A DNA stretch of 64,000 nucleotides from Thermoanaerobaculia bacterium (GTDB taxonomy: Bacteria; Acidobacteriota; Thermoanaerobaculia; Multivoradales; Multivoraceae). Every line of letters begins with the position of its first letter. Position 1 is the stretch's first letter. The stretch lies in contig OY762911.1 of the NCBI GenBank assembly GCA_963666565.1, positions 4,000,001 through 4,064,000 of the forward strand, given 5' to 3'. Under the pieces are notes generated by a model. That model ran no database searches, was not told the origin of the DNA, and saw only the letters and a list, made by a program, of their open reading frames with translations. The position numbers were made by a program, and so were the translations under genes. This document shows, piece after piece, positions 1 through 64,000 of the stretch.

Positions 1-371
1 CTCTCGGTACTCTTGCCGGACTCTGGTCCGCTCCCGAGCTTCAGGGAATCGCGGACGCCGACTGCGTCTCGGGCCTTTCCTTTCGGTCCTTTCGAGGGAT
101 GGGAGGACTGCACTGCCCTGAGGCCCGTCGCCAGTTCGCGCCGGCAGGCTCGAGGCCCTTCCAGCAACTACGCCTGACCTGGTACACGGAGGACGGCTAC
201 CAGGAGTTGTACTGGGATCTGGAGTCCGCGCTGCCGGATCCGCTCCGCCGGTCCGTGGCGGGGACCATAACGGCGGCGTGCGCGAAGAGCGAAGGGTTCA
301 GACGGCGCCTGCACGAGCAGTTTCCGTCCTTGGCCGGCGACGTGGGTTGTCGGACCGCTGTCGCGGAATGA
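1..371 (+). CDS. Hypothetical protein, 3' part (5' end outside window); paralog of the broken gene at 42759-43447
   Basis: Frame is open from position 3 to TGA at 371. C-terminal LYWDLESALPDPLRRSVAGTITAACAKSEGFRRRLHEQFPSLAG aligns by eye with FYWNLESPLPPVIEDAVARTVKVVCAESKSFQRRFRRHLPELAG of the 42759 ORF. Confidence 0.7.
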   Translation, partial: LGTLAGLWSAPELQGIADADCVSGLSFRSFRGMGGLHCPEARRQFAPAGSRPFQQLRLTWYTEDGYQELYWDLESALPDPLRRSVAGTITAACAKSEGFRRRLHEQFPSLAGDVGCRTAVAE

Positions 372-512
372 TGAGTGGACCGAAGGGGGCCCCGGTCGAT
401 CGGCGCGGGACGCCGACAGATGCTCCCGACGGTCCGGGAACGGGCCTGGCCGTCGCCGATCCGGTCCGAGCCGAAGCAGTCGAACGCTTCGTCGACGGCG
501 GTCGCCTGGGTC

Positions 513-549
513 TACAATGGCCGGCACACCCCGAGCAGCCGGCAGGAGG
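513..549 (+). promoter_or_regulatory. Candidate -10 box (TACAAT 513-518) and RBS (AGGAGG 544-549) for the 556 gene
   Basis: Near-consensus hexamer in GC-rich DNA; SD lies 6 nt before ATG 556. Confidence 0.5.
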
Positions 550-555
550 AGCCCG

Positions 556-1623
556 ATGAGCATCCAGGGAATCGTTCGCACCGTCTTCGTTCTCGCCGCC
601 GCGAGCGCCGTCGCCGGAGTCGCCGCCGCCGAGGACATTCCACGGACACCGGGCGGCAAGCCGGACTTCTCCGGCAACTACGACATCAGCACGCTGACGC
701 CCATTCAGCGAAGTCCCGAGCTGGGCGATCGCCTCACTCTGACCGACGCCGAGGCGGACGAGATCAGGCGCCGCGAAGCACGCAACATCGAGACGAGATC
801 GCAGGCCAGCGACCCGAACCGGACGGCGCCGCCCGCCGGCGGGAGCGTGGGCGGCTACAACTACTTCTTCATGGATCGGGGCACGTCGGCGTTCCGGATC
901 GACGGCAAGTACCGCACCTCCGTGCTCGTCGACCCGCCGAACGGCCGCTTCCCGCCCCTGACCGAGCGCGGCAAGGCCCGCCGGGAGGGGCTCTACGGCT
1001 TCTCGAAGAAGAACACGGGGCCGGCCTGGTGGCGCGATCGCGAAGTCGGCCCCTACGACGGGCCCGAATCGCTGACGATCGCCGATCGCTGCGTCTTCTC
1101 GCTGGAAGCGACGATCCCGATCTACTCGAAGAGCTACAACAACATCAAGACGCTCGTGCAGACGGACACCCACCTGATGATCCTGATCGAGTGGATGCAC
1201 TACGCACGCGTCATCCCGATCAGCGCGTCGAAGGAAGAAGCGAAGCACCTGCCGGAGACGATCCGCTCCCGGGCCGGCGACTCGGTCGCCTGGTGGGAAG
1301 GCGACACGCTCGTCGTCGACACGACGAACTTCCTGGAAGAGAACTGGAACGCGACGACTCTGTTCGGCGAGCCGTCGCCGCCGGCCGACCAGCACGTCGT
1401 CGAGCGCTTCTCGTTCCAGGACGAGGACACCCTCCTCTACCGGTTCACCCTCGCCAGCGGCGACTGGGAAGCGCCGTACAGCGGCGAGTACACCTGGCCA
1501 GCGACGACGGACAAGCTGTACGAGTTCGCCTGCCACGAGGGCAACTACGCGACCGGGAACACGCTGCGCGGCGCGCGCCTCGAGGAGCGGGAAGTCACCG
1601 CGCAGACGGGAGGCGCCCAATGA
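556..1623 (+). CDS. Secreted uncharacterised protein (PDFSG...GDSVAWWEGDTLVV...ACHEGNY family), copy 1
   Basis: AGGAGG RBS, Sec-type signal (VLAAASAVAGVAAA), motifs PRTPGGKPDFSG, DPPNGRFP, DRC, GDSVAWWEGDTLVVDTTNF, YEFACHEGNY; closely similar to the next gene. Confidence 0.85.
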   Translation: MSIQGIVRTVFVLAAASAVAGVAAAEDIPRTPGGKPDFSGNYDISTLTPIQRSPELGDRLTLTDAEADEIRRREARNIETRSQASDPNRTAPPAGGSVGGYNYFFMDRGTSAFRIDGKYRTSVLVDPPNGRFPPLTERGKARREGLYGFSKKNTGPAWWRDREVGPYDGPESLTIADRCVFSLEATIPIYSKSYNNIKTLVQTDTHLMILIEWMHYARVIPISASKEEAKHLPETIRSRAGDSVAWWEGDTLVVDTTNFLEENWNATTLFGEPSPPADQHVVERFSFQDEDTLLYRFTLASGDWEAPYSGEYTWPATTDKLYEFACHEGNYATGNTLRGARLEEREVTAQTGGAQ

Positions 1624-2681
1624 GCACTAACGGGAACACGCCCACGGCCGTCGTTCTGGCATTCGCCACAGGGCTCGCCGGGGCCGCGGCGGCGGACGAA
1701 ATCCCCAGAACGCCGGCCGGCAAGCCCGACTTCTCGGGCAACTACGACATCAGCACCCTGACGCCGATCGAGCGCAGCACCGAGTTCGGCGACCGCCTCC
1801 ACCTGACCGAGGAAGAGGCCGAGCGGATCCGGTCCCAGGAGGCGGCGCGGGTCGATCTCAGTTTCCGGGCCAGCGACCCGAACCGCGGGGCCCCGCCCGA
1901 GGGCGCCAGCGTGGGCGGCTACAACTACTTCTTCATCGACCGCGGGACCTCGGCCGTTCAGGTCGGCGGACGGTATCGGACCTCCCTGATCGTCGACCCG
2001 CCGAACGGCCGCTTCCCGCCGCTGACCGAGCGCGGCAAGGCCCGCCGGGAAGGCGTCTACGGGTTCTTTCTCCAGAACCATGGCAGGGCATGGTGGCGCG
2101 ACCGCGAGGTCGGCCCATACGACGACCCGGAGTCGCTGTCCATCGCCGACCGCTGCATCTTCTCGCTCGAGGGGACGATCCCGATCTTTCCCAAGTTCTA
2201 CAACAACCTGAAGACGGTGGTGCAGACCGACACCCACGTGATGATCCTGATCGAGTGGATGCACTACGCGCGGATCATCCCGATCGGCCCGTCCAGGGAG
2301 GCGGCCCGCCACGCGCCGCCCGGCTACCGCTCGCGGGCCGGCGATTCCGTGGCCTGGTGGGAAGGCGACACCCTGCTCGTCGAGACGACGAACTTCCAGG
2401 AGGAGTACTGGGTGACCTTCGCCCTCTACGGCGATCCCTCGCCGCCGGCCGACCAGCGCGTCGTCGAGCGCTTCTCGTTCCAGGACGAGGACACCCTCCT
2501 CTACCGTTTCACCGTCGAGAACGGCGACTGGGAAGCGCCCTACACCGTCGAGTACACCTGGCCCGCCACCGACGACAAGCTCTACGAGTACGCCTGCCAC
2601 GAGGGGAACTACTCCCTCGGGAATACTCTGCGCGGCGCGCGCCTTGAAGAAAGGGAAGTCGCGGAGCAAACGGGCGGCTAG
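1620..2681 (+). CDS. Secreted uncharacterised protein (YACHEGNY family), copy 2
   Basis: ATGA overlap with copy 1; signal peptide (VVLAFATGLAGAAAA); same motifs; long identical DNA stretches shared with copy 1. Confidence 0.85.
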   Translation: MSTNGNTPTAVVLAFATGLAGAAAADEIPRTPAGKPDFSGNYDISTLTPIERSTEFGDRLHLTEEEAERIRSQEAARVDLSFRASDPNRGAPPEGASVGGYNYFFIDRGTSAVQVGGRYRTSLIVDPPNGRFPPLTERGKARREGVYGFFLQNHGRAWWRDREVGPYDDPESLSIADRCIFSLEGTIPIFPKFYNNLKTVVQTDTHVMILIEWMHYARIIPIGPSREAARHAPPGYRSRAGDSVAWWEGDTLLVETTNFQEEYWVTFALYGDPSPPADQRVVERFSFQDEDTLLYRFTVENGDWEAPYTVEYTWPATDDKLYEYACHEGNYSLGNTLRGARLEEREVAEQTGG

Positions 2682-2728
2682 CCGGATCCGTACAAACAGA
2701 CGGACCCACAACGAGGGGAGGCGTGTGC

Positions 2729-4453
2729 ATGTCCGAAGATCAGTGGAATCGTGAAGGTCGTGGCGTGAGCGGACCGCTCCCGCGGCGCCTTCTGATCGGC
2801 CTTTGCGGCATCGCTCTCGCGGCGGCGCCGGCGACCGGCCAATCAACCGTCCTGGACGCGATGAAGGCGGAACTCGACCGCTCGATGGAGTTGCTCGGCG
2901 AGGAGGAGACCCCGCCCTACTTCCTGAGCTACGAGATCTCGGAGAGCCGGAGCGCGTCGGCTTCGGCATCGTTCGGCGCTCTCACCGGCAGCGACGAGCG
3001 CCACGAGCGCCTGCTCGACATCGACCTCCGCGTCGGCGACTACTCGCTGGACAACACCCGACCGATTCGGGACACCTTCTTTTCCTCGGCGTTTCGTGGC
3101 TCCGGTCGCACCCGGGTGCCCCTCGACGACGACCCCGACGCGATCCGCGGCGTCCTGTGGGCCGAGACCGACAAGGAGTACAAGCGGGCGCTGGAGCAAC
3201 TCACCCAGGTGCAGACGAACGTGCAAGTCAAGGTGGAGACCGAGGACCAGTCCGACGACTTCTCCCGCGAAACTCCCTCCTCGGGCGTCGACGAGCCCAG
3301 GCCCGTCGAGTACGACCGCGCCGAATGGGAAGACAGGGTCAGGCGCTACTCGGCGCCGTTCGCCGAACATGAGGAGTTCCTGCGGGCCTCGGCATCGCTC
3401 GCCGCCGGCACGGACACCCGGTGGTTCGTCAACAGCGAGGGTTCCGAGATCCAGACCTCGGAAACCAGGTACCGTCTCTTCGTCTCGGCCATGACCAAGG
3501 CCGACGACGGCATGGAACTGCCGCTATACAAGAGCTACAGCTCCTTCACGCTCGACGGACTTCCGGACGACGAGACCGTCGAGCGGGACGTCCGGAGGAT
3601 GATCGGAATCCTCCTGGCGCTCCGCGAAGCGCCGCTCGTCGAGCCGTACACCGGTCCGGCGATCCTGTCCGGCGAGGCCAGCGGCGTCTTCTTCCACGAG
3701 ATCCTGGGACACCGGCTCGAGGGTCATCGCCTGAAGGAAGCCGACGACAGCCAGACCTTCCGCGACCAACTGAACCAGCGCGTCCTGCCGGAGAACTTCT
3801 CCGTGCACTTCGATCCGACGATCAGGACCTATGGACCCTCCGACCTGGTTGGCAGCTATCGCTACGACAACCAGGGCGTTGCCGCTCAACGGGTAACCGC
3901 GATCGACAAGGGGATCCTCAAGAACTTCCTCATGTCCCGCTCCCCAATCGAGGGTTTCCCGAACTCCAACGGCCACGGCCGCAAGCAGCCCGGTCGCAAG
4001 CCGGTCTCCAGACAGTCGAACCTGATCGTCGAAGTAACCGATCCGCTGACGAGCGACGAACTGAAAGCGAGGTTCGTCGAGGCGATCGAGGCAGCGGAGA
4101 GACCGTTCGGACTTCGCATCGAGGAAATCCAGGGCGGCTTCACGTTCACGGGACGGGTCATTCCCAACTCGTTCAACGTGTCGCCGCTCCTCGTCTACCG
4201 GGTCTACCCGGACGGCCGCGAGGAACTGGTGCGCGGCGTCGACCTGATCGGCACGCCGCTCACGACGTTCAGCCGCGTGGTCGCGGCGGACGACAGGATC
4301 GGCGTGTTCAACGGCTTCTGCGGCGCGGAGTCGGGCATGGTGCCGGTTTCCGCGGCCGCACCGTCGATCCTGGTATCCCAGATCGAAGTGCAGAAGAAGG
4401 AGAAGAACCAGGATCGACCACCCATTCTGCCCGCACCAGTGGGAGACATCTAG
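2729..4453 (+). CDS. tldD: TldD-family metalloprotease, catalytic subunit, with predicted signal peptide
   Basis: HExxxH motif FFHEILGHRLEG; SNGHGR; SRQSNL; C-terminal GFCGAESGMVPVS (Cys ligand region); N-terminal RRLLIGLCGIALAAAPATG. Confidence 0.85.
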   Translation: MSEDQWNREGRGVSGPLPRRLLIGLCGIALAAAPATGQSTVLDAMKAELDRSMELLGEEETPPYFLSYEISESRSASASASFGALTGSDERHERLLDIDLRVGDYSLDNTRPIRDTFFSSAFRGSGRTRVPLDDDPDAIRGVLWAETDKEYKRALEQLTQVQTNVQVKVETEDQSDDFSRETPSSGVDEPRPVEYDRAEWEDRVRRYSAPFAEHEEFLRASASLAAGTDTRWFVNSEGSEIQTSETRYRLFVSAMTKADDGMELPLYKSYSSFTLDGLPDDETVERDVRRMIGILLALREAPLVEPYTGPAILSGEASGVFFHEILGHRLEGHRLKEADDSQTFRDQLNQRVLPENFSVHFDPTIRTYGPSDLVGSYRYDNQGVAAQRVTAIDKGILKNFLMSRSPIEGFPNSNGHGRKQPGRKPVSRQSNLIVEVTDPLTSDELKARFVEAIEAAERPFGLRIEEIQGGFTFTGRVIPNSFNVSPLLVYRVYPDGREELVRGVDLIGTPLTTFSRVVAADDRIGVFNGFCGAESGMVPVSAAAPSILVSQIEVQKKEKNQDRPPILPAPVGDI

Positions 4454-4455
4454 CC

Positions 4456-6336
4456 ATGGGCCTGTCCTCGCAAGACCGTCGCTCGCTGCCAGCGCCGACC
4501 ACTGGGTGCGCCGGCGTCCCCGCCGGCATCCGGCGCGAAGCACCGGCTTCTGGACCTTCAGCCGCGCTCCCGCCGACCACTGTTCTGGCCACGCTCCTGG
4601 CTCTTGCTCTCCTTCCGCTCCCCGCGGCGAACGCACAGGAAGAAGCCGAACTCAACGTGATCATGCAGGCGATGCGCGACGAACTGGCGCGCAGCACCGA
4701 GCAACTCGAGCTGGAGGGACTCGAAAAGCCCTACTTCCTCGCGTACACGGTGCGGGAAACCGAACGGTTGAACGCCGCGGGGAGCTTCGGAGCACTGCTG
4801 TCGAGTTCAGAAGACAGGAGCAGGCGACTGAGCGTTGAAGTCCGCATCGGCGATCCGTCCTTCGACAACACGAACTTCGGCTCGATGTCCCTCTTTCCGT
4901 CGAGCTTCGCGATGGGGGGATTCCTGCCGCTGGAGAACGACTACCGCGAGATCCGGCGGCAGATCTGGCTCGCCACGGACCAGGCCTACAAGGCCGCACT
5001 GGAATCGCTGGCCGAGAAGCGCGCCGTGCTCCAGAACGAAACGCGGGCCGAGGACATCGCCGACTTCTCATCGGAGGCACCGTTCACTTACTTCGACCAG
5101 GCCGATTCCGACCTCCCGCCCCGCACGGCGCTCGAAGAACTCGCCCGGGACCTGTCCGCCGCGTTCCGGGACCTGCCGGAGATCTTCAGTTCGAACGTCT
5201 CGGCCTCGACCGGCAACCGCCGCACCTACTACCTGAACAGCGAGGGGTCCGCCTTCATCCGCTCCGACCCGACCGCTTCGATCGTCGTCGAGGCGCGCAC
5301 CCAGGCCACGGACGGCGTCGTTCTGAACGACTCCGTCGCGGCCCGCGGCCAATCCTGGGACGCCATCAGCGACCGGACCGACCTGGAATCGCGTGTCGCC
5401 GCCATGGGCGCCAATCTGACCGCTCGACGTTCTGCCGAGGGCCTGGACCGATACAGCGGCCCCGTGCTCTTCGAGGGTCAGGCCGCCGCCGAACTGTTCG
5501 CTCAGGTTCTCGTGCCCAGACTACTGGGCAACCGCGTACCCGACGCCGAACCGAACTTCGCGCGCATGCTGCAGCAGAGCCGCAACCCGTTCCTCGACCG
5601 GATCGGGGCCAGGGTCCTGCCGCGATTCCTCAACATCCACGACGACCCCTCCGCCGGCGGCGACGGCTTCCTCGGCGGCTACGCGGTCGATGACGATGGC
5701 GTCGAGGCAAGGTCGAAGGCCCTGATCGAGAATGGCATCCTGAAGTCTCTGCTCACGTCCCGCAATCCGGTCCCGGGAATCGAGAAGAGCACCGCGAACC
5801 GGCGCGGAGAAGGTCCGGCGCCGAGCAACCTGATCGTCGCCTCGAATCGCGGCATGAATCGCGAGGAGCTACTCGCCGAGTTCATGCTGCTGATCGAGGA
5901 GCGGGGTGCGGACTACGGAGTCGTCGTGCGCCGCATGGGTAAACCCGAGTCCGGGGACGGTCCGGGGGGCGCCCTGAGCCTCCTGCGCTCGAGAGCCCAG
6001 GCAGGTCCGGGGCTGGGCAACACCAGCCTCGCCTACAAGGTCTTTCCCGACGGCAGGGAGGAGCTGATTCCCAGGGCGGAACTGGTCGCCGTCACCGAAG
6101 CGGCGTTCCGCGACATCGTGGCCGTATCCGACACGTCGACCGTGTACAGCTTCACCCACACACCCGCCGGTGGGTTGATCCCGTCCTTCCTGGCGGGCGC
6201 GTTCAGCGCACTCGGTCTGGGCGAAGTCGTCTCGGTCTCGATCCCCGACCTGCTGTTCGAAGAACTGAGCCTGCGCAAACCGTCCGGAAACGCCCCCCAC
6301 CTGCCGGTGGCGAACCACCCTTCCTTCGATCCCTAA
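4456..6336 (+). CDS. PmbA/TldE-family partner subunit (no HExxxH), with predicted signal peptide
   Basis: Same fold motifs as the upstream gene (MRDELARS, PYFL, RIGD..FDNT, YSGPVLFEG, DDDGV, PSNL) but AAAELF replaces HExxxH; hydrophobic LATLLALALLPLPAANA. Start uncertain because the N-terminus contains a REP-like insert. Confidence 0.8.
   Translation: MGLSSQDRRSLPAPTTGCAGVPAGIRREAPASGPSAALPPTTVLATLLALALLPLPAANAQEEAELNVIMQAMRDELARSTEQLELEGLEKPYFLAYTVRETERLNAAGSFGALLSSSEDRSRRLSVEVRIGDPSFDNTNFGSMSLFPSSFAMGGFLPLENDYREIRRQIWLATDQAYKAALESLAEKRAVLQNETRAEDIADFSSEAPFTYFDQADSDLPPRTALEELARDLSAAFRDLPEIFSSNVSASTGNRRTYYLNSEGSAFIRSDPTASIVVEARTQATDGVVLNDSVAARGQSWDAISDRTDLESRVAAMGANLTARRSAEGLDRYSGPVLFEGQAAAELFAQVLVPRLLGNRVPDAEPNFARMLQQSRNPFLDRIGARVLPRFLNIHDDPSAGGDGFLGGYAVDDDGVEARSKALIENGILKSLLTSRNPVPGIEKSTANRRGEGPAPSNLIVASNRGMNREELLAEFMLLIEERGADYGVVVRRMGKPESGDGPGGALSLLRSRAQAGPGLGNTSLAYKVFPDGREELIPRAELVAVTEAAFRDIVAVSDTSTVYSFTHTPAGGLIPSFLAGAFSALGLGEVVSVSIPDLLFEELSLRKPSGNAPHLPVANHPSFDP
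4504..4538 (+). repeat. REP-like palindrome, variant II
   Basis: GGGTGCGCCGGC-GTCCCC-GCCGGC-ATCCGG; near-identical reverse copy at 59647-59681. Confidence 0.8.
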
Positions 6337-6800
6337 CGGCCGGGCCGCTCGCTCAAGCCCCACAAGGCGGACGTCGCGAACTCCAGGCTGTTTCCGTCCG
6401 GATCGCGAAAGTAGATCGATCTTCCCCGGCTGCCTCCCCAGTCGATCTCCTGCTCGACCGGAACGTCGTGGCTCTCGAGATGAGCACGCCAGAGGTCGAT
6501 CTCATCCTCCGTAACCCCGAACGCAAGATGACCGGGTCCGTGCGATCCGTGGAGCCCGAGACCCCGCGGGGTCAAGTCCGGGTCGGAGGTCGCCTCCGGG
6601 TTGAAGAGCAGGACCATCTGGCTACCGCAGCGGAAGAAGACGTGCCGCCCTTCGAGCTTCGAATGGAGGGTGAGGCCGAGCACGCCCGCGTAGAACGCCT
6701 CGGCAGCTTCCAGATCGTCCACATAGAGGCAGGCCTCGAGAACGAAGTCGAGTTCTTTCGGCCGGCTATCTCCCGGCCCGTCTGCCGCCGTGCGTTGCAT
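6333..6800 (-). CDS. VOC/glyoxalase family protein
   Basis: EACLYVDDLEAAEAFY..VLGL, GPGHLAF, SIYFRDPDGNSLE. Confidence 0.9.
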   Translation of the reverse strand: MQRTAADGPGDSRPKELDFVLEACLYVDDLEAAEAFYAGVLGLTLHSKLEGRHVFFRCGSQMVLLFNPEATSDPDLTPRGLGLHGSHGPGHLAFGVTEDEIDLWRAHLESHDVPVEQEIDWGGSRGRSIYFRDPDGNSLEFATSALWGLSERPGR

Positions 6801-6847
6801 CCTCGCTGCTCCCCGGGACCACCTGACCGGAGTCTCGCGTCACTAGG

Positions 6848-7729
6848 TTACCGACCTTCCGGCGTGCCGCCGGCGCTCTCCACCGCCAGTTCGTCCAGGA
6901 GCCGGGCCGTGTTCCCGGCTCTCCGCGCCAGAAATCGGGCCGTCTCACCCAGCAGACCGACGCGCCGCCGGTGAGCGAGTTCTTCACGCGCGGCAAACGT
7001 CGCCAACGCGCCTAGAGTCGCCCGGGCGTCCTGCCCCAGCAGGCCTTCGAGGGCGAACCGGCGCTCGCCGGCGCGCAGGCCCAGGCCGAGTTCGCGGGCC
7101 ACCTTGCCGAGCGCGGCCCGGGTCAGGATGACGCCGGAGCGCACGGGAGCAAGCAACGCCTCGAGGAAGGTGGGACCACCCTCCGCCCGCGGGTCGGCAA
7201 GCCCGGGTGCGGCGCGATGGTGAGCGGACAGCACCGCCGCCGGCTCGACACGTCCGGCTTCCTGCACCAGGGTCTCCCGGAGCAACTCCGACCAACGCCT
7301 GTAGCCACCCACCGCCAGTTCTTCGACGTGGTCGAGATACGCGAAGACCCACGGCGCGATGTGCTCGTGCAGGAGTGCCCGTCGCGCCTCCGAGGCAAGA
7401 GCGGCGCCCGGACCGGCCGCCTGCCCCTGCTCCTCGCCCAGCGAGGCGTACAGGCCAAGCAGGACGCCGAGGTGATCCGGCTCGGCCGGAGGCGTCCGGC
7501 CCACCGCGCGCCAGAAACCGGCGATCCGCTCTCGTACCTCGCCGCCCATCCAGCCCTCGGGGCCCAGGTAGATCGAGGCGTACGGCGGCAACTGGAAGAC
7601 GAAGAGCTCCGCGTACGCCGAGCCGTCGATGCCGTCGCCCAGGCCGAGCAGACCGGCGACCCGGGCGTGTTCGGGTTTCGGCGCTTCGACGAAGATGGAC
7701 AGGGCGCGCAGTAGCTCGACCGAAGTCAT
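6848..7729 (-). CDS. TorD/DmsD-family molybdoenzyme maturation chaperone
   Basis: PPYASIYL and EPDHLG motifs; ATGA overlap with the stop of the molybdopterin subunit. Confidence 0.85.
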   Translation of the reverse strand: MTSVELLRALSIFVEAPKPEHARVAGLLGLGDGIDGSAYAELFVFQLPPYASIYLGPEGWMGGEVRERIAGFWRAVGRTPPAEPDHLGVLLGLYASLGEEQGQAAGPGAALASEARRALLHEHIAPWVFAYLDHVEELAVGGYRRWSELLRETLVQEAGRVEPAAVLSAHHRAAPGLADPRAEGGPTFLEALLAPVRSGVILTRAALGKVARELGLGLRAGERRFALEGLLGQDARATLGALATFAAREELAHRRRVGLLGETARFLARRAGNTARLLDELAVESAGGTPEGR

Positions 7730-10659
7730 CGCGAGCCTCCAGCCGCAAGCTCCTGGAACCGGTAGGCCTCGCGCGCCGGCCGGACCGGGCGCAGCATCCA
7801 CCAGGGTCGCCGCATCCCACCCGGGGAGTTCCTGCCGGCTGGCCGCACGAGTTCCAGCCAGCCCTCGAAGTGCGCCCGTGAGCGATCCGTGTCGACCGAA
7901 ACGTCGCCGTGCCGGTCGCCCGGGGCCGCCGGCGCAACGCTCACGGCCTGGTGCCAGCAGTGCTGCCCGGAGACCGGGTCCGGATGCACGGCGTGGGTCA
8001 GGTTCTGATGCACGCCGACATCGGTCCACCAGACCCGAAGCGTGTCCGGATCCTCCGACCGAAACGGGCCCCCGCCCCGCTTCGGCGCGAGCGACCATTC
8101 CGAACCGCTCTGGCCGAGCGCGACGGTCATCATGCCGAGGCGCTGGCCCGGCTGTCCCTCCGGCTTCCAGCGGCCCATGTGATGGCTGCACGCAACGACG
8201 CCCGGGCGAATCCCCTCGGTGATCCACGCCTTGACCACGAAGTAGCCGAGGTCGGTCGTGACCCGGACCAGGCTGCCGGTGCCGCCGATGCGCAGGCGTT
8301 CGGCATCGGTCGGATGGATCCAGAGCGGGTTCGTGTGGGCGATCTCGTCGAGCCATTTCGAGTTCGCGCTCCGCGTGTGAATCTGCACCGGAAGTCTGAA
8401 GGTCGAGATCAAGGGCATCCGGCCAGGTTCGAGCCGGCTCGGATGCACGTGGCTCTTGATGTAGGTCGGCGCCGCCAGTTCCGGCCATCCCCATTCGGCC
8501 AGGGTGTTCGACCAGAACTCCAGCTTGCCGGAGGGCGTCGGCCAGCCCCGAAGCATCTCGCCGTCCACACGCACGCCGACCCGGCGGCGGCCGTCTTCGT
8601 CCGGCTCGAGTGCGGTGCCTCCCTGCGCCTGCGGGCTCGCCGGAGCCGGCGCCCGCGTGTAGACGCGGTCGCGCGCGTCGACGTGGGCATCCTCCAGCTC
8701 ATCGTCCGGAACGCGCTCCTCGAACACCTTCCCGACCTTCCTCGCGACCTCGAACGCGCCGTAGCGGCGCATGTACTCCAGGGGCGAAAGGCCCTCCCGC
8801 GCGGCGACTTCAGGCAGCCCGGGCACCGTGTGCTCGAAGATCCAGCCGTAGTAGTCGTCGACGGTCATCTTCTCGCCCGGACGCTCGACCGACTCGAAGA
8901 ACTCGCGGATCCCCAGCGTGCCGTCGGGATCGATCCGCCAGGTGAGTTCGATCCAGAACTCGTTCTCCTCCCACACGTCGCCGGGACTCGCCTCCCGCGT
9001 GTCGCCGATCTTCTCTCCCAGGCGCTCCCGGGCCGCCCTCAGCACAGGCTGACGAAAGCCGAGCCACTGGCCGTCGTACTGCTCGTACGACGTGAGATCG
9101 TGCCGCTCAGAGGAATGTCCCATCGGCAGGACGTAGTCGGCGAAGTAGGCGGTCTCGTTCCAGGTTGGCGTCAGCGCGACGTGCAGACCGATCCGGCGCG
9201 CGTCGCTCAGCATCTCGATCCAACTGAAGCCGTCCGGGTTGGTCCACACCGGGTTGTGAACGCGCGTGAAGTAGACCTCGAGAAAGGCGTCCTGCTCCCG
9301 CATCAGGTGGGGCATCAGGAACGACATCTCGTTCAGGGCCAGCGGATACTCGCGAGGCCACTGGACCTCGTTCCACCGCCGCGGATGCCGCCCCGGAAGG
9401 CGCGGCGGCTTCGGCACGAACTTGTTCCAGGCGTTGGGGAACGTCCCGCCCTCGGTGGCCAGGGCGCCGAGCAGCGCGCCCAGGAGCGTCAGCGTGCGGG
9501 CGACCTGCCAGCCGCCGAGATTCCCGGCGCTGGCGCTGCGCCAGTTGTGCGTTGCCAGACGGGTGCCGGCGGTCGAGATCAACTTCGCGACCTCGCGTAG
9601 CTCGTCGGCATCGATCCCCGACTCGCTCGCCGCGTACTCGAAGGTGTACTCGGCGTACAGGTCTCGCAGCAACTCCTCGAAGCGCTCGAACGGAGCACCG
9701 GCTTCGCCCCGGGCCGCCAGAAAGTCCGACCAGTTCCACCACCGGCGCACGAAGTCGCGGTCGTACCGGCCCTCCCGGATCATCCAATTGGCGACCGCCA
9801 GGAAGATCGCGGCTTCGGACCCGGGGTAAGGCGACAGCCAGTGGTCGGCATGGGTCGCGGTATTCGACAGGCGCGTGTCGAGGACGATCAGCTTGGCGCC
9901 CTTCTTCTTGCCCTCCATGATCCGTTGTGCGTGGGGGTTGAAGTAGTGCCCGGTCTCGAGGTGGCTGCTGACGAGCACGATGACCCTGGCGTTGGCGTGA
10001 TCCGGGCTGGGGCGGTCCATTCCCATCCACCAGTGGAACCCGGCGCGGGCGCCGCTCGAACAGACGTTGGTGTGCGAGTTGTGCCCGTCGACGCCCCAGG
10101 CCGCGAGCATGCGCTCGGTGAATCCGTCCTCGCCCGGGCGGCCGACGTGGTACATGACCTGGTTGTGCCGCTCTTCCTCCAGGGCCTTGCGGATGCGGGC
10201 GGCAATGTCGCCGAGCGCGTCGTCCCAGGACACGCGTTCCCATTTCCCTTCTCCACGCCGGCCGGCCCGCTTCAGCGGGTGGAGGATGCGGTCGGGATCG
10301 GTGATCTGGTTGAGCGTGGCCGGGCCCTTGGCGCAGTTGCGGCCGCGTGACCCCGGGTGTTCGGGGTTGCCCTCGAACTTGCGCACCTGCAGCGTGTCGC
10401 GGTCGACGTAGGCCAGGAGCCCGCACGCCGACTCGCAGTTGAAGCACGTGGTCGGGACCAGCATGTAGCGTTTCTCGACGCGCTCCGGCCATGCCCTGGA
10501 ATCCAGCTCGACCCAGTCGTTCAAGCGCTCTTTCGGCGGATAGGACGCGAGGTGGACCCGGCTGGCGCCCGGATAGAACGTCTCGCCGCGGGATTCGGCG
10601 TCGGCCCTTGCCGCCGAGACCACCCGCTCCAGGCGCTCCAGGCTGCCTCGTTCGACCAC
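7726..10659 (-). CDS. Molybdopterin (bis-PGD) oxidoreductase catalytic subunit, DMSO reductase superfamily, no Tat signal
   Basis: CFNCESAC...NCAKG Fe-S motif, PDRILHPLKR..RGEGKWERVSWDDAL, SHTNVCSS, ETAYFADYVLP, TPSGKLEF, IHPTDAERL; GTG start with GAAGGGA upstream. Confidence 0.9.
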   Translation of the reverse strand: MVERGSLERLERVVSAARADAESRGETFYPGASRVHLASYPPKERLNDWVELDSRAWPERVEKRYMLVPTTCFNCESACGLLAYVDRDTLQVRKFEGNPEHPGSRGRNCAKGPATLNQITDPDRILHPLKRAGRRGEGKWERVSWDDALGDIAARIRKALEEERHNQVMYHVGRPGEDGFTERMLAAWGVDGHNSHTNVCSSGARAGFHWWMGMDRPSPDHANARVIVLVSSHLETGHYFNPHAQRIMEGKKKGAKLIVLDTRLSNTATHADHWLSPYPGSEAAIFLAVANWMIREGRYDRDFVRRWWNWSDFLAARGEAGAPFERFEELLRDLYAEYTFEYAASESGIDADELREVAKLISTAGTRLATHNWRSASAGNLGGWQVARTLTLLGALLGALATEGGTFPNAWNKFVPKPPRLPGRHPRRWNEVQWPREYPLALNEMSFLMPHLMREQDAFLEVYFTRVHNPVWTNPDGFSWIEMLSDARRIGLHVALTPTWNETAYFADYVLPMGHSSERHDLTSYEQYDGQWLGFRQPVLRAARERLGEKIGDTREASPGDVWEENEFWIELTWRIDPDGTLGIREFFESVERPGEKMTVDDYYGWIFEHTVPGLPEVAAREGLSPLEYMRRYGAFEVARKVGKVFEERVPDDELEDAHVDARDRVYTRAPAPASPQAQGGTALEPDEDGRRRVGVRVDGEMLRGWPTPSGKLEFWSNTLAEWGWPELAAPTYIKSHVHPSRLEPGRMPLISTFRLPVQIHTRSANSKWLDEIAHTNPLWIHPTDAERLRIGGTGSLVRVTTDLGYFVVKAWITEGIRPGVVACSHHMGRWKPEGQPGQRLGMMTVALGQSGSEWSLAPKRGGGPFRSEDPDTLRVWWTDVGVHQNLTHAVHPDPVSGQHCWHQAVSVAPAAPGDRHGDVSVDTDRSRAHFEGWLELVRPAGRNSPGGMRRPWWMLRPVRPAREAYRFQELAAGGSR

Positions 10660-10667
10660 GAGTCCCT

Positions 10668-12212
10668 TCAGGAGAGGGGCACCGACTGGCCCGCTTGCAG
10701 GTAGGCGTGCTCGTAGAGCAGAAGACCCAGGAGTCCCGCGGCCACGCCGAGGGGCGCGCCCATGCCCACGAGCATCAACGCAGCCGCGGCGAGGGCGAAG
10801 CCGGTCCAGTAGGGGTCCGCGTACCGGCCACGAAGCATGGCTCGGGCGGCCAGGGCCGCATGGGCCGTCGGATGCGTCATCGTCGCCTCGCCAAGAGCCA
10901 GAGCCACATGGACGGCCACTGAAGCCTGGAAGATCCACACAACTCCGACGCCGAGCCCCAGAGAGCCTCCCGCGACCAGGTCAGCGAGAATCAGTACGCC
11001 CGAACCCGCCACCAGCGCCTGGACGAGAAAGTGCGGCGGCAGGAGCGGGCTCTGCCAGAGATCGCGCGCGCGTGCCTGGGCCAGAAGGTACGCGGTGTAA
11101 ACGGCGACGGCGAATGCGACCAGGCCTCCGGCCCACGCAAGAGCCTGCGCCAACCCGGGCCGCCCTGCAGCAACCGAGCCGAGGTGAGCGGCCAGGAGCG
11201 CTCCGTACGCGGTGATAGCGAAGCCTCCCCGCACCAGCCAACTGCCCCACTGCGGTTTCGCGAGCACCATCCAGAACCGCTTGGGATGCTCCAGATCCCA
11301 TACCAGGAGAGCTCCGGTCAGCACCAGAAAAGCAAGCGCCACCAAGGGCCCGACGAGCGTCCACACCGGTGACGTCCAGGGGATCATCCCGGCGACCGCC
11401 AACAGCAGCGGCACCAGGTAGGCCCCGGCCGCGATCGACTTCGTGAACGTGTAGAGGCTCACCCGGAAGTCCCACGGGATCTCGTGCGGAACGTCGTAAC
11501 TGAGCAGCGCCGCCGCGGAACTGTTGCGGGATCCGATGCTGCCGGACGACACCTTGCCGTTCCCGTTGTCCTGCTCGCTCCACATGAACAGACCGCCCTT
11601 GGGTTGGCGCGCGGCAAGTGGATCCAGCGTGGCGCGATCCGCGCCCTTGTAGAAGACCTTCGGCAGCGTCTCCTTCTCCGGCCTGCGGACCGCAACCGGT
11701 TCCTGGTGGACGATCCTGGAGACTTCCGAGAGCGGATCGTTCATGTCGCCCACGATCAGCGCCTCGGTCGGACATACGACAACGCACGCCGGTTCGAGCC
11801 CGACGTCGAGCCGATGCGCGCAGAAGTTGCACTTCTCGGCCGAGTGATCGTCGGGATTGATGAAGATCGCGTCGTACGGGCACGCCGCGATGCAGGCCTT
11901 GCAGCCGATGCACGAAGACTTGTCGAAGTCGACGATGCCGTCGTCCCGGCGGTACATCGCGGCCGTCGGGCAAGCCGCGACGCAGGGCGCGTCCTCACAC
12001 TGGTTGCAGCGAGTGACCTGGAAGGCGCGGCGGGCGCGCGGGTAGCGGCCCACCTCGACCGACTTCACGTAGGTGCGCGTGACCGACAGCGGCACCTCGT
12101 TCTCGGACTTGCACGCGGTCGTGCAGGCATGGCAGCCGATGCAACTCGTGTGGTCGATGACCTTGGCCCACAGGGGCTGCGGTGCGGTTGGCGCCTCGCT
12201 GGTCGTGGGCAC
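10668..12212 (-). CDS. Fused 4Fe-4S dicluster (DmsB/PsrB-like) and NrfD/PsrC membrane anchor
   Basis: CIGCHAC, CNQCEDAPC, CIGCKAC, KCNFCAHR..PACV; then multiple TM helices with DLEHPKRF and SWL motifs. Confidence 0.9.
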   Translation of the reverse strand: MPTTSEAPTAPQPLWAKVIDHTSCIGCHACTTACKSENEVPLSVTRTYVKSVEVGRYPRARRAFQVTRCNQCEDAPCVAACPTAAMYRRDDGIVDFDKSSCIGCKACIAACPYDAIFINPDDHSAEKCNFCAHRLDVGLEPACVVVCPTEALIVGDMNDPLSEVSRIVHQEPVAVRRPEKETLPKVFYKGADRATLDPLAARQPKGGLFMWSEQDNGNGKVSSGSIGSRNSSAAALLSYDVPHEIPWDFRVSLYTFTKSIAAGAYLVPLLLAVAGMIPWTSPVWTLVGPLVALAFLVLTGALLVWDLEHPKRFWMVLAKPQWGSWLVRGGFAITAYGALLAAHLGSVAAGRPGLAQALAWAGGLVAFAVAVYTAYLLAQARARDLWQSPLLPPHFLVQALVAGSGVLILADLVAGGSLGLGVGVVWIFQASVAVHVALALGEATMTHPTAHAALAARAMLRGRYADPYWTGFALAAAALMLVGMGAPLGVAAGLLGLLLYEHAYLQAGQSVPLS

Positions 12213-12299
12213 GGAGGAGTTCGGTCGCCAGGGCGTGTCCGTTTGTGAGGACGATGAATCACCCTAGCAGCCGACTGGCGGCCAATCCTGACCGCAGTC

Positions 12300-14771
12300 C
12301 TAGCTCTTCTTGATGCCACGCCCGGTTGCGCCGTCCGGTGGCGTGTCGCGAAGGACCCCGGCGCGTTCCAGCTCGTCGACCCGCGCGTCGTCGAAGCCCA
12401 GGACCTCGACCAGGACGTCCCGGTTGTGCTCGCCGAGGCACGGGGCGCCGCGCCGGTAGGTCGCCGGCGTGGCGCTCAGGCGGATGGGCAGACCCGGGTA
12501 GCGGCGACGGCCGACTTCCGGGTGGTCTACCTCGGCCCAGAAACCGCGAGCCTCAAGGAACGGGCTCTCTGCGAGGTCGCGGCCATCGGCGACCGGCGCC
12601 GCGGTCACGTCCACTCGATGCAGGCGTTCCGCCAGAGCGTCGCGCTCCTGGCCGCGGGTCCAGTCCGCCAGCAGGTCGTCGATCCGGTCCTCCTCCGCCC
12701 GGCGCTCCTCGAGCGACAGCGAGGCGAGCGACGCTTCCAGGCCGCCGAGGCCGCACAGCGCCCGCCACTGCCGGTCGTCCTCGACGCTGATCGCAACCCA
12801 GCGGTCATCGCCGCGACACGGATAGCAGCCCTGGGGCGCGCGCCGCGGATGGCGGTTGCCGCGCCGCGGTTCGGCGGCGCCACGAAGCTGCGCGGTCAGG
12901 ATGCTGTCGCCGAAGGTCGTCGCCGTCGCTTCGACCATGGGGGTTTCGACCGTCCCGCCGGCGCCTTCCGGCGAACGGGAGCGCCGGTACAGCATGGCCA
13001 GCGTTCCGACGGCGGTGTGGAGCGCGGTTACCGGATCCGGCCAGGCGACGCCGGACCGGCACGGCGGACCGCCGCGGTAGCCGATGTGGGAGGTCAGACC
13101 CATGGACGCCTCGATCAACGGACCGTAGGCCAGCCGGTCGCGGTAGGGCCCCGAATGGCCGAAACCCGGCATCGCGACCGCGACCAGCCGTGGATTGATC
13201 TCGCGCAGCCGATCCGCGTCGAGCCCCAGCTTCGGCATGACCCGCGGACTGAAGTTGTCGCAAACGACGTCCGCCCGCTCGACCAACCTCTCGAACAGCC
13301 GCTTCGCCTCGGGATCGTTCAGCTCGAGGGTGAGCGACCGCTTGTTGCGGTTCATCTTGTTGAACGCCGCGCTCCGGTTGAACGGCCGCTCGCCGACCTC
13401 GTCCTCCGGAAACAGGTGGCTCAGCGCCCCGTCGCGGGCAGGCCGCGTGGCCGGACCGCGCGACCACGCCGCCTCGACCTTGATCACGTCGGCCCCGAGG
13501 TCGCCCAGGATGCGGGTCGCCAGCGGCCCCGCCCACACCCGGGTCAGGTCGAGAACGCGAACGCCCTGGAGTGGGCCGTGGTCGAGCGTCCCGTCACCCT
13601 CGCGCGTCGCGCCGGCCGACGGCGGCCATGCCGGGGCTTCGTCGAGGAGCGGCGCCGGCCCGACAACCGCCTCGTCCAGCGCAAGCGCCGGCGCCTTACC
13701 GTCGAGCACGAACGGTCCGCGGGGCACGAGCGGCCCGTCGCCGCCGTCGATCGGCACGAAGAACTCCCGCGCCCGGAAGTGCGGATCCTCGAGCACGCGC
13801 AGCGCGTCGTGGATCGGACCGATCGGCACCCGCGCCCGCACGCCCAACTCGATGATCTCCGCCGTCGTGTGCGCCATGAGCCATGGCTCGATCGCGCGGT
13901 CGAACTCGAGCCGGTGGTGCGCGCGGTCGACGTCCCGGACGAAGCGCGGATCCTCCGCCACCGCGTCGAGACCGGCGGCCGCGAGGAAGGGCCGGACCAT
14001 CTCCCAGCTCGGCATCGCCAGGAACACGTACCCGTCCTTGCACCGGTAGACGCCGATCGGGTGCCAGGGGCCGCCCTGCGTGTTGCCGACGCGGGGGAGC
14101 ACGTGCCGGGCCTGCGTCCACATGACCGTCGTGTACTGGTGCATCGCGGCGAGGCCCTCGACGTGGGACACGTCGACCGTCTGGCCGCGGCCGATCCGGG
14201 AGCGCGCCAGGAGCGCGGCCAGCCCGCCGATCGCCGCGTGCGCTCCCGCCTGGCAGTGCGCGTGGAGGCCGGGCCGCGCGATCGGCGCCCGGTCCGCCCT
14301 GCCGTTGAGGAAGGTGTGACCCGACCACGCGTCGTCGGTGAACTCGTTCGATCGAGGCGGGCCCGTCTCGCGCCAGAGGTCGCCCGCACCGGCCCCCAAC
14401 CCGAACGGCGAGATACGCAACAGCACGGCGCGCGGCGCATCGGCCTCGTCGATCAGAGGTTCAAGCGGACCCGGAGCGGAACTCTCGACGATCACGTCAG
14501 CGCCCAAGCGCTCGACCAGCTCCAGGACCTGCGCCCGACCCTCGTCCGTACTCGGCCGCAGCCGCGCCGCCCGCTTGCCCAGGTTGAGGTACGCGTACTC
14601 CGCCCCGACGCCCCGCCAGCGCTCTCCCACCTCCCGCCACGGATCGCCCCCCGCCGGCTCGATCCGCAGCACTTCCGCGCCGCAGGCGGCGAAGAGACGG
14701 CCCGCGTAGGCGCCCGCCGGCGAACCGGCGACTTCGATCGCGCGCAGACCGGAGCAGGGAGGATCGGCCAC
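12300..14771 (-). CDS. Family III (CaiB/BaiF) CoA-transferase, tandem two-domain fusion
   Basis: Two CoA_transf_3 halves (LRAIE..GAEVLRIEP..NLGKR; LQGVRVLDLTRVWAGP..LGADVIKVE..NRNKRS..APCLGEHN). Confidence 0.9.
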   Translation of the reverse strand: MADPPCSGLRAIEVAGSPAGAYAGRLFAACGAEVLRIEPAGGDPWREVGERWRGVGAEYAYLNLGKRAARLRPSTDEGRAQVLELVERLGADVIVESSAPGPLEPLIDEADAPRAVLLRISPFGLGAGAGDLWRETGPPRSNEFTDDAWSGHTFLNGRADRAPIARPGLHAHCQAGAHAAIGGLAALLARSRIGRGQTVDVSHVEGLAAMHQYTTVMWTQARHVLPRVGNTQGGPWHPIGVYRCKDGYVFLAMPSWEMVRPFLAAAGLDAVAEDPRFVRDVDRAHHRLEFDRAIEPWLMAHTTAEIIELGVRARVPIGPIHDALRVLEDPHFRAREFFVPIDGGDGPLVPRGPFVLDGKAPALALDEAVVGPAPLLDEAPAWPPSAGATREGDGTLDHGPLQGVRVLDLTRVWAGPLATRILGDLGADVIKVEAAWSRGPATRPARDGALSHLFPEDEVGERPFNRSAAFNKMNRNKRSLTLELNDPEAKRLFERLVERADVVCDNFSPRVMPKLGLDADRLREINPRLVAVAMPGFGHSGPYRDRLAYGPLIEASMGLTSHIGYRGGPPCRSGVAWPDPVTALHTAVGTLAMLYRRSRSPEGAGGTVETPMVEATATTFGDSILTAQLRGAAEPRRGNRHPRRAPQGCYPCRGDDRWVAISVEDDRQWRALCGLGGLEASLASLSLEERRAEEDRIDDLLADWTRGQERDALAERLHRVDVTAAPVADGRDLAESPFLEARGFWAEVDHPEVGRRRYPGLPIRLSATPATYRRGAPCLGEHNRDVLVEVLGFDDARVDELERAGVLRDTPPDGATGRGIKKS

Positions 14772-14810
14772 CGGACCGGCACGCTAGCAGTGTTCGCGCT
14801 GGTTCTCCGC

Positions 14811-14997
14811 GTGCGCGGGTCCTCCGACCCGCCGCCGCCGAAGGCGGCCGCAAGACGCGCCGGTCGCCAAGCCGGCTCTGCTTGGGCTGGCGCCTCCCCT
14901 GGCGCGGTCGCCGGCCTTCAGCCGGCGGCCCTGTCGTCCGGTCTGCACCGCTCCGCGGCGCCGCCCGCGCGCGGGTCGGAAGACCCGCGCACCCAGC
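14811..14997. repeat. Inverted pair of REP-like palindromes (14811-14832 +; 14971-14997 -)
   Basis: GTGCGCGGGTC-CTCC-GACCCGC and the reverse complement of GCTGGGTGCGCGGGTC-TTCC-GACCCGC. Confidence 0.85.
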
Positions 14998-16762
14998 GAC
15001 GGCGATCTTCCGGGGTAGCGGCCGCTTCCAGCAAGTAGGCCAGCAGGTCGCCTTCGACGTAGTCGTTGTCGACGACGTTGACCAGGAAGTAGCTGTCGTG
15101 GATGCTCTGCAGCAGGCGCCGCGACTCGCTGCCCTCCTCGTACACGGCCGCCCAGGAGGTCAGCCAGAGATCGAGGGCCTCGTCCTTCCAGACCTCGAAC
15201 GAGCGGGGATCGACGATCGTCGGCTGGCGGATCTCCCGCCCCGGGAAGACGCCCCACGTCACCGCGTTCACCGCCTCGCTGTTGCTGTACGCGGCGCCGG
15301 CGCGGTCGATCGCGTGGTAAGTCAGGCTCGGGTTGGCGTCCAGGGCCGCCAGCAGCGGAGGCAGTTGCTCCGGCGCGACGAAGAACTCCAGGTACGCCTT
15401 CTGGTACACGCGGCCGCCGGCGCCGCCCCAGCCGACCGCGGGATCGTCGGACGGCGCGCCGTTCACGCGCGGCTGCGAGTTGATCGTCAGCAGCCCCGCC
15501 AGATTGAGCCGCACCAGGGCGTCGCGCAGCGGTTCGCTCTCCAGTTCGAGCGGCCAGTCGTACCAGGGGATCCCGTCCACGTCGCCCCGGCAGAAGCCGG
15601 CGAAAACCTCCCGGACCTGGTCGATCGAACTCAGTTCGCGCCCCCACCGATCGCGAGCCACCTCGGGCTTCACCGGGCGGAAGGCCAGGTGATGATCGGC
15701 GAGGTCGCCGAACGCCGGCGAGCCCGAGTCGCCCCAGCGGCCGTTGGGGAACTCGTCCCAGTCCCGGGTCCGGGCCAGGTAACTCTTCGGCCGGTTGGCC
15801 CAGAAGATCGGGCGGACATCCTCCCTGGGGCGCTGAACCGCCGTCGCGCTGCGCCATGGCAGGACCCTCTCCGTGCGCTCCGGCACGATGCCGAGGCGGT
15901 CGAGGATGACCTGAACCGAGCGCTCGAGGTTCAGGGTGTAGAAGTGAAGGCCGGGGGCGCCGCCGTCGAGCAGGCGGCGGCAGATGCCGGTCAACAGATT
16001 CTGGCCGTACTCGCGCACCGAGGCGTCGTGGTAGCGGCGCGCCTCGATCTCGCCGGCGATCTCGGGCGGCGCGCTGGCCCCGAAGCCCGTGATGCGCTGA
16101 AAGGACTGATAGCCGTTGATGGGCGCCAGTCCGGGAACGATCGGACAGTCGACGCCTCGTTCCCGGCACTCCTCCAGGAAGCGGAAGTAGAGCTCCGGTT
16201 CGTAGAACATCTGCGTGATCACGAAATCGGCGCCCGTCTCCACCTTGGCGGCCAGATGGTCGAGATCGCGCTCCCGGCTCGGCGCCTCCGGGTGACCTTC
16301 CGGGTAGCCGCCGACGCAGATCCCGAAGTGGTCGCCATGCTCCTCGCGGATGAAGCGCACCAGGTCCGAGGCGTGCGAGAAGCCGTCGGCGATCGGCGAC
16401 CAGGCCCCGCGGCCGCGGGGCGGATCGCCGCGCAGCGCCAGGATGTTGCCGATGCCGCGCGCGCGGCAGTCGTCCAGCACCGCCGCGATCCGGCGTCGCG
16501 GCATGTTGGTGCAGGTCAGGTGCATCATCGTTTCGATACCCAGCACGTTCTCGATCGTGTTCGCCAGCTCGAAGGTCAGCTTGGCCGTGCTGCCCCCGGC
16601 GCCCCAGGTGACGTCGACGAACGCCGGTTCCAGCCGCCCCATGCGCTCGATGCGCGCATAGAGATTCTCGATCCCGGCCTCCGTCTTGGGCGGGAAGTAC
16701 TCGAACGAGTAGAAGGGCCGCCCCTCGGCGATCGCCGAGCGCAACTTGTCGATCAGCTTCAC
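14918..16762 (-). CDS. metF: Methylenetetrahydrofolate reductase, eukaryote-type with C-terminal regulatory (SAM-binding-like) domain
   Basis: SFEYFPPKT, VTWGAGG, HLTC, LALRGDPP, GYPEGH, TQMFY, HFYTLN; C-terminal RPIFWANRPKSY, WDEFPNGRWGDS, TINSQP, VYQKAYLEFF, NAVTWGVFPG, WKDEA. Confidence 0.92.
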   Translation of the reverse strand: MKLIDKLRSAIAEGRPFYSFEYFPPKTEAGIENLYARIERMGRLEPAFVDVTWGAGGSTAKLTFELANTIENVLGIETMMHLTCTNMPRRRIAAVLDDCRARGIGNILALRGDPPRGRGAWSPIADGFSHASDLVRFIREEHGDHFGICVGGYPEGHPEAPSRERDLDHLAAKVETGADFVITQMFYEPELYFRFLEECRERGVDCPIVPGLAPINGYQSFQRITGFGASAPPEIAGEIEARRYHDASVREYGQNLLTGICRRLLDGGAPGLHFYTLNLERSVQVILDRLGIVPERTERVLPWRSATAVQRPREDVRPIFWANRPKSYLARTRDWDEFPNGRWGDSGSPAFGDLADHHLAFRPVKPEVARDRWGRELSSIDQVREVFAGFCRGDVDGIPWYDWPLELESEPLRDALVRLNLAGLLTINSQPRVNGAPSDDPAVGWGGAGGRVYQKAYLEFFVAPEQLPPLLAALDANPSLTYHAIDRAGAAYSNSEAVNAVTWGVFPGREIRQPTIVDPRSFEVWKDEALDLWLTSWAAVYEEGSESRRLLQSIHDSYFLVNVVDNDYVEGDLLAYLLEAAATPEDRRRWVRGSSDPRAGGAAERCRPDDRAAG

Positions 16763-16774
16763 GGCGAGCGGATC

Positions 16775-17662
16775 CTACGCCGAGTCCGCCGCCACGCGGT
16801 CCGCCTGCTGGACCAGGCCGGTCGCCGCCAGCCGTCCAGCCACAGCCTCCAGCTCGGGCCGCGGGCCCCGCCAGCGGAGTTCGTCGACGGAAGCGCTGAC
16901 CGGCGCGTCGCGGACCAGGGTCGCGAGCTGCCGGAACAGCTCCGCCGACGCCCGCTCCTCGCGGAGCGTCGCCGCCAGGCGGTCCCGTCCGCGCACCTTG
17001 ACCGTCCATTTCCAGGGCTGGTCCGGAATCTCCTCCAGGTGGAGGTAGTGGGCGAGGACCGTCGCCGTCGACTTGGCGCCCCAGCCGCGAAGACCCGGGA
17101 AACCGTCGGCGCTGTCGCCGACCAGCGCCAGGTAGTCGGGTATCGACTCCGGTTCGACGCCGAACTTCTCGCGGATGCCGTCGGCGTCCCAGCGCAGGCC
17201 GCGCCGCCGGTCGACCTGGATCGTCTTGCCGCCTCGGCCGGCGTCGACGCACTGAGCCAGGTCCTTGTCGGGCGTGCAGATGCGGACCTCGACGACCCGC
17301 TCGTCCGCGGCCGCCATCGCGGCGCCGCTGGCAAGCCCGTCGTCCGCCTCGTGCTCGACCATCGGCCAGACCGCGACCCCGAGCGCGGCCAGGGCCTCCT
17401 CGAGCACCGGGAACTGGGCCAGCAATTCCGGCTCGATCCCCTCGCCCGTCTTGTAGCCGGGCCACATCTCGTTGCGGAACGACTCGATCACGTGGTCGGT
17501 CGCCACCGCCACGTGGGTCGCGCCGTCGCGGAACATGCCGAGCACGGAGAAGACGACTCCACGCACCGCTCCGACCTCGAGCCCGTCGTCGTTCACGTAG
17601 CTCGGCGCTCCGAAGTGGTGGCGGAAGAGCTCGTAGGTGCCGTCGATCAGATGAACGTACAT
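16775..17662 (-). CDS. Stand-alone 5'-3' exonuclease / flap endonuclease (PolI N-domain homolog)
   Basis: LIDG, FRNE..YK, EADD, PDKDLAQ, PDYLALVGDSADGFPG..GWGAK (H3TH motif). Confidence 0.9.
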   Translation of the reverse strand: MYVHLIDGTYELFRHHFGAPSYVNDDGLEVGAVRGVVFSVLGMFRDGATHVAVATDHVIESFRNEMWPGYKTGEGIEPELLAQFPVLEEALAALGVAVWPMVEHEADDGLASGAAMAAADERVVEVRICTPDKDLAQCVDAGRGGKTIQVDRRRGLRWDADGIREKFGVEPESIPDYLALVGDSADGFPGLRGWGAKSTATVLAHYLHLEEIPDQPWKWTVKVRGRDRLAATLREERASAELFRQLATLVRDAPVSASVDELRWRGPRPELEAVAGRLAATGLVQQADRVAADSA

Positions 17663-17710
17663 GGCGGACGCCGGGCGCCGGACAACGCGGGCAAGCTACC
17701 ATCAGCCGCC

Positions 17711-19492
17711 ATGATCCGGTTCGCCGCCCTGCTATGGACCGTAACCGCGGCCGCGGCGCAGCCCGCGGCGGCCGCAGGCGACATGCCCGGCGACCCGCTG
17801 ACCGGCTCGGGCGAGGTCGCGCGGACGCTGCTTCCGGCAGCCCGGCTCCTGGCCGGCGAGTTCCCGGCCCCGGTCGACAACGCGGCCTTCGCCCTGCCGG
17901 AGAACGCCGCGCCGCCCCGCCACGAGATGCGCGGCACGTTGCAGCTCTTCGGCGGCGGCGGGGCCTCCTGGACCGTCCACCACGACACCTACCTGCGGGC
18001 GGACGAACCGCCGATCGTCTCCGCCCTGCGCCGCATTCCGCGGCTCGACGTCGTCCTGGTCCAGAGCGGCTCCTACCTGATTCCCGCCAACCGCGCGCTC
18101 CGCTACACCGGCGACGCCTACTGGAACGTCATCGTCGGACCGGGCCGGATCTGGAGCGAGAACGGCGACGGCGGCAGGAGCCGGGCCTCGCTGCCGGTCA
18201 CCCTGGTCGAGCGCAACCAGAACTGCGCCTACCACGGCGTCGTGACCTTCCTCTTCGACGGCGCCTCCACCTCGCCCGCCGCCTTCCAGGCCACCCAGGA
18301 GACCTGCAAGTACTTCAAGTTCGACCTCTGGGACGCGGGCCCCACCCGCTTCGCCGCCGGCGAGCCGCCCGAGGCGGCCGCTCTACTCGCCGCCTACGCC
18401 GCCGAGGCGGCCTCCCGGCTGCCGGTCCGGCCGATCGACCGGATTCGGGACGACTACCCGCGCGCCCAGGTCTACCCGCGGGCGTTCGGCGGCGGCTTCG
18501 ACCGCGAGCACCTCACCGCCTTCGGCGTCTCCTTCGGCGGAGTCCACTACCAGGGTCCGGTGCACACGCGCCACGGCGACTATCCCTATCCCGAGCAGAT
18601 CCGGCTGCCCTCGTATTCCACCGCCAAGACCGCGGTCGGCGCCGTCGCGCTGATGCGGCTGGCGCAGCGGGACGGCTTCGAGGTGACCGAACTCGAGCTC
18701 CGGGACTACGTGCCCAGGCCGCCCCGGGGCAGCTTCCGCGGAGTGACGTTCGAGCACGCGCTCGACATGGCGACCGGCCACTACTGGGACACGGGCAACC
18801 AGGACGACGAGAAGAACTCGACGACCGAGCTGAACTTCTTCGTGCCGGAGCACCGGAACCGCAAGCTGCGCGGCGCCCTCGCCTACCCGACGAGGGAGCC
18901 GCCCGGAGAGCGCTGGGTGTACCACACGACGGACGCCTTCCTGCTGTCCGTGGCGATGAGCGGGTACCTCGGGCAGGCGGCCGGGGCCTCGCCGAAGGAA
19001 CCCGCCGACCTGCTGGAGTTCCTGGCCGCCGAGGTCTACCGGCCGCTGGGCGTCTCCGCCGGGGCGCTCCAGTCGCTGCGCACGGACAACCGGGCCGACG
19101 GCTACGTCTTCGGCGGCTACGGCATGTTCTGGACCCCGGACGACATCCTGAAGATCGCCAACCTGCTGAACGTCCAGAGCGGCCGGATCGGCGACCGGCA
19201 GGTGCTCCATCCGGGCATGGTCGCCGCCGCGATGCAGGAAGACGAGGACGACCGCGGCCTGGACGCCGTCCACAACGGCCACCCGAACAAGTACAACAAC
19301 TCGGTCTGGTCGCGGCAGATCGAGGTCACCGACAGCGCCGCCGGCACGAAGCGGATCCGGGTACGGCAGATGCTCGGCTACGGCGGCATCGGCGTCCTCA
19401 TGCTGCCGAACGGCGCCGTCTTCTACTACTTCGGCGACAACGACCAGCACGACTGGCTGCGCTCCGCGCGGGAGGCCTACAAGCTCCGATGA
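17711..19492 (+). CDS. Secreted serine hydrolase (beta-lactamase/AmpC-like fold) with N-terminal extension
   Basis: Signal peptide; SxxK motif PSYSTAK; LDMATG; PGERWVYHT; MLGYGG near the C-terminus. Confidence 0.75.
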   Translation: MIRFAALLWTVTAAAAQPAAAAGDMPGDPLTGSGEVARTLLPAARLLAGEFPAPVDNAAFALPENAAPPRHEMRGTLQLFGGGGASWTVHHDTYLRADEPPIVSALRRIPRLDVVLVQSGSYLIPANRALRYTGDAYWNVIVGPGRIWSENGDGGRSRASLPVTLVERNQNCAYHGVVTFLFDGASTSPAAFQATQETCKYFKFDLWDAGPTRFAAGEPPEAAALLAAYAAEAASRLPVRPIDRIRDDYPRAQVYPRAFGGGFDREHLTAFGVSFGGVHYQGPVHTRHGDYPYPEQIRLPSYSTAKTAVGAVALMRLAQRDGFEVTELELRDYVPRPPRGSFRGVTFEHALDMATGHYWDTGNQDDEKNSTTELNFFVPEHRNRKLRGALAYPTREPPGERWVYHTTDAFLLSVAMSGYLGQAAGASPKEPADLLEFLAAEVYRPLGVSAGALQSLRTDNRADGYVFGGYGMFWTPDDILKIANLLNVQSGRIGDRQVLHPGMVAAAMQEDEDDRGLDAVHNGHPNKYNNSVWSRQIEVTDSAAGTKRIRVRQMLGYGGIGVLMLPNGAVFYYFGDNDQHDWLRSAREAYKLR

Positions 19493-22011
19493 CTCCACCG
19501 AACGCCCCGGAATCGGCGCCGGCGCCCTTCGCCGGCCTCAGGATCGTCGAACTGGCGGAGGGCGTCGCCGGCCCGTACTGCGGCAAGCTGCTCGCCGACC
19601 TGGGCGCCGACGTCGTCAAGGTCGAGCCGCCCGCGGGCGACGCCGCGCGCCGGGCGAACGGCGCCGACCCGACGACACCCGATCCGGCGAAGACTCCCGA
19701 CCCGGAAGGCTCGCCGCTCTTTCTCTACTGCAACACGAGCAAGCGCGGCATCGTCCTCGACCTGGACGACGCGGACGATCGCGCCGCCTTCGACGGCCTG
19801 CTCCGCACCGCCGACGCCCTGATCGTCGACCGCGAGCCGCCGGCGGGAACGCCGCCCGGCCCGGTCGTCGCGGCGGTCACGCCCTACGGCCTCTCGGGGC
19901 CGCGCGCCGGTGCGCCCGCCGGTGAACTCACGCTGACCCACGGCGGCGGACTGGTCAACCAGATGCCGGCCCGGTCCCGCGACATCGACCGCGCGCCGGT
20001 CGCCCTGGGCGGACACCAGGCCGGCTACCACGCCGGCCTCGTGACGGCGCTGGCGGTCGCCGCGGCGCTCCACGACCGCCGCGAAGGCGAGGCCGCCGAG
20101 CGAATCGACGTCTCGATCCAGGACGTCATGGTCGGCATGGTGGCGCCCCTCCTGGCCAGCGCCCGCTACCACGAGACGACCTGGTCGCGGGTGCCGGACC
20201 GCCCGCCCGCCATGGGCCGGCTCCGGACGAGCGACGGCTACGTCATCCTGAACGCCTTCGACGACCACCACTTCGAGCTCTTCCGCGAACTGATGGGCAA
20301 TCCGGACTGGTGCGAAGGCGACGAGTGGAAGGACATGGCCTACCGCAGCCATCACCTGATGGACATCGCCCCGCGGGTCGACGCCTGGGCGCTCGAACAG
20401 AAGCGCGACGACCTTTACCACCGCGCCGCCAGGCTGGGCATCCCGGTCGGTCCGATCCACGACGCCGCCGACGTGATGGCCTACGCGCAGTACGCGGCCC
20501 GCGACTACTTCGTCGAGGTCGATCATCCGCGCACCGGGCCGAAGCGCTACGCCGGCTGGCCGTACCGGATGGGCGCCTCACAGCCGCGCGTCTCGCGCCC
20601 GGCGCCGCTCCTCGGCGAGCACTCGGCGGAGATCCGGAGGGAACTGAACGGCGACGCCCTCGTCGGCGCCGGAACGCCGGTCGCCTTGGCCGGCGCCGGG
20701 ACGGCTGCCCCGTCGGACGCCGAAGCGGCCGACGCCGCGCGGACCGCGGTCGCCTCGTCGGGCCCCGACGACGCCGGCGTCCCCGCCGCGCGCAAGCTCC
20801 CGCTCGAAGGCATCCGCGTCGCCGAGTTCGCCTGGGTCTGGGCCGGTCCCTACGCCGGCGTCCTGCTCTCGACCCTGGGCGCCGAGGTCATCAAGGTCGA
20901 GGGGCCGAAGCGCCTCGACCTGACCCGCCGCTCGGTCGTCTGGCCCCGCGCCGAGGAGGCGCCGCGGAAGATCGGCCCGGACGCCGGCATGGCGTTCAAC
21001 ACGATGAACCTGAACAAGCGGTCGCTGGCGCTCGACCTGTCGCAGCGCGAGGGCCGCGAACTCGCCCTCCGCCTCGCCGGCCAGTGCGACGTGATCTACG
21101 ACAACATGCGCCCCGGCGCGATGGTCAAGCTCGGCCTGGACCACGAGACCCTGCGCCGGGCGAACCCGAGGCTCGTCGTCGCCTCGTCGTCGGGCCGCGG
21201 CCACGGCGGCCCCGAGACGGAGTACCTGGGCTACGCGATGGTCCACCAGGGCGTGGCCGGCGGCGCGTACATCTCCGGCTACCCGGACGACCACCCGACC
21301 CACAGCGGCGGCGACGTCGACCTGATGAACGCGGTCACGCTCGCCTTCTCGATCGTCGCGGCGCTCCATCACCGCGGGCGGACCGGCGAAGGCCAGTTCA
21401 TCGACTATTCGCAGTGCGAGGGCGTCAGCTCCATCCTCGGCGAGGTGCTCCTGGAGTACGAGATGACCGGCAAGGTTCCGGAGCGCAACGGCAACGCGCA
21501 CCGAAGTTCGGCGCCGCACGGCGTCTACCGCTGCTGGGGCATCGACCGCTGGCTCGCCATCGAAGTGCACGGCGACGAGGAGTTCGCCCGGCTCGCGGCG
21601 ACGATGAACCGGCCCGAACTGGCCGGAGACCCCCGCTTCGAGACCGCGGCCGCCAGGAAGCGGAACGAAGCCGAACTCGACGCGATCGTCGGCGCCTGGG
21701 CCCGGGAGCGGGACCGCGACTGGCTGGCCCGCGAACTCCTGGGCGCCGGAGTCGCCGCCGCCCCGTCCCGCGACGCCCGCGACCTCTACGCCGACTCCCA
21801 CCTGCGGGCCCGGGGCTCCTTCGCCACCGTCGAGCACCCGGAGTGGGGCGACCTGGAACTCGTCGGTCCGCCGTTCCGCATCGCGGGCCGCGATCTCGGC
21901 CCGCGCCGGGCGCCCCTGCTCGGCGAGCACACCGACGCCGTCCTCGCCGACGTCCTCGGCCTCTCCGCCGACGAGATCGCCGCCTGCCGCGACCGCGGCA
22001 TCGTCGCCTGA
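19489..22011 (+). CDS. Family III CoA-transferase, tandem two-domain fusion (second copy)
   Basis: GLRIVE..AGPYCGKLLADLGADVVKVEPP; APLLGEH; second half PLEGIRV..WAGP..NLNKRS..APLLGEHT. Confidence 0.9.
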   Translation: MTPPNAPESAPAPFAGLRIVELAEGVAGPYCGKLLADLGADVVKVEPPAGDAARRANGADPTTPDPAKTPDPEGSPLFLYCNTSKRGIVLDLDDADDRAAFDGLLRTADALIVDREPPAGTPPGPVVAAVTPYGLSGPRAGAPAGELTLTHGGGLVNQMPARSRDIDRAPVALGGHQAGYHAGLVTALAVAAALHDRREGEAAERIDVSIQDVMVGMVAPLLASARYHETTWSRVPDRPPAMGRLRTSDGYVILNAFDDHHFELFRELMGNPDWCEGDEWKDMAYRSHHLMDIAPRVDAWALEQKRDDLYHRAARLGIPVGPIHDAADVMAYAQYAARDYFVEVDHPRTGPKRYAGWPYRMGASQPRVSRPAPLLGEHSAEIRRELNGDALVGAGTPVALAGAGTAAPSDAEAADAARTAVASSGPDDAGVPAARKLPLEGIRVAEFAWVWAGPYAGVLLSTLGAEVIKVEGPKRLDLTRRSVVWPRAEEAPRKIGPDAGMAFNTMNLNKRSLALDLSQREGRELALRLAGQCDVIYDNMRPGAMVKLGLDHETLRRANPRLVVASSSGRGHGGPETEYLGYAMVHQGVAGGAYISGYPDDHPTHSGGDVDLMNAVTLAFSIVAALHHRGRTGEGQFIDYSQCEGVSSILGEVLLEYEMTGKVPERNGNAHRSSAPHGVYRCWGIDRWLAIEVHGDEEFARLAATMNRPELAGDPRFETAAARKRNEAELDAIVGAWARERDRDWLARELLGAGVAAAPSRDARDLYADSHLRARGSFATVEHPEWGDLELVGPPFRIAGRDLGPRRAPLLGEHTDAVLADVLGLSADEIAACRDRGIVA

Positions 22012-22023
22012 CCCGACGGCGCC

Positions 22024-22191
22024 GGGTGCGCGGGTCTGCCATCCGCGCGCCCGCTGACGGGCGCACGGACTGGTTCACGGGTGACGCGGATCGCGTCACC
22101 CGGGTGGCCGACCCGCATCCGGCCTGCTGGGTGCGCGGGTCTTCCGACCCGCATCCGGCCTGCTGGGTGCGCGGGTCTTCTGACCCGCATC
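22024..22191 (+). repeat. REP-like cluster: degenerate copy, perfect 11-bp hairpin (22078-22102) and 36-bp tandem copies
   Basis: GACCCGCATC at 22110, 22146 and 22182; CGGGTGACGCG-GAT-CGCGTCACCCG. Confidence 0.9.
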
Positions 22192-22290
22192 AAGCGCGAT
22201 GCCGCGCAGCGGCGAGCGCAAGCCGGCGGCGCCGGCTGTACACTCTGCCCTCGCAAACCCACAGTCCGACTCAGCAAAGAGAGGTCCGTC

Positions 22291-23268
22291 GTGATTCGAC
22301 TCGCCAAGACTCCGCACCGCGCCGCGATCGTCGCGGCGCTCGCCGCAGCCGCCTTGCTCGTCGCCACGCCCGTGCCGGCCCAGCAGGACGGCGACTCCGT
22401 GACCGTCGACATCATGAGCCGCTATCGCGTCGCTCCGAACATCACCTACCTGACGGCCGACGGCTACGAGTCGAAGCTCGACGTGATGACCCCACGCGGC
22501 CAGGGGCCGGTCCCGACCCTGATCTACATCCACGGCGGCGGCTGGGTCGGCGGCACGAAGGAATCCAGCGTGCTGCGCGCCCTCCCCTACCTGGAAATGG
22601 GCTGGGCGGTGGTCAACGTGGAGTATCGGCTTGGCCGCAACGCCCTGGCGCCCGGCGCCGTCGAGGACTGCCGCTGCGCGCTCCGCTGGGTCTACGAGAA
22701 CGCCGAGGACTACAACATCGACACCTCCCGCCTGGTCGTCACCGGCGCCTCGGCCGGCGGTCACCTGTCGCTGACGACGGGCATGCTGCCGGCCTCCGCC
22801 GGCCTCGACCGGCTCTGCCCCGGCCGCGACGCGGACCGTCCGGGCTGGGCCGCCGCCGACGAGTACGAGATGCCCGTCGCCGCGATCGTCAACTGGTTCG
22901 GGATCACCGACGTCGGCGACCTGCTCGAGGGCGTCAACGCGAAGAGCTACGCGGTCGCCTGGATGGGCTCCCGCAGCGACCGCATGGAACTCGCGAAGCG
23001 CGTGTCGCCGCTCACCTACGTGCGGTCCGGACTGCCGCCGATCCTGACAATCCACGGCGACGTCGACAACATCGTGCCCTACCAGCACGCCCTCGACCTG
23101 CACGCCAAGCTGGACGAGGCGGGTGTCGCGAACAAGATCCACACCGTGCCCGGCAAGGGCCACGGCAACTTCACACCCGACGAGCAGCAGGAGATCTTCC
23201 GGGTCATCCGGGCCTTCCTCGCCGAGCACGTGACCGCCGCGGAAGCCGCCAGCACCGGCGCCGAGTGA
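22291..23268 (+). CDS. Secreted alpha/beta hydrolase (HSL/BD-FAE-like esterase)
   Basis: IHGGGW, GASAGGHL, IHGDVD, GHG; signal peptide; GAGAGG RBS before GTG 22291. Confidence 0.88.
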   Translation: MIRLAKTPHRAAIVAALAAAALLVATPVPAQQDGDSVTVDIMSRYRVAPNITYLTADGYESKLDVMTPRGQGPVPTLIYIHGGGWVGGTKESSVLRALPYLEMGWAVVNVEYRLGRNALAPGAVEDCRCALRWVYENAEDYNIDTSRLVVTGASAGGHLSLTTGMLPASAGLDRLCPGRDADRPGWAAADEYEMPVAAIVNWFGITDVGDLLEGVNAKSYAVAWMGSRSDRMELAKRVSPLTYVRSGLPPILTIHGDVDNIVPYQHALDLHAKLDEAGVANKIHTVPGKGHGNFTPDEQQEIFRVIRAFLAEHVTAAEAASTGAE

Positions 23269-23305
23269 CGAGGACACTCTCAGGGACGCGAGCGCTCTCG
23301 CCTCG

Positions 23306-24901
23306 ATGACGGCAAGGCCTGGCAGCGATGCCGCCGGCGATGCTCCGGGTGCGCGGGTCTGCCGACCCGCATCCGGAGCGCCCGACCTGTGCTCCCGTAC
23401 CGCCGTCGACCTCGCCGCGCTTCTGGCCCGCGGCGAGGTCTCCGCCGTCAATGTCCTGGAAGCGCACCTCGACTGGATCGACCGCCGCAATTCGGAACTC
23501 AACGCGATCTGCACGCTCGACCGCGACGGCGCGTTCAAGCAGGCGCGCGCCGCCGACGACCTGCGACGCCGTGACCCGGAAGCCGCGGCCGCCAAGCCCC
23601 TGCTCGGCCTGCCGACCGCCGTCAAGGACCTGGTGCCGACCAGGGGCATCCGCACCACCTTCGGTTCGCCGATCTTCGCGGACAACGTCCCCGACTTCGA
23701 CGCCCTGCTCGTCGAGCGCATCCGCGCCGCCGGAGCGGTCGTCGTCGGCAAGACGAACGCGCCCGAGTTCGGCGCAGGCTCGCAGACCTTCAACCCGGTG
23801 TTCGGCAAGACCCGCAATCCGTGGGACCCGAGCCGGACCTGCGGCGGTTCGAGCGGCGGCGCCGCGGCGGCGCTCGCCAGCGGCATGCTGCCCATCGCCG
23901 ACGGCAGCGACCTCGGCGGCTCGCTCCGCAACCCGGCGAGCTTCTGCGGCGTCGTCGGCTTCCGGCCCACGCCGGGCCGCGTGCCCCGCGTACCTCCCGA
24001 GCAAGGCTGGGACGACCTCGCCGTGCTCGGACCGATGGGCCGCAACGTCGCCGACGCGGCGCTCCTGTTCTCGGTCATCGCCGGGCCGGATCCAAGAGAT
24101 CCGATCTCCATCGCCTTCGCCGACCGGGCGCAAGGCCTGCCAAGGGCCGGCTCTCCTTCGACTGCCAGGTCCTCGTCCAGCGCCTGGGCCCGAACCGCCG
24201 GCCCGCAGCCTGGCGCCCCGCCGCGGCCGTTCCACCCGCTCGAGCCCGCCGATCTCCGCGGCCTCCGCCTCGCCTGGACGCCGAACCTCGGCCGCTACCC
24301 CGTCGAACGTGAAGTCGTCGAGGTCTGCGAAGCCGCGCTGCCGGCGTTCCGCGACCTGGGCGCCGAAGGCGAGGAAGCCGCGCCCGACCTCTCCGGCGCC
24401 GACGTGATCTTCCGCACCCTGCGCGCCAACCTGTTCGCCGACAAGCTGGGGCCGCTGTTCCCCGAGCACCGCGACCGGATGAAGGACACCGTGATCGAGG
24501 AGATCGAACGGGGCCTTGCGCTCACGGGGCCCGACATCGCGTCCGCCCAGGCCGAACGCACCCGCCTCCACTGCCGCGTCGTCGACTTCTTCGAGCGCTA
24601 CGACGCCCTGCTGCTGCCAACCGTTCAGGTCCTGCCGTTCGATGTGGACCAGCCCTATCCCACCGAGATCGAAGGGCGGCCGATGAAGAACTACACCGAC
24701 TGGATGGCCTCCTGCTACACGATCACCGTCACCGGCTGCCCCGCCATCTCCGTGCCGTGCGGGATCGGCCCGTCGGGCCTGCCGGTGGGCCTTCAGATCG
24801 TCACGCCGCGAGCGAGCGACCGTCTGACCCTGGCGATCGCCGCAGCGTTCGAGTCCGCCATCCGCTGGGTGCGCGGGTCTTCCGACCCGCTGCCGGCGTA
24901 G
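23306..24901 (+). CDS. Amidase (amidase-signature family)
   Basis: GLPTAVKD, GKTNAPEF, GGSSGG, GSDLGGSLRNPA, GLPVGLQI. Confidence 0.9.
   Translation: MTARPGSDAAGDAPGARVCRPASGAPDLCSRTAVDLAALLARGEVSAVNVLEAHLDWIDRRNSELNAICTLDRDGAFKQARAADDLRRRDPEAAAAKPLLGLPTAVKDLVPTRGIRTTFGSPIFADNVPDFDALLVERIRAAGAVVVGKTNAPEFGAGSQTFNPVFGKTRNPWDPSRTCGGSSGGAAAALASGMLPIADGSDLGGSLRNPASFCGVVGFRPTPGRVPRVPPEQGWDDLAVLGPMGRNVADAALLFSVIAGPDPRDPISIAFADRAQGLPRAGSPSTARSSSSAWARTAGPQPGAPPRPFHPLEPADLRGLRLAWTPNLGRYPVEREVVEVCEAALPAFRDLGAEGEEAAPDLSGADVIFRTLRANLFADKLGPLFPEHRDRMKDTVIEEIERGLALTGPDIASAQAERTRLHCRVVDFFERYDALLLPTVQVLPFDVDQPYPTEIEGRPMKNYTDWMASCYTITVTGCPAISVPCGIGPSGLPVGLQIVTPRASDRLTLAIAAAFESAIRWVRGSSDPLPA
23347..23376 (+). 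repeat. REP-like palindrome in the amidase 5' region
   Basis: GGGTGCGCGGGTC-TGCC-GACCCGC-ATCCGG. Confidence 0.85.
24864..24890 (+). repeat. REP-like palindrome in the amidase 3' end
   Basis: GCTGGGTGCGCGGGTC-TTCC-GACCCGC. Confidence 0.85.
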
Positions 24902-25003
24902 CCGGCCAGAAAGTCGCGCCCGCCGCAAGGCCGGCATCGCTCCGATTCCCCGCAGCGAACACCACCGAGCCGCACCGCTCCACCGACGGGCTACACTCCC
25001 GGA

Positions 25004-28000
25004 ATGAGGCTCCGCAACGAAACGTTGCGGGCGGCAACGTCCCAGTCACTGGCGAGTCTCGGACTCGTCGGAATCGCCGCGCTCGCGGGCGGTCCCGTCG
25101 CCGCCCAGCGCGCCGACTCGCTCAACACCGTCAACGGCGTCGTGGTAGACGAGCGCGGCGCCCCCACCGCCGACGTGGAGGTCGTCCTGCGGCCCTACCC
25201 GAGCGAGTACCAAGTCGATCTCTTTCTCCTGGGCTACGAAGACACCCTGCCCCCGGCCGTGGACAGCACCCCCACCGGGCCGGACGGCGGCTACTCGCTC
25301 TCGGCAGCCGAGGCCGGGCCCTACTTGCTGGAGTTCCGGCCGCCAGCGGTCGAAGGCCGGCAGCGCTCAACCTCGCCGCTCATCTACGGGAATCTGGTAC
25401 CGCTCAAGGGATCCCGGACCGCCCAAACGGTGGAGATGCCAAACCGCCACCCGGTCGCCGTTCGGATCCTGGATGCCGCGGGCGATCCGATCGAAGGCGC
25501 CCTGGTCGTTGCGGACCCCTCCGTCTGGATCGCGCCACGCTACCTGGGCGCCCTGACCCGGCTCTTCCGCGATGTGCAGACGGGGACCTTCTCGCCCCCG
25601 CCTGAGGAACTGATCCTGCCGACGTTTCACCGCTCAGTCTCCCGGACCGACTCGGAGGGAATCGCGCGCTTCCGGATGCCGACGGCGGAAGCGAGTCTGG
25701 TTGTCTCGGCGCCGGGCTTCGTCCGGGCCGAGGGAAAGTCCGCGTCGGGCCGTGCCGCGTTCCGCCTGGAGCGCGCCCCGGGAGTCCGTCTGCGCGTCCG
25801 CGGTCCGGACGGGGCGCTCGCGCCGGGAGTTCTGATCCGTACGCCGGACACCACCGAGGCCGCCCGCAACCTGACTGGCGCCAACCTCCTCGGCGACCTC
25901 GGCACTCCCGGGGCCCTGGGCGCTCCTGGCGCACCGCTGGCGGTCACCGGTGCAGAAGGCGAAGCCGTGGTCGCTCCGAACTCCACATCCGAAACGAGTT
26001 GGGAACTCGAAGGGCCCGACCGTGCTTTCGCGCGAGTTTCGCTGCCGACGCCGAGTCCCGAGGAAGGGTCAACTCGGGAACGGGTCGTCGAAGTGCGACT
26101 CGAAGCGCCCAGCCGAATTCCCGGCCGCGTCGTCGACGTCGCGTCGGGCCTGGCGGTCGAAGGCGCGGCAATCTGGGTGCAGAGGCTCCCCGGTCACCGC
26201 GCGACCAGCGGCCCGAGCGGCGCCTTCGATCTCGAGACCGGGCCCGCGACGACGGGCACGCGCCTTCTCGCGACGGCCGGCGGCTACCTCCCCGAGCAGA
26301 CGGACATTGCGGCCTCCACCGACCCGAATCCGGCGGAAACCAGGATCGGGCTCACGCCGGAGGCGCCCATCCGCGGCGTGGTGACGGACTCGTCGGGTCG
26401 AGGCGTCGGCGGCGCGAAGATTCGCGCCCAGCCGCGCGGCGCCGGAGTTCCGCCCGTCGGGTCGCTCACCGCCCGGCCCGCAACGTCGGCGCCGGACGGC
26501 GCCTTTCAGTTGGATGAGGTCGTCTACGGCCATGTCTACAGGTTGACCGCCCAGGCGGCCGGCTACGCCAACACGTCTCTCGACCTGCCGCCCCTCGAAC
26601 CCGGCGTGACGATCGACCCGATCCACATGGTGCTGTCGGCGGGCCGCCAGGTCCTCGGCGCCGCGGTCGACTCCAACGGGAATCCCGTGGCAGACGTCGA
26701 TGTAGCCCTTCTATGGCCCCTGGATCCATCGGACTTCAGATCTCCCTTCGACGCTCCCGCCGTGGCCACCACAACGAATGAGCGAGGCGCGTTCGCCTTC
26801 CCCGCCGTGGCGCCGGGCGACTACGAACTGCGCCTGCGCCACCCCGGGTACTCGGATCGTCCGCCGGCGCCGATCGATGTACCGAGCGGCGAATCGGACC
26901 TGGACCTCGGCGACCTCACCCTGGTCGCCGGGGGAACGATCCGCGGCATCGTGACCGACCCTGACGGCGAGCCGGTACCCGGCGCCTCGTTGCAGGCCCG
27001 CGGGCGGAACCGGATCGGCGGCACCGTCCGGACGGCCACGACAGATGCAGACGGGCGATTCCAGATGACCGGCCTCTCCACCGACCTCGCGGACCTCGGC
27101 ATCCGGGCATCCGGATATCCGCTGCTTGTCCGGCCCGGCATCCGCGTCGATAGCGGAGACTCCGTCCTGATCGAACTCGTGCCTGGATCTGCGGTATCGG
27201 GCCGCGTCGTCGACGCCGGCGGCAACGACGCCGTTGGCGTCCCCGTGAGGCTCCGGATCGAACGCGACCGCCGTTCCGGCGGCAGCCCGCTCCTGATGGG
27301 GCCGCGGGACATGTTCCCGCGGCGGGTGACGGACTCCCAAGGCCGTTTTCGCTTTGACGAACTCATCCCCGGCACCTGGTCGGCCGAGGCGCGGAAGGGC
27401 GAGGAGACCGCCAAAGCCGGTCCGATCGAACTGGCGGCCGCCGGCGAGCGGGAAATCGAACTCGTCCTGGGCACGCCGAACCGGCTGACGGTCGTCGTCG
27501 CGACCGCAACGGGCGATCCGGTAGCGGGCGCGCGGATCACGCTGGAGTCGCCGGGCGAGCGGCTGCCAACCGGCTACGGACAAACGGACGGCAGCGGCGA
27601 AGCGCGAATCGACATCTCGCCCGGCTCCGCGACCGTCAAGGTGGAACACGAGCGACTCCGGGACGAATCGCGGCAGGTGGAACTCGCGACAGGCGCCAAC
27701 GAACTCCGGATCGAACTCCATCCGGCCGCGGAACTCGCGGGCACGGTCCGTTCCCACGACGGCGTTCCCCTGGCGCTGGCGACCGTCGAGGCCGTAACCG
27801 AGTACTCCCCGAACACGGAGCGCCATCAGCGGAACACGGCTTCGGACCGGAACGGCGCGTTCCGCGTCACGGACGTCGAGCCCGGCAGCTACATCGTCAC
27901 CGCGCGATCGTCCGGCTACGCCGACGGCGGTCCGGAGACGCCCATCAGGGTCGACCGCGAGTCCATCGAGGGCATCGAGATCGTGCTCCAGCCGGAGGCG

Positions 28001-28810
28001 AGGATCGTCGGCGTCGTGTCGGGATTGACCCCCTCCGGTCTGGCACAGGTGGAGGTCCGGGCCTGGAAGGACTCCCGCTCGCGGGAAACGACGCCGGACA
28101 CCGAAGGGAACTTCTCCCTGGAAGGTCTCAGCCCGGGCGCCTGGCGGGTCGTCGCCACCCGAGGCACGCCAGGCTCGGAGAGGAGAATCGCGGAGAACGT
28201 GACGATCGATCAGGGTGCCGCCGAGACCTTCGTCGAGTTGCGTTTCGAGCGCGGGCGCCGTCTGTCCGGACAGGTGCTCGAAGCCGGGGAACCGCTGGCC
28301 GGTGCGAGGCTGGGGATCGGCGGACAATCCATCCGGACCGACCGCGAAGGCCGCTTCGCGGTCGAGGGACTCGAACCTGGCCGCACGCAGGTGCGCATCA
28401 GCCGGCCGGACTTCAGCGGGACGCAGTACCGGGCGATCGATCTGCAGACCGACCTGGAGGGAGTTCGCCTCGAGCTGGCGCCGGCCGCGGCGACCGTCGC
28501 CGGCACGGTCGTGGACGCGGCATCCGGCCAGCCGCTCGACTTCGTCAGCCTGATTGCTGCCGACGCGGCCACGATAAACGCCCTTGCAACGGACCAGGAC
28601 GCAGGCGCGTCGCTCGTCGGCGCAAGTTTCTCGTTCAGCCAGCCGGGCGGCAGGTTCACTCTCGAACTCGGACCGAACGCCGACCACCTGCTGGCAGCGC
28701 AGGACGGCTACGAGAGCCTCCGGATCCCCCTGGCAATCGAGCCCGGCGAGCGCCGCGAGGGCCTGGTTATCGAGTTGCAGCCGGAAGAGTCCGGAGACCC
28801 GAACCCGTAG
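25004..28810 (+). CDS. Large secreted carboxypeptidase-regulatory-like (Cna-B/transthyretin-type) beta-sandwich repeat protein, copy 1
   Basis: Signal peptide; about a dozen roughly 90-aa repeats of G.V.D..G.P..GA.V...TD..G.F...PG.Y. Confidence 0.85.
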   Translation: MRLRNETLRAATSQSLASLGLVGIAALAGGPVAAQRADSLNTVNGVVVDERGAPTADVEVVLRPYPSEYQVDLFLLGYEDTLPPAVDSTPTGPDGGYSLSAAEAGPYLLEFRPPAVEGRQRSTSPLIYGNLVPLKGSRTAQTVEMPNRHPVAVRILDAAGDPIEGALVVADPSVWIAPRYLGALTRLFRDVQTGTFSPPPEELILPTFHRSVSRTDSEGIARFRMPTAEASLVVSAPGFVRAEGKSASGRAAFRLERAPGVRLRVRGPDGALAPGVLIRTPDTTEAARNLTGANLLGDLGTPGALGAPGAPLAVTGAEGEAVVAPNSTSETSWELEGPDRAFARVSLPTPSPEEGSTRERVVEVRLEAPSRIPGRVVDVASGLAVEGAAIWVQRLPGHRATSGPSGAFDLETGPATTGTRLLATAGGYLPEQTDIAASTDPNPAETRIGLTPEAPIRGVVTDSSGRGVGGAKIRAQPRGAGVPPVGSLTARPATSAPDGAFQLDEVVYGHVYRLTAQAAGYANTSLDLPPLEPGVTIDPIHMVLSAGRQVLGAAVDSNGNPVADVDVALLWPLDPSDFRSPFDAPAVATTTNERGAFAFPAVAPGDYELRLRHPGYSDRPPAPIDVPSGESDLDLGDLTLVAGGTIRGIVTDPDGEPVPGASLQARGRNRIGGTVRTATTDADGRFQMTGLSTDLADLGIRASGYPLLVRPGIRVDSGDSVLIELVPGSAVSGRVVDAGGNDAVGVPVRLRIERDRRSGGSPLLMGPRDMFPRRVTDSQGRFRFDELIPGTWSAEARKGEETAKAGPIELAAAGEREIELVLGTPNRLTVVVATATGDPVAGARITLESPGERLPTGYGQTDGSGEARIDISPGSATVKVEHERLRDESRQVELATGANELRIELHPAAELAGTVRSHDGVPLALATVEAVTEYSPNTERHQRNTASDRNGAFRVTDVEPGSYIVTARSSGYADGGPETPIRVDRESIEGIEIVLQPEARIVGVVSGLTPSGLAQVEVRAWKDSRSRETTPDTEGNFSLEGLSPGAWRVVATRGTPGSERRIAENVTIDQGAAETFVELRFERGRRLSGQVLEAGEPLAGARLGIGGQSIRTDREGRFAVEGLEPGRTQVRISRPDFSGTQYRAIDLQTDLEGVRLELAPAAATVAGTVVDAASGQPLDFVSLIAADAATINALATDQDAGASLVGASFSFSQPGGRFTLELGPNADHLLAAQDGYESLRIPLAIEPGERREGLVIELQPEESGDPNP

Positions 28811-28831
28811 GAGGACTGGAGCGCCGCCGGA

Positions 28832-31800
28832 ATGCCGGACGTGAACCGGAGGTTGGCAGCCTTTGTGCCCCGCCTCATTCTCCTGCTCGCCCTGACCGGG
28901 CTCGCCGCCGGCCAGCTGTGGGCCCAGCCCGCCGCCGAGGCGCCCCTCACCGTCACGGGCACGCTGGTAGACGAACGCGGCGCGCCGGAAGCAGGCGTCG
29001 AAGTCGTCCTGCGGCCCTATCCGAACCGGTTCGAACTCGATCTCGACGTTCTCGGCGTCGCGGACGCGCTGCCCGCGGCGGTCGACCGAAGCCGCTCGGA
29101 CGCGGACGGCGCCTTCGCCGTGTCGGCGCCGGTTCCCGGGCCGTACCGCCTGGAGATGCGCCCTTCCGCACCGGCTGAATCGACCGGTGCCGTGGCGCCC
29201 CTCGTCTACGGAAACCTGGCGCCGCTCACCGCCTCGCGGGTCCTCGAACCGAACGAACTGCCGGACCGCCATCGCGTCGCCGTGCGCGTTCTGGATGCCG
29301 GCGATCGGCCGATCGCGGGGGCCCTGGTCGTCGCGATTCCCACGACCCTGCGGTCCGCCCGGTACGAACGGACGACCCGGCGCCAGCGGCCCCGGCGGCT
29401 CTACCCCAGGTTCCATCGAGCCGCCGCGAGAACGGACGCGGAGGGAGTGGCGCGGTTCCTGATGCCGACCGTCGAGGCCGAGATCGCTACCGCCGCGCCG
29501 GGCTTCGCCATCGGCACGGCGCGGACGGAGGCCGGTCGCGCCGCCTTCCGTCTGGAGCGCGATGCCGGCGTTCGGGTTCGGGTACGGGACCCCAACGGCG
29601 CGCCGGCGCCCGGAGTGCTGATCCGGACGCACGGCCCGAGCAACCTGCCCCTGGCGCTGACCGACGAGCAGGGGGAGGCGCTGGTCAGCGGCGCCTCCGA
29701 CGCCGAAGCCACCTACGAGTTCGAGCGCGCCGACCATGCCCTTGCCACGGCTCCGGCAACGCCGACTCCGCCGGTTGCGGGAGCGCCGGCCGCCGGCGAA
29801 CGCGTCGTTCACGTCCGTCTCGAGACGGCGCTGCGCGTTGCCGGTCGAGTCGTCGATGCGGCATCGGGCGTCCCCGTCGACAACGCGACGGTGTGGGCCG
29901 TCAGCTTCCCCGGACACGCCACATCGAGCGACCGGGCGGGCGGCTTCGAACTGAGCACGCGACTGTCCGGGAGAAAAGCCGCCCTGTCGGTCAACGCCAA
30001 CGGCTACCTGTCCGCCCGCGTCGACGCTGCCGGCGAGCGCGGCGCTACGACCGAGGTGTCCATCCCGCTGGAACCGGCGGCGCCCCTGTCCGGCCTGATC
30101 ACGGACAGCGCCGATCGACCGGTCGCGGGAGCGGCCATCCGGGCCGAGTCGATCGGCGGTTCGCGGCCGGGAGCGGGACCGCGCGGTTCGCTCACGACCG
30201 CCTCCGATGCCAACGGCGCCTTCCGCATCGCCGACGCCGAGTACGACCGGCCCTACCGGCTGACGGTGCGGGCTCAGGGCTTTCCGAGCACCGTCGTCGA
30301 CGCTCCACCCCTGGAGCGGGGCGCGGCCGCGGCGCCGCTCCGGATCGTCCTGACGAAGGGCCGCCGCACCTTCGGGCGTGTCGTCGACACCGAGGGCGCT
30401 CCGGTCGAGGCCGCCGAGGTCAGGCTGCGCCGGCCTCCGGAAACGGGCCGCCGCGTCCCCTTCGACCGGCTCGACGCCACCGAGCCCACGACGACGGACG
30501 AACAGGGCGACTTCCAGCTTCCGCCCGTCAGCACTGGAGAGTACGAGGTGCGCATCGTGCGCGCCGAGTACATAGGCACGGGAGACAGGAGAGTCGAGGT
30601 GCCGCGCGGCGAAGGGACCTTCGACCTCGGCTCGTTCACCCTGGTGCCGGGCGCGGAGATCTTCGGCGTTGTCAGCGACCCCGAAGGTCTGCCGGTCCCC
30701 GGCGCCACGGTGGAGTTCCCCAGGTACGGCGCGGACCGGGATCAGGGACGGTCGACCGCCACGGATCTCGACGGGACCTTCCGCCTTACCGGGCTTCCCC
30801 ACGACCTGGTCGATCTCGACGTTCGCGCGGAGGGCTTCGTACCGTTGACCCTAGGCGGCGCCCGGCCGGACACCGGCGAACCGATCCTCATCGAACTGCG
30901 GACGGGCGCGACGCTCTTGGGCCGCGTCCTGGACGACGCCGGGAACCCGGTCGCCGGCGCCTCGCTGATGCTCGATCCCGACGAGCAGACGCTGACGCGA
31001 TTGGGAGGATGGTCCTCGGTGGACTACTTCAAGAGCACCGGCAGCGACGGCCGCTTCCGCTTCGAGAACGTGGGCGCGGGGACCTGGTCGCTCGAAGCGG
31101 AGGACGGAGACGCCAAGGCTCGACTCGAAGCGATCGAACTGACCACGGGAACCGAGCGCGTCGTCGAGCTCCACTTGAGCGCCCGGAATCGCCTGACGGT
31201 CACCGTGACCACCTTCCGGGGCGACCCCGTGTCCGAGGCGGAGATTCTCGTCCAGAGCAACCAGCACCTCTACTCCAGCGCCTACGGCAGGACCGACGCC
31301 AGCGGCAGCGCGCGGATCGGAATCGAGCCCGGACCGGCCACCGTCCGCACCTTGCACGAGGAGCACGAGGACGATACGCGGAAGGTCGTTCTCGAAGCCG
31401 GGAGCAACGAACTGGCGATCCAGCTCGGATCCGGCGGAACGATCGCCGGCACCGTCCGGTCGGCCGACGGTCCGCCGCTCGCCGCCGCAACCGTCGAAGC
31501 CCACTCGGAAGACGACCTCGACACGCCGGTGCGGTACCGCCGCTACGGGGACTCGGCGAAGACGCTGTCGAACGGGCAGGGACAATTCCGCATATCGGGA
31601 CTCGAGCCGGGAACGTACCTTCTCCTCGGCCGGGCGCCCGGCTTCGCCGCCGACGGTCCCGACCAACCGTTCGTTGTGGACGGCCAGAGCGTGGACGGCG
31701 TCGACATCGTCCTCCAGCCGGGAGGCTTGATCGCCGGAGTCGTCAGCGGGCTCGGTTCCGCGGAACTGAGCCAGGTGCGGATCGAAGCCTCGAATCGAGC

Positions 31801-32539
31801 CCGGTGGCAAACCGCGGCGCCCGACAGCGAGGGGAACTTCGCGCTCGACGACGTGGCGGCCGGGGAGTGGAAGGTCGTCGCCCGCAAAGGCGCGTCCTTC
31901 GGGGGACGGGCCGTCGAACGGACCGTGACGGTGGGCCCCGGGTCGTCCGAGGCGTTCGTCGAGCTCCCGTTCGAACGCGGCCTGCGCCTGAGCGGACAGG
32001 TGTTCGTGGCCGGCGAGCCGATGATCGGCGGAGCCCTGGGCGCCGTTCCACGGGAGGGCGAAGAGGCTCAGTGGACCCGGACCGATCATCTGGGCCGCTT
32101 CGAGATGAGCGGTCTGGACCCCGGCCCTTACGACCTGAGGATCGAGGAGGCGACAGGAAGCGCGGAACATCGATCGATCGACCTGCAGTCCGACCTGGAG
32201 GGCCTGCGCATCGACCTTCAGAGACCGGCTTCGGTGGAAGGCCTCGTCGTCGATGGGGTAACCGGTCAACCCCTCGCCTACGCCTGGCTGACGGCGGGGA
32301 GCGCGCAGCAGATCGCGGCGCTCAGGAGCGACGACTCGGGATCCGGTTCAGCCGGAGAGACGATGAGCGAGAACGGCGGCCGTTTCACGCTCCGGTTCGG
32401 GCCAGGCGCCGAACAGTTGTGGGTCGAACGCGAGGGCTACCAGGACGCCTTCCTTTCCCTGAACGTGGCCCCCGGTCAGCGGCAGGAAGGACTCGTCATC
32501 CGCCTGCGGCCGGAAACACCCGAGGCGCCGGACCGCTAG
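28832..32539 (+). CDS. Large secreted beta-sandwich repeat protein, copy 2
   Basis: Collinear with copy 1 (VVLRPYP, GPYRLE, ARFLMPT, GRAAFRLER, C-terminal EGLVI.L); signal peptide. Confidence 0.85.
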   Translation: MPDVNRRLAAFVPRLILLLALTGLAAGQLWAQPAAEAPLTVTGTLVDERGAPEAGVEVVLRPYPNRFELDLDVLGVADALPAAVDRSRSDADGAFAVSAPVPGPYRLEMRPSAPAESTGAVAPLVYGNLAPLTASRVLEPNELPDRHRVAVRVLDAGDRPIAGALVVAIPTTLRSARYERTTRRQRPRRLYPRFHRAAARTDAEGVARFLMPTVEAEIATAAPGFAIGTARTEAGRAAFRLERDAGVRVRVRDPNGAPAPGVLIRTHGPSNLPLALTDEQGEALVSGASDAEATYEFERADHALATAPATPTPPVAGAPAAGERVVHVRLETALRVAGRVVDAASGVPVDNATVWAVSFPGHATSSDRAGGFELSTRLSGRKAALSVNANGYLSARVDAAGERGATTEVSIPLEPAAPLSGLITDSADRPVAGAAIRAESIGGSRPGAGPRGSLTTASDANGAFRIADAEYDRPYRLTVRAQGFPSTVVDAPPLERGAAAAPLRIVLTKGRRTFGRVVDTEGAPVEAAEVRLRRPPETGRRVPFDRLDATEPTTTDEQGDFQLPPVSTGEYEVRIVRAEYIGTGDRRVEVPRGEGTFDLGSFTLVPGAEIFGVVSDPEGLPVPGATVEFPRYGADRDQGRSTATDLDGTFRLTGLPHDLVDLDVRAEGFVPLTLGGARPDTGEPILIELRTGATLLGRVLDDAGNPVAGASLMLDPDEQTLTRLGGWSSVDYFKSTGSDGRFRFENVGAGTWSLEAEDGDAKARLEAIELTTGTERVVELHLSARNRLTVTVTTFRGDPVSEAEILVQSNQHLYSSAYGRTDASGSARIGIEPGPATVRTLHEEHEDDTRKVVLEAGSNELAIQLGSGGTIAGTVRSADGPPLAAATVEAHSEDDLDTPVRYRRYGDSAKTLSNGQGQFRISGLEPGTYLLLGRAPGFAADGPDQPFVVDGQSVDGVDIVLQPGGLIAGVVSGLGSAELSQVRIEASNRARWQTAAPDSEGNFALDDVAAGEWKVVARKGASFGGRAVERTVTVGPGSSEAFVELPFERGLRLSGQVFVAGEPMIGGALGAVPREGEEAQWTRTDHLGRFEMSGLDPGPYDLRIEEATGSAEHRSIDLQSDLEGLRIDLQRPASVEGLVVDGVTGQPLAYAWLTAGSAQQIAALRSDDSGSGSAGETMSENGGRFTLRFGPGAEQLWVEREGYQDAFLSLNVAPGQRQEGLVIRLRPETPEAPDR

Positions 32540-32557
32540 CCCTGTTAGCGTTCACGA

Positions 32558-35467
32558 ATGCTCGGCCCGCCGTCCAGGTCGCGACTCACCGTGCCGCGGC
32601 CGTTTCTGTGCCTCGGCGTGGCCGCTCTCGCGACCGGCTCACTCTGGGCTCAGCCGGCCGCCGAGGCGCCGCTCACCGTCACCGGCACCCTCGTCGACGA
32701 ACGCGGTTCTCCCGTCGCCGGCGTCGAAGTCGTCCTGCGCCCGTATCCGAACCGGTACGAACTGGACCTCGCCTTCCTGGGCCATCCCGAGGCGCTGCCG
32801 GAAGCCGTGGAGCGAGTCCTCTCCGGTCCTGAGGGCGGCTTCTCGCTGTCGGCGCCCTTGGTCGGCCCATACCGGCTGGAGATTCGGCCGAGCCCGGCGG
32901 CAGCCGGTCCGGCCACCGTCGCGCGCGCCTATCGGCATCTCGCGCCCCTGCGGGTTCCCCTGCACCTCGAGCCCATCGAGCTGCCGGACCGCCACCCCCT
33001 GACGATCCGGGCACTGGACGCCGACGGCCAGCCCGTCGAAGGCGCCGTGGTGATTGCGATTCCCGAGCCCAGGCAGCGCACGGGCAACCCTCCCTACCGG
33101 CCTCCGCACGAACAACCGGAGCGCCTCCACCCCGAGTTCGAGCGCGCGGCCGCGCGCACGGACGGCCAGGGAATCGCCCGGTTCCTGATGCCGTCGCAGG
33201 CTGCGGACGTCGTCGTCCGGGCGGACGGCTTCGCGGCGCGGCGCGCGAACGTGGAGTCGGGCCGCGCCGCCCTGAGGCTCGATTCCGCACCGCACATCAT
33301 CCTTCGCGTCCGCGGTCCGGACGGCGAACCCGCAAACCGGGCCGTGATCCGGCGAGCCGGCGGCGCCGACGAAGTTCCGATCGCTCTGACCGGCGAGGAC
33401 GGTCTGGCTGCGGTCGGCCTCGGCGCCGACGAACGGGCAACGCTCGTGGCGGAGGCGCCTGACGGCTCGTGGATGCGCACGACAACCCGGAATGAACCCG
33501 CTCGGGAAAGCGCTTCCGAACCGTCGGTCCAGGAGCTCCTGCTGCAGCCGCCCGCGGTCATCGCCGGCCGGATCGCGGACGCGACGACCGGGCTCGGCGT
33601 GCCCGACTCGGTGGTGTGGGTTCGCTCCGATCCCGGCCGGCACACGGTTGCGGACTCCTCCGGAGGCTTCCGCCTCTACGCTCCGCTCCCTCAGCGGCGC
33701 ATCGAACTCGGCGCGGTCGCCAGCGACTACCTTGCCGCGACCGCGACCGTCAACGCGGACCGCATCCGCGCGGGGGCAGACGTCCTGGTCGGACTGGCGC
33801 CGGCCGCGCCTCTCGCCGGCCGGGTCGTCGATGGCTTCGGCCGCCCCGTGGCCGGGGCCAACGTCCAGTCCGAGCCAACCGACGACGAGCCACTCGAATG
33901 GCGCACGGACCGGCACGGACGGGCGACATCCGGGCCCGATGGATCGTTCTGGATCCCGAACGCCGTGTACGGCAGCGGCTACCGACTCACCGTCGAAGCC
34001 CCTTCCTACGCTCCCGCGCAACACGACTTGCCGCCCTTCGAGCGAGCTTCCCCGGTGGAGCCGGTCCACATCGTGCTGTCGCAGGGACGGCAGCCCTGGG
34101 GCACCGTCACCGATCCGGAAGGGGCGCCGGTAGCCGGCGCCGAGATCCGACTCTCGTGGCCCTCCGAGTATCCCGAGCTTCCCGCGAGCTTCAGTGACGA
34201 CGAGGCAGTTGAGGCGGTGCTCTCAAACAACCGCGGCGAGTTCGAATTCGCAACCGTGGCGCCCGGCCAGTACGGCGTCAGCATCTCCCATCCGGAGTAC
34301 GTCCATCTGGACGGGAAGCCGGCGAACGTTCCTCAAGGCGCCGGCTACTTCGACCTGGGAGTCTTCGTCCTCACGCCCGGCGCCGAGATACACGGCGTGG
34401 TTTCCGACCCCGATCAGGGTCCCCTGGAGGGTGTGGAGATCAGCGCAAGGCAACGAAGCCAGATCCTGTCGGGGCAGACGCGGACCGCAACCACCGACGC
34501 CAGAGGGCGTTTCCGGCTGGGCGGACTGCTGACCACCGTACTGGCCGACCTCACTGCGACAGCGGACGGCTATGCCCCTGCCGCCGTCGAATCCGTGCGG
34601 CCGGCGACCGGCGAGCCAGTTCTGATCGAGCTCGCCAGGGGCGCTTCGCTGAGTGGACGGGTGTTCAATCCGGATGGCAGCGCCGCCGCCGGTGTCCAGG
34701 TTGGCCTGTCCGTGCCCTATACCGAGTTCCGCCGCCGCGCAGTGTTCGGCGAGCACGTCTTTCACTCCGCCCGCGCGGACAACGACGGCCGGTTCCGGTT
34801 CGATCGGCTCGTTCCCGCCAGATGGTCCCTCGAAGCTGTAGACCGGACGGCCCGGGCCACGCTGGAAGGCATCGAACTGGGATCGGGCGCTTCGCGCGAG
34901 GTCGAGATCAACGACCGATCCGTCGCCAACGTGACGATCCGGCTCGAACCGGGGGCCGAGATTCGCGGCATGGTCACCGGCCTCGACGCCGGCGACATGG
35001 CGACCGTGGGAGTCGAGGCCTGGCAAGGCGCTCTGTTTCGGAGCGCCTCCCCCGACCTCGACGGCAGCTTCTCGATCGAGGCTCTCGCGCCCGGCACCTG
35101 GCAGTTCTCCGCGACGACCGGGGAGCGGCGATCGCCAATGCAGAGCGTGACGGTCGATCCGGGGGCTGCATACGCAACCGTCGAGCTGCACTTCCAGCCG
35201 GGCTTTCGGGTGACCGGCCAGATGTTCGTGGCGGGCGTACCCGCCACCGACGGTTTCGTCACGGCGTCGCAGCCGGGTCAGGAGAACCCGAGACGGACGA
35301 GAACCGATCACCAGGGCCGCTTCGAGATGAAGGGACTGCCGGCCGGCGGCTACCAACTGCAGTTCCGACACCGTCTCGGAGCCACTACCGAGCAGCCGCT
35401 GGACCTGCAGAGCGACTACCACAACCTGCTCGTGCATCTGCAGCCGCTCTCCGACGATCAGAACTGA
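32558..35467 (+). CDS. Secreted beta-sandwich repeat protein, copy 3 (internally deleted, shorter)
   Basis: N-terminus WAQPAAEAPLTVTGTLVDERG identical to copy 2; about two repeats missing near 34905 and final repeat absent. Confidence 0.85.
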   Translation: MLGPPSRSRLTVPRPFLCLGVAALATGSLWAQPAAEAPLTVTGTLVDERGSPVAGVEVVLRPYPNRYELDLAFLGHPEALPEAVERVLSGPEGGFSLSAPLVGPYRLEIRPSPAAAGPATVARAYRHLAPLRVPLHLEPIELPDRHPLTIRALDADGQPVEGAVVIAIPEPRQRTGNPPYRPPHEQPERLHPEFERAAARTDGQGIARFLMPSQAADVVVRADGFAARRANVESGRAALRLDSAPHIILRVRGPDGEPANRAVIRRAGGADEVPIALTGEDGLAAVGLGADERATLVAEAPDGSWMRTTTRNEPARESASEPSVQELLLQPPAVIAGRIADATTGLGVPDSVVWVRSDPGRHTVADSSGGFRLYAPLPQRRIELGAVASDYLAATATVNADRIRAGADVLVGLAPAAPLAGRVVDGFGRPVAGANVQSEPTDDEPLEWRTDRHGRATSGPDGSFWIPNAVYGSGYRLTVEAPSYAPAQHDLPPFERASPVEPVHIVLSQGRQPWGTVTDPEGAPVAGAEIRLSWPSEYPELPASFSDDEAVEAVLSNNRGEFEFATVAPGQYGVSISHPEYVHLDGKPANVPQGAGYFDLGVFVLTPGAEIHGVVSDPDQGPLEGVEISARQRSQILSGQTRTATTDARGRFRLGGLLTTVLADLTATADGYAPAAVESVRPATGEPVLIELARGASLSGRVFNPDGSAAAGVQVGLSVPYTEFRRRAVFGEHVFHSARADNDGRFRFDRLVPARWSLEAVDRTARATLEGIELGSGASREVEINDRSVANVTIRLEPGAEIRGMVTGLDAGDMATVGVEAWQGALFRSASPDLDGSFSIEALAPGTWQFSATTGERRSPMQSVTVDPGAAYATVELHFQPGFRVTGQMFVAGVPATDGFVTASQPGQENPRRTRTDHQGRFEMKGLPAGGYQLQFRHRLGATTEQPLDLQSDYHNLLVHLQPLSDDQN

Positions 35468-35507
35468 TCGGCGGGTCGCCAAACGACGTCGGGTAACCGT
35501 GCGGGAG

Positions 35508-36920
35508 TCACCTCCGCTCGTACGTGTACAGCCTCCGCCCGCTCGCCGACACCGTCTCCACATGACGGATCGCGGCGTACGGTTCCAGCGCCGCCTCCCA
35601 CGCCTCCGGCGTGTAGTCGGCGAAGCGGTCGCCCCGCAACGTGAGCAGGTCGTCGACCCTCGGATCCCCCTGGGGAACGAACTCGACCAGGCCGCGCGGC
35701 GCCAGGGAAACGAGCCAGGAGGCGATCCGCGGCAACGGCACGTTGCGGCCGATGGCCAGGTGGTGGAGCACGGCCAGCGCCACCAGGGCGCCCGCGCCGC
35801 GCGAGCGATGCGCCAGCGAGCGCCTCTCCGTCTGGGACCAGCCCTGGTCGGGCGACGGGTTGGCCAGATCCTGGTAGAGGGGCAGGAAGCGCAGACGATC
35901 CGAGCGCGCGCGCGCGCAGGCGGCCTCCAGCGCGCCGAAGTCCGCGTCGAAGCCGATCGCGTCGCGCACGCCGCCTTCCAGGGCGATGGCGGAGAACTCG
36001 CCCGTGTTGCAGCCGAGATCCCAGAGCTGCTCCGGCGGCGCCTCGGCAATGAAGGAGCGCACGGATTCCGCCTTGCGCGAGGCTTCGGCCGTGTCGTAGC
36101 TGGTCAGCAGCGAGTAGTCGCTCCAGGTCGTGTCCGTGCCCCGGGGCACGAGACTCTCGATCCAGCGCCGAAGCTGGGTGAGGAGACCGCGGTAGGCGTT
36201 GCGCGGCAGCGCACGTCTCTTTGTCCGCTTCGCCGCTTCGCTGCGCGAACCCGCGCGGCGCTCGAAGCGAAGCGGGAGCAGGACATGCGCCTGCATCCTC
36301 GCCGACCAGCGCCGCCGGCGCGGCAGCAGGGCCGCCAGTTCGCGGCCGGGGATTCCCTCCTGCATCCCGCGATACCAGGCGTTGTGGGGAACGCCGAGTT
36401 CCGCCGCCAGCAGCAGGGGGTTCAGGAACTGCTCGCAGAACTGCGAGTGGCCCTCCCAGTACTCGCCTTCGCGATAGCGCCGCAACGACAGCCAGTCGAT
36501 GAACACCGGCTTGGCGCCCTTGAACTGCACGTTGTAGGCGCTCGCGTCGGAGAGCGAGATGTCCCTGTCGAGCAGCCGGATCTGCATCTCCAGGTGATGA
36601 AGCGCGGCCGCCTTCAGGAGGGAGAAGGGCCACTCGTAAGGATAGGAGATGAAGGGCAGGCGGGGATGCTCCAGGACCAACCCTCCGGGCGGCGGCAGGA
36701 CGCCGGCCTCGACCGGATCCACTTCCTCCGCCGCCACCAGCCCTCCCTCGACGACCAGCGCATCGACGAGGCCGCACTTCCGCGCGTAGCGGTACTCCTC
36801 GACCGCGGCCGGCGCGACGCTTCTGAAGATGCGGCCGTCCCGGCCCTCGATCACCTGCCCCGCCGGATCGCGGAAAGAGGAAGGCTCGGCCTGGGACTCG
36901 CCCGCAGCCCCGGCCCGCAC
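35508..36920 (-). CDS. NoeA-like protein: N-terminal kinase-like domain plus class I SAM-dependent methyltransferase
   Basis: SSFRDPAG, SYPYEW, LSDASAYNVQF, VFID, then WDLGCNTGEFS (MTase motif I), LAVLHHL. Confidence 0.8.
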   Translation of the reverse strand: MRAGAAGESQAEPSSFRDPAGQVIEGRDGRIFRSVAPAAVEEYRYARKCGLVDALVVEGGLVAAEEVDPVEAGVLPPPGGLVLEHPRLPFISYPYEWPFSLLKAAALHHLEMQIRLLDRDISLSDASAYNVQFKGAKPVFIDWLSLRRYREGEYWEGHSQFCEQFLNPLLLAAELGVPHNAWYRGMQEGIPGRELAALLPRRRRWSARMQAHVLLPLRFERRAGSRSEAAKRTKRRALPRNAYRGLLTQLRRWIESLVPRGTDTTWSDYSLLTSYDTAEASRKAESVRSFIAEAPPEQLWDLGCNTGEFSAIALEGGVRDAIGFDADFGALEAACARARSDRLRFLPLYQDLANPSPDQGWSQTERRSLAHRSRGAGALVALAVLHHLAIGRNVPLPRIASWLVSLAPRGLVEFVPQGDPRVDDLLTLRGDRFADYTPEAWEAALEPYAAIRHVETVSASGRRLYTYERR

Positions 36921-37135
36921 TACTCGGACTCGGGCTCGTCGGTACTGCCGAAGCCGAAGAAGGCCTGAATGCGATGCCAGTAGTACCTGAAGGCAAGTGC
37001 CGCAGCCGCCACGCCGCCGATCACCGCCTGCAGAATCATGCTGCCCGACGCCGGATCAAGGTATGCATGGGCCGTTTGCGGCACGATCAATGCCACGATC
37101 AAGGCAACCAGCAGACTGGTTCGATGCTTCGCCAT
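36920..37135 (-). CDS. Small membrane protein, AHAYLDPxSGS type (71 aa)
   Basis: Hydrophobic N-segment, AHA-YLDPASGSMILQ, second TM helix, aromatic/basic tail; stop overlaps the start of the methyltransferase. Confidence 0.8.
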   Translation of the reverse strand: MAKHRTSLLVALIVALIVPQTAHAYLDPASGSMILQAVIGGVAAAALAFRYYWHRIQAFFGFGSTDEPESE

Positions 37136-37335
37136 TCGTCTCGCTCCCCGGGGACGCTTCCCGCCACCCCCGGTGAATCGTCCGTGAAGACGAACAGATC
37201 CGGGGCGTTTCGTCAAGGGATCCCGACCGCGCTACGCCTCTCGCCGAGGACGTTGATCGCCCGTCGCGCGCTAGAATACGCGAAGGGTCGCCGAACCGAA
37301 ATGCCCCATCCTTCTGGAACCGGGCGTCGCATCGC

Positions 37336-38646
37336 ATGAGAGCACCTACCACGCGCTGTGTCAGCCAACGAGCTCGCGGTTCGTTCCGAGTCGGAGCCAC
37401 GCTAACGGTGGTGCTCCTCTGCGCGCCCGCGCTGCCCGATCCGCCCAGCGGTGCCCTGCACGGACAGCAGCCGTCCACCGCGCCCACCGTAGCCGGGCGT
37501 CTCATCGGCCCGGACCTGCAACCGGCGGCCGGTCTGGAGGTGCGACTGATCCCGGTCCCGGGCAGCTACGTCCGCCGCCTGTCAGAACTCGGCGTCGCCA
37601 ACGCCGCGCGGATCATCGACCGTACCCGCTCGGATGCCGAGGGGAGCTTCGAGCTGATGGCAACGCGCGCCGGCCCCCACCAGATCGAAGTCATGGCCGA
37701 GGCTCCCGAGACCAGGCCGCCCACCGTTGTCGCCCCGGTCTACGTGCGACTGGTTCTGCGCGCCAAGCCGAATGCCGTCCCGCCCATCCAGCTTCCCAAG
37801 ATGCACCATCTCGTCATCGGCGTCGCGGACGAGGAAGACCAGCCGGTCAAAGGAGCGCTGGTCCTCGTTCAGGCCTCCCAGTGGTCCGACCCTTCGGTCT
37901 GGGCACACAGAGGAAAGACGTCCCCGACGTATGGTCGCGCCAGCGCACGCACGAACGAAGACGGACTGGCGAGGTTCTTTCTTCCTACCGCAAAGTCCAG
38001 CGTCGCCGTCTCGGCATCCGGGTTCAACCTCAGCATCGATGACCTGTCACGGGACCGGGCGGCGTTCAGGCTCGCCCGCGGTGACGGCGTCACGCTCCGG
38101 ATTCTGGATGTCGACGGAGTACCCGTCCCCCGAGCCGTGATCCGGGTCGGCGAGTACCAGGCCATCCCCCTGGCGCTCACCGACGACCGCGGCGAAGCGA
38201 CCGTCGGGTTCCCCGGGGGAAAGGGAATCTCCTACCAGATCGAAGCCGAGGACGGGGCCTTCGCCCGCACCGCGCGCGTGAAGCGCGAGCCCCCGACTGC
38301 TGCCGGACCCCAAACCGTCGAAGTCCGTCTCTGGCCAGCCTTCGAGCTTCGAGGCCAGGTGGTGGACGCGAAGACCAACCTGCCCGTCGAGCTGGCAACG
38401 ATCTGGATCGACGACGGGCTCGAAGGAACTGATCGCGGACAAGACAGACTGGTCTGGGCCCGTCCTGGTGGGGAGTTCACTCTGAAGACCCGCGCCGACT
38501 ACGTGCCACCGGCGATCCGGATCGCCGCCGCGGGCTACAGGACAAAGCGAGTCTGGCTGGGACCGGAGCACTACGCGACCGCCGACCGTCGCAAACCGAT
38601 CCGGGTAGAACTGAAGCCTCAGAAAGGCCGATCCGCGCGGAGATGA
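37336..38646 (+). CDS. Secreted beta-sandwich repeat protein, copy 4 (short, N-terminal modules only)
   Basis: GLEVRLIPVPGSY, GPHQIEV, ARFFLPT, RAAFRL, PLALTDDRGEA match the other copies; ends after about four modules. Confidence 0.8.
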   Translation: MRAPTTRCVSQRARGSFRVGATLTVVLLCAPALPDPPSGALHGQQPSTAPTVAGRLIGPDLQPAAGLEVRLIPVPGSYVRRLSELGVANAARIIDRTRSDAEGSFELMATRAGPHQIEVMAEAPETRPPTVVAPVYVRLVLRAKPNAVPPIQLPKMHHLVIGVADEEDQPVKGALVLVQASQWSDPSVWAHRGKTSPTYGRASARTNEDGLARFFLPTAKSSVAVSASGFNLSIDDLSRDRAAFRLARGDGVTLRILDVDGVPVPRAVIRVGEYQAIPLALTDDRGEATVGFPGGKGISYQIEAEDGAFARTARVKREPPTAAGPQTVEVRLWPAFELRGQVVDAKTNLPVELATIWIDDGLEGTDRGQDRLVWARPGGEFTLKTRADYVPPAIRIAAAGYRTKRVWLGPEHYATADRRKPIRVELKPQKGRSARR

Positions 38647-41600
38647 ACGAGCCCAGAAGCGCTGCAGCCTTCGGGGAGGCCACGGTCACCAGAGATCCAG
38701 CACAAGCTCCGTTACGGCTGGCGAAGCTGGCCCTGGCCACACTGCTTTCGGCGACCTGGCCGGCATCGAGCGGCGATCCGCTGAGCGCCCAGCCTCCGGA
38801 GCTTGCCGACCCCGCCGTGTCCGGGAAGCTGGTCGCCCCGGATGGTTCCGCTGCCGCGGATCTCGAAGTCCGCCTGATCGCGTCACCGGGCAGCTACGCC
38901 CGAAGGCTGCGCGAACTCGGAGAGACCGACGCGATACCGGTCGTCGACCGGAGCCGCACCGATACAGACGGTCGCTTTGTCCTCACGGCGTCGCGGATTG
39001 GCCCTTACCGCCTCGAGATCCTGGCAGCCGTTCCCGACACGACACCGCCAACCGTCCCGGCGCCCGTGTACGCCCTGCTGCTCCCACTCGCCGAGCCGAT
39101 GGTCCTGCCGCCAATCCAGGTGCCCCGGATGCACCACTTCGTCGTCGGCGCGAGAGACGAAGCGGGGGCACCGATCGAAGGCGCCCTGGTCGTTGCCCGA
39201 ACCACTCGCCGGTCGAACCGGGAACGGCGAAGCGTGGAGACGGTCCAGTCGCGGCCCACACCGCCCTGGCGGCAAGCCGCGCAGCCCCGCGAGTCTGAAC
39301 TCGCGCATCCCACGTTCGATCGCGCGACCGCCCGCACCGACGCCCGGGGAATCGCCCGCCTCTCTCTGCCGACCGCCGACGCCAACGTGGTCGTTGCGGC
39401 GCCGGGCTTCGAACTCCGGGCGTCCCTGATTGAAGGCGGGCGCGGCCTATTCGAGCTCAGGCGCGACGCCGGCGTCACCCTCCGGGTGCGGGATCAGCTC
39501 GGCGCGCCGGTTCCCCGCGCGGTGGTCCGCATCGGTGAGAGCATGTCGGTCCCGCTGGCCCTGACGGATGACCGTGGCGAAGCGACCGTCGGGCTGAGCA
39601 CGACACAAGGCATCTCCTTCCAGGTGGAGACGGAGGACCGTTCATTCGGGCGAACCTCGCCGATCGAGTCGTCCGACGACCATTCCGCCGAACCGCGCAT
39701 TGTCGAAGTCACCGTCGCGCCGGCGATTGAACTCGCGGGAAGGGCCGTTGACGCAACGACCCGATTGCCGGTTTCCGATGCAACGATCTGGCTGAACGGC
39801 CGATCCGGCGACCATGCCTGGTCCGATGCCGCCGGCAGCTTTACACTGCGGACTCGCGACGATGCTGGCGCCCTCCACCTGTCCGCCACCGCGCTCGATT
39901 ACCGCGTCCAGGCGATGTCGGTCCCCCTGGAACGAGTGCGTAGCCACCAGGCGATCTCCGTCGTGCTGAACCCGGCGGCCAGGTTCACCGGCACGGTGAC
40001 CGACTCCAGCGGACACCCGGTCGTCGAAGCACGGCTGCTGGTCGACCGCCTGGACCCGGCGGACGCCGGAACCAACGCCGCGAGATCGGGCACCTACTAC
40101 CAGTGGCGGAGCGGCTACGGCCGGGATCACCAGACGACCTCGGCATCCGATGGGACGTTCCGGCTGGAGGGTCTGGACCGCCACCTGTCCTATCTGCTCA
40201 CTGTCGAAGCCCAGGGGTTCGTGCGCTACTCCGTCGAGCTGCCCGGCGCTGGCTCCTCCGGCGCCCAGGATGCCCTCGACATCGTCCTCAGCCGTGGCCA
40301 CCGCACCCGGGGCAAGGTCGTCGACGCTGACAGGCGGCCCGTGCCGGAGGCCGCCATCGCCATCATGCCGTCGATGCGCGATGCCCGCGGCGGCGTCTCC
40401 GTGAGCGCGGACGCCTACCTGACCGCCGCCAGCGACACGGAGGGAGTCTTCGAGTTTCCGGCCGTGGGCCCCGGCAGCTACCAACTGACCGTCGACCATG
40501 CGGAGTTCACAGGCCGGCCGCCGGTAAACATCGACATTCCCGGCGGCGAGGGCGACGTCGATGTCGGTGTCTTCACGCTCACGCCGGGACAGCAGATCGA
40601 AGGCCTCGTCTTCGGCCCGGATCGGCGTCCCGTTGCCGGGGCACGGGTCAGTGCCTTCGACGATCGTCCCGTCCCGGGCCCGATCGACGCCGCTTCCCGG
40701 AGCGCCACCACGGACGACCGCGGACGTTTCCGCATCGGAGGACTGGGAGAACGGCCAGTTCAGGTCGCCGTGGAGGCGGACGGCTTCGCGCCCTACAGCC
40801 TGAAGGCAGTCCGACCCGGCGCGGGCGAGCTGCTGGAGATCGAGCTGGGCCCTGGCGCCACGCTGACCGGGCGCGTCGTCGACGCGGCCGGCGATGCGGT
40901 CTCCGGTGCTTTCGTGACGATCTACAACTTCGATCCCGACATGTGGCGCAGCTCGTTCAGCCCGGTGATGGCGGAAACCGAGGCCGACGGCAGTTTCCGC
41001 CTCGACCTCCTGCGTTCGGGCAGGTGGAGTGCGTCCGCCTTCACCCGGGAGGGAGGTTCGAGTCGTGCCGAGAGCGGCCCCATCCGCCTGGATGAGGGCG
41101 TCGTTCGGGAGATCGAACTCGTCCTGCCGACTGACGGCGCCGACGTCACGGGCATCGTCACGAACCACAATGGAGAGCCCGTGGCGAACGCCGATGTCAC
41201 GATCATCGCGAGCGGTGAACCTGGCGGCGCGTCTCTGCGATCGGCGCCGTCGTGGCAGACGGGTGCAGATCAGCGCGGCCGCTTTCAGTACCGTGGACTC
41301 CCGGCCGGCGCCGCCACGATCATCGCCAGCCATCCGGAGTACCGGATCATCCAGCGCGAGATCAGCCTGGAGTCGGGGTCGAACGAGATTTCGCTGACCC
41401 TTCAGCCGGGCCTTGAGATCACAGGCACGCTGCGGTCCGAGGACGGGCTTCCAGTCGCCCTCGGCGAGATCGATGCGGAACTCCAACCCGCACCGGGGCA
41501 GGATCGCCTGTCCGACGACGTGGTCTGGCGGCGGGGCGGTGTGCACCAATCCGCCCATGCCGTCAGCGACCGCAACGGCGACTATCGACTGGCGGGCCTG

Positions 41601-42527
41601 GACACCGGCGTCTACATTCTGCGGGCGTGGGCCGACGGATACGGGGCGGGCGGCCCGGGCCACCGAGTACGGCTCGAGGGCGGCTCCATTGCCGGCGTGG
41701 ACCTCGTGCTTCCTGCCGAGGCAGCGATCGAAGTGCGGATAGCCGGTGAACCGGTCTCGGGAATCGACGTCGGAGCGCACCAAGGCTACGAGGACTACCG
41801 CACCGCGACGCAGAACCCTAGCGGCGCCTACCGTATCGACGGTCTCGGTCCGGGAGACTGGACCGTGACGGCCCAGGACTTCGGCGGCCGCAGGGCCGAG
41901 CAAACCGTCACTCTCGCACCGGGCGACGAGGCTGTCGTCGAACTCAGCTTCGAGGAGGGTCTGCATCTGACCGGCTGGGTGACGGTCGCGGGCCAGCCGC
42001 CGGGCGGCGGCAACATCGCGCTTCTCAGCGCCAGCCTCTATCCGCGCTGGACCGAACTAGACCGGGACGGGCGCTTTGAACTCCCGGCTGTGCAGCCCGG
42101 CGTCTACAACCTGGCGATCCGCGTCCCCGGGGCGGCCGGCGAGACCACCGGCACGATCTACCAGCGCCAGGTCGAGCTCCAGGAAGACGAGGAGCTTCGC
42201 CTCGACCTGGAACTGCCCGCCGTGCTGACCGGCCTCGTCACCGACAGCGTAGGGCGACCGCTCGCTGGAGCGCTCCTCCTTACCGTCCAGGCCGGCACGG
42301 AGACCATCGCCCCGTCGGCGGTGCTTTCGGGCGCGGGAATGGCCGGTACGGCGCTGACCGACGCGGAGGGCCGGTTCGAGTTGCGGTCGGCCCCAGGCTC
42401 CTGGGATCTGCAGATCGTACGCGAGGGCTTCGAAACACTGATCGTTCCCGTCGAGTTGGCGTTAGCGGAGCACCGCCAGGGTCTCGTCTTCGAACTCCGC
42501 GCTGGCGGGAACCAGCGGCAGAACTAG
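38643..42527 (+). CDS. Large secreted beta-sandwich repeat protein, copy 5
   Basis: ATGA overlap with copy 4; full repeat series; C-terminal QGLVFELR. Confidence 0.85.
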   Translation: MNEPRSAAAFGEATVTRDPAQAPLRLAKLALATLLSATWPASSGDPLSAQPPELADPAVSGKLVAPDGSAAADLEVRLIASPGSYARRLRELGETDAIPVVDRSRTDTDGRFVLTASRIGPYRLEILAAVPDTTPPTVPAPVYALLLPLAEPMVLPPIQVPRMHHFVVGARDEAGAPIEGALVVARTTRRSNRERRSVETVQSRPTPPWRQAAQPRESELAHPTFDRATARTDARGIARLSLPTADANVVVAAPGFELRASLIEGGRGLFELRRDAGVTLRVRDQLGAPVPRAVVRIGESMSVPLALTDDRGEATVGLSTTQGISFQVETEDRSFGRTSPIESSDDHSAEPRIVEVTVAPAIELAGRAVDATTRLPVSDATIWLNGRSGDHAWSDAAGSFTLRTRDDAGALHLSATALDYRVQAMSVPLERVRSHQAISVVLNPAARFTGTVTDSSGHPVVEARLLVDRLDPADAGTNAARSGTYYQWRSGYGRDHQTTSASDGTFRLEGLDRHLSYLLTVEAQGFVRYSVELPGAGSSGAQDALDIVLSRGHRTRGKVVDADRRPVPEAAIAIMPSMRDARGGVSVSADAYLTAASDTEGVFEFPAVGPGSYQLTVDHAEFTGRPPVNIDIPGGEGDVDVGVFTLTPGQQIEGLVFGPDRRPVAGARVSAFDDRPVPGPIDAASRSATTDDRGRFRIGGLGERPVQVAVEADGFAPYSLKAVRPGAGELLEIELGPGATLTGRVVDAAGDAVSGAFVTIYNFDPDMWRSSFSPVMAETEADGSFRLDLLRSGRWSASAFTREGGSSRAESGPIRLDEGVVREIELVLPTDGADVTGIVTNHNGEPVANADVTIIASGEPGGASLRSAPSWQTGADQRGRFQYRGLPAGAATIIASHPEYRIIQREISLESGSNEISLTLQPGLEITGTLRSEDGLPVALGEIDAELQPAPGQDRLSDDVVWRRGGVHQSAHAVSDRNGDYRLAGLDTGVYILRAWADGYGAGGPGHRVRLEGGSIAGVDLVLPAEAAIEVRIAGEPVSGIDVGAHQGYEDYRTATQNPSGAYRIDGLGPGDWTVTAQDFGGRRAEQTVTLAPGDEAVVELSFEEGLHLTGWVTVAGQPPGGGNIALLSASLYPRWTELDRDGRFELPAVQPGVYNLAIRVPGAAGETTGTIYQRQVELQEDEELRLDLELPAVLTGLVTDSVGRPLAGALLLTVQAGTETIAPSAVLSGAGMAGTALTDAEGRFELRSAPGSWDLQIVREGFETLIVPVELALAEHRQGLVFELRAGGNQRQN

Positions 42528-42758
42528 CAGGCCGCGTCAGTCCCCGGAGCTTCGGGTCATACGCTCGCGAGCGGAAGGACTCGATTTCGAAAGGGCCTCG
42601 CCGGGGATTCAGCTTGTCGCGCAGCGGCGCCAGACGCTCCCTCCGGATACGCCGCGGGCGCGCTCGTTGGCCGTCCGAACTTCCGATCGCCTCAGGTCGA
42701 TCCTCCGTTTCCCGCTCCGGGACCGCAGGAACCCCACACGGTCGATCACGCCCCACGT

Positions 42759-43447
42759 TCAACAGTCGAAGCTCCCCGCGAGTTCTGGCAGATGCCGGCG
42801 AAACCGGCGCTGGAAGCTCTTGCTCTCCGCACATACGACCTTCACGGTCCTGGCTACCGCGTCTTCGATCACGGGCGGCAGCGGCGACTCGAGGTTCCAA
42901 TAGAACAAGCGCCGCTCTGCGAACCCGGGTGGCACGTACCACTCGAACCGGAACAACGGCACCCGATCCACGTCGCCTCGTGGTCCCCAGTCGTTGCGAA
43001 GGAACTTCCCCACGGTTTCAGGACACGCTGGAGCGAGCCCTTCCGTCCAGAACGCGAAACCCCCACTGCACGGTTCCTCTTGTGCGGTCGACATGACGGT
43101 CGGATGTTCCCAGGGCGCCGTCAGGCGGTCCAGTCCACCCGCCGCCATCCGACCGCAGTACTGTGGCGCCAGATCGCCGCGCGAGTAGGCCGTGAAACCG
43201 TCATCGTGCACGACAAGCTGGCGTACTCCTGATAGAAGCGGCGGGGGAACCAACCGATGGCCACGTTGACCCGAGGCGGGCCATGGCTGGTGAAGCCGTA
43301 CTGCACCGCGAGACATCCCGGATCCTAACTGTAGATGGAGTTGAGGCAGGAACTCAGAATCGGCAAAACAACCAGCACCGGCGTGTAGAGCAGCGCTCGC
43401 CGGATGTGGGCGACGATTCGCCTGCGTTGGTCAACTGAAGCCGCCAC
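42759..43447 (-). pseudogene. Disrupted lipoprotein gene, paralog of the 1-371 ORF
   Basis: GTG 43447 begins VAASVDQRRRIVAHIRRALLYTPVLVVLPILSSC (lipobox-like); in-frame TAG at 43327-43325; apparent frameshift near 43220 into the frame that carries the homologous C-terminal region. Confidence 0.6.
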
Positions 43448-43549
43448 CGCCGGACGCTACAACACCCCGTCTCAGCGGGCCAGGTCGTAGGATACGCGCC
43501 GGACCGCCCGAAGGCGGCGCCCCCGACTCATCGGCAGAAGGAGAACACT

Positions 43550-44386
43550 GTGGACATCGCGAACAGGATCATGGTCGTCACCGGCGGCGCCTCGGGAATC
43601 GGCAAGGCGCTGGCGGAAGGGTTTCACCGCGAGGGCGCGCGGCACGTCGTCGTCGCCGACCGCGACGAGGCGGGGGCCAAGGAAGTCGCCGGGGCGATCG
43701 GCGGCACGGGCGTCGGGCTGGACGTGGCGGACGAGGGCGCCGTGCGCGACCTGGTCGCGGCGACCCAGTCGAGCATCGGTCCGATCGACCTGTTCATGTC
43801 GAACGCCGGATTCGTGACGATGGGCGGTCTCGAGGTCCCCAACCGGGAGATCAACGACCAGTGGGAGGTCCACGTCATGTCCCACGTCTACGCCGCGCGG
43901 GCCGTCCTGCCCTCGATGATCGAGCGCGGCGAGGGGTACATCATGAGCACGGCCTCCGCGGCGGGTCTGCTGACCCAGATCGGCTCGCTCGCCTACTCGC
44001 TGACCAAGCACGCGGCGGTGGCGCTGGCGGAGTGGATCGCGATCACTCACCACCACCAGGGCATCCGCGTCTCGGTGCACTGCCCGCAGGCGGTGAAGAC
44101 GAACATCGGCGCCAACAGCCCCGACCGGAACCGGCGGCGGGGCCTGTCGGTCGGGGTCGCCTCCGGCGACGGCGTGCTCACGGCCGAGCAGGCCGCCGAC
44201 GCCTGCATCGACGCGGTCCGCGAGGAGCGCTTCTGGGTCCTGCCTCACCCCGAGGTTGCGGAGTACGTCCGGCGCAAGGGGAGCGACATCGACCGCTGGC
44301 TCCACGGCATGAGGCGCTTCCAGGGACGGCTGTACGAGGGCCAGCCGCTCCCCGGCGACTGGTTCGTCGACGCCCGGGACGACTGA
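43550..44386 (+). CDS. Short-chain dehydrogenase/reductase
   Basis: TGGASGIG, SNAG, YSLTK (YxxxK), AAGGAG RBS. Confidence 0.92.
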   Translation: MDIANRIMVVTGGASGIGKALAEGFHREGARHVVVADRDEAGAKEVAGAIGGTGVGLDVADEGAVRDLVAATQSSIGPIDLFMSNAGFVTMGGLEVPNREINDQWEVHVMSHVYAARAVLPSMIERGEGYIMSTASAAGLLTQIGSLAYSLTKHAAVALAEWIAITHHHQGIRVSVHCPQAVKTNIGANSPDRNRRRGLSVGVASGDGVLTAEQAADACIDAVREERFWVLPHPEVAEYVRRKGSDIDRWLHGMRRFQGRLYEGQPLPGDWFVDARDD

Positions 44387-44545
44387 GGCTGCCGGGAACG
44401 GAACCACGGCCCGCGACGCGTCCGTCCCCGGACGATCCGGTCTTCTCGACGCGCTGGCGGCGGCAGGGAACGCGCGCCGCGCGGACCCGCGCGCCCTGGG
44501 CGACGGGCTGCCGAACCGCCTGCAACTCGCGGTAGGCTAACGACA

Positions 44546-47500
44546 ATGACGGCCTTCTCTCTGGACGACAAGTACACCCTTACCGAAGGCCGGGTGGCGA
44601 TCACCGGCATCCAGGCTCTGGTCCGGCTGCCGATGGACCAGCACCGCCGCGACCGCGAAGCCGGCCTGCGCGTCGGCGGGTTCGTCAGCGGCTACCCGGG
44701 ATCGCCTCTCGGCGAATACGACAAGCAACTCATGCGCGCCGGCCGGTTGCTGGCGGACCACGACGTGGTCTGCCAACCGGCGATCAACGAGGAGACGGCG
44801 GCGACCTCCATCTACGGCGCGCAGCTCCTCGAGCGGTTCCCTCACCAGCGGTACGACGGGGTCGTCGGCTACTGGTACGGCAAGACGCCGGGCGTCGACC
44901 GCACGGGCGACGCCTTCCGCCACGGCAACTTCATCGGTACCGGCAAGCACGGCGGGGTGCTCGTGCTGGCCGGCGACGACACGGCGTGCAAGAGCTCGAC
45001 CATCCCCGGCGACAGCACGCCGAGCCTCTTCGACCTCTCGATCCCCGTGCTCTACCCGGGCGATCCGGCGGAGATCCTGGAGTTCGGCCTGCACGGCATC
45101 GCCCTGTCGCGGTTCTCCGGCCTGTGGACCGCCCTCAAGGTGGTGACCAACGTCGCCGACGGCGGCGCGGTCATCGACCTGCCGCGGACGCCGCCGCCGG
45201 TGCTGCCGGAGCTCGAAGTCGGAGGCCGACCGTTCCAGAAGCAGCTCGACATCCGGCTGCTGCCGCCGCACTCGGTGGAGATCGAGCGGCAGATCTTCTC
45301 GGAGCGCACGGCGGCCGCGCTGGCCTACGTCCACGCCAACGGCCTGGACAGCATCCGTTGCGCCGGCCCCGGCGACCGCCTGGGCCTGATCGCCGCCGGC
45401 AAGCCCTACCGCGACCTGCGGCTCGCGCTCCGCCTGCTGGGGCTCGACGAAGCCGCGCTCGATCGTCACGGCATCCGGGTGCTCAAGCTCGGTTGCATCG
45501 CGCCCATCGAAACCCGGCGCCTGCGCGAGTTCGCCGCCGGCCTGGAGGAGATCGTCGTCGTCGAAGACAAGCGCGGCTTCATCGAAGGCCAGGTACGTCA
45601 GACGCTCTACAACCTTCCCGACCGCCCGCTCGTCGGCGGCAAGCGAACGCCGGAGGGCGAGGAACTGTTCCCGGTCCACGGCGAACTGGAGGGTCACCAG
45701 ATGGCCCTGATCCTCGGCGCCTACCTGGAGCGGCGGCTGCCGGGCGCCGTGCCGGCGGAGAACCTGTCCCGCCTGCGGGCGGGCGCCGAGCACGCCGGCA
45801 TGGCAGCGACCCTGCCCGCCGCCCTGCCGCGGACGCCCTACTTCTGCAGCGGCTGCCCGCACAACACCTCGACCCGGTTGCCCGAAGGGTCGGAGGTGGC
45901 CGGCGGCGGCATCGGCTGCCACGCGATGGCGATGTGGATGGACCGCGGCATCGGTTGGGTGCCGCAGATGGGCGGCGAAGGCGCCTGCTGGATCGGCCTC
46001 GCGCCCTTCACGGAACAGGAGCACGTGTTCCAGAACGTCGGCGACGGCACCTACGCGCACTCCGCCAGCAAGGCGATCGAGGCCTGCATCGCCGCCGACA
46101 TGCACATGACCTTCCGCATCCTCTACAACTCGGCCGTGGCCATGACCGGCGGCCAGGATGCGGTGGGACTGCTCAGTTCGATGGGCGTCGCGAAGCAGCT
46201 CCAGATCCAGGGCATGAAGCGGGTCGTCCTGGTGACCGAAGATCTGGAGCGCTTCCCTCATCGCGACGACAACGGAGTCGAGATCCGGCACCGCCGCGAC
46301 TACGACCAGGTGCTCAGGGAACTGCGGGCGATCGAGGGCCCGACGGCCGTCGTCTACGACCAGCAGTGCGCGGCGGAGAAGCGTCGCGAGCGCAAGCGCG
46401 GCATCCAGGAGACGCCGAGCCAGCGCGTCTACATCAACCCGGCGGTGTGCGAGGGCTGCGGCGACTGCGCCGCGAAATCGAACTGCCTCTCCGTGGCACC
46501 GCTCGACACCGAGTACGGCCGCAAGACGCAGATCCACCAGTCGTCGTGCAACCTGGACTACTCGTGCATCGAGGGCGACTGCCCCGCCTTCATGACCGTC
46601 GATCTCGGCGCGGGCACGAAGCCGGTGCGGCGCGCCGCCGCGGCGCCTCTCGCCGAGGATGCGGTCCCCGAACCGGCCGGCAAGCTGCGTGAGAACGACA
46701 CCTTCCGGGCGCTGCTGGTGGGAATCGGCGGCACCGGCGTCGTCACCGTCGACGCGATCCTGGTTACCGCGGCCCTGCTCGAAGGCCGGTACGCGGTCCA
46801 CCTCGACCAGACCGGTCTGGCGCAGAAGGGCGGCGCGGTGGTCTCGAACCTCCTGCTCAGCAGCGAGCCGATCGACCGGGCGAACAAGCTGGGCGAGGGC
46901 GAGGCCGACCTGGCCCTGTCCTTCGACCTCCTGGCCACGGTGGCCACGGACAACATCAAGCGGTTCTCCCGGGAGAACACGGCCGTGGTCGCCAACACCG
47001 CCGGCATCAGCCCGGCCGCAGTCATCACGGACAGTTCAGCCCGCATGCCGCCGCTCGACGAACTGCGCAAGCGGCTCGCCCTGTTCACGGACAGCGACCG
47101 CAGTTGCTTCGTGGATGCCGAGGCCGCCACCGAGCGGCTGCTCGGCAACAGCGTCACCGGCAACATCTTCCTCGTCGGCGCCGCCTACCAGCGGGGCCTG
47201 CTGCCGCTCCAGGCGCGCTTCATCGAGCAGGCGCTGGTCACGAACGGCGTCGCCGTCGAGGACAACATCCAGGCCTTCCGGTACGGCCGGCTCTCCGTCG
47301 CCGATCCGGAGCGGTTCCGGCGCGCCGCCGGGCTTGCCGAACCCGAGGCGCCGACCGCGGCCGCGGCGGTCGACGCCGCCCGCGAGCGGCTCGACCGCTG
47401 GGCGCCGAAGCTCGGGCCGGAACTCGACCGGCTGCTCGCCGGGGCGCCGCGGGGAGGAGCGCTCGACTGTCTCCTGCCCGGCCGCGTTGCCGACATGCTG

Positions 47501-48100
47501 CTCTACGGCGGCGGTTTCGCGGAGCGCTATCTCGGCTTCGTCGCCGAGGTGGCCGACGCCGAGGAGTCCAGGCTGACGGGCCACACCGCCGTCCGCGAGG
47601 CGGCGGCGCGCTACGGCTTCAAGCTCCTCGCGGTCAAGGACGAGTACGAAGTCGCGCGCCTGTGGCTCCAGGACCCGACCTGGGACCAGGTGGCCCGGGA
47701 CTACGACGGCTCGCTGTCCCGCCAGGTCCTGCTCCACCCGCCGACCCTCCGCCGGTTCGGCTGGAAGCGGAAAATCCGTCTGGGCACCTGGTCGCGCTCG
47801 CTGTTCCGGCTGCTGTACGCCGTGCGCGGGCTTCGCGGCACCGCGCTCGACGTCTTCGGAGGGACCCGGCACCGCCGCCTGGAACGCGGGCTGTTCGACT
47901 GGTACCGCGGCCTGGTCCACGGCGCCCTCGACCGGCTCGACGCGGACTCCGCGCCGCTGGTCGTCGAGGTTGCCGAGATCCCCGACTCGATCCGCGGCTA
48001 CGAGGACGTCAAGGAGCGCACGGTCGCCACGGCCCGGACGCGGGCGAGGCAGCTTCTGGACAGGCTCGACGAGCCGCCGGCCGACTCCCGCGTAGCCTGA
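44546..48100 (+). CDS. Indolepyruvate:ferredoxin oxidoreductase family protein (fused subunits)
   Basis: SGYPGSPLG, FCSGCPHN, GDGT..HS, NSAVAMTGGQ, CEGCGDC, GIGGTGV, GLAQKGG, KDEYEVARL. Confidence 0.92.
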   Translation: MTAFSLDDKYTLTEGRVAITGIQALVRLPMDQHRRDREAGLRVGGFVSGYPGSPLGEYDKQLMRAGRLLADHDVVCQPAINEETAATSIYGAQLLERFPHQRYDGVVGYWYGKTPGVDRTGDAFRHGNFIGTGKHGGVLVLAGDDTACKSSTIPGDSTPSLFDLSIPVLYPGDPAEILEFGLHGIALSRFSGLWTALKVVTNVADGGAVIDLPRTPPPVLPELEVGGRPFQKQLDIRLLPPHSVEIERQIFSERTAAALAYVHANGLDSIRCAGPGDRLGLIAAGKPYRDLRLALRLLGLDEAALDRHGIRVLKLGCIAPIETRRLREFAAGLEEIVVVEDKRGFIEGQVRQTLYNLPDRPLVGGKRTPEGEELFPVHGELEGHQMALILGAYLERRLPGAVPAENLSRLRAGAEHAGMAATLPAALPRTPYFCSGCPHNTSTRLPEGSEVAGGGIGCHAMAMWMDRGIGWVPQMGGEGACWIGLAPFTEQEHVFQNVGDGTYAHSASKAIEACIAADMHMTFRILYNSAVAMTGGQDAVGLLSSMGVAKQLQIQGMKRVVLVTEDLERFPHRDDNGVEIRHRRDYDQVLRELRAIEGPTAVVYDQQCAAEKRRERKRGIQETPSQRVYINPAVCEGCGDCAAKSNCLSVAPLDTEYGRKTQIHQSSCNLDYSCIEGDCPAFMTVDLGAGTKPVRRAAAAPLAEDAVPEPAGKLRENDTFRALLVGIGGTGVVTVDAILVTAALLEGRYAVHLDQTGLAQKGGAVVSNLLLSSEPIDRANKLGEGEADLALSFDLLATVATDNIKRFSRENTAVVANTAGISPAAVITDSSARMPPLDELRKRLALFTDSDRSCFVDAEAATERLLGNSVTGNIFLVGAAYQRGLLPLQARFIEQALVTNGVAVEDNIQAFRYGRLSVADPERFRRAAGLAEPEAPTAAAAVDAARERLDRWAPKLGPELDRLLAGAPRGGALDCLLPGRVADMLLYGGGFAERYLGFVAEVADAEESRLTGHTAVREAAARYGFKLLAVKDEYEVARLWLQDPTWDQVARDYDGSLSRQVLLHPPTLRRFGWKRKIRLGTWSRSLFRLLYAVRGLRGTALDVFGGTRHRRLERGLFDWYRGLVHGALDRLDADSAPLVVEVAEIPDSIRGYEDVKERTVATARTRARQLLDRLDEPPADSRVA

Positions 48101-48167
48101 ATCGCGCCGGAGTCAAAGCTCCTCGCCGCGCCCACGAAGAGGCGACGGGCTGCTACGATCCTCCGCC

Positions 48168-48989
48168 GTGACGAACCGCCGGATCGCTGCCGCCCTCTGC
48201 GTCCTTCCGGCCCTGCTGACGGTGCCGGCCGCCTCGGCGCACGCCCAGGCGACAGCTCACCCGGTGCTGAGCGCCTTCGCGCCCATCGACGACTACATCC
48301 TCGATGTCGATGGTCAGGCCGATTCCGGCGCGAGGCTGTACCTCTCGCAGCGCGCCGCGGCGATGCTGATCCTGAGCGAATCCCTGGGCGAGCCCGTGCT
48401 GCTGTGGGCCCGCACGATGGCCGTGGATCGCTTGCCGGCGACCGACCTTCTGGCCGCCGGCGCCGGCTACGACGTGGTCGCCGAGCCGGCCAAGACCTAC
48501 GTCGGCGAAGCCCAGGCCGACCAAGCCGCGATCTTGCTGCCCCTGGAGGGCCTCGACGCCCGCGTGATCCCCCGACCGCCCCTCGTCGGCGACCGCACTC
48601 TCGGCGAACTGCTGGAGCACTCCCCCGGCTACCGCGTCGGCATGGACGCCTTCGAGCCGAACACCGCGGCGATGGCCGCGCTCCGCGAAGCCGAACCGGC
48701 GCGCGTACGGGTCTTCTTCGGCTCCTGGTGCGGCGTCTGCAAGCGAGTGCTTCCCAACCTGCTCGAGGTCGAGGCGGGTCTGGAAGGCGCCAACCTCACG
48801 TTCGAGTACTACGGCCTGACCGCGCCCCCTGCCGGCTGGGAAGATCCGGAGGTCAAGGCGAACGAAGTGACGGGCCTGCCGATGGCTATCGTCTACCGCG
48901 ACGGTCAGGAAGTCGGCCGCTTCGGCGGTGCAACCGACTTCGCCCAGCCGGCTCAGGCGCTGCAAGTCCTGCTCTCCGGATCCCGCTAG
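48168..48989 (+). CDS. Secreted protein with C-terminal thioredoxin domain
   Basis: Signal peptide (ASAHA); FFGSWCGVC CxxC; GLP..IVYRDGQEVGRF. Confidence 0.8.
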   Translation: MTNRRIAAALCVLPALLTVPAASAHAQATAHPVLSAFAPIDDYILDVDGQADSGARLYLSQRAAAMLILSESLGEPVLLWARTMAVDRLPATDLLAAGAGYDVVAEPAKTYVGEAQADQAAILLPLEGLDARVIPRPPLVGDRTLGELLEHSPGYRVGMDAFEPNTAAMAALREAEPARVRVFFGSWCGVCKRVLPNLLEVEAGLEGANLTFEYYGLTAPPAGWEDPEVKANEVTGLPMAIVYRDGQEVGRFGGATDFAQPAQALQVLLSGSR

Positions 48990-48999
48990 AGGAGAAGAC

Positions 49000-49260
49000 A
49001 ACGATGGCCAAGGAACACGGGAAACAGACCGTCTGAACGACGACCGCTTGAGCCGCATCGGTGACGCTACGATACGGAGGATGAACGATGGCCAAGGAAC
49101 ACGGGAAACAGACCGTCTGAACGACGACCGCTTGAGCCGGATCGGTGACGCTGCGATACGGAGGATGAACGATGGCCAAGGAACACGGGAAACAGACCGT
49201 CTGAACGACGACCGCTTGAGCCGGATCGGTGACGCTGCGATACGGAGGATGAACGATGGC
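49000..49260 (+). repeat. Tandem repeat, 3 x 84 bp plus partial fourth; each unit contains a 10-codon ORF MAKEHGKQTV preceded by an RBS
   Basis: ACGATGGC starts at 49001, 49085, 49169 and 49253; units nearly identical (two substitutions in unit 1). Confidence 0.95.
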
Positions 49261-50551
49261 ATGGGACTTCGAAACAGACGCTGAATTCCAGGACAAGCTG
49301 GACTGGATGGACGAGTTCGTCACCAACGAAATCGAACCGCTCCGCTTCGTCCTCGGCAGCCCCTACGACCTGTCCTGTCCCAAGCGGCAGAAGCTGATCC
49401 CGCCGCTCCAGGAGGAGGTCAAGAAGCGGGCGCTCTGGGCCTGCCACCTCGGTCCCGACCTCGGCGGCCAGGGCTACGGCCAGGTCAAGCTGGCGCTGAT
49501 GAACGAGATCCTGGGCCGGGCGCCGCACGCGCCGATCGTCTTTGGCTGTCAGGCGCCGGATTCCGGCAACGCGGAGATCCTGGCCCACTACGGCACGGAC
49601 GCGCAGAAGGCCCGCTTCCTGCAGCCGCTGCTCGACAACGAGATGGTCTCGGCCTACTCGATGACCGAGCCGCACGGCGGTTCCGACCCGAAGGTGTTCA
49701 CGACCCGCGCCGTCCTCGACGGCGACGAGTGGGTGATCAACGGCGAGAAGTGGTTCTCCTCGAACGCCCGCTACGCCTCCTTCCTCATCGTCATGGTCGT
49801 GACCGATCCGGACGCGCCGCCCTACAACAAGATGTCCATATTCCTCGTGCCGAAGGACACGCCGGGCGTCGAGATCGTCCGCAACGTCGCGGTCGGCGCC
49901 GGCGAGCAGGAGGGCTCGCACGGCTATGTCCGCTACACGGACGTGCGCATCCCCCAGGACCACCTGCTCGGCCAGCGCGGACAGGGCTTCGTGGTCGCCC
50001 AGACCAGGCTGGGCGGAGGCCGCATTCACCACGCAATGCGGACGATCGCCAAGGTCCGTACCGCCTTCGACCAGATGTGCGAGCGGGTGCTCTCCCGCGA
50101 GACCCAGGGCGAACTCCTGGCGCAGAAGCAGCTCGTGCAGGAGAAGATCGCCGACTCCTGGGCGCAGATCGAGCAGTTCCGGCTGTTCGTGCTCCAGACC
50201 GCCTGGAAGATCGACAAGTACAAGGACTACCGGATGGTCCGCAAGGACATCTCGGCGGTCAAGGCGGTCATGCCGAAGGTCTACCTGGACGTCTTCTCGC
50301 GGGCGCTGATGATCCATGGCTCGCTCGGCGTCTCGAACGAGATGCCCTACTCCGCCGGCGTCATCGACTCCTTCCACATGGCCCTGGCCGACGGCCCGAC
50401 CGAGGTCCACAAGATCACCGTGGCGAGGCAGCTCCTTCGCGAGTACGCCGGCACGGACGACCTCTTCCCGACCACCCACCTGCCGAAGCTCCGTCAGGCC
50501 GCGTACGAGAAGTACGCCGAGGCGCTCGAACACGAGGTGGCGGCCAACTGA
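49256..50551 (+). CDS. Acyl-CoA dehydrogenase family protein
   Basis: QAPDSGNAEIL, SMTEP..GSD, VINGEKWFSS, QTRLGGGRIHH, ADGPTEVH. Confidence 0.92.
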   Translation: MAWDFETDAEFQDKLDWMDEFVTNEIEPLRFVLGSPYDLSCPKRQKLIPPLQEEVKKRALWACHLGPDLGGQGYGQVKLALMNEILGRAPHAPIVFGCQAPDSGNAEILAHYGTDAQKARFLQPLLDNEMVSAYSMTEPHGGSDPKVFTTRAVLDGDEWVINGEKWFSSNARYASFLIVMVVTDPDAPPYNKMSIFLVPKDTPGVEIVRNVAVGAGEQEGSHGYVRYTDVRIPQDHLLGQRGQGFVVAQTRLGGGRIHHAMRTIAKVRTAFDQMCERVLSRETQGELLAQKQLVQEKIADSWAQIEQFRLFVLQTAWKIDKYKDYRMVRKDISAVKAVMPKVYLDVFSRALMIHGSLGVSNEMPYSAGVIDSFHMALADGPTEVHKITVARQLLREYAGTDDLFPTTHLPKLRQAAYEKYAEALEHEVAAN

Positions 50552-50592
50552 CGTAGCGTTCCGCCGCGCAAGCTGCTACATTCCCCCTCGCC

Positions 50593-50934
50593 ATGTTGAA
50601 GAACTTCCTGTTTGCGATCGCGTACATCCTCGGCGCGGGTTGGTGGGCCAGTCAAGCCATGGTCGATGCGGCGGCCGGGTCCTGGTGGAACCTCCTCGCC
50701 TTCTTCGCCGTCCTGACCTTCTTCCTGGTCCGCATCGGCTGCATGGGCGGCAGCGAGGAGGACGCCCGGAAGATGGGCAACGTCTTCTCGATCCTCATCG
50801 CCGTGGCCCTGCTGGTCATCGCGGGGATGGGGCTGGCTGGCGGCGACGGAAGCGTCGCGAACGTGGTCTTCGCGCTGCTGTTCTCGGTCGTTGCCGGGCT
50901 CGGCCTGCGCGCGACAGCCGCCGCGCACGCCTAG
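50593..50934 (+). CDS. Small integral membrane protein (about 4 TM), function unknown
   Basis: Four hydrophobic segments; GC3-biased codon usage; -10-like TACATT upstream. Confidence 0.75.
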   Translation: MLKNFLFAIAYILGAGWWASQAMVDAAAGSWWNLLAFFAVLTFFLVRIGCMGGSEEDARKMGNVFSILIAVALLVIAGMGLAGGDGSVANVVFALLFSVVAGLGLRATAAAHA

Positions 50935-51056
50935 CGCTCCGCGTTCGCAGCTTGCCGGCAACTCGCGGTCAGCGCGAGTCTGCAAGCGACAGTGCTACGC
51001 TTCCACCGACGACGCCATCCACCCGGGCTTCCCGGTCACCCGACGGAGAAACGGAC

Positions 51057-51584
51057 ATGCTCCTCGACCTCGCCAAGAACCGCCCACATCTGCTCGTGGC
51101 GGCAGCCGCACTGCTGCTTCTCTTCGCCGGCTGCGCCGCCGGCTCCGAGGACGATCACGCGGACCATGACCACGCGGAAAGCGACATGGACCACGCGGAA
51201 GAAGCGGCCGACGACGGCGCGCCGCGCGTCTACTTCGTGGGGCTGGAGAACCACGCCACGATCCCCAGCCTGATCGACCTGCAGTTCGCGGCCGAGAACT
51301 TCATCATCGAGCCGGTGGGCGACGGCGCGATCAACGAGGGCGCCGGCCACTACCACATCGCCATCGACGGCGAGTGTCTGGAGCCGGGCATCGTGATCCC
51401 GACAGCCGACCCGTGGATCCACTTCGGAGACGGCTCGGACTCGATCGAACTCGAGCTCAGCCCCGGCGAGCACTACCTCTGCCTCCAGATCGGCGACGGC
51501 GAGCACCGCACGCTCGACGAGCCGGGCCTGTCGCAGTACATCATGGTGCACGTCGAGGAAGAGGCCGAGGCGGCGACCGAGTAG
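51057..51584 (+). CDS. DUF4399-like lipoprotein with His/Asp-rich linker
   Basis: Lipobox FAGC; EDDHADHDHAESDMDH; GHYHIAID, IHFGDG, LSPGEH.L.LQIGDGEH. Confidence 0.8.
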   Translation: MLLDLAKNRPHLLVAAAALLLLFAGCAAGSEDDHADHDHAESDMDHAEEAADDGAPRVYFVGLENHATIPSLIDLQFAAENFIIEPVGDGAINEGAGHYHIAIDGECLEPGIVIPTADPWIHFGDGSDSIELELSPGEHYLCLQIGDGEHRTLDEPGLSQYIMVHVEEEAEAATE

Positions 51585-51701
51585 CCCCGCAGCTTCGCGG
51601 CGTCGGACACAACGCGCCCGTCCTGGGTCAGGATGGGCTGGACGTCGGTGCCTGGGCCAGAACCGGAGCCTGCGACAGGTCCGGCGGCGCCAGAGCTGGC
51701 C

Positions 51702-53864
51702 TCAGTCGAAGAAGAACGGGCTCGTCCAGGCCGCGCCGCCGTCGGTCTGGACGACTCGCAGGTAGAGATAGCCGCCGGGCCGGAACTCAGGCAAGGCGAC
51801 GGTCAGGCTGCACTCGCGCTCGCCTTCGGGGCACAGCGCCTCGCCGGCCACGGCGCCGGCGCCGGCCGCTCCCTGGCGGCTGACGACGTCGATGCGCGCG
51901 ATCTCCGCCGGCGCGACCGCGCGGACGACGACCGTGCTCTCCGGCACGCCGGCGATCGGGCCGACCTCGCCGGCGGCGGCTTCGGCCGCCGGAATCGTCG
52001 CGCCGATCGGCCAGCCCGCGTAGCTCGCCCGGACCACGATCCGCGGACCGTTCGTGGCGTAGACGCGGCGCGCCAGGAGCGCCTCGCGGATCCCCTCCCG
52101 GGTCGCCTCGTCGCTCAGGACCGCGGTCACGCCGCCGCTCGGCGACGCCAGGTGCGCCAGGCCCGGATGGCCGTCGTGGCCGTCGCTCGAGCCTGTGAAC
52201 CCCAGCCGGTAGCCGCGGTCGAGGGCGTCGCGCACGAAGTTGCCGTCCACGGCGCCGCGGATCGGCACTCCCGGCGAATCCGCCGCCTCGCTCGACCCGT
52301 GAACGGAGACGATCTCGGTGACCGGCTCCAGCTCGGGCGGCGGCGGCGCGGACCAGTCGGTGGCGATCGGGTCGCCGGCCGAGTGGTGAGCGAAGGTCAG
52401 TACGCGAGCGCCCCGGAACCCGGCCCAGAGTTCCCGAGGCTCGTCGTAGCGCTCGTCGATGGCACTGAGCAGCAGGTCGTCCGCGGCGCCGGCGGCGGGG
52501 CCGTACGTAAGCGAGGCCGACTCCCTCCGATCGTGCGCTTCGCCGCGCTCGACCGGCGCCGCGCCCTGGCCCGCGTCGTCGAAGAACACGACGTGCCGGT
52601 GGCCGTGAACCCAGTTGGTCCACTCATAGCCGGCCAGCGCGACGAAGCGTCCCGCATCGTGCCGGCGAGCGACGGCCTCCAGCGTCCGCCGCCAGATCGA
52701 GGGTTCGCCGTCCATGAAGCGCATGCCCCAGTGGTCGTGGTCGGTCACCGCCGCGGCGTCGAGGGCGGCCACCTCCCGCGCGTAGCGCAGCAGGTCGTTC
52801 GGCGTTGCCGAACCGTCCGAGAGGCCCGAGTGGTTCTGCAGATCGGCCCACAGAATGCGCCGGCCGGCCGGCGAGACGAGGAGAGGGTTGCTTTCCGCCT
52901 CGAAACCGGAATCCAACCCGGCGCCGTCCGCCCTCCCCTCCACCCGCACCACGCCGCCGAGCTCGGCGGAAAGCCTGAGCGGAACGACCAGGCGGCCGCG
53001 GTCCTCGTCCTTCAAGGGCAGAGAGACGACTTGCCGGGAAGCGCCGTCCGAGCCGGGCTCGCCGCCCCAGCGGGACTCGGTGCGCGAACGGATCGTGCGG
53101 AGACGCTCCACGCCGTCGACCCAGACGCCCGCGGGCAGCCGCAGATCGAGCGTGCCGCGAAACGCGGGCCAGCCGTTGCCGGCCGCATCGACCAGGGCTG
53201 CCGCCAGGTCGACCGAGTCGCCGGGCCGCGCCGTCGACGGCAGGTGCAGCAGCAGGCGCGCAGGCGGCCCCGGCAGGACGTCGACGGCTGGGGATTCGGC
53301 GATCAGTTCCCGGATGCCGTCGCCGTCGCCGTCGACAGCCACCCAGAATCGCGACTCCCGCTCCGCGTAGCGGTCGGCCAGCGCGCCCGCCGGGCCGGCG
53401 CCGTAGGTGATCTCGACCTCTTCTCCCGCCGCAAGCGCCCGGCCGCCGACGCCGATGGCGAGCAACTGCTGGTCCAGCGTTTCCGCCGAGAGTTCGACGC
53501 CGACGGCGTCCGTCTCGATCATCGTGTAGCCCAGCGCCCGCGGACGCTCCGTCTGCGGCGTGCTCCAGCCCCAGAAGGGCGACACCTGGAGATGGACGGT
53601 TCCCCCGACCGCCACGCCCTCCGGCCCCGCCCGGTAGACGATTCGCCAGCTTCCCGGACTTCCCGCGACCGCCGGCCCCCTCAAGGCCTCGACGGTGGCG
53701 GCGCCGCCGCCGTCGGCGATCGATCGCGGTCGCAGCAGGTCGGCCCGGAGCTCTTCGACCACGTCGTGACGCGCTGAGCGATCGGGCCACGGGTCGCCCG
53801 ACGGTTCTTCCGGCGCCGACCCACAGGCAATCGCGGCAAGCGCCATCGCCGTAGCCAAGCCCAT
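51702..53864 (-). CDS. DUF3604 / CehA-McbA-like PHP-fold metallohydrolase lipoprotein
   Basis: Lipobox AIAC; WADLQNHSGLSDG, TDHD, GYEWT, GHRHV, GFTGSSDGH, RRVYATNG. Start uncertain. Confidence 0.75.
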   Translation of the reverse strand: MGLATAMALAAIACGSAPEEPSGDPWPDRSARHDVVEELRADLLRPRSIADGGGAATVEALRGPAVAGSPGSWRIVYRAGPEGVAVGGTVHLQVSPFWGWSTPQTERPRALGYTMIETDAVGVELSAETLDQQLLAIGVGGRALAAGEEVEITYGAGPAGALADRYAERESRFWVAVDGDGDGIRELIAESPAVDVLPGPPARLLLHLPSTARPGDSVDLAAALVDAAGNGWPAFRGTLDLRLPAGVWVDGVERLRTIRSRTESRWGGEPGSDGASRQVVSLPLKDEDRGRLVVPLRLSAELGGVVRVEGRADGAGLDSGFEAESNPLLVSPAGRRILWADLQNHSGLSDGSATPNDLLRYAREVAALDAAAVTDHDHWGMRFMDGEPSIWRRTLEAVARRHDAGRFVALAGYEWTNWVHGHRHVVFFDDAGQGAAPVERGEAHDRRESASLTYGPAAGAADDLLLSAIDERYDEPRELWAGFRGARVLTFAHHSAGDPIATDWSAPPPPELEPVTEIVSVHGSSEAADSPGVPIRGAVDGNFVRDALDRGYRLGFTGSSDGHDGHPGLAHLASPSGGVTAVLSDEATREGIREALLARRVYATNGPRIVVRASYAGWPIGATIPAAEAAAGEVGPIAGVPESTVVVRAVAPAEIARIDVVSRQGAAGAGAVAGEALCPEGERECSLTVALPEFRPGGYLYLRVVQTDGGAAWTSPFFFD

Positions 53865-54036
53865 ACGGGCGCGGCCTCTCACATCACTCCGAGAATGCAC
53901 GATTACTCCTCGCGCGGGGACGAGACTTCGAGAATCCGGCTGTCGATCACGGTCAGGTCGTGAGTGCTCATCCGGTTCCTCCGCTTCGCTGGATCCTCTC
54001 ACGAGGCCCTGAGTCGCTGTAGTGTCGCACGCCCGC

Positions 54037-54600
54037 ATGCCCTGCAAGATCGCCTTCATCGGGACCCACGGCGTCGGCAAGACGACCCTCGCCTACGGGC
54101 TCGCCTCGCGCCTCAAGCGTCGCGACGTCAACCTCGACGTCGTGGTCGAGGTCGCGCGCCGCTGCCCCCTCCCCCTGAACGAGGGAACGACCCTGGAGGC
54201 CCAGTCGTGGATCCTCCACTCGCAGATCGCCGAGGAACTGACCGCCGAGGCCCGTTCGCCGGTCGTCATCTGCGACCGCAGCGTCCTCGACAACTACGTC
54301 TACCTCCTGGTAGCCAGCGGCAGCCAGCCGGCGATGGAACCGCTGATCGAGTCCTGGTGCAAGACGTACCGCCTGCTGGTCCACGTGCCGATCCTGCATG
54401 GCAGCGAGGCGCAGGCCGACGGCGTCCGCACCACGGATCCCGCCTTCCGCCGCCAGATCGACGACCGGCTCCGGGACGAGCTGGCGGACCGCCGCATCGA
54501 CGTGCTGGCGCTCCGTTCGGAGCGCCGGGACGGCTGGCTCGACACGGTCGAGGAAGCGGTCGCGAACGAGCTCCGCATTCCCCAGCTCGACCTGCTCTGA
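54037..54600 (+). CDS. P-loop NTPase, AAA_28/NadR-kinase-like
   Basis: KIAFIGTHGVGKTT Walker A; EVAR; ICDRSVLD; DGVR. Confidence 0.8.
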   Translation: MPCKIAFIGTHGVGKTTLAYGLASRLKRRDVNLDVVVEVARRCPLPLNEGTTLEAQSWILHSQIAEELTAEARSPVVICDRSVLDNYVYLLVASGSQPAMEPLIESWCKTYRLLVHVPILHGSEAQADGVRTTDPAFRRQIDDRLRDELADRRIDVLALRSERRDGWLDTVEEAVANELRIPQLDLL

Positions 54601-54724
54601 GCCGTCCCGGACACGCATATACTCACCGCCCGAAAGCGAACCCGAACCGCCAACCGACACGCACCGCGACCGAACCTCCGCGCCCCGGAGGCGCCCCGGT
54701 CGACGCGTCCGACAGGAGCCGCCC

Positions 54725-55891
54725 ATGTCCCGTCCCTTCCTGCGCACCGAACTCTGCGACATGCTGGGGATCGAGTATCCCGTGTTCTCCGCCGGCATGG
54801 GGCCCGTGGCGGGAGGCGCGGAACCCGTCGCCAGGGCCGACCTGGTGGCGGCGGTGTCCGAGGCCGGCGGCCTGGGCGTGATCGGCGGCGTCGCCTACAG
54901 CCCCGAAGACCTGCGCGCCGAGATCGCCAAGGTCCGCGCGAAGACGGACAAGCCGTTCGGCGTCGACCTGCTGCTGGCCACGAACTTCCTGGAGAAGGCG
55001 GGTACGGGACCGACCTCGGCGACCGTGCCGACGCGCGACCTGGTGCCGGCGGAAACGCGCGACGCGCTGCGGAAGATGGCCGAGGGTCTCGGCATCGAAT
55101 GGCTCGAGGCGCCGCCCCCGGCGCCGAGCTGGGCCGTGCCCGAGGGCCAGAGCTACGCCGGCGCCCAGATGGAAGTCCTGCTGGAAGAGAAGATCCCGGT
55201 GTTCGCCTCCGGCCTCGGTTCGCCCGCGCCCTTCGCCAGAGCGCTCAAGGACGCCGGCATCAAGATCGTCTCCCTGGTCGGCAACGCGCGCGCCGCGCGA
55301 CGCGTCGCCGAGGGCGGCGCCGACATCGTCGTCGCCCAGGGCACCGAAGCCGGCGGCCACACCGGCAAGATCGGCACCCTGGCGCTCCTGCCCCAGGTTA
55401 TGGACGCGGTTGCGCCGATTCCGGTCGTCGCCGCGGGCGGCGTCGCCGACGGCCGCGGCCTGGCGGCGGTCATCGCCGCCGGCGCCATCGGCGCCTGGTG
55501 CGGCACCGCCTTCCTGGTTTCGAACGAGGCGAACCAGCCCGCGCTGCAGAAGCAGCGCATCCTGGAGGCCGCCACCGAGGACACGGTGGTCACCCGTCTC
55601 TACAGCGGCAAGACGATGCGGAACATCACGAATCCGTTGATCCAGGCCTGGGAAGCGAGCGGCATCCGGGCGCTGCCGATGGGGCTCCAGGGCGTGCTCA
55701 CCCGCGACCTGCTGCACTCGATCCGCACGGCCGGACGGGACGACCTGCTGATGAACGCCGCCGGCCAGGCCTCCGGCATGCTGCAGAAGACCCGCCCGGC
55801 CAGCGAGATCCTCCACGAGATGGTGGCGGACGCCTCGCACCTGCTGGGCGCGCGGCTTTCGCAACGGGTTCAGGTCCAGGTCGCCGTCTAA
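54725..55891 (+). CDS. Nitronate monooxygenase / FabK-like flavoenzyme
   Basis: VSEAGGLG, KPFGVD, QGTEAGGHTG, AAGGVADGRG, GTAFL, AGQ. Confidence 0.9.
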   Translation: MSRPFLRTELCDMLGIEYPVFSAGMGPVAGGAEPVARADLVAAVSEAGGLGVIGGVAYSPEDLRAEIAKVRAKTDKPFGVDLLLATNFLEKAGTGPTSATVPTRDLVPAETRDALRKMAEGLGIEWLEAPPPAPSWAVPEGQSYAGAQMEVLLEEKIPVFASGLGSPAPFARALKDAGIKIVSLVGNARAARRVAEGGADIVVAQGTEAGGHTGKIGTLALLPQVMDAVAPIPVVAAGGVADGRGLAAVIAAGAIGAWCGTAFLVSNEANQPALQKQRILEAATEDTVVTRLYSGKTMRNITNPLIQAWEASGIRALPMGLQGVLTRDLLHSIRTAGRDDLLMNAAGQASGMLQKTRPASEILHEMVADASHLLGARLSQRVQVQVAV

Positions 55892-55897
55892 GGTGCC

Positions 55898-56028
55898 GGG
55901 TGCGCGGGTCTTCTGACCCGCTCGCGGGCTGTGCCGCGTAGCGGCGCAGCCCCGAAGAGAACCGCCGGCCGGCGAGCGCGCCGAACGGGGCGCCAGGCCG
56001 AGCGGGTCGAAAGACCCGCGCACCCAGC
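55898..56028. repeat. Inverted pair of REP-like palindromes between convergent genes
   Basis: + copy at 55898-55921; - copy at 56002-56028. Confidence 0.85.
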
Positions 56029-56057
56029 GGAAGGCTGCCGACGACGACGGACGCCGT

Positions 56058-57149
56058 CTACCACCGCCTCGCATCGGGCTCGATCGCCTCCAGGTCGAAG
56101 CAGTGGTATCCGGCGGGGTGCCGCCAGAACCGCTCCCGGTACGGATACATCCGCAACGACGCCTGGTCGGTCGGCGCATCCAGGCTGAATGTCGCGCAGA
56201 GTTCGTACGCCTTCTCGCCGGTCGGCCGGAACTCGTAGGGCCGCCTGGTCTCGGGATCGATGATCGACTCGATGCCGATGTCCCGCTCGCCGCTGAGCGC
56301 GTCCAGGCTCCCCGGAAGCGCACCGGTCCGCTCCCAGTAGACGTCGACCGCCCGAACGATGTCCCGCAGGTTGCCGACCCGCGCGACATCGAGGCCGCGC
56401 TCCCGCGCCTCGCCGGGCGAGCCGACCGCCACCAGGCCCAGAACGACCGCCACGCCGACGGCTGCCGCCGACGCTCCGGCGAACACGGCCGGCAGTCTCG
56501 GCGCCTGGTCCCCCGCAGCCTCTTCCGCCTCGTCCTGGCGCAGATCCCAGAAGTAGTAGCCGAAGACGCTCCCTGCGGTCGCCGCGACCACGCCGACCTT
56601 CAGGATGAACCTGACGGCCAGCTCGCCGCCCAGCGCGAAGAAAACGAGCGCGATCAGGTCGCCGGCCAGGACTCCGGCGGCGACGAAGAGCGTCAGGTAG
56701 GTCAGCCACTTCCTGATTCGCGACGAGCGCAGGTCGGGGTCGCCGCGCAGGGTGCGGCGGACCTTCCTCTGGATCAGCAGGAAGGCCGGGAAGGAGATGA
56801 CGAGATAGGCCAGCCCCCAGCGCAACATCTCCGCGGAAGCCGCAGCCGGGAGAGTGAAGGCCGCGTCCGGGAAGGCCCGGTTGATCAGCACGAACAGGAC
56901 GTTGCCGAAGCTGATCGCCGCCGTGTACAGGGCCGCGAACAGCAGCAGGTAGAGAAAAGCCTCCCGCGCCCCCACGTACGGCCGCGGCCGCGGGATCGGC
57001 GCCACGAACTCCTGGTCCACCCAGGCGCCGAGCGCCTTGTCGATGTCGGCTTGGCGCCAACTCGCGTCGGCCAGCGCCTCCCGGATCTCGTCGCGGCTCG
57101 CGCCCCGCGACAGTGCTTCTCTTACGAACCGGCTCAGTTCCTCGTTCAC
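56058..57149 (-). CDS. DUF5671-like membrane protein
   Basis: AREAFLYL, IRKWLTYLTLF, GEL..RF..K, GSP..AR...D..R, DPET..PYE, YELCATF, W.HP.G..CF; GGAGG RBS. Confidence 0.75.
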   Translation of the reverse strand: MNEELSRFVREALSRGASRDEIREALADASWRQADIDKALGAWVDQEFVAPIPRPRPYVGAREAFLYLLLFAALYTAAISFGNVLFVLINRAFPDAAFTLPAAASAEMLRWGLAYLVISFPAFLLIQRKVRRTLRGDPDLRSSRIRKWLTYLTLFVAAGVLAGDLIALVFFALGGELAVRFILKVGVVAATAGSVFGYYFWDLRQDEAEEAAGDQAPRLPAVFAGASAAAVGVAVVLGLVAVGSPGEARERGLDVARVGNLRDIVRAVDVYWERTGALPGSLDALSGERDIGIESIIDPETRRPYEFRPTGEKAYELCATFSLDAPTDQASLRMYPYRERFWRHPAGYHCFDLEAIEPDARRW

Positions 57150-57165
57150 GGTGCTTCCTCCGCGT

Positions 57166-57210
57166 TGTTGACGTTGTCAACATTACTCGCGATGCCCCGC
57201 CAAGTCAACA
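57166..57210 (-). promoter_or_regulatory. Sigma70-type promoter TTGACT-N17-TAATGT with overlapping operator palindrome TGTTGAC-N3-GTCAACA
   Basis: -35 at 57208-57203, -10 at 57185-57180, 17-nt spacer; perfect inverted repeat 57166-57182; third half-site GTCAACA at 57204-57210. Confidence 0.8.
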
Positions 57211-57333
57211 GCGGGCGCTACCGCCCGGAGACCCCTCGCAAGCTCGGTGTTTCGGCCCATCCCGTCCTCGTCCAGGAGCCTGCGCCGCAGACTCACCCTG
57301 TAGCGTTCCGCGGCGCAAGCTAGGATCCCCGCC

Positions 57334-58032
57334 ATGACTTCGACAGCCCTTCTCGACGCCCTCCGCTCTCTCGATACGCCGACGGTGTGCAACGCGCTGG
57401 AGGTCGTGGCGCCCAAGCGGCGCGGGCACGGCTACACCGTCGATCCGCTCGTGTGCGCACGGCCCGGCCTGTCGCCGATCGTCGGCTTCGCCCGCACGGC
57501 CCGCATCCGGGCCCGGCACCCGAACGCGGCCGATCCGAAGGACGCGCGCCGCGCCTCCGTCGGCTACTACGAGTACCTGGCTTCGGGAGAAGGCCCGACG
57601 ATCACGGTGATCCAGGACCTCGACGACGGCGCTCGCGGCTACGGCGCCTTCTGGGGCGAGGTGAACTCGAACATCCATCTCGGCCTGGGCTGTCTCGGCG
57701 TGATCACGGACGGCAGCATCCGCGACATGGACGACATCGCCAGGGGCTTCCAGTTGCTCGCCGGCCGGGTCGGTCCGTCACATGCGTTCGTGCATGTGGT
57801 CGACTACGGCGGTGCGGTGACGGTCGCCGGCATGGCGGTCTCGGACGGCGACCTGATCCACGCCGACCGGCACGGCGCCGTCGTCGTCCCAACCGACGTG
57901 GCCGACCAGGTCGAGGCGGCGGCCGACCTGATCGCCCGGCGCGAACGGGTGATCATCGACGCCGCCAAACAGCCGGACTTCGACTTCGAGAAGCTGAAGG
58001 CCGCCTGGGGCGAGGCGGCGGAGATCCACTGA
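57334..58032 (+). CDS. RraA / HMG-aldolase family protein
   Basis: DTPTVCNALE, AFWGEVN, TDGSIRD, GDLIHADRHG. Confidence 0.88.
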   Translation: MTSTALLDALRSLDTPTVCNALEVVAPKRRGHGYTVDPLVCARPGLSPIVGFARTARIRARHPNAADPKDARRASVGYYEYLASGEGPTITVIQDLDDGARGYGAFWGEVNSNIHLGLGCLGVITDGSIRDMDDIARGFQLLAGRVGPSHAFVHVVDYGGAVTVAGMAVSDGDLIHADRHGAVVVPTDVADQVEAAADLIARRERVIIDAAKQPDFDFEKLKAAWGEAAEIH

Positions 58033-58048
58033 GCCGGCGGCGAGCTGC

Positions 58049-59599
58049 TCAGGCCGTCACGGGCTCGATCGGCGTAACGATGCCGAGCGCGTCCTCGATC
58101 GCCTGCCCCGCCTCGAGGCAGAGGCCCTCGCGGTAGCGGCCGCCGATCACTTCGACGACCTGGGGCAGGCCATTGGCGACGCCGGTGGGCACGCAGACGG
58201 CCGGCAGGCCGAGCAGGTTGAGGGCGACCTCGAAGCGCATCTGGCGAAGGACCGCCCCTGGATCGTCGAGGTCCAGGCCGATGACGAAGGGCGGCTCGGT
58301 CATTATCGGGCCGACCGTGATGGGGTAGTCCTCCTGGAACTCCTGCCAGGCGGCGGCGATCGCGTGGCGCTGCGCGTACATGTCCGCGTACTCGGTCGCC
58401 GACTCGACGTCGAACAGGTCGAGCGCTTCGATGAGGAAGGCGTAGGCGTCTTCCGACATGATCTCCTGGAGCGACGCCCGGGCGAGATTCAGCTCGTAGC
58501 CGAGGAAGACCTCCCAGGCCCGCAGCGCCTCGGCGGTCATCGGCGGCTCGACCTCCTCCACCGCGTACCCCGCCGCCTCCAGCGCCTCGCCGGCGGCGCG
58601 CACGCCGGCCGCGACGTCCGGGTGGGTCGAACCGCCGCTCGGTTCGGGCACCAGGGCGACCTTGATCGGCGACGACGGGACCTCCAGATCGAGCGGCACG
58701 GGGACCGACCACGGATCGCTCCGGTGATAGCGCCCGAGCAGCTCATAGGCAGCGCGGAGGTCGGCGACGCGACGCGCCATCGGACCGTCGACGGCCATCA
58801 ACTGGCCCGACATGCTGCCGCCGGTGGGGCTGGCGATCCGTCCGAGCGTCGGCTTGAGCGACGCGATGCCGTTGCACTGGGCCGGGATGCGGAGCGAACC
58901 GCCGATGTCGTTGCCGAGACCGAGGCAACTCATGCCGGCGGCCAGGGCCGCTCCTTCCCCGCCACTCGAACCGCCGACGTTGCGGTCGGCCGCCCAGGGG
59001 TTCCGGGTGACTCCGTAGAGCCCGCTGTCGGTGTGAACGCGGAGCCCCAGGTCGGGGAGGTTCGTCCGGGTGAGCGGGATGGCACCCGCCTCCTTGAGCC
59101 GGGTGACGATCAGCGCGTCCTCGTCCGCGATCGCGTCGGCGAGCGCGGGTACGCCGTTCGTGGTCGGCGTGCCCGCGACGGCGATGTTGTCCTTGACCGA
59201 GATCGGCACGCCGTGGAGCGGGCCCAGCTCGGCGCCCGTCGCCACCGCCTCGTCGGCGGCCTGCGCGGCGGCGCGCGCCTCGTCGGCGAGCACGCGCACG
59301 ACCGCGTTCAGGTGGCCGTTCACCGCGTCGATCCGCGCGAGGTGCGACTCGACGACTTCCAGGCTGGAGACCTCGCCGCGGCGGATGGCCGCAGCCAGTT
59401 CGCCGGCGCTGGCGCGCCAGAGGTCGTCCGGCATGGGGCCGGCTGCCGTGCCGGCGGCGGCCGCGCCGGTGGGAGCGGCCGCATCGCCGTCGCACCCGGC
59501 GAGCAGTCCGGCCGCGCCGGCAAGCGAGAGAGCGTGGAGGACGTGGCGGCGCGAGACGCCGTTGACTTCCTGGGGTTCGGGTTCGTGGGTCGTCGTCAT
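58049..59599 (-). CDS. Amidase with twin-arginine lipoprotein signal
   Basis: GGAG RBS, SRRHVL...LLAGC; GPLHGVPISVKD, GGSSGG, GNDIGGSLRIPA. Confidence 0.88.
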   Translation of the reverse strand: MTTTHEPEPQEVNGVSRRHVLHALSLAGAAGLLAGCDGDAAAPTGAAAAGTAAGPMPDDLWRASAGELAAAIRRGEVSSLEVVESHLARIDAVNGHLNAVVRVLADEARAAAQAADEAVATGAELGPLHGVPISVKDNIAVAGTPTTNGVPALADAIADEDALIVTRLKEAGAIPLTRTNLPDLGLRVHTDSGLYGVTRNPWAADRNVGGSSGGEGAALAAGMSCLGLGNDIGGSLRIPAQCNGIASLKPTLGRIASPTGGSMSGQLMAVDGPMARRVADLRAAYELLGRYHRSDPWSVPVPLDLEVPSSPIKVALVPEPSGGSTHPDVAAGVRAAGEALEAAGYAVEEVEPPMTAEALRAWEVFLGYELNLARASLQEIMSEDAYAFLIEALDLFDVESATEYADMYAQRHAIAAAWQEFQEDYPITVGPIMTEPPFVIGLDLDDPGAVLRQMRFEVALNLLGLPAVCVPTGVANGLPQVVEVIGGRYREGLCLEAGQAIEDALGIVTPIEPVTA

Positions 59600-59646
59600 C
59601 GTCGCGTCTCCAGGGGTTGCTGTGGGGCTATTGCCGGGCCGGGGCC

Positions 59647-59681
59647 TCACGCCGGATGCCGGCGGGGACGCCGGCGCACCC
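59647..59681 (-). repeat. REP-like palindrome, variant II (phoD-amidase intergenic)
   Basis: Reverse complement matches 4504-4538. Confidence 0.8.
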
Positions 59682-59691
59682 GGCAGGGTTG

Positions 59692-60840
59692 CTAGCCACT
59701 GGCGCGGAGGTCCTCGAGGTCGAGCGTCTCGGCGAGCACCGGCACGCCGTCCATTCCGCGGACTTCCAGGGTCACCGAGCGGGCATCCCAGTCGATGGAC
59801 AGCGCGCCGTAGTTCTCGGGCTGGTACGTGGGGCCGAGACGGTACGGCCCCGCCTCTTCCCCGCTGCTGAAGGCCGCGTTGAGCGAACTCGCGGTGAGTT
59901 CCAGAAGCGGGTAGTCCAGGGCGTCGTCGCGGCGGTAGATGCCGCCCCGGTGCCGGTCGCCGGAGATCATCACCACGCCGTTCGCGCCGGTCTCGCGAAG
60001 CAGCGCGTAGAGACGGTCGCGCTCGGCCGGCAGATGCCGCCACGCCTCGTAGCCGTGACCGTCGGCGATCACCTGGATCGACGACGCGAGGATGCGCAGA
60101 TCCGCCTCCTCCTGGAGCACCTCCCGCAGCCAGGCCCACTGCTCCTCGCCGAGCATCGTCTTGGCCGGATCGGGATCCGGCAGATAGCGCTCCTTGCCCG
60201 GGGCGCCCCGCTCGTCCGTGGGCCGCAGGGCGGAGCGGAAGTACCGGGTATCGAGCAGGATGAGCTGGACCCGCCGCCCCGGCGGGCCCCAGGTCACGGC
60301 GTCGTAGACTCCCGGCCGGGAGGCGCGCTCGGAGTCCGCCGGCACGTCCCAGAAGTCCTCGAAGATCCGCTGCGCCTCCTCGCGGCCGAAGAAGTCGGCG
60401 CCGCCGTCGTTCAGGCCGTAGTCGTGATCGTCCCAGGTCGCGGCCAGCGGCACGGCGGCGCGCAGCCGGCTGAAGCCGTCCGCCGCGGCCTGCATCGCGT
60501 AGGCCTCCCGCAGCTCCCGCAGGTCCTCGGACTCGACGTCGCCATAGACGTTGTCGCCGAGGAACACGAAGAGGTCGAGGTCGTCCTCCAGGATGGCGTC
60601 GAAGATCGGTTGCGGCAGGTCCTGCCTGAGGCAGGAACCGACGCCGATCCGCTCGAGAGCGGGCTCGGACGCCGCGGCGTCCGGCTCGGGCGATTCGTCC
60701 GCGCCGCCGCAGGCGACGAAGAGAAGGAGCGCAGCCGACGGCAGGAGGGCGCACGCAGACCGGAACGAGCGGCGCCTTCCGCCCGGACGCGGGCAGGACG
60801 CGCGCGTTCCCGGCCCCGGGGGCCCAGTTCTCTGCTTCAC
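59692..60840 (-). CDS. phoD: Alkaline phosphatase D (PhoD) family lipoprotein
   Basis: FLGDNVYGD, TWDDHDYG.ND, LLDTRY, MLGEEQWAWL, SGDRH; lipobox FVAC. Start uncertain. Confidence 0.85.
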   Translation of the reverse strand: MKQRTGPPGPGTRASCPRPGGRRRSFRSACALLPSAALLLFVACGGADESPEPDAAASEPALERIGVGSCLRQDLPQPIFDAILEDDLDLFVFLGDNVYGDVESEDLRELREAYAMQAAADGFSRLRAAVPLAATWDDHDYGLNDGGADFFGREEAQRIFEDFWDVPADSERASRPGVYDAVTWGPPGRRVQLILLDTRYFRSALRPTDERGAPGKERYLPDPDPAKTMLGEEQWAWLREVLQEEADLRILASSIQVIADGHGYEAWRHLPAERDRLYALLRETGANGVVMISGDRHRGGIYRRDDALDYPLLELTASSLNAAFSSGEEAGPYRLGPTYQPENYGALSIDWDARSVTLEVRGMDGVPVLAETLDLEDLRASG

Positions 60841-61831
60841 GGCACACTCTCTCGATATCGAACGTGGACGGGTCGGGCAGTTTCCCGGCGGCGACCATCT
60901 CATCGATCAGCTTCTCCGTCTCCGTTACTCGGTCCCTCTCCGCGTAGGCCCGGCGTCGCGCCACGACCTGCGGATGTTCAAGCATCGGACAGTATCCCAG
61001 CATCCGCTGCTTCACCTTGGGCCACTTCCGCCGCAGGTAGAGGTTCGGCTGGTAGGACTCGTCCCATTCCGGCGTCACGTAGTCCCTCAGGTCGAACGGC
61101 CGCCGGAGTCGCCACACGCCATCCTCGTGGACGATGCTCGGGTCGTCCCCGGAGCAGAGATGCTCGTAGAACCACATGCCCTCGTAGTTCGACTCCAGGT
61201 CGGCAAGGGACAGGACGCCCGACACGGCCTTGCCGAGGATCGTGATCTCGTGCCGCAAACCGCGACGCAGGGCCCGGAGTTCGGCGTCCGCTGGCGTCAT
61301 GCCCCGCTTGCGCGCCTTGCGGTACCAGCCGTGGTAGTACCAGGCGGTGCCCAGAAGGTGGGTCAGCTTGTCGGTACCGAACCGCACGCCGTTCACCTCC
61401 ACCGTCGGACTCGGCGGCATCCAGCGGCCGGTATCGAACAGCGACGAGGTCCCGCCGTAGAGGTACTTCGCCTCGAACTCCCGCATCTCCTCCGGTCCCG
61501 ACGGCGAGCGGCTGACCAGCGGCGAGTTCGCCGACCAGGTCTCGAAGCCGTCGAAGAACAGCATCCGGTGGCGCTTGAAGAACCGCAACCGCACGTTCTG
61601 GCAACGGCGGTCCTTGCCGTCCCGGTTCAGTTCGGCGACCAGGCGCTCGAGTTCCAGGTTGACGCGGGCGTTCAGCACCTCCGTCGCGTCGTCGAGGCGC
61701 CGGCCCCAGGCGAAGAACTGGTCCGTCTCGAGAGCCGGCGCCGCGCCGGCGCCGCAGAGCCCGAGGAGCGCCGTCGCGGCCGCTGCCACCAGGACAAAGC
61801 GGCGACGTGCCGGGCTAGCGGGTCGCGACAT
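60837..61831 (-). CDS. Exported hypothetical protein (about 330 aa); no in-frame stop at the expected end
   Basis: RRRFV signal-like N-terminus, ETDQF, GTDKLTH, SLADLESNYEG. Protein-like composition ends near 60840, but the frame stays open into the amidase. Confidence 0.65.
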
Positions 61832-62436
61832 CAGAAGCCCCAGGCGAAGCCGGCCGTGTAGACGTGGCGGTCGGCGCCCTCGTGAGCGGAGCTGATCCGC
61901 CGCAGGACGCCGAGGTTGAAGGTGAAGCGAGGCAACGCGAACTGCCCCTCGAATCCGGCCAGCGTCTGGCGCGCCGGATCGAGGTCGGAGTCGCCCCAGG
62001 TGCGGACCAGGACGGCGCGCGCGCTCCAGCCGACGTAGACGTTGTTCAGGAAGGCGGATCGCGGCTTGCGAGCGCCGATCAGGCGGGCATAGCCGAGGCC
62101 CAACTGTCCGCCCGCAGAACCCGGCTCGATCTGCGCGACGAAGCCGCGGTACTCGCAGAAGGCGGAACAGTCATGGCTGTCCGGCACCCGCGCCACGACC
62201 GCTCCCGCGCCCGCCGAGAACTCCAGGGGGATCGAGTAGCGGATCCGCGTGACGGGAAGCCAGCGGAGCGAGGTCTCGTCGACATCGGCACGCACCCGAT
62301 CCGCGAGTGGCCGGGGGTCTTCCGGCCCTGGTCGCGCTTCCTGCGAGACGAGCGGCGCCGCCCAGAAACAGAGAAGAACGGCGCCGGCGGCCAGACGCAA
62401 CGAACCGGCCGGGATGGATCGGAAAGCAGCTTGCAT
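61831..62436 (-). CDS. Hypothetical exported protein, possible small outer-membrane beta-barrel
   Basis: Signal-like segment, alternating hydrophobic strands, C-terminal YTAGFAWGF. Confidence 0.6.
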   Translation of the reverse strand: MQAAFRSIPAGSLRLAAGAVLLCFWAAPLVSQEARPGPEDPRPLADRVRADVDETSLRWLPVTRIRYSIPLEFSAGAGAVVARVPDSHDCSAFCEYRGFVAQIEPGSAGGQLGLGYARLIGARKPRSAFLNNVYVGWSARAVLVRTWGDSDLDPARQTLAGFEGQFALPRFTFNLGVLRRISSAHEGADRHVYTAGFAWGF

Positions 62437-62568
62437 CGGCGACGAACGCAGCGGGGCCGGCCCGCTCCTTCGTTCGCAGCCGATGCTACACCCGGCAACA
62501 CGGCGCCCGATCCGGCGGCGCACCGCCGGATCGGGCCGCGGGCGGCGGCTGGAGGCGCCGGACGACCG

Positions 62569-64000
62569 CTACGAGCCGCCGCCGAGCCGGTACGTCATGA
62601 CCGCCTTCAGCCGGCGTCCCTTCGGGTTCGCGGTCAGGGCGTCGAAGGACTGCTCGAAGAACACGAGCGGCGGGTCCTCGTCCGTCAGGTTGAGCGCCGA
62701 CAGGGCGAGATCGAAGCCGAACCGCGGGAAACGCCACAGGAACGTCAGGTCGAACGTGAGCCACTCGTCGATCGGCAGCAGTTCCACCGGCGTCCAGGCC
62801 AGGTTGCTGTCCTCGTAGGACGAGATGTGGTTGGCCCAGCCGATCAGGCTGTAGTCGCCCCAGCGATAGCCGAGCGAAGCGCGCGTCTTCATCTCCGGCA
62901 GCGGCGGAGCGATCGGCGTGTCGCGGTTCAGCAGGCCGACGACGTCCTTCTTCTCGCGGTAGACGACGCCGTCGCGCCGCAGTTCCTTCAACTCGTAGCT
63001 GTCCGTGTACGTGCTGTCCAGGCTGAAGGAGAGTTCGCCGTCCCCCACCTCCACCTGGCCGCCCAGGTGGAAGTCGAAGCCCGACGTCTTGATGCCGGGC
63101 CAGTTGATCAGGTCGATCCGCACCCTCTCGATGTCGGCGGGATCGCAGGAACCGTCCGTCACCCCGCCCGGGCAGACGACGCGGCCCATCACCGCGCCCA
63201 ACGCGGTCCGGTTGCCGCCGTAGCCGTCCGCGTAGAGCCGCAGCACCTCCTGCTGCGGAAGCGGAGCGATCACGTCCTCGAAGTCGTAGCTCCAGTAATC
63301 CAGCGTCACGTCGATGCCCGGCGCGGCGTAGAGCATCAGGCCCACGTTGTACGTGAACGCCTGCTCCGGCTCGAGCAGCCGGCTGCCGAACGCGTCCACC
63401 GCCTTGTAGACGCCGACCGTGTTGAGGTACTCCAGGGTGGTCCGGATCTCCTCGTTCAGATCGTCGACCGAGGGCGCCCGGAACGTCGTCTGCACCGAGC
63501 TGCGGAGCGAAAGGACGTGGCTCTGCCCCGCCGAGAGCAGCCAGCGGCCCGAGAACTTCGGATCGAAGCTGTCGATCTCGTCGTGGACCTCGTAGTTCGC
63601 CGCGAACTGCATGTCGCCCCGGCCCGCGTTGAGGGCCAGCTCGCCGAACGCACGGTGGACCGTCTGGGAGTCGCCGTAGGGGTAGTAGCCCGAAGTGAAG
63701 GTGAAGGTCCCGGCGCGGGCCCCGCTCTGCCGGCCGGTGACCGGATCCACGCAGGATCTGTCGCCGGGCACGACGCAGGGGTTCAGACTGTAGTCGCCGA
63801 CCGCGTTCGGAGTCGCCGTCACGTCGAGCCGCCGGTACTGGTAGCCGAACGCATAGTCGAGCTTCTGAGGCAGCCAGTTGCCGGAGAGGGTCGCCTCGGC
63901 GACCACCATCTCGGCGTCGTTGTCGACGTCCACGATGTCGTTGATCCAGTCGAGCAGCGCCGGGCTGTTCTCCAGGCCCGCCACGTACATCGGGTTCGCG
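62569..64000 (-). CDS. TonB-dependent receptor, C-terminal part (5' end outside window)
   Basis: TFRAPS, LEPEQAFTYNVG, LDYW, NLTDEDPP, GRR...TYRL. Confidence 0.9.
   Translation of the reverse strand, partial: ANPMYVAGLENSPALLDWINDIVDVDNDAEMVVAEATLSGNWLPQKLDYAFGYQYRRLDVTATPNAVGDYSLNPCVVPGDRSCVDPVTGRQSGARAGTFTFTSGYYPYGDSQTVHRAFGELALNAGRGDMQFAANYEVHDEIDSFDPKFSGRWLLSAGQSHVLSLRSSVQTTFRAPSVDDLNEEIRTTLEYLNTVGVYKAVDAFGSRLLEPEQAFTYNVGLMLYAAPGIDVTLDYWSYDFEDVIAPLPQQEVLRLYADGYGGNRTALGAVMGRVVCPGGVTDGSCDPADIERVRIDLINWPGIKTSGFDFHLGGQVEVGDGELSFSLDSTYTDSYELKELRRDGVVYREKKDVVGLLNRDTPIAPPLPEMKTRASLGYRWGDYSLIGWANHISSYEDSNLAWTPVELLPIDEWLTFDLTFLWRFPRFGFDLALSALNLTDEDPPLVFFEQSFDALTANPKGRRLKAVMTYRLGGGS

Follow-up and report, generated by a model that had tools for sequence, protein, structure and literature searches.

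What is a bacterium doing with five exported paralogs built from a single small domain, and do their variable loops mark them as a diversified surface repertoire? These questions arise from a 64,000-nt window (the whole stretch of DNA analysed; positions 4,000,001 to 4,064,000 of contig OY762911.1) in a marine Thermoanaerobaculia bacterium of the Acidobacteriota (GCA_963666565.1), where an earlier note had described a five-gene array of secreted beta-sandwich proteins with hypervariable loops.

Gene layout and domain composition of the array

The five paralogs all lie on the + strand and have the sizes originally reported, but the array is not contiguous: it is a 3+2 split in which two modules flank two core genes on the - strand. 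Module 1 contains, in order, P0001 (25004..28810; 1268 aa, its translated ORF giving a signal peptide and then tandem CarboxypepD_reg domains), P0002 (28832..32539; 1235 aa, a signal peptide and then 13 beta-sandwich domains by AF2 and PF13620) and P0003 (32558..35467; 969 aa, defined by its ORF, alignment and PF13620). Module 2 contains the short paralog P0004 (37336..38646; 436 aa) followed by the full-length P0005 (38643..42527; 1294 aa); the stop of P0004 and the start of P0005 overlap by 4 nt. All five repeat ORFs are intact. A genome search with P0002 matched the other four at E values of 5e-52 to 3e-205, and a sixth paralog was found at a distant site in the same genome (G000:C1:561708-565367). 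The N-terminal block by which the copies had been grouped is present, but their likeness is not confined to it: the five are collinear in a MAFFT alignment, and the full-length copies are 29-47% identical over their entire length.

Of the two core genes, one (35508..36920, - strand) encodes a 470-aa class I SAM-methyltransferase-like (NoeA-like) protein outside the repeat family, with weak Pfam methyltransferase matches (E 0.004) and an atlas feature score of 0.99 to methyltransferase/NoeA clusters. Its dN/dS is 0.05-0.09, and it is kept in all five genus genomes without the repeat family. Upstream of it, an ORF at 36920..37216 (- strand) encodes a hydrophobic protein of 98 aa, conserved at 77-94% in six other genomes (G013, G014, G008, G015, G009 and G003), for which searches of Pfam and NCBIfam matched no family.

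Against a PF13620 gathering cut-off of 32.3 bits, P0001 scored 335.4 bits (11 stretches), P0002 334.0 (11 stretches), P0005 328.7 (10 stretches), P0003 235.3 (9 stretches) and P0004 57.7 (1 stretch), and the remaining Pfam matches were exclusively to related beta-sandwich families. We have confirmed that P0001-P0005 are paralogs composed solely of tandem CarboxypepD_reg (transthyretin-like) domains. Prediction of the P0002 monomer agrees with this: the AF2 model (residues 36-1235, built on a 99-sequence alignment) is an all-beta chain of 13 sandwiches with a pLDDT of 83.3 and a pTM of 0.66, and a single modelled domain superimposes on the TTL domain of human carboxypeptidase D (5aq0_B) with Z 12.6 and an rmsd of 1.6 A over 79 of 82 residues. 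As that pTM extends over 1200 residues, P0002 may be a compact body instead of a rod. Relative to P0002, P0003 lacks the final domain and roughly two internal ones, while P0004 is the counterpart of the first four domains alone, a short form found in 16 database clusters (389-460 aa, 63-99% identity). The long forms are acidic (pI about 4.9; P0005, 4.9) and P0004 is basic (pI 9.9). Furthermore, the long forms have 0-1 Cys (none in P0001, P0002 and P0005), and the proteins of 1268, 1235 and 1294 aa have only 7, 8 and 4 Lys, respectively, for about 13 domains.

Each of the five proteins opens with a hydrophobic segment resembling a Sec-type signal peptide, and an A-Q motif is common to these segments; by hydropathy, the signal peptides of P0003-P0005 are weak, with no 19-aa window reaching 1.6. 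All five are devoid of LPxTG, of a PEP motif within the 40 C-terminal residues, of a lipobox in the first 60 and of any hydrophobic segment beyond the N-terminus, and the Pfam scan returned no catalytic, anchor or barrel family for any of them, in agreement with what had been read from the sequence at first sight. No signal for outer-membrane crossing is evident in the five proteins, there are no secretion genes in the 64-kb window, and the window scan found no transporter gene next to the cluster. The description of an exported, non-enzymatic, anchorless family of transthyretin-like beta-sandwich repeats is thus upheld by Pfam, AF2, fold matches and motif checks.

Conservation of the domain-2 loop

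The loop that had been called hypervariable lies between beta2 and beta3 of domain 2, and is encoded on the + strand at 25514..25618 in P0001 (aa 171-205), 29336..29404 in P0002 (aa 169-191), 33059..33130 in P0003 (aa 168-191), 37870..37923 in P0004 (aa 179-196) and 39198..39308 in P0005 (aa 186-222). In the P0002 model this region includes a short helix (141-144), and pLDDT falls below 50 at model residues 144-152. The loop does differ fully between the five copies, its columns being 8% identical compared with 38% for the remaining N-terminal 470 columns. However, comparison of orthologs gives a different picture: the loop has a fixed length and is 44-82% identical (scaffold, 55-87%). Its length is the same in all eight P0001-type orthologs, and all 17 sequences of the P0004 type have W183, S184 and P186. 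Of 19 ortholog pairs, 17 have a loop dN/dS below 1 (range over all pairs 0.09-1.62; rest of protein 0.19-0.44). Furthermore, per-site conservation across 99 family members ranks it as the ninth least conserved 20-aa window, so that eight windows vary more.

The term 'hypervariable' is therefore not sustained. Each domain has a variable beta2-beta3 loop, about a dozen in all, and that of domain 2 has been shown to be a stable signature specific to each paralog, with selection on it mostly purifying. The earlier note had held that one-to-one orthologs with invariant loops would speak against its proposal, and this is largely what we found, in that there are five orthogroups with fixed loop length, although the loops are conserved rather than invariant. 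Because two of the 19 pairs have dN/dS values of 0.98 and 1.62 (over 35 and 23 codons), episodic positive selection on the loop may still occur. Diversity-generating retroelements are recognized by a template and variable repeat pair with a reverse transcriptase nearby. A search of positions 24000-43500 revealed no such pair and no near-identical cassettes, the DNA repeats there being short and reflecting paralog similarity only (60-91% identity; the 91% repeat is 35 nt), and Pfam scans of the larger ORFs across the window showed no reverse transcriptase; we therefore reject a retroelement target. The family is real but ordinary, since the apparently hypervariable loop is a stable signature of each copy, and the lesson is that a loop may look hypervariable among paralogs and yet prove a conserved signature once orthologs are compared.

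Accessory islands in a mosaic locus

A tree built from 34 N-terminal regions of 14 genomes puts each of the five window genes in a different group (23 of 31 inner branches starred), and for each gene a distinct orthogroup occupies the corresponding position in other species. The tree shows the paralogs to be old, with five orthogroups that predate the species of the genus. For P0001 the genomes compared contain no close ortholog (best dS about 0.83-0.93), the P0002 ortholog in G013 is 85% identical, P0003 groups with one G015 gene, and P0005 is 97% identical to its G014 counterpart (dS 0.038). As had been proposed, there are several diverged copies of one family. Their number varies by species, and copy sets differ too. 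Strong matches to the family were found in 13 of 18 genus genomes, and it is missing or weakly matched in the other five, including a complete one.

Synteny in relatives is partial. The loci are conserved in place in some, but the islands are absent from G009 (one complete contig) and G003, in which the gene order (CoA-transferase, esterase, amidase, methyltransferase-like, small protein, SDR, IOR) is unchanged and the core locus has no repeat gene. As these two genus-mates retain the core without repeat genes, the modules are accessory islands. Repeat genes change faster than adjacent ones, with dN/dS values of 0.23-0.40 compared with 0.05-0.17 for most flank and core genes. Two small flank comparisons depart from this contrast: the small protein with its G014 counterpart (0.36) and 45 codons of the esterase with G015 (0.60).

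Different parts of the locus also resemble different species. Positions 26355-32539 are 83.5% identical to G013, yet the P0005 of G013 is only about 39% identical at the protein level, and positions 35508-42520 are 96.8% identical to G014, against which dS is 0.014-0.038 for P0004 and P0005 and 0.27-0.33 for adjacent core genes. In a sponge-metagenome run, a 4695-nt contig is 99.1% identical over 37173-41867, which includes part of P0005, and its methyltransferase-like gene is 92% identical. From such comparisons, we conclude that recombination between species has made the locus a mosaic. The islands are a clean case of an accessory recombining locus, being present or absent, truncated, or 97-99% identical in lineages that are only about 92% alike in the genes alongside.

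Known systems and possible functions

The nearest proteins in plan are multi-repeat 'carboxypeptidase regulatory-like domain-containing proteins' of Acidobacteriota, including a single-copy form of about 1340-1376 aa. They share PF13620, the source annotation and an architecture of a signal peptide and then beta-sandwiches with no other parts. By source, these relatives are Acidobacteriota or Holophagales, a difference from the Gram-positive stalk proteins considered below. Similarity to them is collinear over the full length at 26-32% identity, but the C-terminus of the window proteins is shorter by about 130 aa, and these proteins have expanded to 5+1 copies with two accessory islands and include the conserved four-domain short form. 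Conserved neighbours give no clue to function: no shared gene context was found for the distant single-copy homologs, and the methyltransferase-like gene persists where the family is absent.

Sequence searches found a single solved chain, BOS complex subunit NOMO2 (9c7v_B), in which residues 908-1022 match P0002 555-668 (E 1e-4, about 114 residues); 9c7u_B aligns with the modelled domain at Z 9.2. NOMO is a long chain of transthyretin-like/Ig-like sandwiches, but it resides in the ER membrane, held there by an anchor at its C-terminus. As the match is local and the window proteins have no hydrophobic segment besides the signal peptide, the likeness is at domain level and we reject identity with the NOMO/BOS subunit. 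The Cna-B/transthyretin kinship in the earlier note holds for the transthyretin-like fold, and Gram-positive stalks do match the model (CnaB2, Z 10.8; BcpA, 10.4; SpaA, 9.9; SdrD, 9.9), but it does not extend to Cna-B/pilin membership. Sortase-assembled pilins carry a C-terminal LPxTG with a hydrophobic tail and an intradomain Lys-Asn/Asp isopeptide per domain. The five proteins have neither LPxTG nor a C-terminal hydrophobic window, 4-8 Lys per full-length protein (1235-1294 aa) are too few for about 13 domains, and SdrD_B and SpaA exceed their Pfam cut-offs in summed score with no single stretch passing; a sortase-assembled pilin or MSCRAMM is accordingly rejected. The best Foldseek rows, GhpA of the Aureispira grappling hook (9flp, E 3e-16) and the TIE protein of Bacillus anthracis (6fwv, E 6e-13; Z 10.4 over 249 residues), are likewise strings of sandwiches and share the type of bead but not its arrangement, since global TM-scores are 0.05-0.09 and rmsd is at least 20 A.

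We think it probable that P0001-P0005 are old paralogs of one lineage-restricted, Sec-exported, non-enzymatic family with a putative binding or structural role, and that they are accessory. Once exported and cleaved at the conserved Ala-Gln site, the mature proteins would function in the envelope or extracellularly, as rods with a binding or structural task, and protruding, copy-specific loops would provide every paralog with a partner or ligand of its own. Such a role would be dispensable and linked to a niche (attachment or host-matrix interaction, for example) rather than housekeeping. The islands are exchanged between species via recombination, with loss, copy-number change and truncation.

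Several other explanations deserve consideration. It is unlikely that the proteins are periplasmic, either shielding in the manner of alpha-2-macroglobulin or serving TonB-dependent transporters as partner or decoy; the periplasmic N-terminal extension of these transporters is the same domain as the repeats here. The lack of an outer-membrane crossing signal is consistent with this location, as are the match to the NTE domain of a SusC transporter (Z 11.6) and about 30 other PF13620 matches in the genome, single domains in frames of about 1000 aa that we take to be mostly TonB-dependent receptors. However, no transporter gene lies beside the cluster. TonB-dependent receptors with an N-terminal CarboxypepD_reg domain have a Plug and a 22-strand barrel, and the window proteins, with no Plug/TonB_dep_Rec family at E <= 0.01 and a model of 13 sandwiches, are not of that kind. 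Bacterial alpha-2-macroglobulins (ECAM, 5a42; Salmonella, 4u48), likewise exported, long beta-sandwich chains, are listed by Foldseek at E 7e-12 to 4e-9, but with TM-scores of 0.06-0.08; they have a Cys-containing thioester site, a bait region and a lipoprotein signal. No thioester is possible in P0001, P0002 and P0005, which have no Cys, and with no lipobox and no thioester-domain family in Pfam this identity is rejected. Unlikely, too, is an S-layer-like lattice or extracellular fibre in which the paralogs co-assemble through copy-specific loops. Signal peptides, the absence of an anchor, acidity, few Cys and the translational coupling of basic P0004 to acidic P0005 would all suit it, as would a Sulfolobus SlaA/SlaB entry at Z 10.2 and a partial match to the anammox S-layer glycoprotein Kustd1514 (NF052345), which is also exported, large and composed of many beta-sandwich domains. 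However, that match reaches 58.3 bits in P0001 (3 stretches) and 37.6 in P0005, with none in P0004, against a cut-off of 1400, so these are not Kustd1514-family members. S-layer proteins form two-dimensional lattices and are usually abundant and kept in close relatives, whereas this family is missing or weak in five of 18 genus genomes, its copy sets vary across species, and Pfam found no SLH or cell-wall-binding domain.

A more speculative and quite improbable variant makes the paralogs building blocks of a single hetero-oligomeric assembly outside the cell (fibre, coat or lattice), specific to this genus of sponge-associated Acidobacteriota. The domain-2 loops would then be a recognition code for subunits or host ligands, the basic four-domain P0004 could be a cap or adaptor for acidic P0005, and swapping of whole modules between species would change surface specificity. 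We regard as very unlikely a diversified repertoire in which diversifying selection on hypervariable domain-2 loops provides antigenic or ligand variation. It would account for the unalignable loop in the five copies, the raised whole-gene dN/dS, interspecies recombination and the two loop pairs near or above 1, but it conflicts with fixed loop length and identity within orthogroups, the three invariant residues in 17 P0004-type proteins, the rank of the loop among other windows and the lack of cassettes, repeat pairs or reverse transcriptase where these were sought. Least credible is that the array is largely decaying, with P0003 and P0004 as truncated remnants of a cluster being lost. The missing domains of P0003 (about three), a G013 ortholog of P0001 without its first ~450 residues, a P0004-type gene followed by a signal-less 596-aa piece in G013 and G008, and loss of the family in some species all point that way. 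However, the five ORFs are intact, the P0004 form is kept in 16 clusters, and dN/dS is well below 1 for all genes (P0004 against G013/G008, 0.23-0.30).

The overall significance is small: this is an added lineage-restricted exported family, derived from a very common beta-sandwich domain, annotated generically and unstudied. Sponge metagenomes contain relatives of this bacterium. Should the proteins turn out to lie on the surface, contact between symbiont and host or between symbiont and phage would be a candidate role for them.

Gene array and domain make-up

The source genome (4.79 Mb in one contig, G+C about 70%) carries five plus-strand ORFs, at 25004-28810 (P0001, 1268 aa), 28832-32539 (P0002, 1235 aa), 32558-35467 (P0003, 969 aa), 37336-38646 (P0004, 436 aa) and 38643-42527 (P0005, 1294 aa), with lengths exactly as described in an earlier note on this DNA. 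The paralogy proposed there also held: in a genome search with P0002, the other four matched with E values from 5e-52 to 3e-205, and all five proteins align collinearly. The genes are indeed present and co-oriented, but they do not form the single array first described, as the run is split 3+2 by two minus-strand genes, encoding a methyltransferase-like protein of 470 aa (35508-36920) and a small protein of 98 aa (36920-37216). The genome search also found a sixth full-length paralog at 561708-565367 of the same contig, with 45% identity to P0002. Similarity extends beyond the N-terminal block, as full-length copies share 29-47% identity in each 50-column block over their whole length. P0003 has about three domains fewer than P0002, and its relative in the genus genome G015 spans P0002 residues 2-1131.

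P0001, P0002 and P0003 share one reading frame, with start spacings of 3828 and 3726 nt and gaps of 21 and 18 nt, and TAG is the sole stop type between P0001 and P0002. As each of the three has its own signal peptide, this arrangement looks like the footprint of tandem duplication rather than a read-through polyprotein. TAG is also the stop codon of most family genes in the fetched loci. An in-frame TAG in P0005-type matches, considered as a readthrough site, was an artefact of a match that overran natural stop codons. The sixth paralog (L040:9679-13374, within contig positions 552000-571900) closely follows ORFs that match MlaE, an ABC ATPase and MlaD, and there is an EPSP synthase gene within a few kb. 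The single-copy homolog in another genome (G030) likewise adjoins an EPSP synthase gene; the sixth paralog may be the ancestral copy.

The five proteins score 335, 334, 235, 58 and 329 bits, respectively, against PF13620 (CarboxypepD_reg, a transthyretin-like beta-sandwich domain), in up to 11 separate stretches, and all other Pfam families listed are related beta-sandwich families on the same segments. Across the genome there are 85 PF13620 matches, with multi-domain arrays in the six paralog genes only. An AlphaFold2 model of P0002 residues 36-1235, from a 99-sequence alignment (pLDDT 83.3, pTM 0.66), is predicted to be all-beta, with 13 sandwich domains when counted from the strand pattern. 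Single domains of this model can be overlaid on the carboxypeptidase D transthyretin-like domain (Z 12.6, rmsd 1.6 A over 79 residues) and, more weakly, on rhamnogalacturonan lyase domain II, teneurin TTR, the SusC N-terminal extension and CnaB2. A global fold search with the 1200-residue model returned generic sandwich strings only, at TM-scores of at most 0.11 for the model (GhpA, BaTIE, alpha-2-macroglobulins, and nuclear-pore and sperm-axoneme proteins), and the sole solved relative in a PDB sequence search was NOMO2, a weak match (E 1e-4). The AlphaFold2 model of P0004, from 17 sequences, was too poor for use (pLDDT 54.5), and a complex prediction of P0005 residues 50-600 with P0004 residues 46-436, each with its own alignment, scored 0.00 and counts neither way.

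The N-termini are signal-peptide-like, with a common Ala-Gln site. No enzyme part was found in the domain make-up, and the absence of a visible anchor or C-terminal barrel was borne out: all five proteins lack an LPxTG, a terminal PEP motif and a lipobox, and in all five the hydrophobic segments are confined to the N-terminus. The long proteins are acidic (pI 4.9-5.2), with 0-1 Cys and 2-8 Lys, and P0004 is basic (pI 9.9).

Variation in the domain-2 loop

The loop strings quoted as completely different in each copy lie at aa 171-205, 169-191, 168-191, 179-196 and 186-222 of P0001-P0005. In the P0002 model this domain-2 loop is predicted to join strands 2 and 3, and pLDDT drops below 50 directly after a short helix at model residues 141-144. 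Most other domains likewise have a short helix or low-confidence residues after strand 2, in agreement with the observation that the loops of later repeats vary too. Between the five copies the loop is 8% identical, compared with 38% for the other columns.

In a tree of 34 N-terminal regions from 14 genus genomes (LG+C20; 23 of the 31 inner branches starred), the five genes fall into five separate groups, each with syntenic members from other species, and are thus old paralogs. Within these orthogroups loop length is constant, and loop identity is 44% against 59% in other columns for the P0001 type (n=8), 50% against 62% for P0002 (n=9), 50% against 55% for P0003 (n=2), 57% against 72% for P0005 (n=3), 57% against 80% for the sister group of P0005 (n=4) and 82% against 87% for P0004 (n=4). 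W183, S184 and P186 of the P0004-type loop are invariant in 17 proteins. By the Nei-Gojobori method, dN/dS of loop codons in 19 ortholog pairs ranged from 0.09 to 1.62 and was below 1 in all but two (0.98 and 1.62 being the exceptional values, on 35 and 23 codons), compared with 0.19-0.44 for non-loop codons of the same pairs; selection is therefore mostly purifying on loops as well as scaffolds. Across the 99-sequence alignment, conservation was 0.62 in strands and 0.55 at non-strand positions. The domain-2 loop (0.44-0.45) ranks only ninth among the least conserved 20-residue windows; the corresponding loops of domains 10, 5, 8, 6 and 13 and the linker of domains 3 and 4 are equally or more variable. 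Furthermore, the DNA repeats between the copies, which are short and 60-91% identical, included no template/variable pair. Taken together, loop identity, length, dN/dS, window rank and repeats do not sustain the proposal of hypervariable loops. Judged from these alignments, the domain-2 loop marks out each paralog and changes at a somewhat higher rate than the scaffold, without being a hypervariable element.

Accessory islands and exchange between species

The upstream flank encodes CoA-transferases, a BD-FAE esterase and an amidase, and the downstream flank an SDR and an indolepyruvate-oxidoreductase-like (IOR) gene; no secretion genes were found in the rest of the window. The 470-aa protein is class I SAM-methyltransferase-like and NoeA-like (Pfam weak, E 0.004; atlas feature score 0.99). 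Its gene has a dN/dS of 0.05-0.09; the adjacent 98-aa protein is hydrophobic. The two genes form a strongly conserved pair, carried by all genus genomes examined, with or without flanking repeat genes.

P0002 has strong matches (E <1e-100) in 13 of 18 other genus genomes; three of the remaining five have no match and two match only at E ~6e-4. All five retain the methyltransferase-like gene, at 84-93% identity. In G009, a single complete contig, and in G003, the order is CoA-transferase, esterase, amidase, methyltransferase-like, small protein, SDR and IOR, with no repeat gene. The repeat genes are thus a pair of accessory islands that flank the core genes to the left and right.

Most flank and core genes compared with relatives gave dN/dS of 0.05-0.17 and dS of 0.26-0.63, with higher dN/dS in two small comparisons, of the small protein with G014 (0.36) and of a 45-codon piece of the esterase with G015 (0.60); the repeat genes gave 0.23-0.40 when compared with their close orthologs. 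The locus is a mosaic between species. G013 is 83.5% identical over 26355-32539 but only about 39% at the protein level in its P0005-type gene. G014 matches 35508-42520 at 96.8% identity, its P0001- and P0002-type genes reach 51-57%, and dS against G014 is 0.014 for P0004 and 0.038 for P0005 but 0.27-0.33 for the neighbouring genes (methyltransferase-like, small protein and SDR). Independently, a contig from a run labelled sponge metagenome has 43 differences in 4695 nt over 37173-41867; this run shows 73 differences over 938 sites of the methyltransferase-like gene and little coverage of P0001-P0003. These values point to a recent transfer or sweep of the P0004-P0005 module between species; the left edge of the module would lie near 37000-37300. 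The module (37173-42520) is 97-99% identical to the copies in G014 (L030) and in the sponge-metagenome run X5, and the adjacent core genes are at about 92% or dS ~0.3. For P0001 the fetched genomes contain no close ortholog, the lowest dS being 0.83-0.93.

Copy sets vary among species. The P0001 type of G013 (L028:4387-6975), immediately behind the amidase gene, is N-terminally truncated to 862 aa: it starts about 450 residues in and lacks a signal peptide and domains 1-4. This copy is probably a remnant. G013 (L029:2310-5468) and G008 (L031:5371-8526, minus strand) carry a P0004 type followed by a 596-aa piece without a signal peptide, which is absent from the source genome and from G014 and could reflect a split gene, stop-codon readthrough or decay. 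In both, the P0004 ortholog ends in TAG, with the ATG of the 596-aa ORF immediately after it in the same frame; the piece consists of C-terminal family domains, and G006 has the same piece at 595 aa.

No Rfam match was found in 24000-44000, and a scan of 24700-43700 was uninformative, with no promoter-like sites (0.8 in shuffles) and 9 terminator-like ones (6.7 in shuffles). The P0005 stop and the SDR start are separated by about 1 kb (42528-43549), an insertion private to the source genome. It is unique there, slightly lower in G+C and without an Rfam or Pfam match; its equivalent is about 113 nt in G014, and a contig of run X5 joins 42480 directly to 43546.

Possible role and distribution

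The earlier interpretation is supported in part: the proteins are anchorless, uncharacterised beta-sandwich repeat paralogs, predicted to be exported, but without hypervariable loops. We consider it probable that the proteins are exported and act as non-catalytic binding or structural bodies, with protruding loops that would make the surface of each copy distinct. That the genes are dispensable and turn over fits housekeeping less well than a role tied to the niche, for example in attachment or in contacts with a host matrix.

A periplasmic shield or transporter partner is an unlikely alternative. That the proteins are S-layer or fibre subunits seems quite unlikely: no NCBIfam family exceeded its cut-off, and the best match, to the Kustd1514 S-layer model, was partial (58 bits against a cut-off of 1400). 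True hypervariability would account for the divergence between copies, but is very improbable given the fixed loop length within orthogroups and a loop dN/dS below 1 in 17 of 19 pairs. Decay of the array we regard as the most improbable of all. Non-catalytic binding or structural bodies remain our preferred reading.

The proteins belong to a known, annotated but unstudied kind. P0002 matches 184 database clusters at E <=1e-20, of which the named ones are 'carboxypeptidase regulatory-like domain-containing protein' or 'hypothetical protein' from Acidobacteriota or Holophagales metagenome genomes. The accessible part of the literature on CarboxypepD_reg/PF13620 and on Ig-like proteins of sponges, Acidobacteriota and symbionts held nothing on this family. 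Full-length matches (E <=1e-40) occur in 7 of 12 genomes from other families of the order; in the four looked at, the match is a single gene, and among 123 ORFs scanned around these four homologs and the sixth paralog there was no neighbour in common with the window. A distant set of 1285-1376 aa (29-32% identity; some records named Thermoanaerobaculia, Acidobacteriota) likewise consists of a signal peptide and sandwiches only, with no anchor, but has about 130 extra C-terminal residues. Of 1.84 billion representatives, a profile of the P0004-type block matched 31 at E <=1e-30, 98 at E <=1e-10 and 726 at E <=0.001, indicating a small, lineage-restricted family. Finally, the short P0004 form recurs in 16 clusters of 389-460 aa at 63-99% identity and is thus real.
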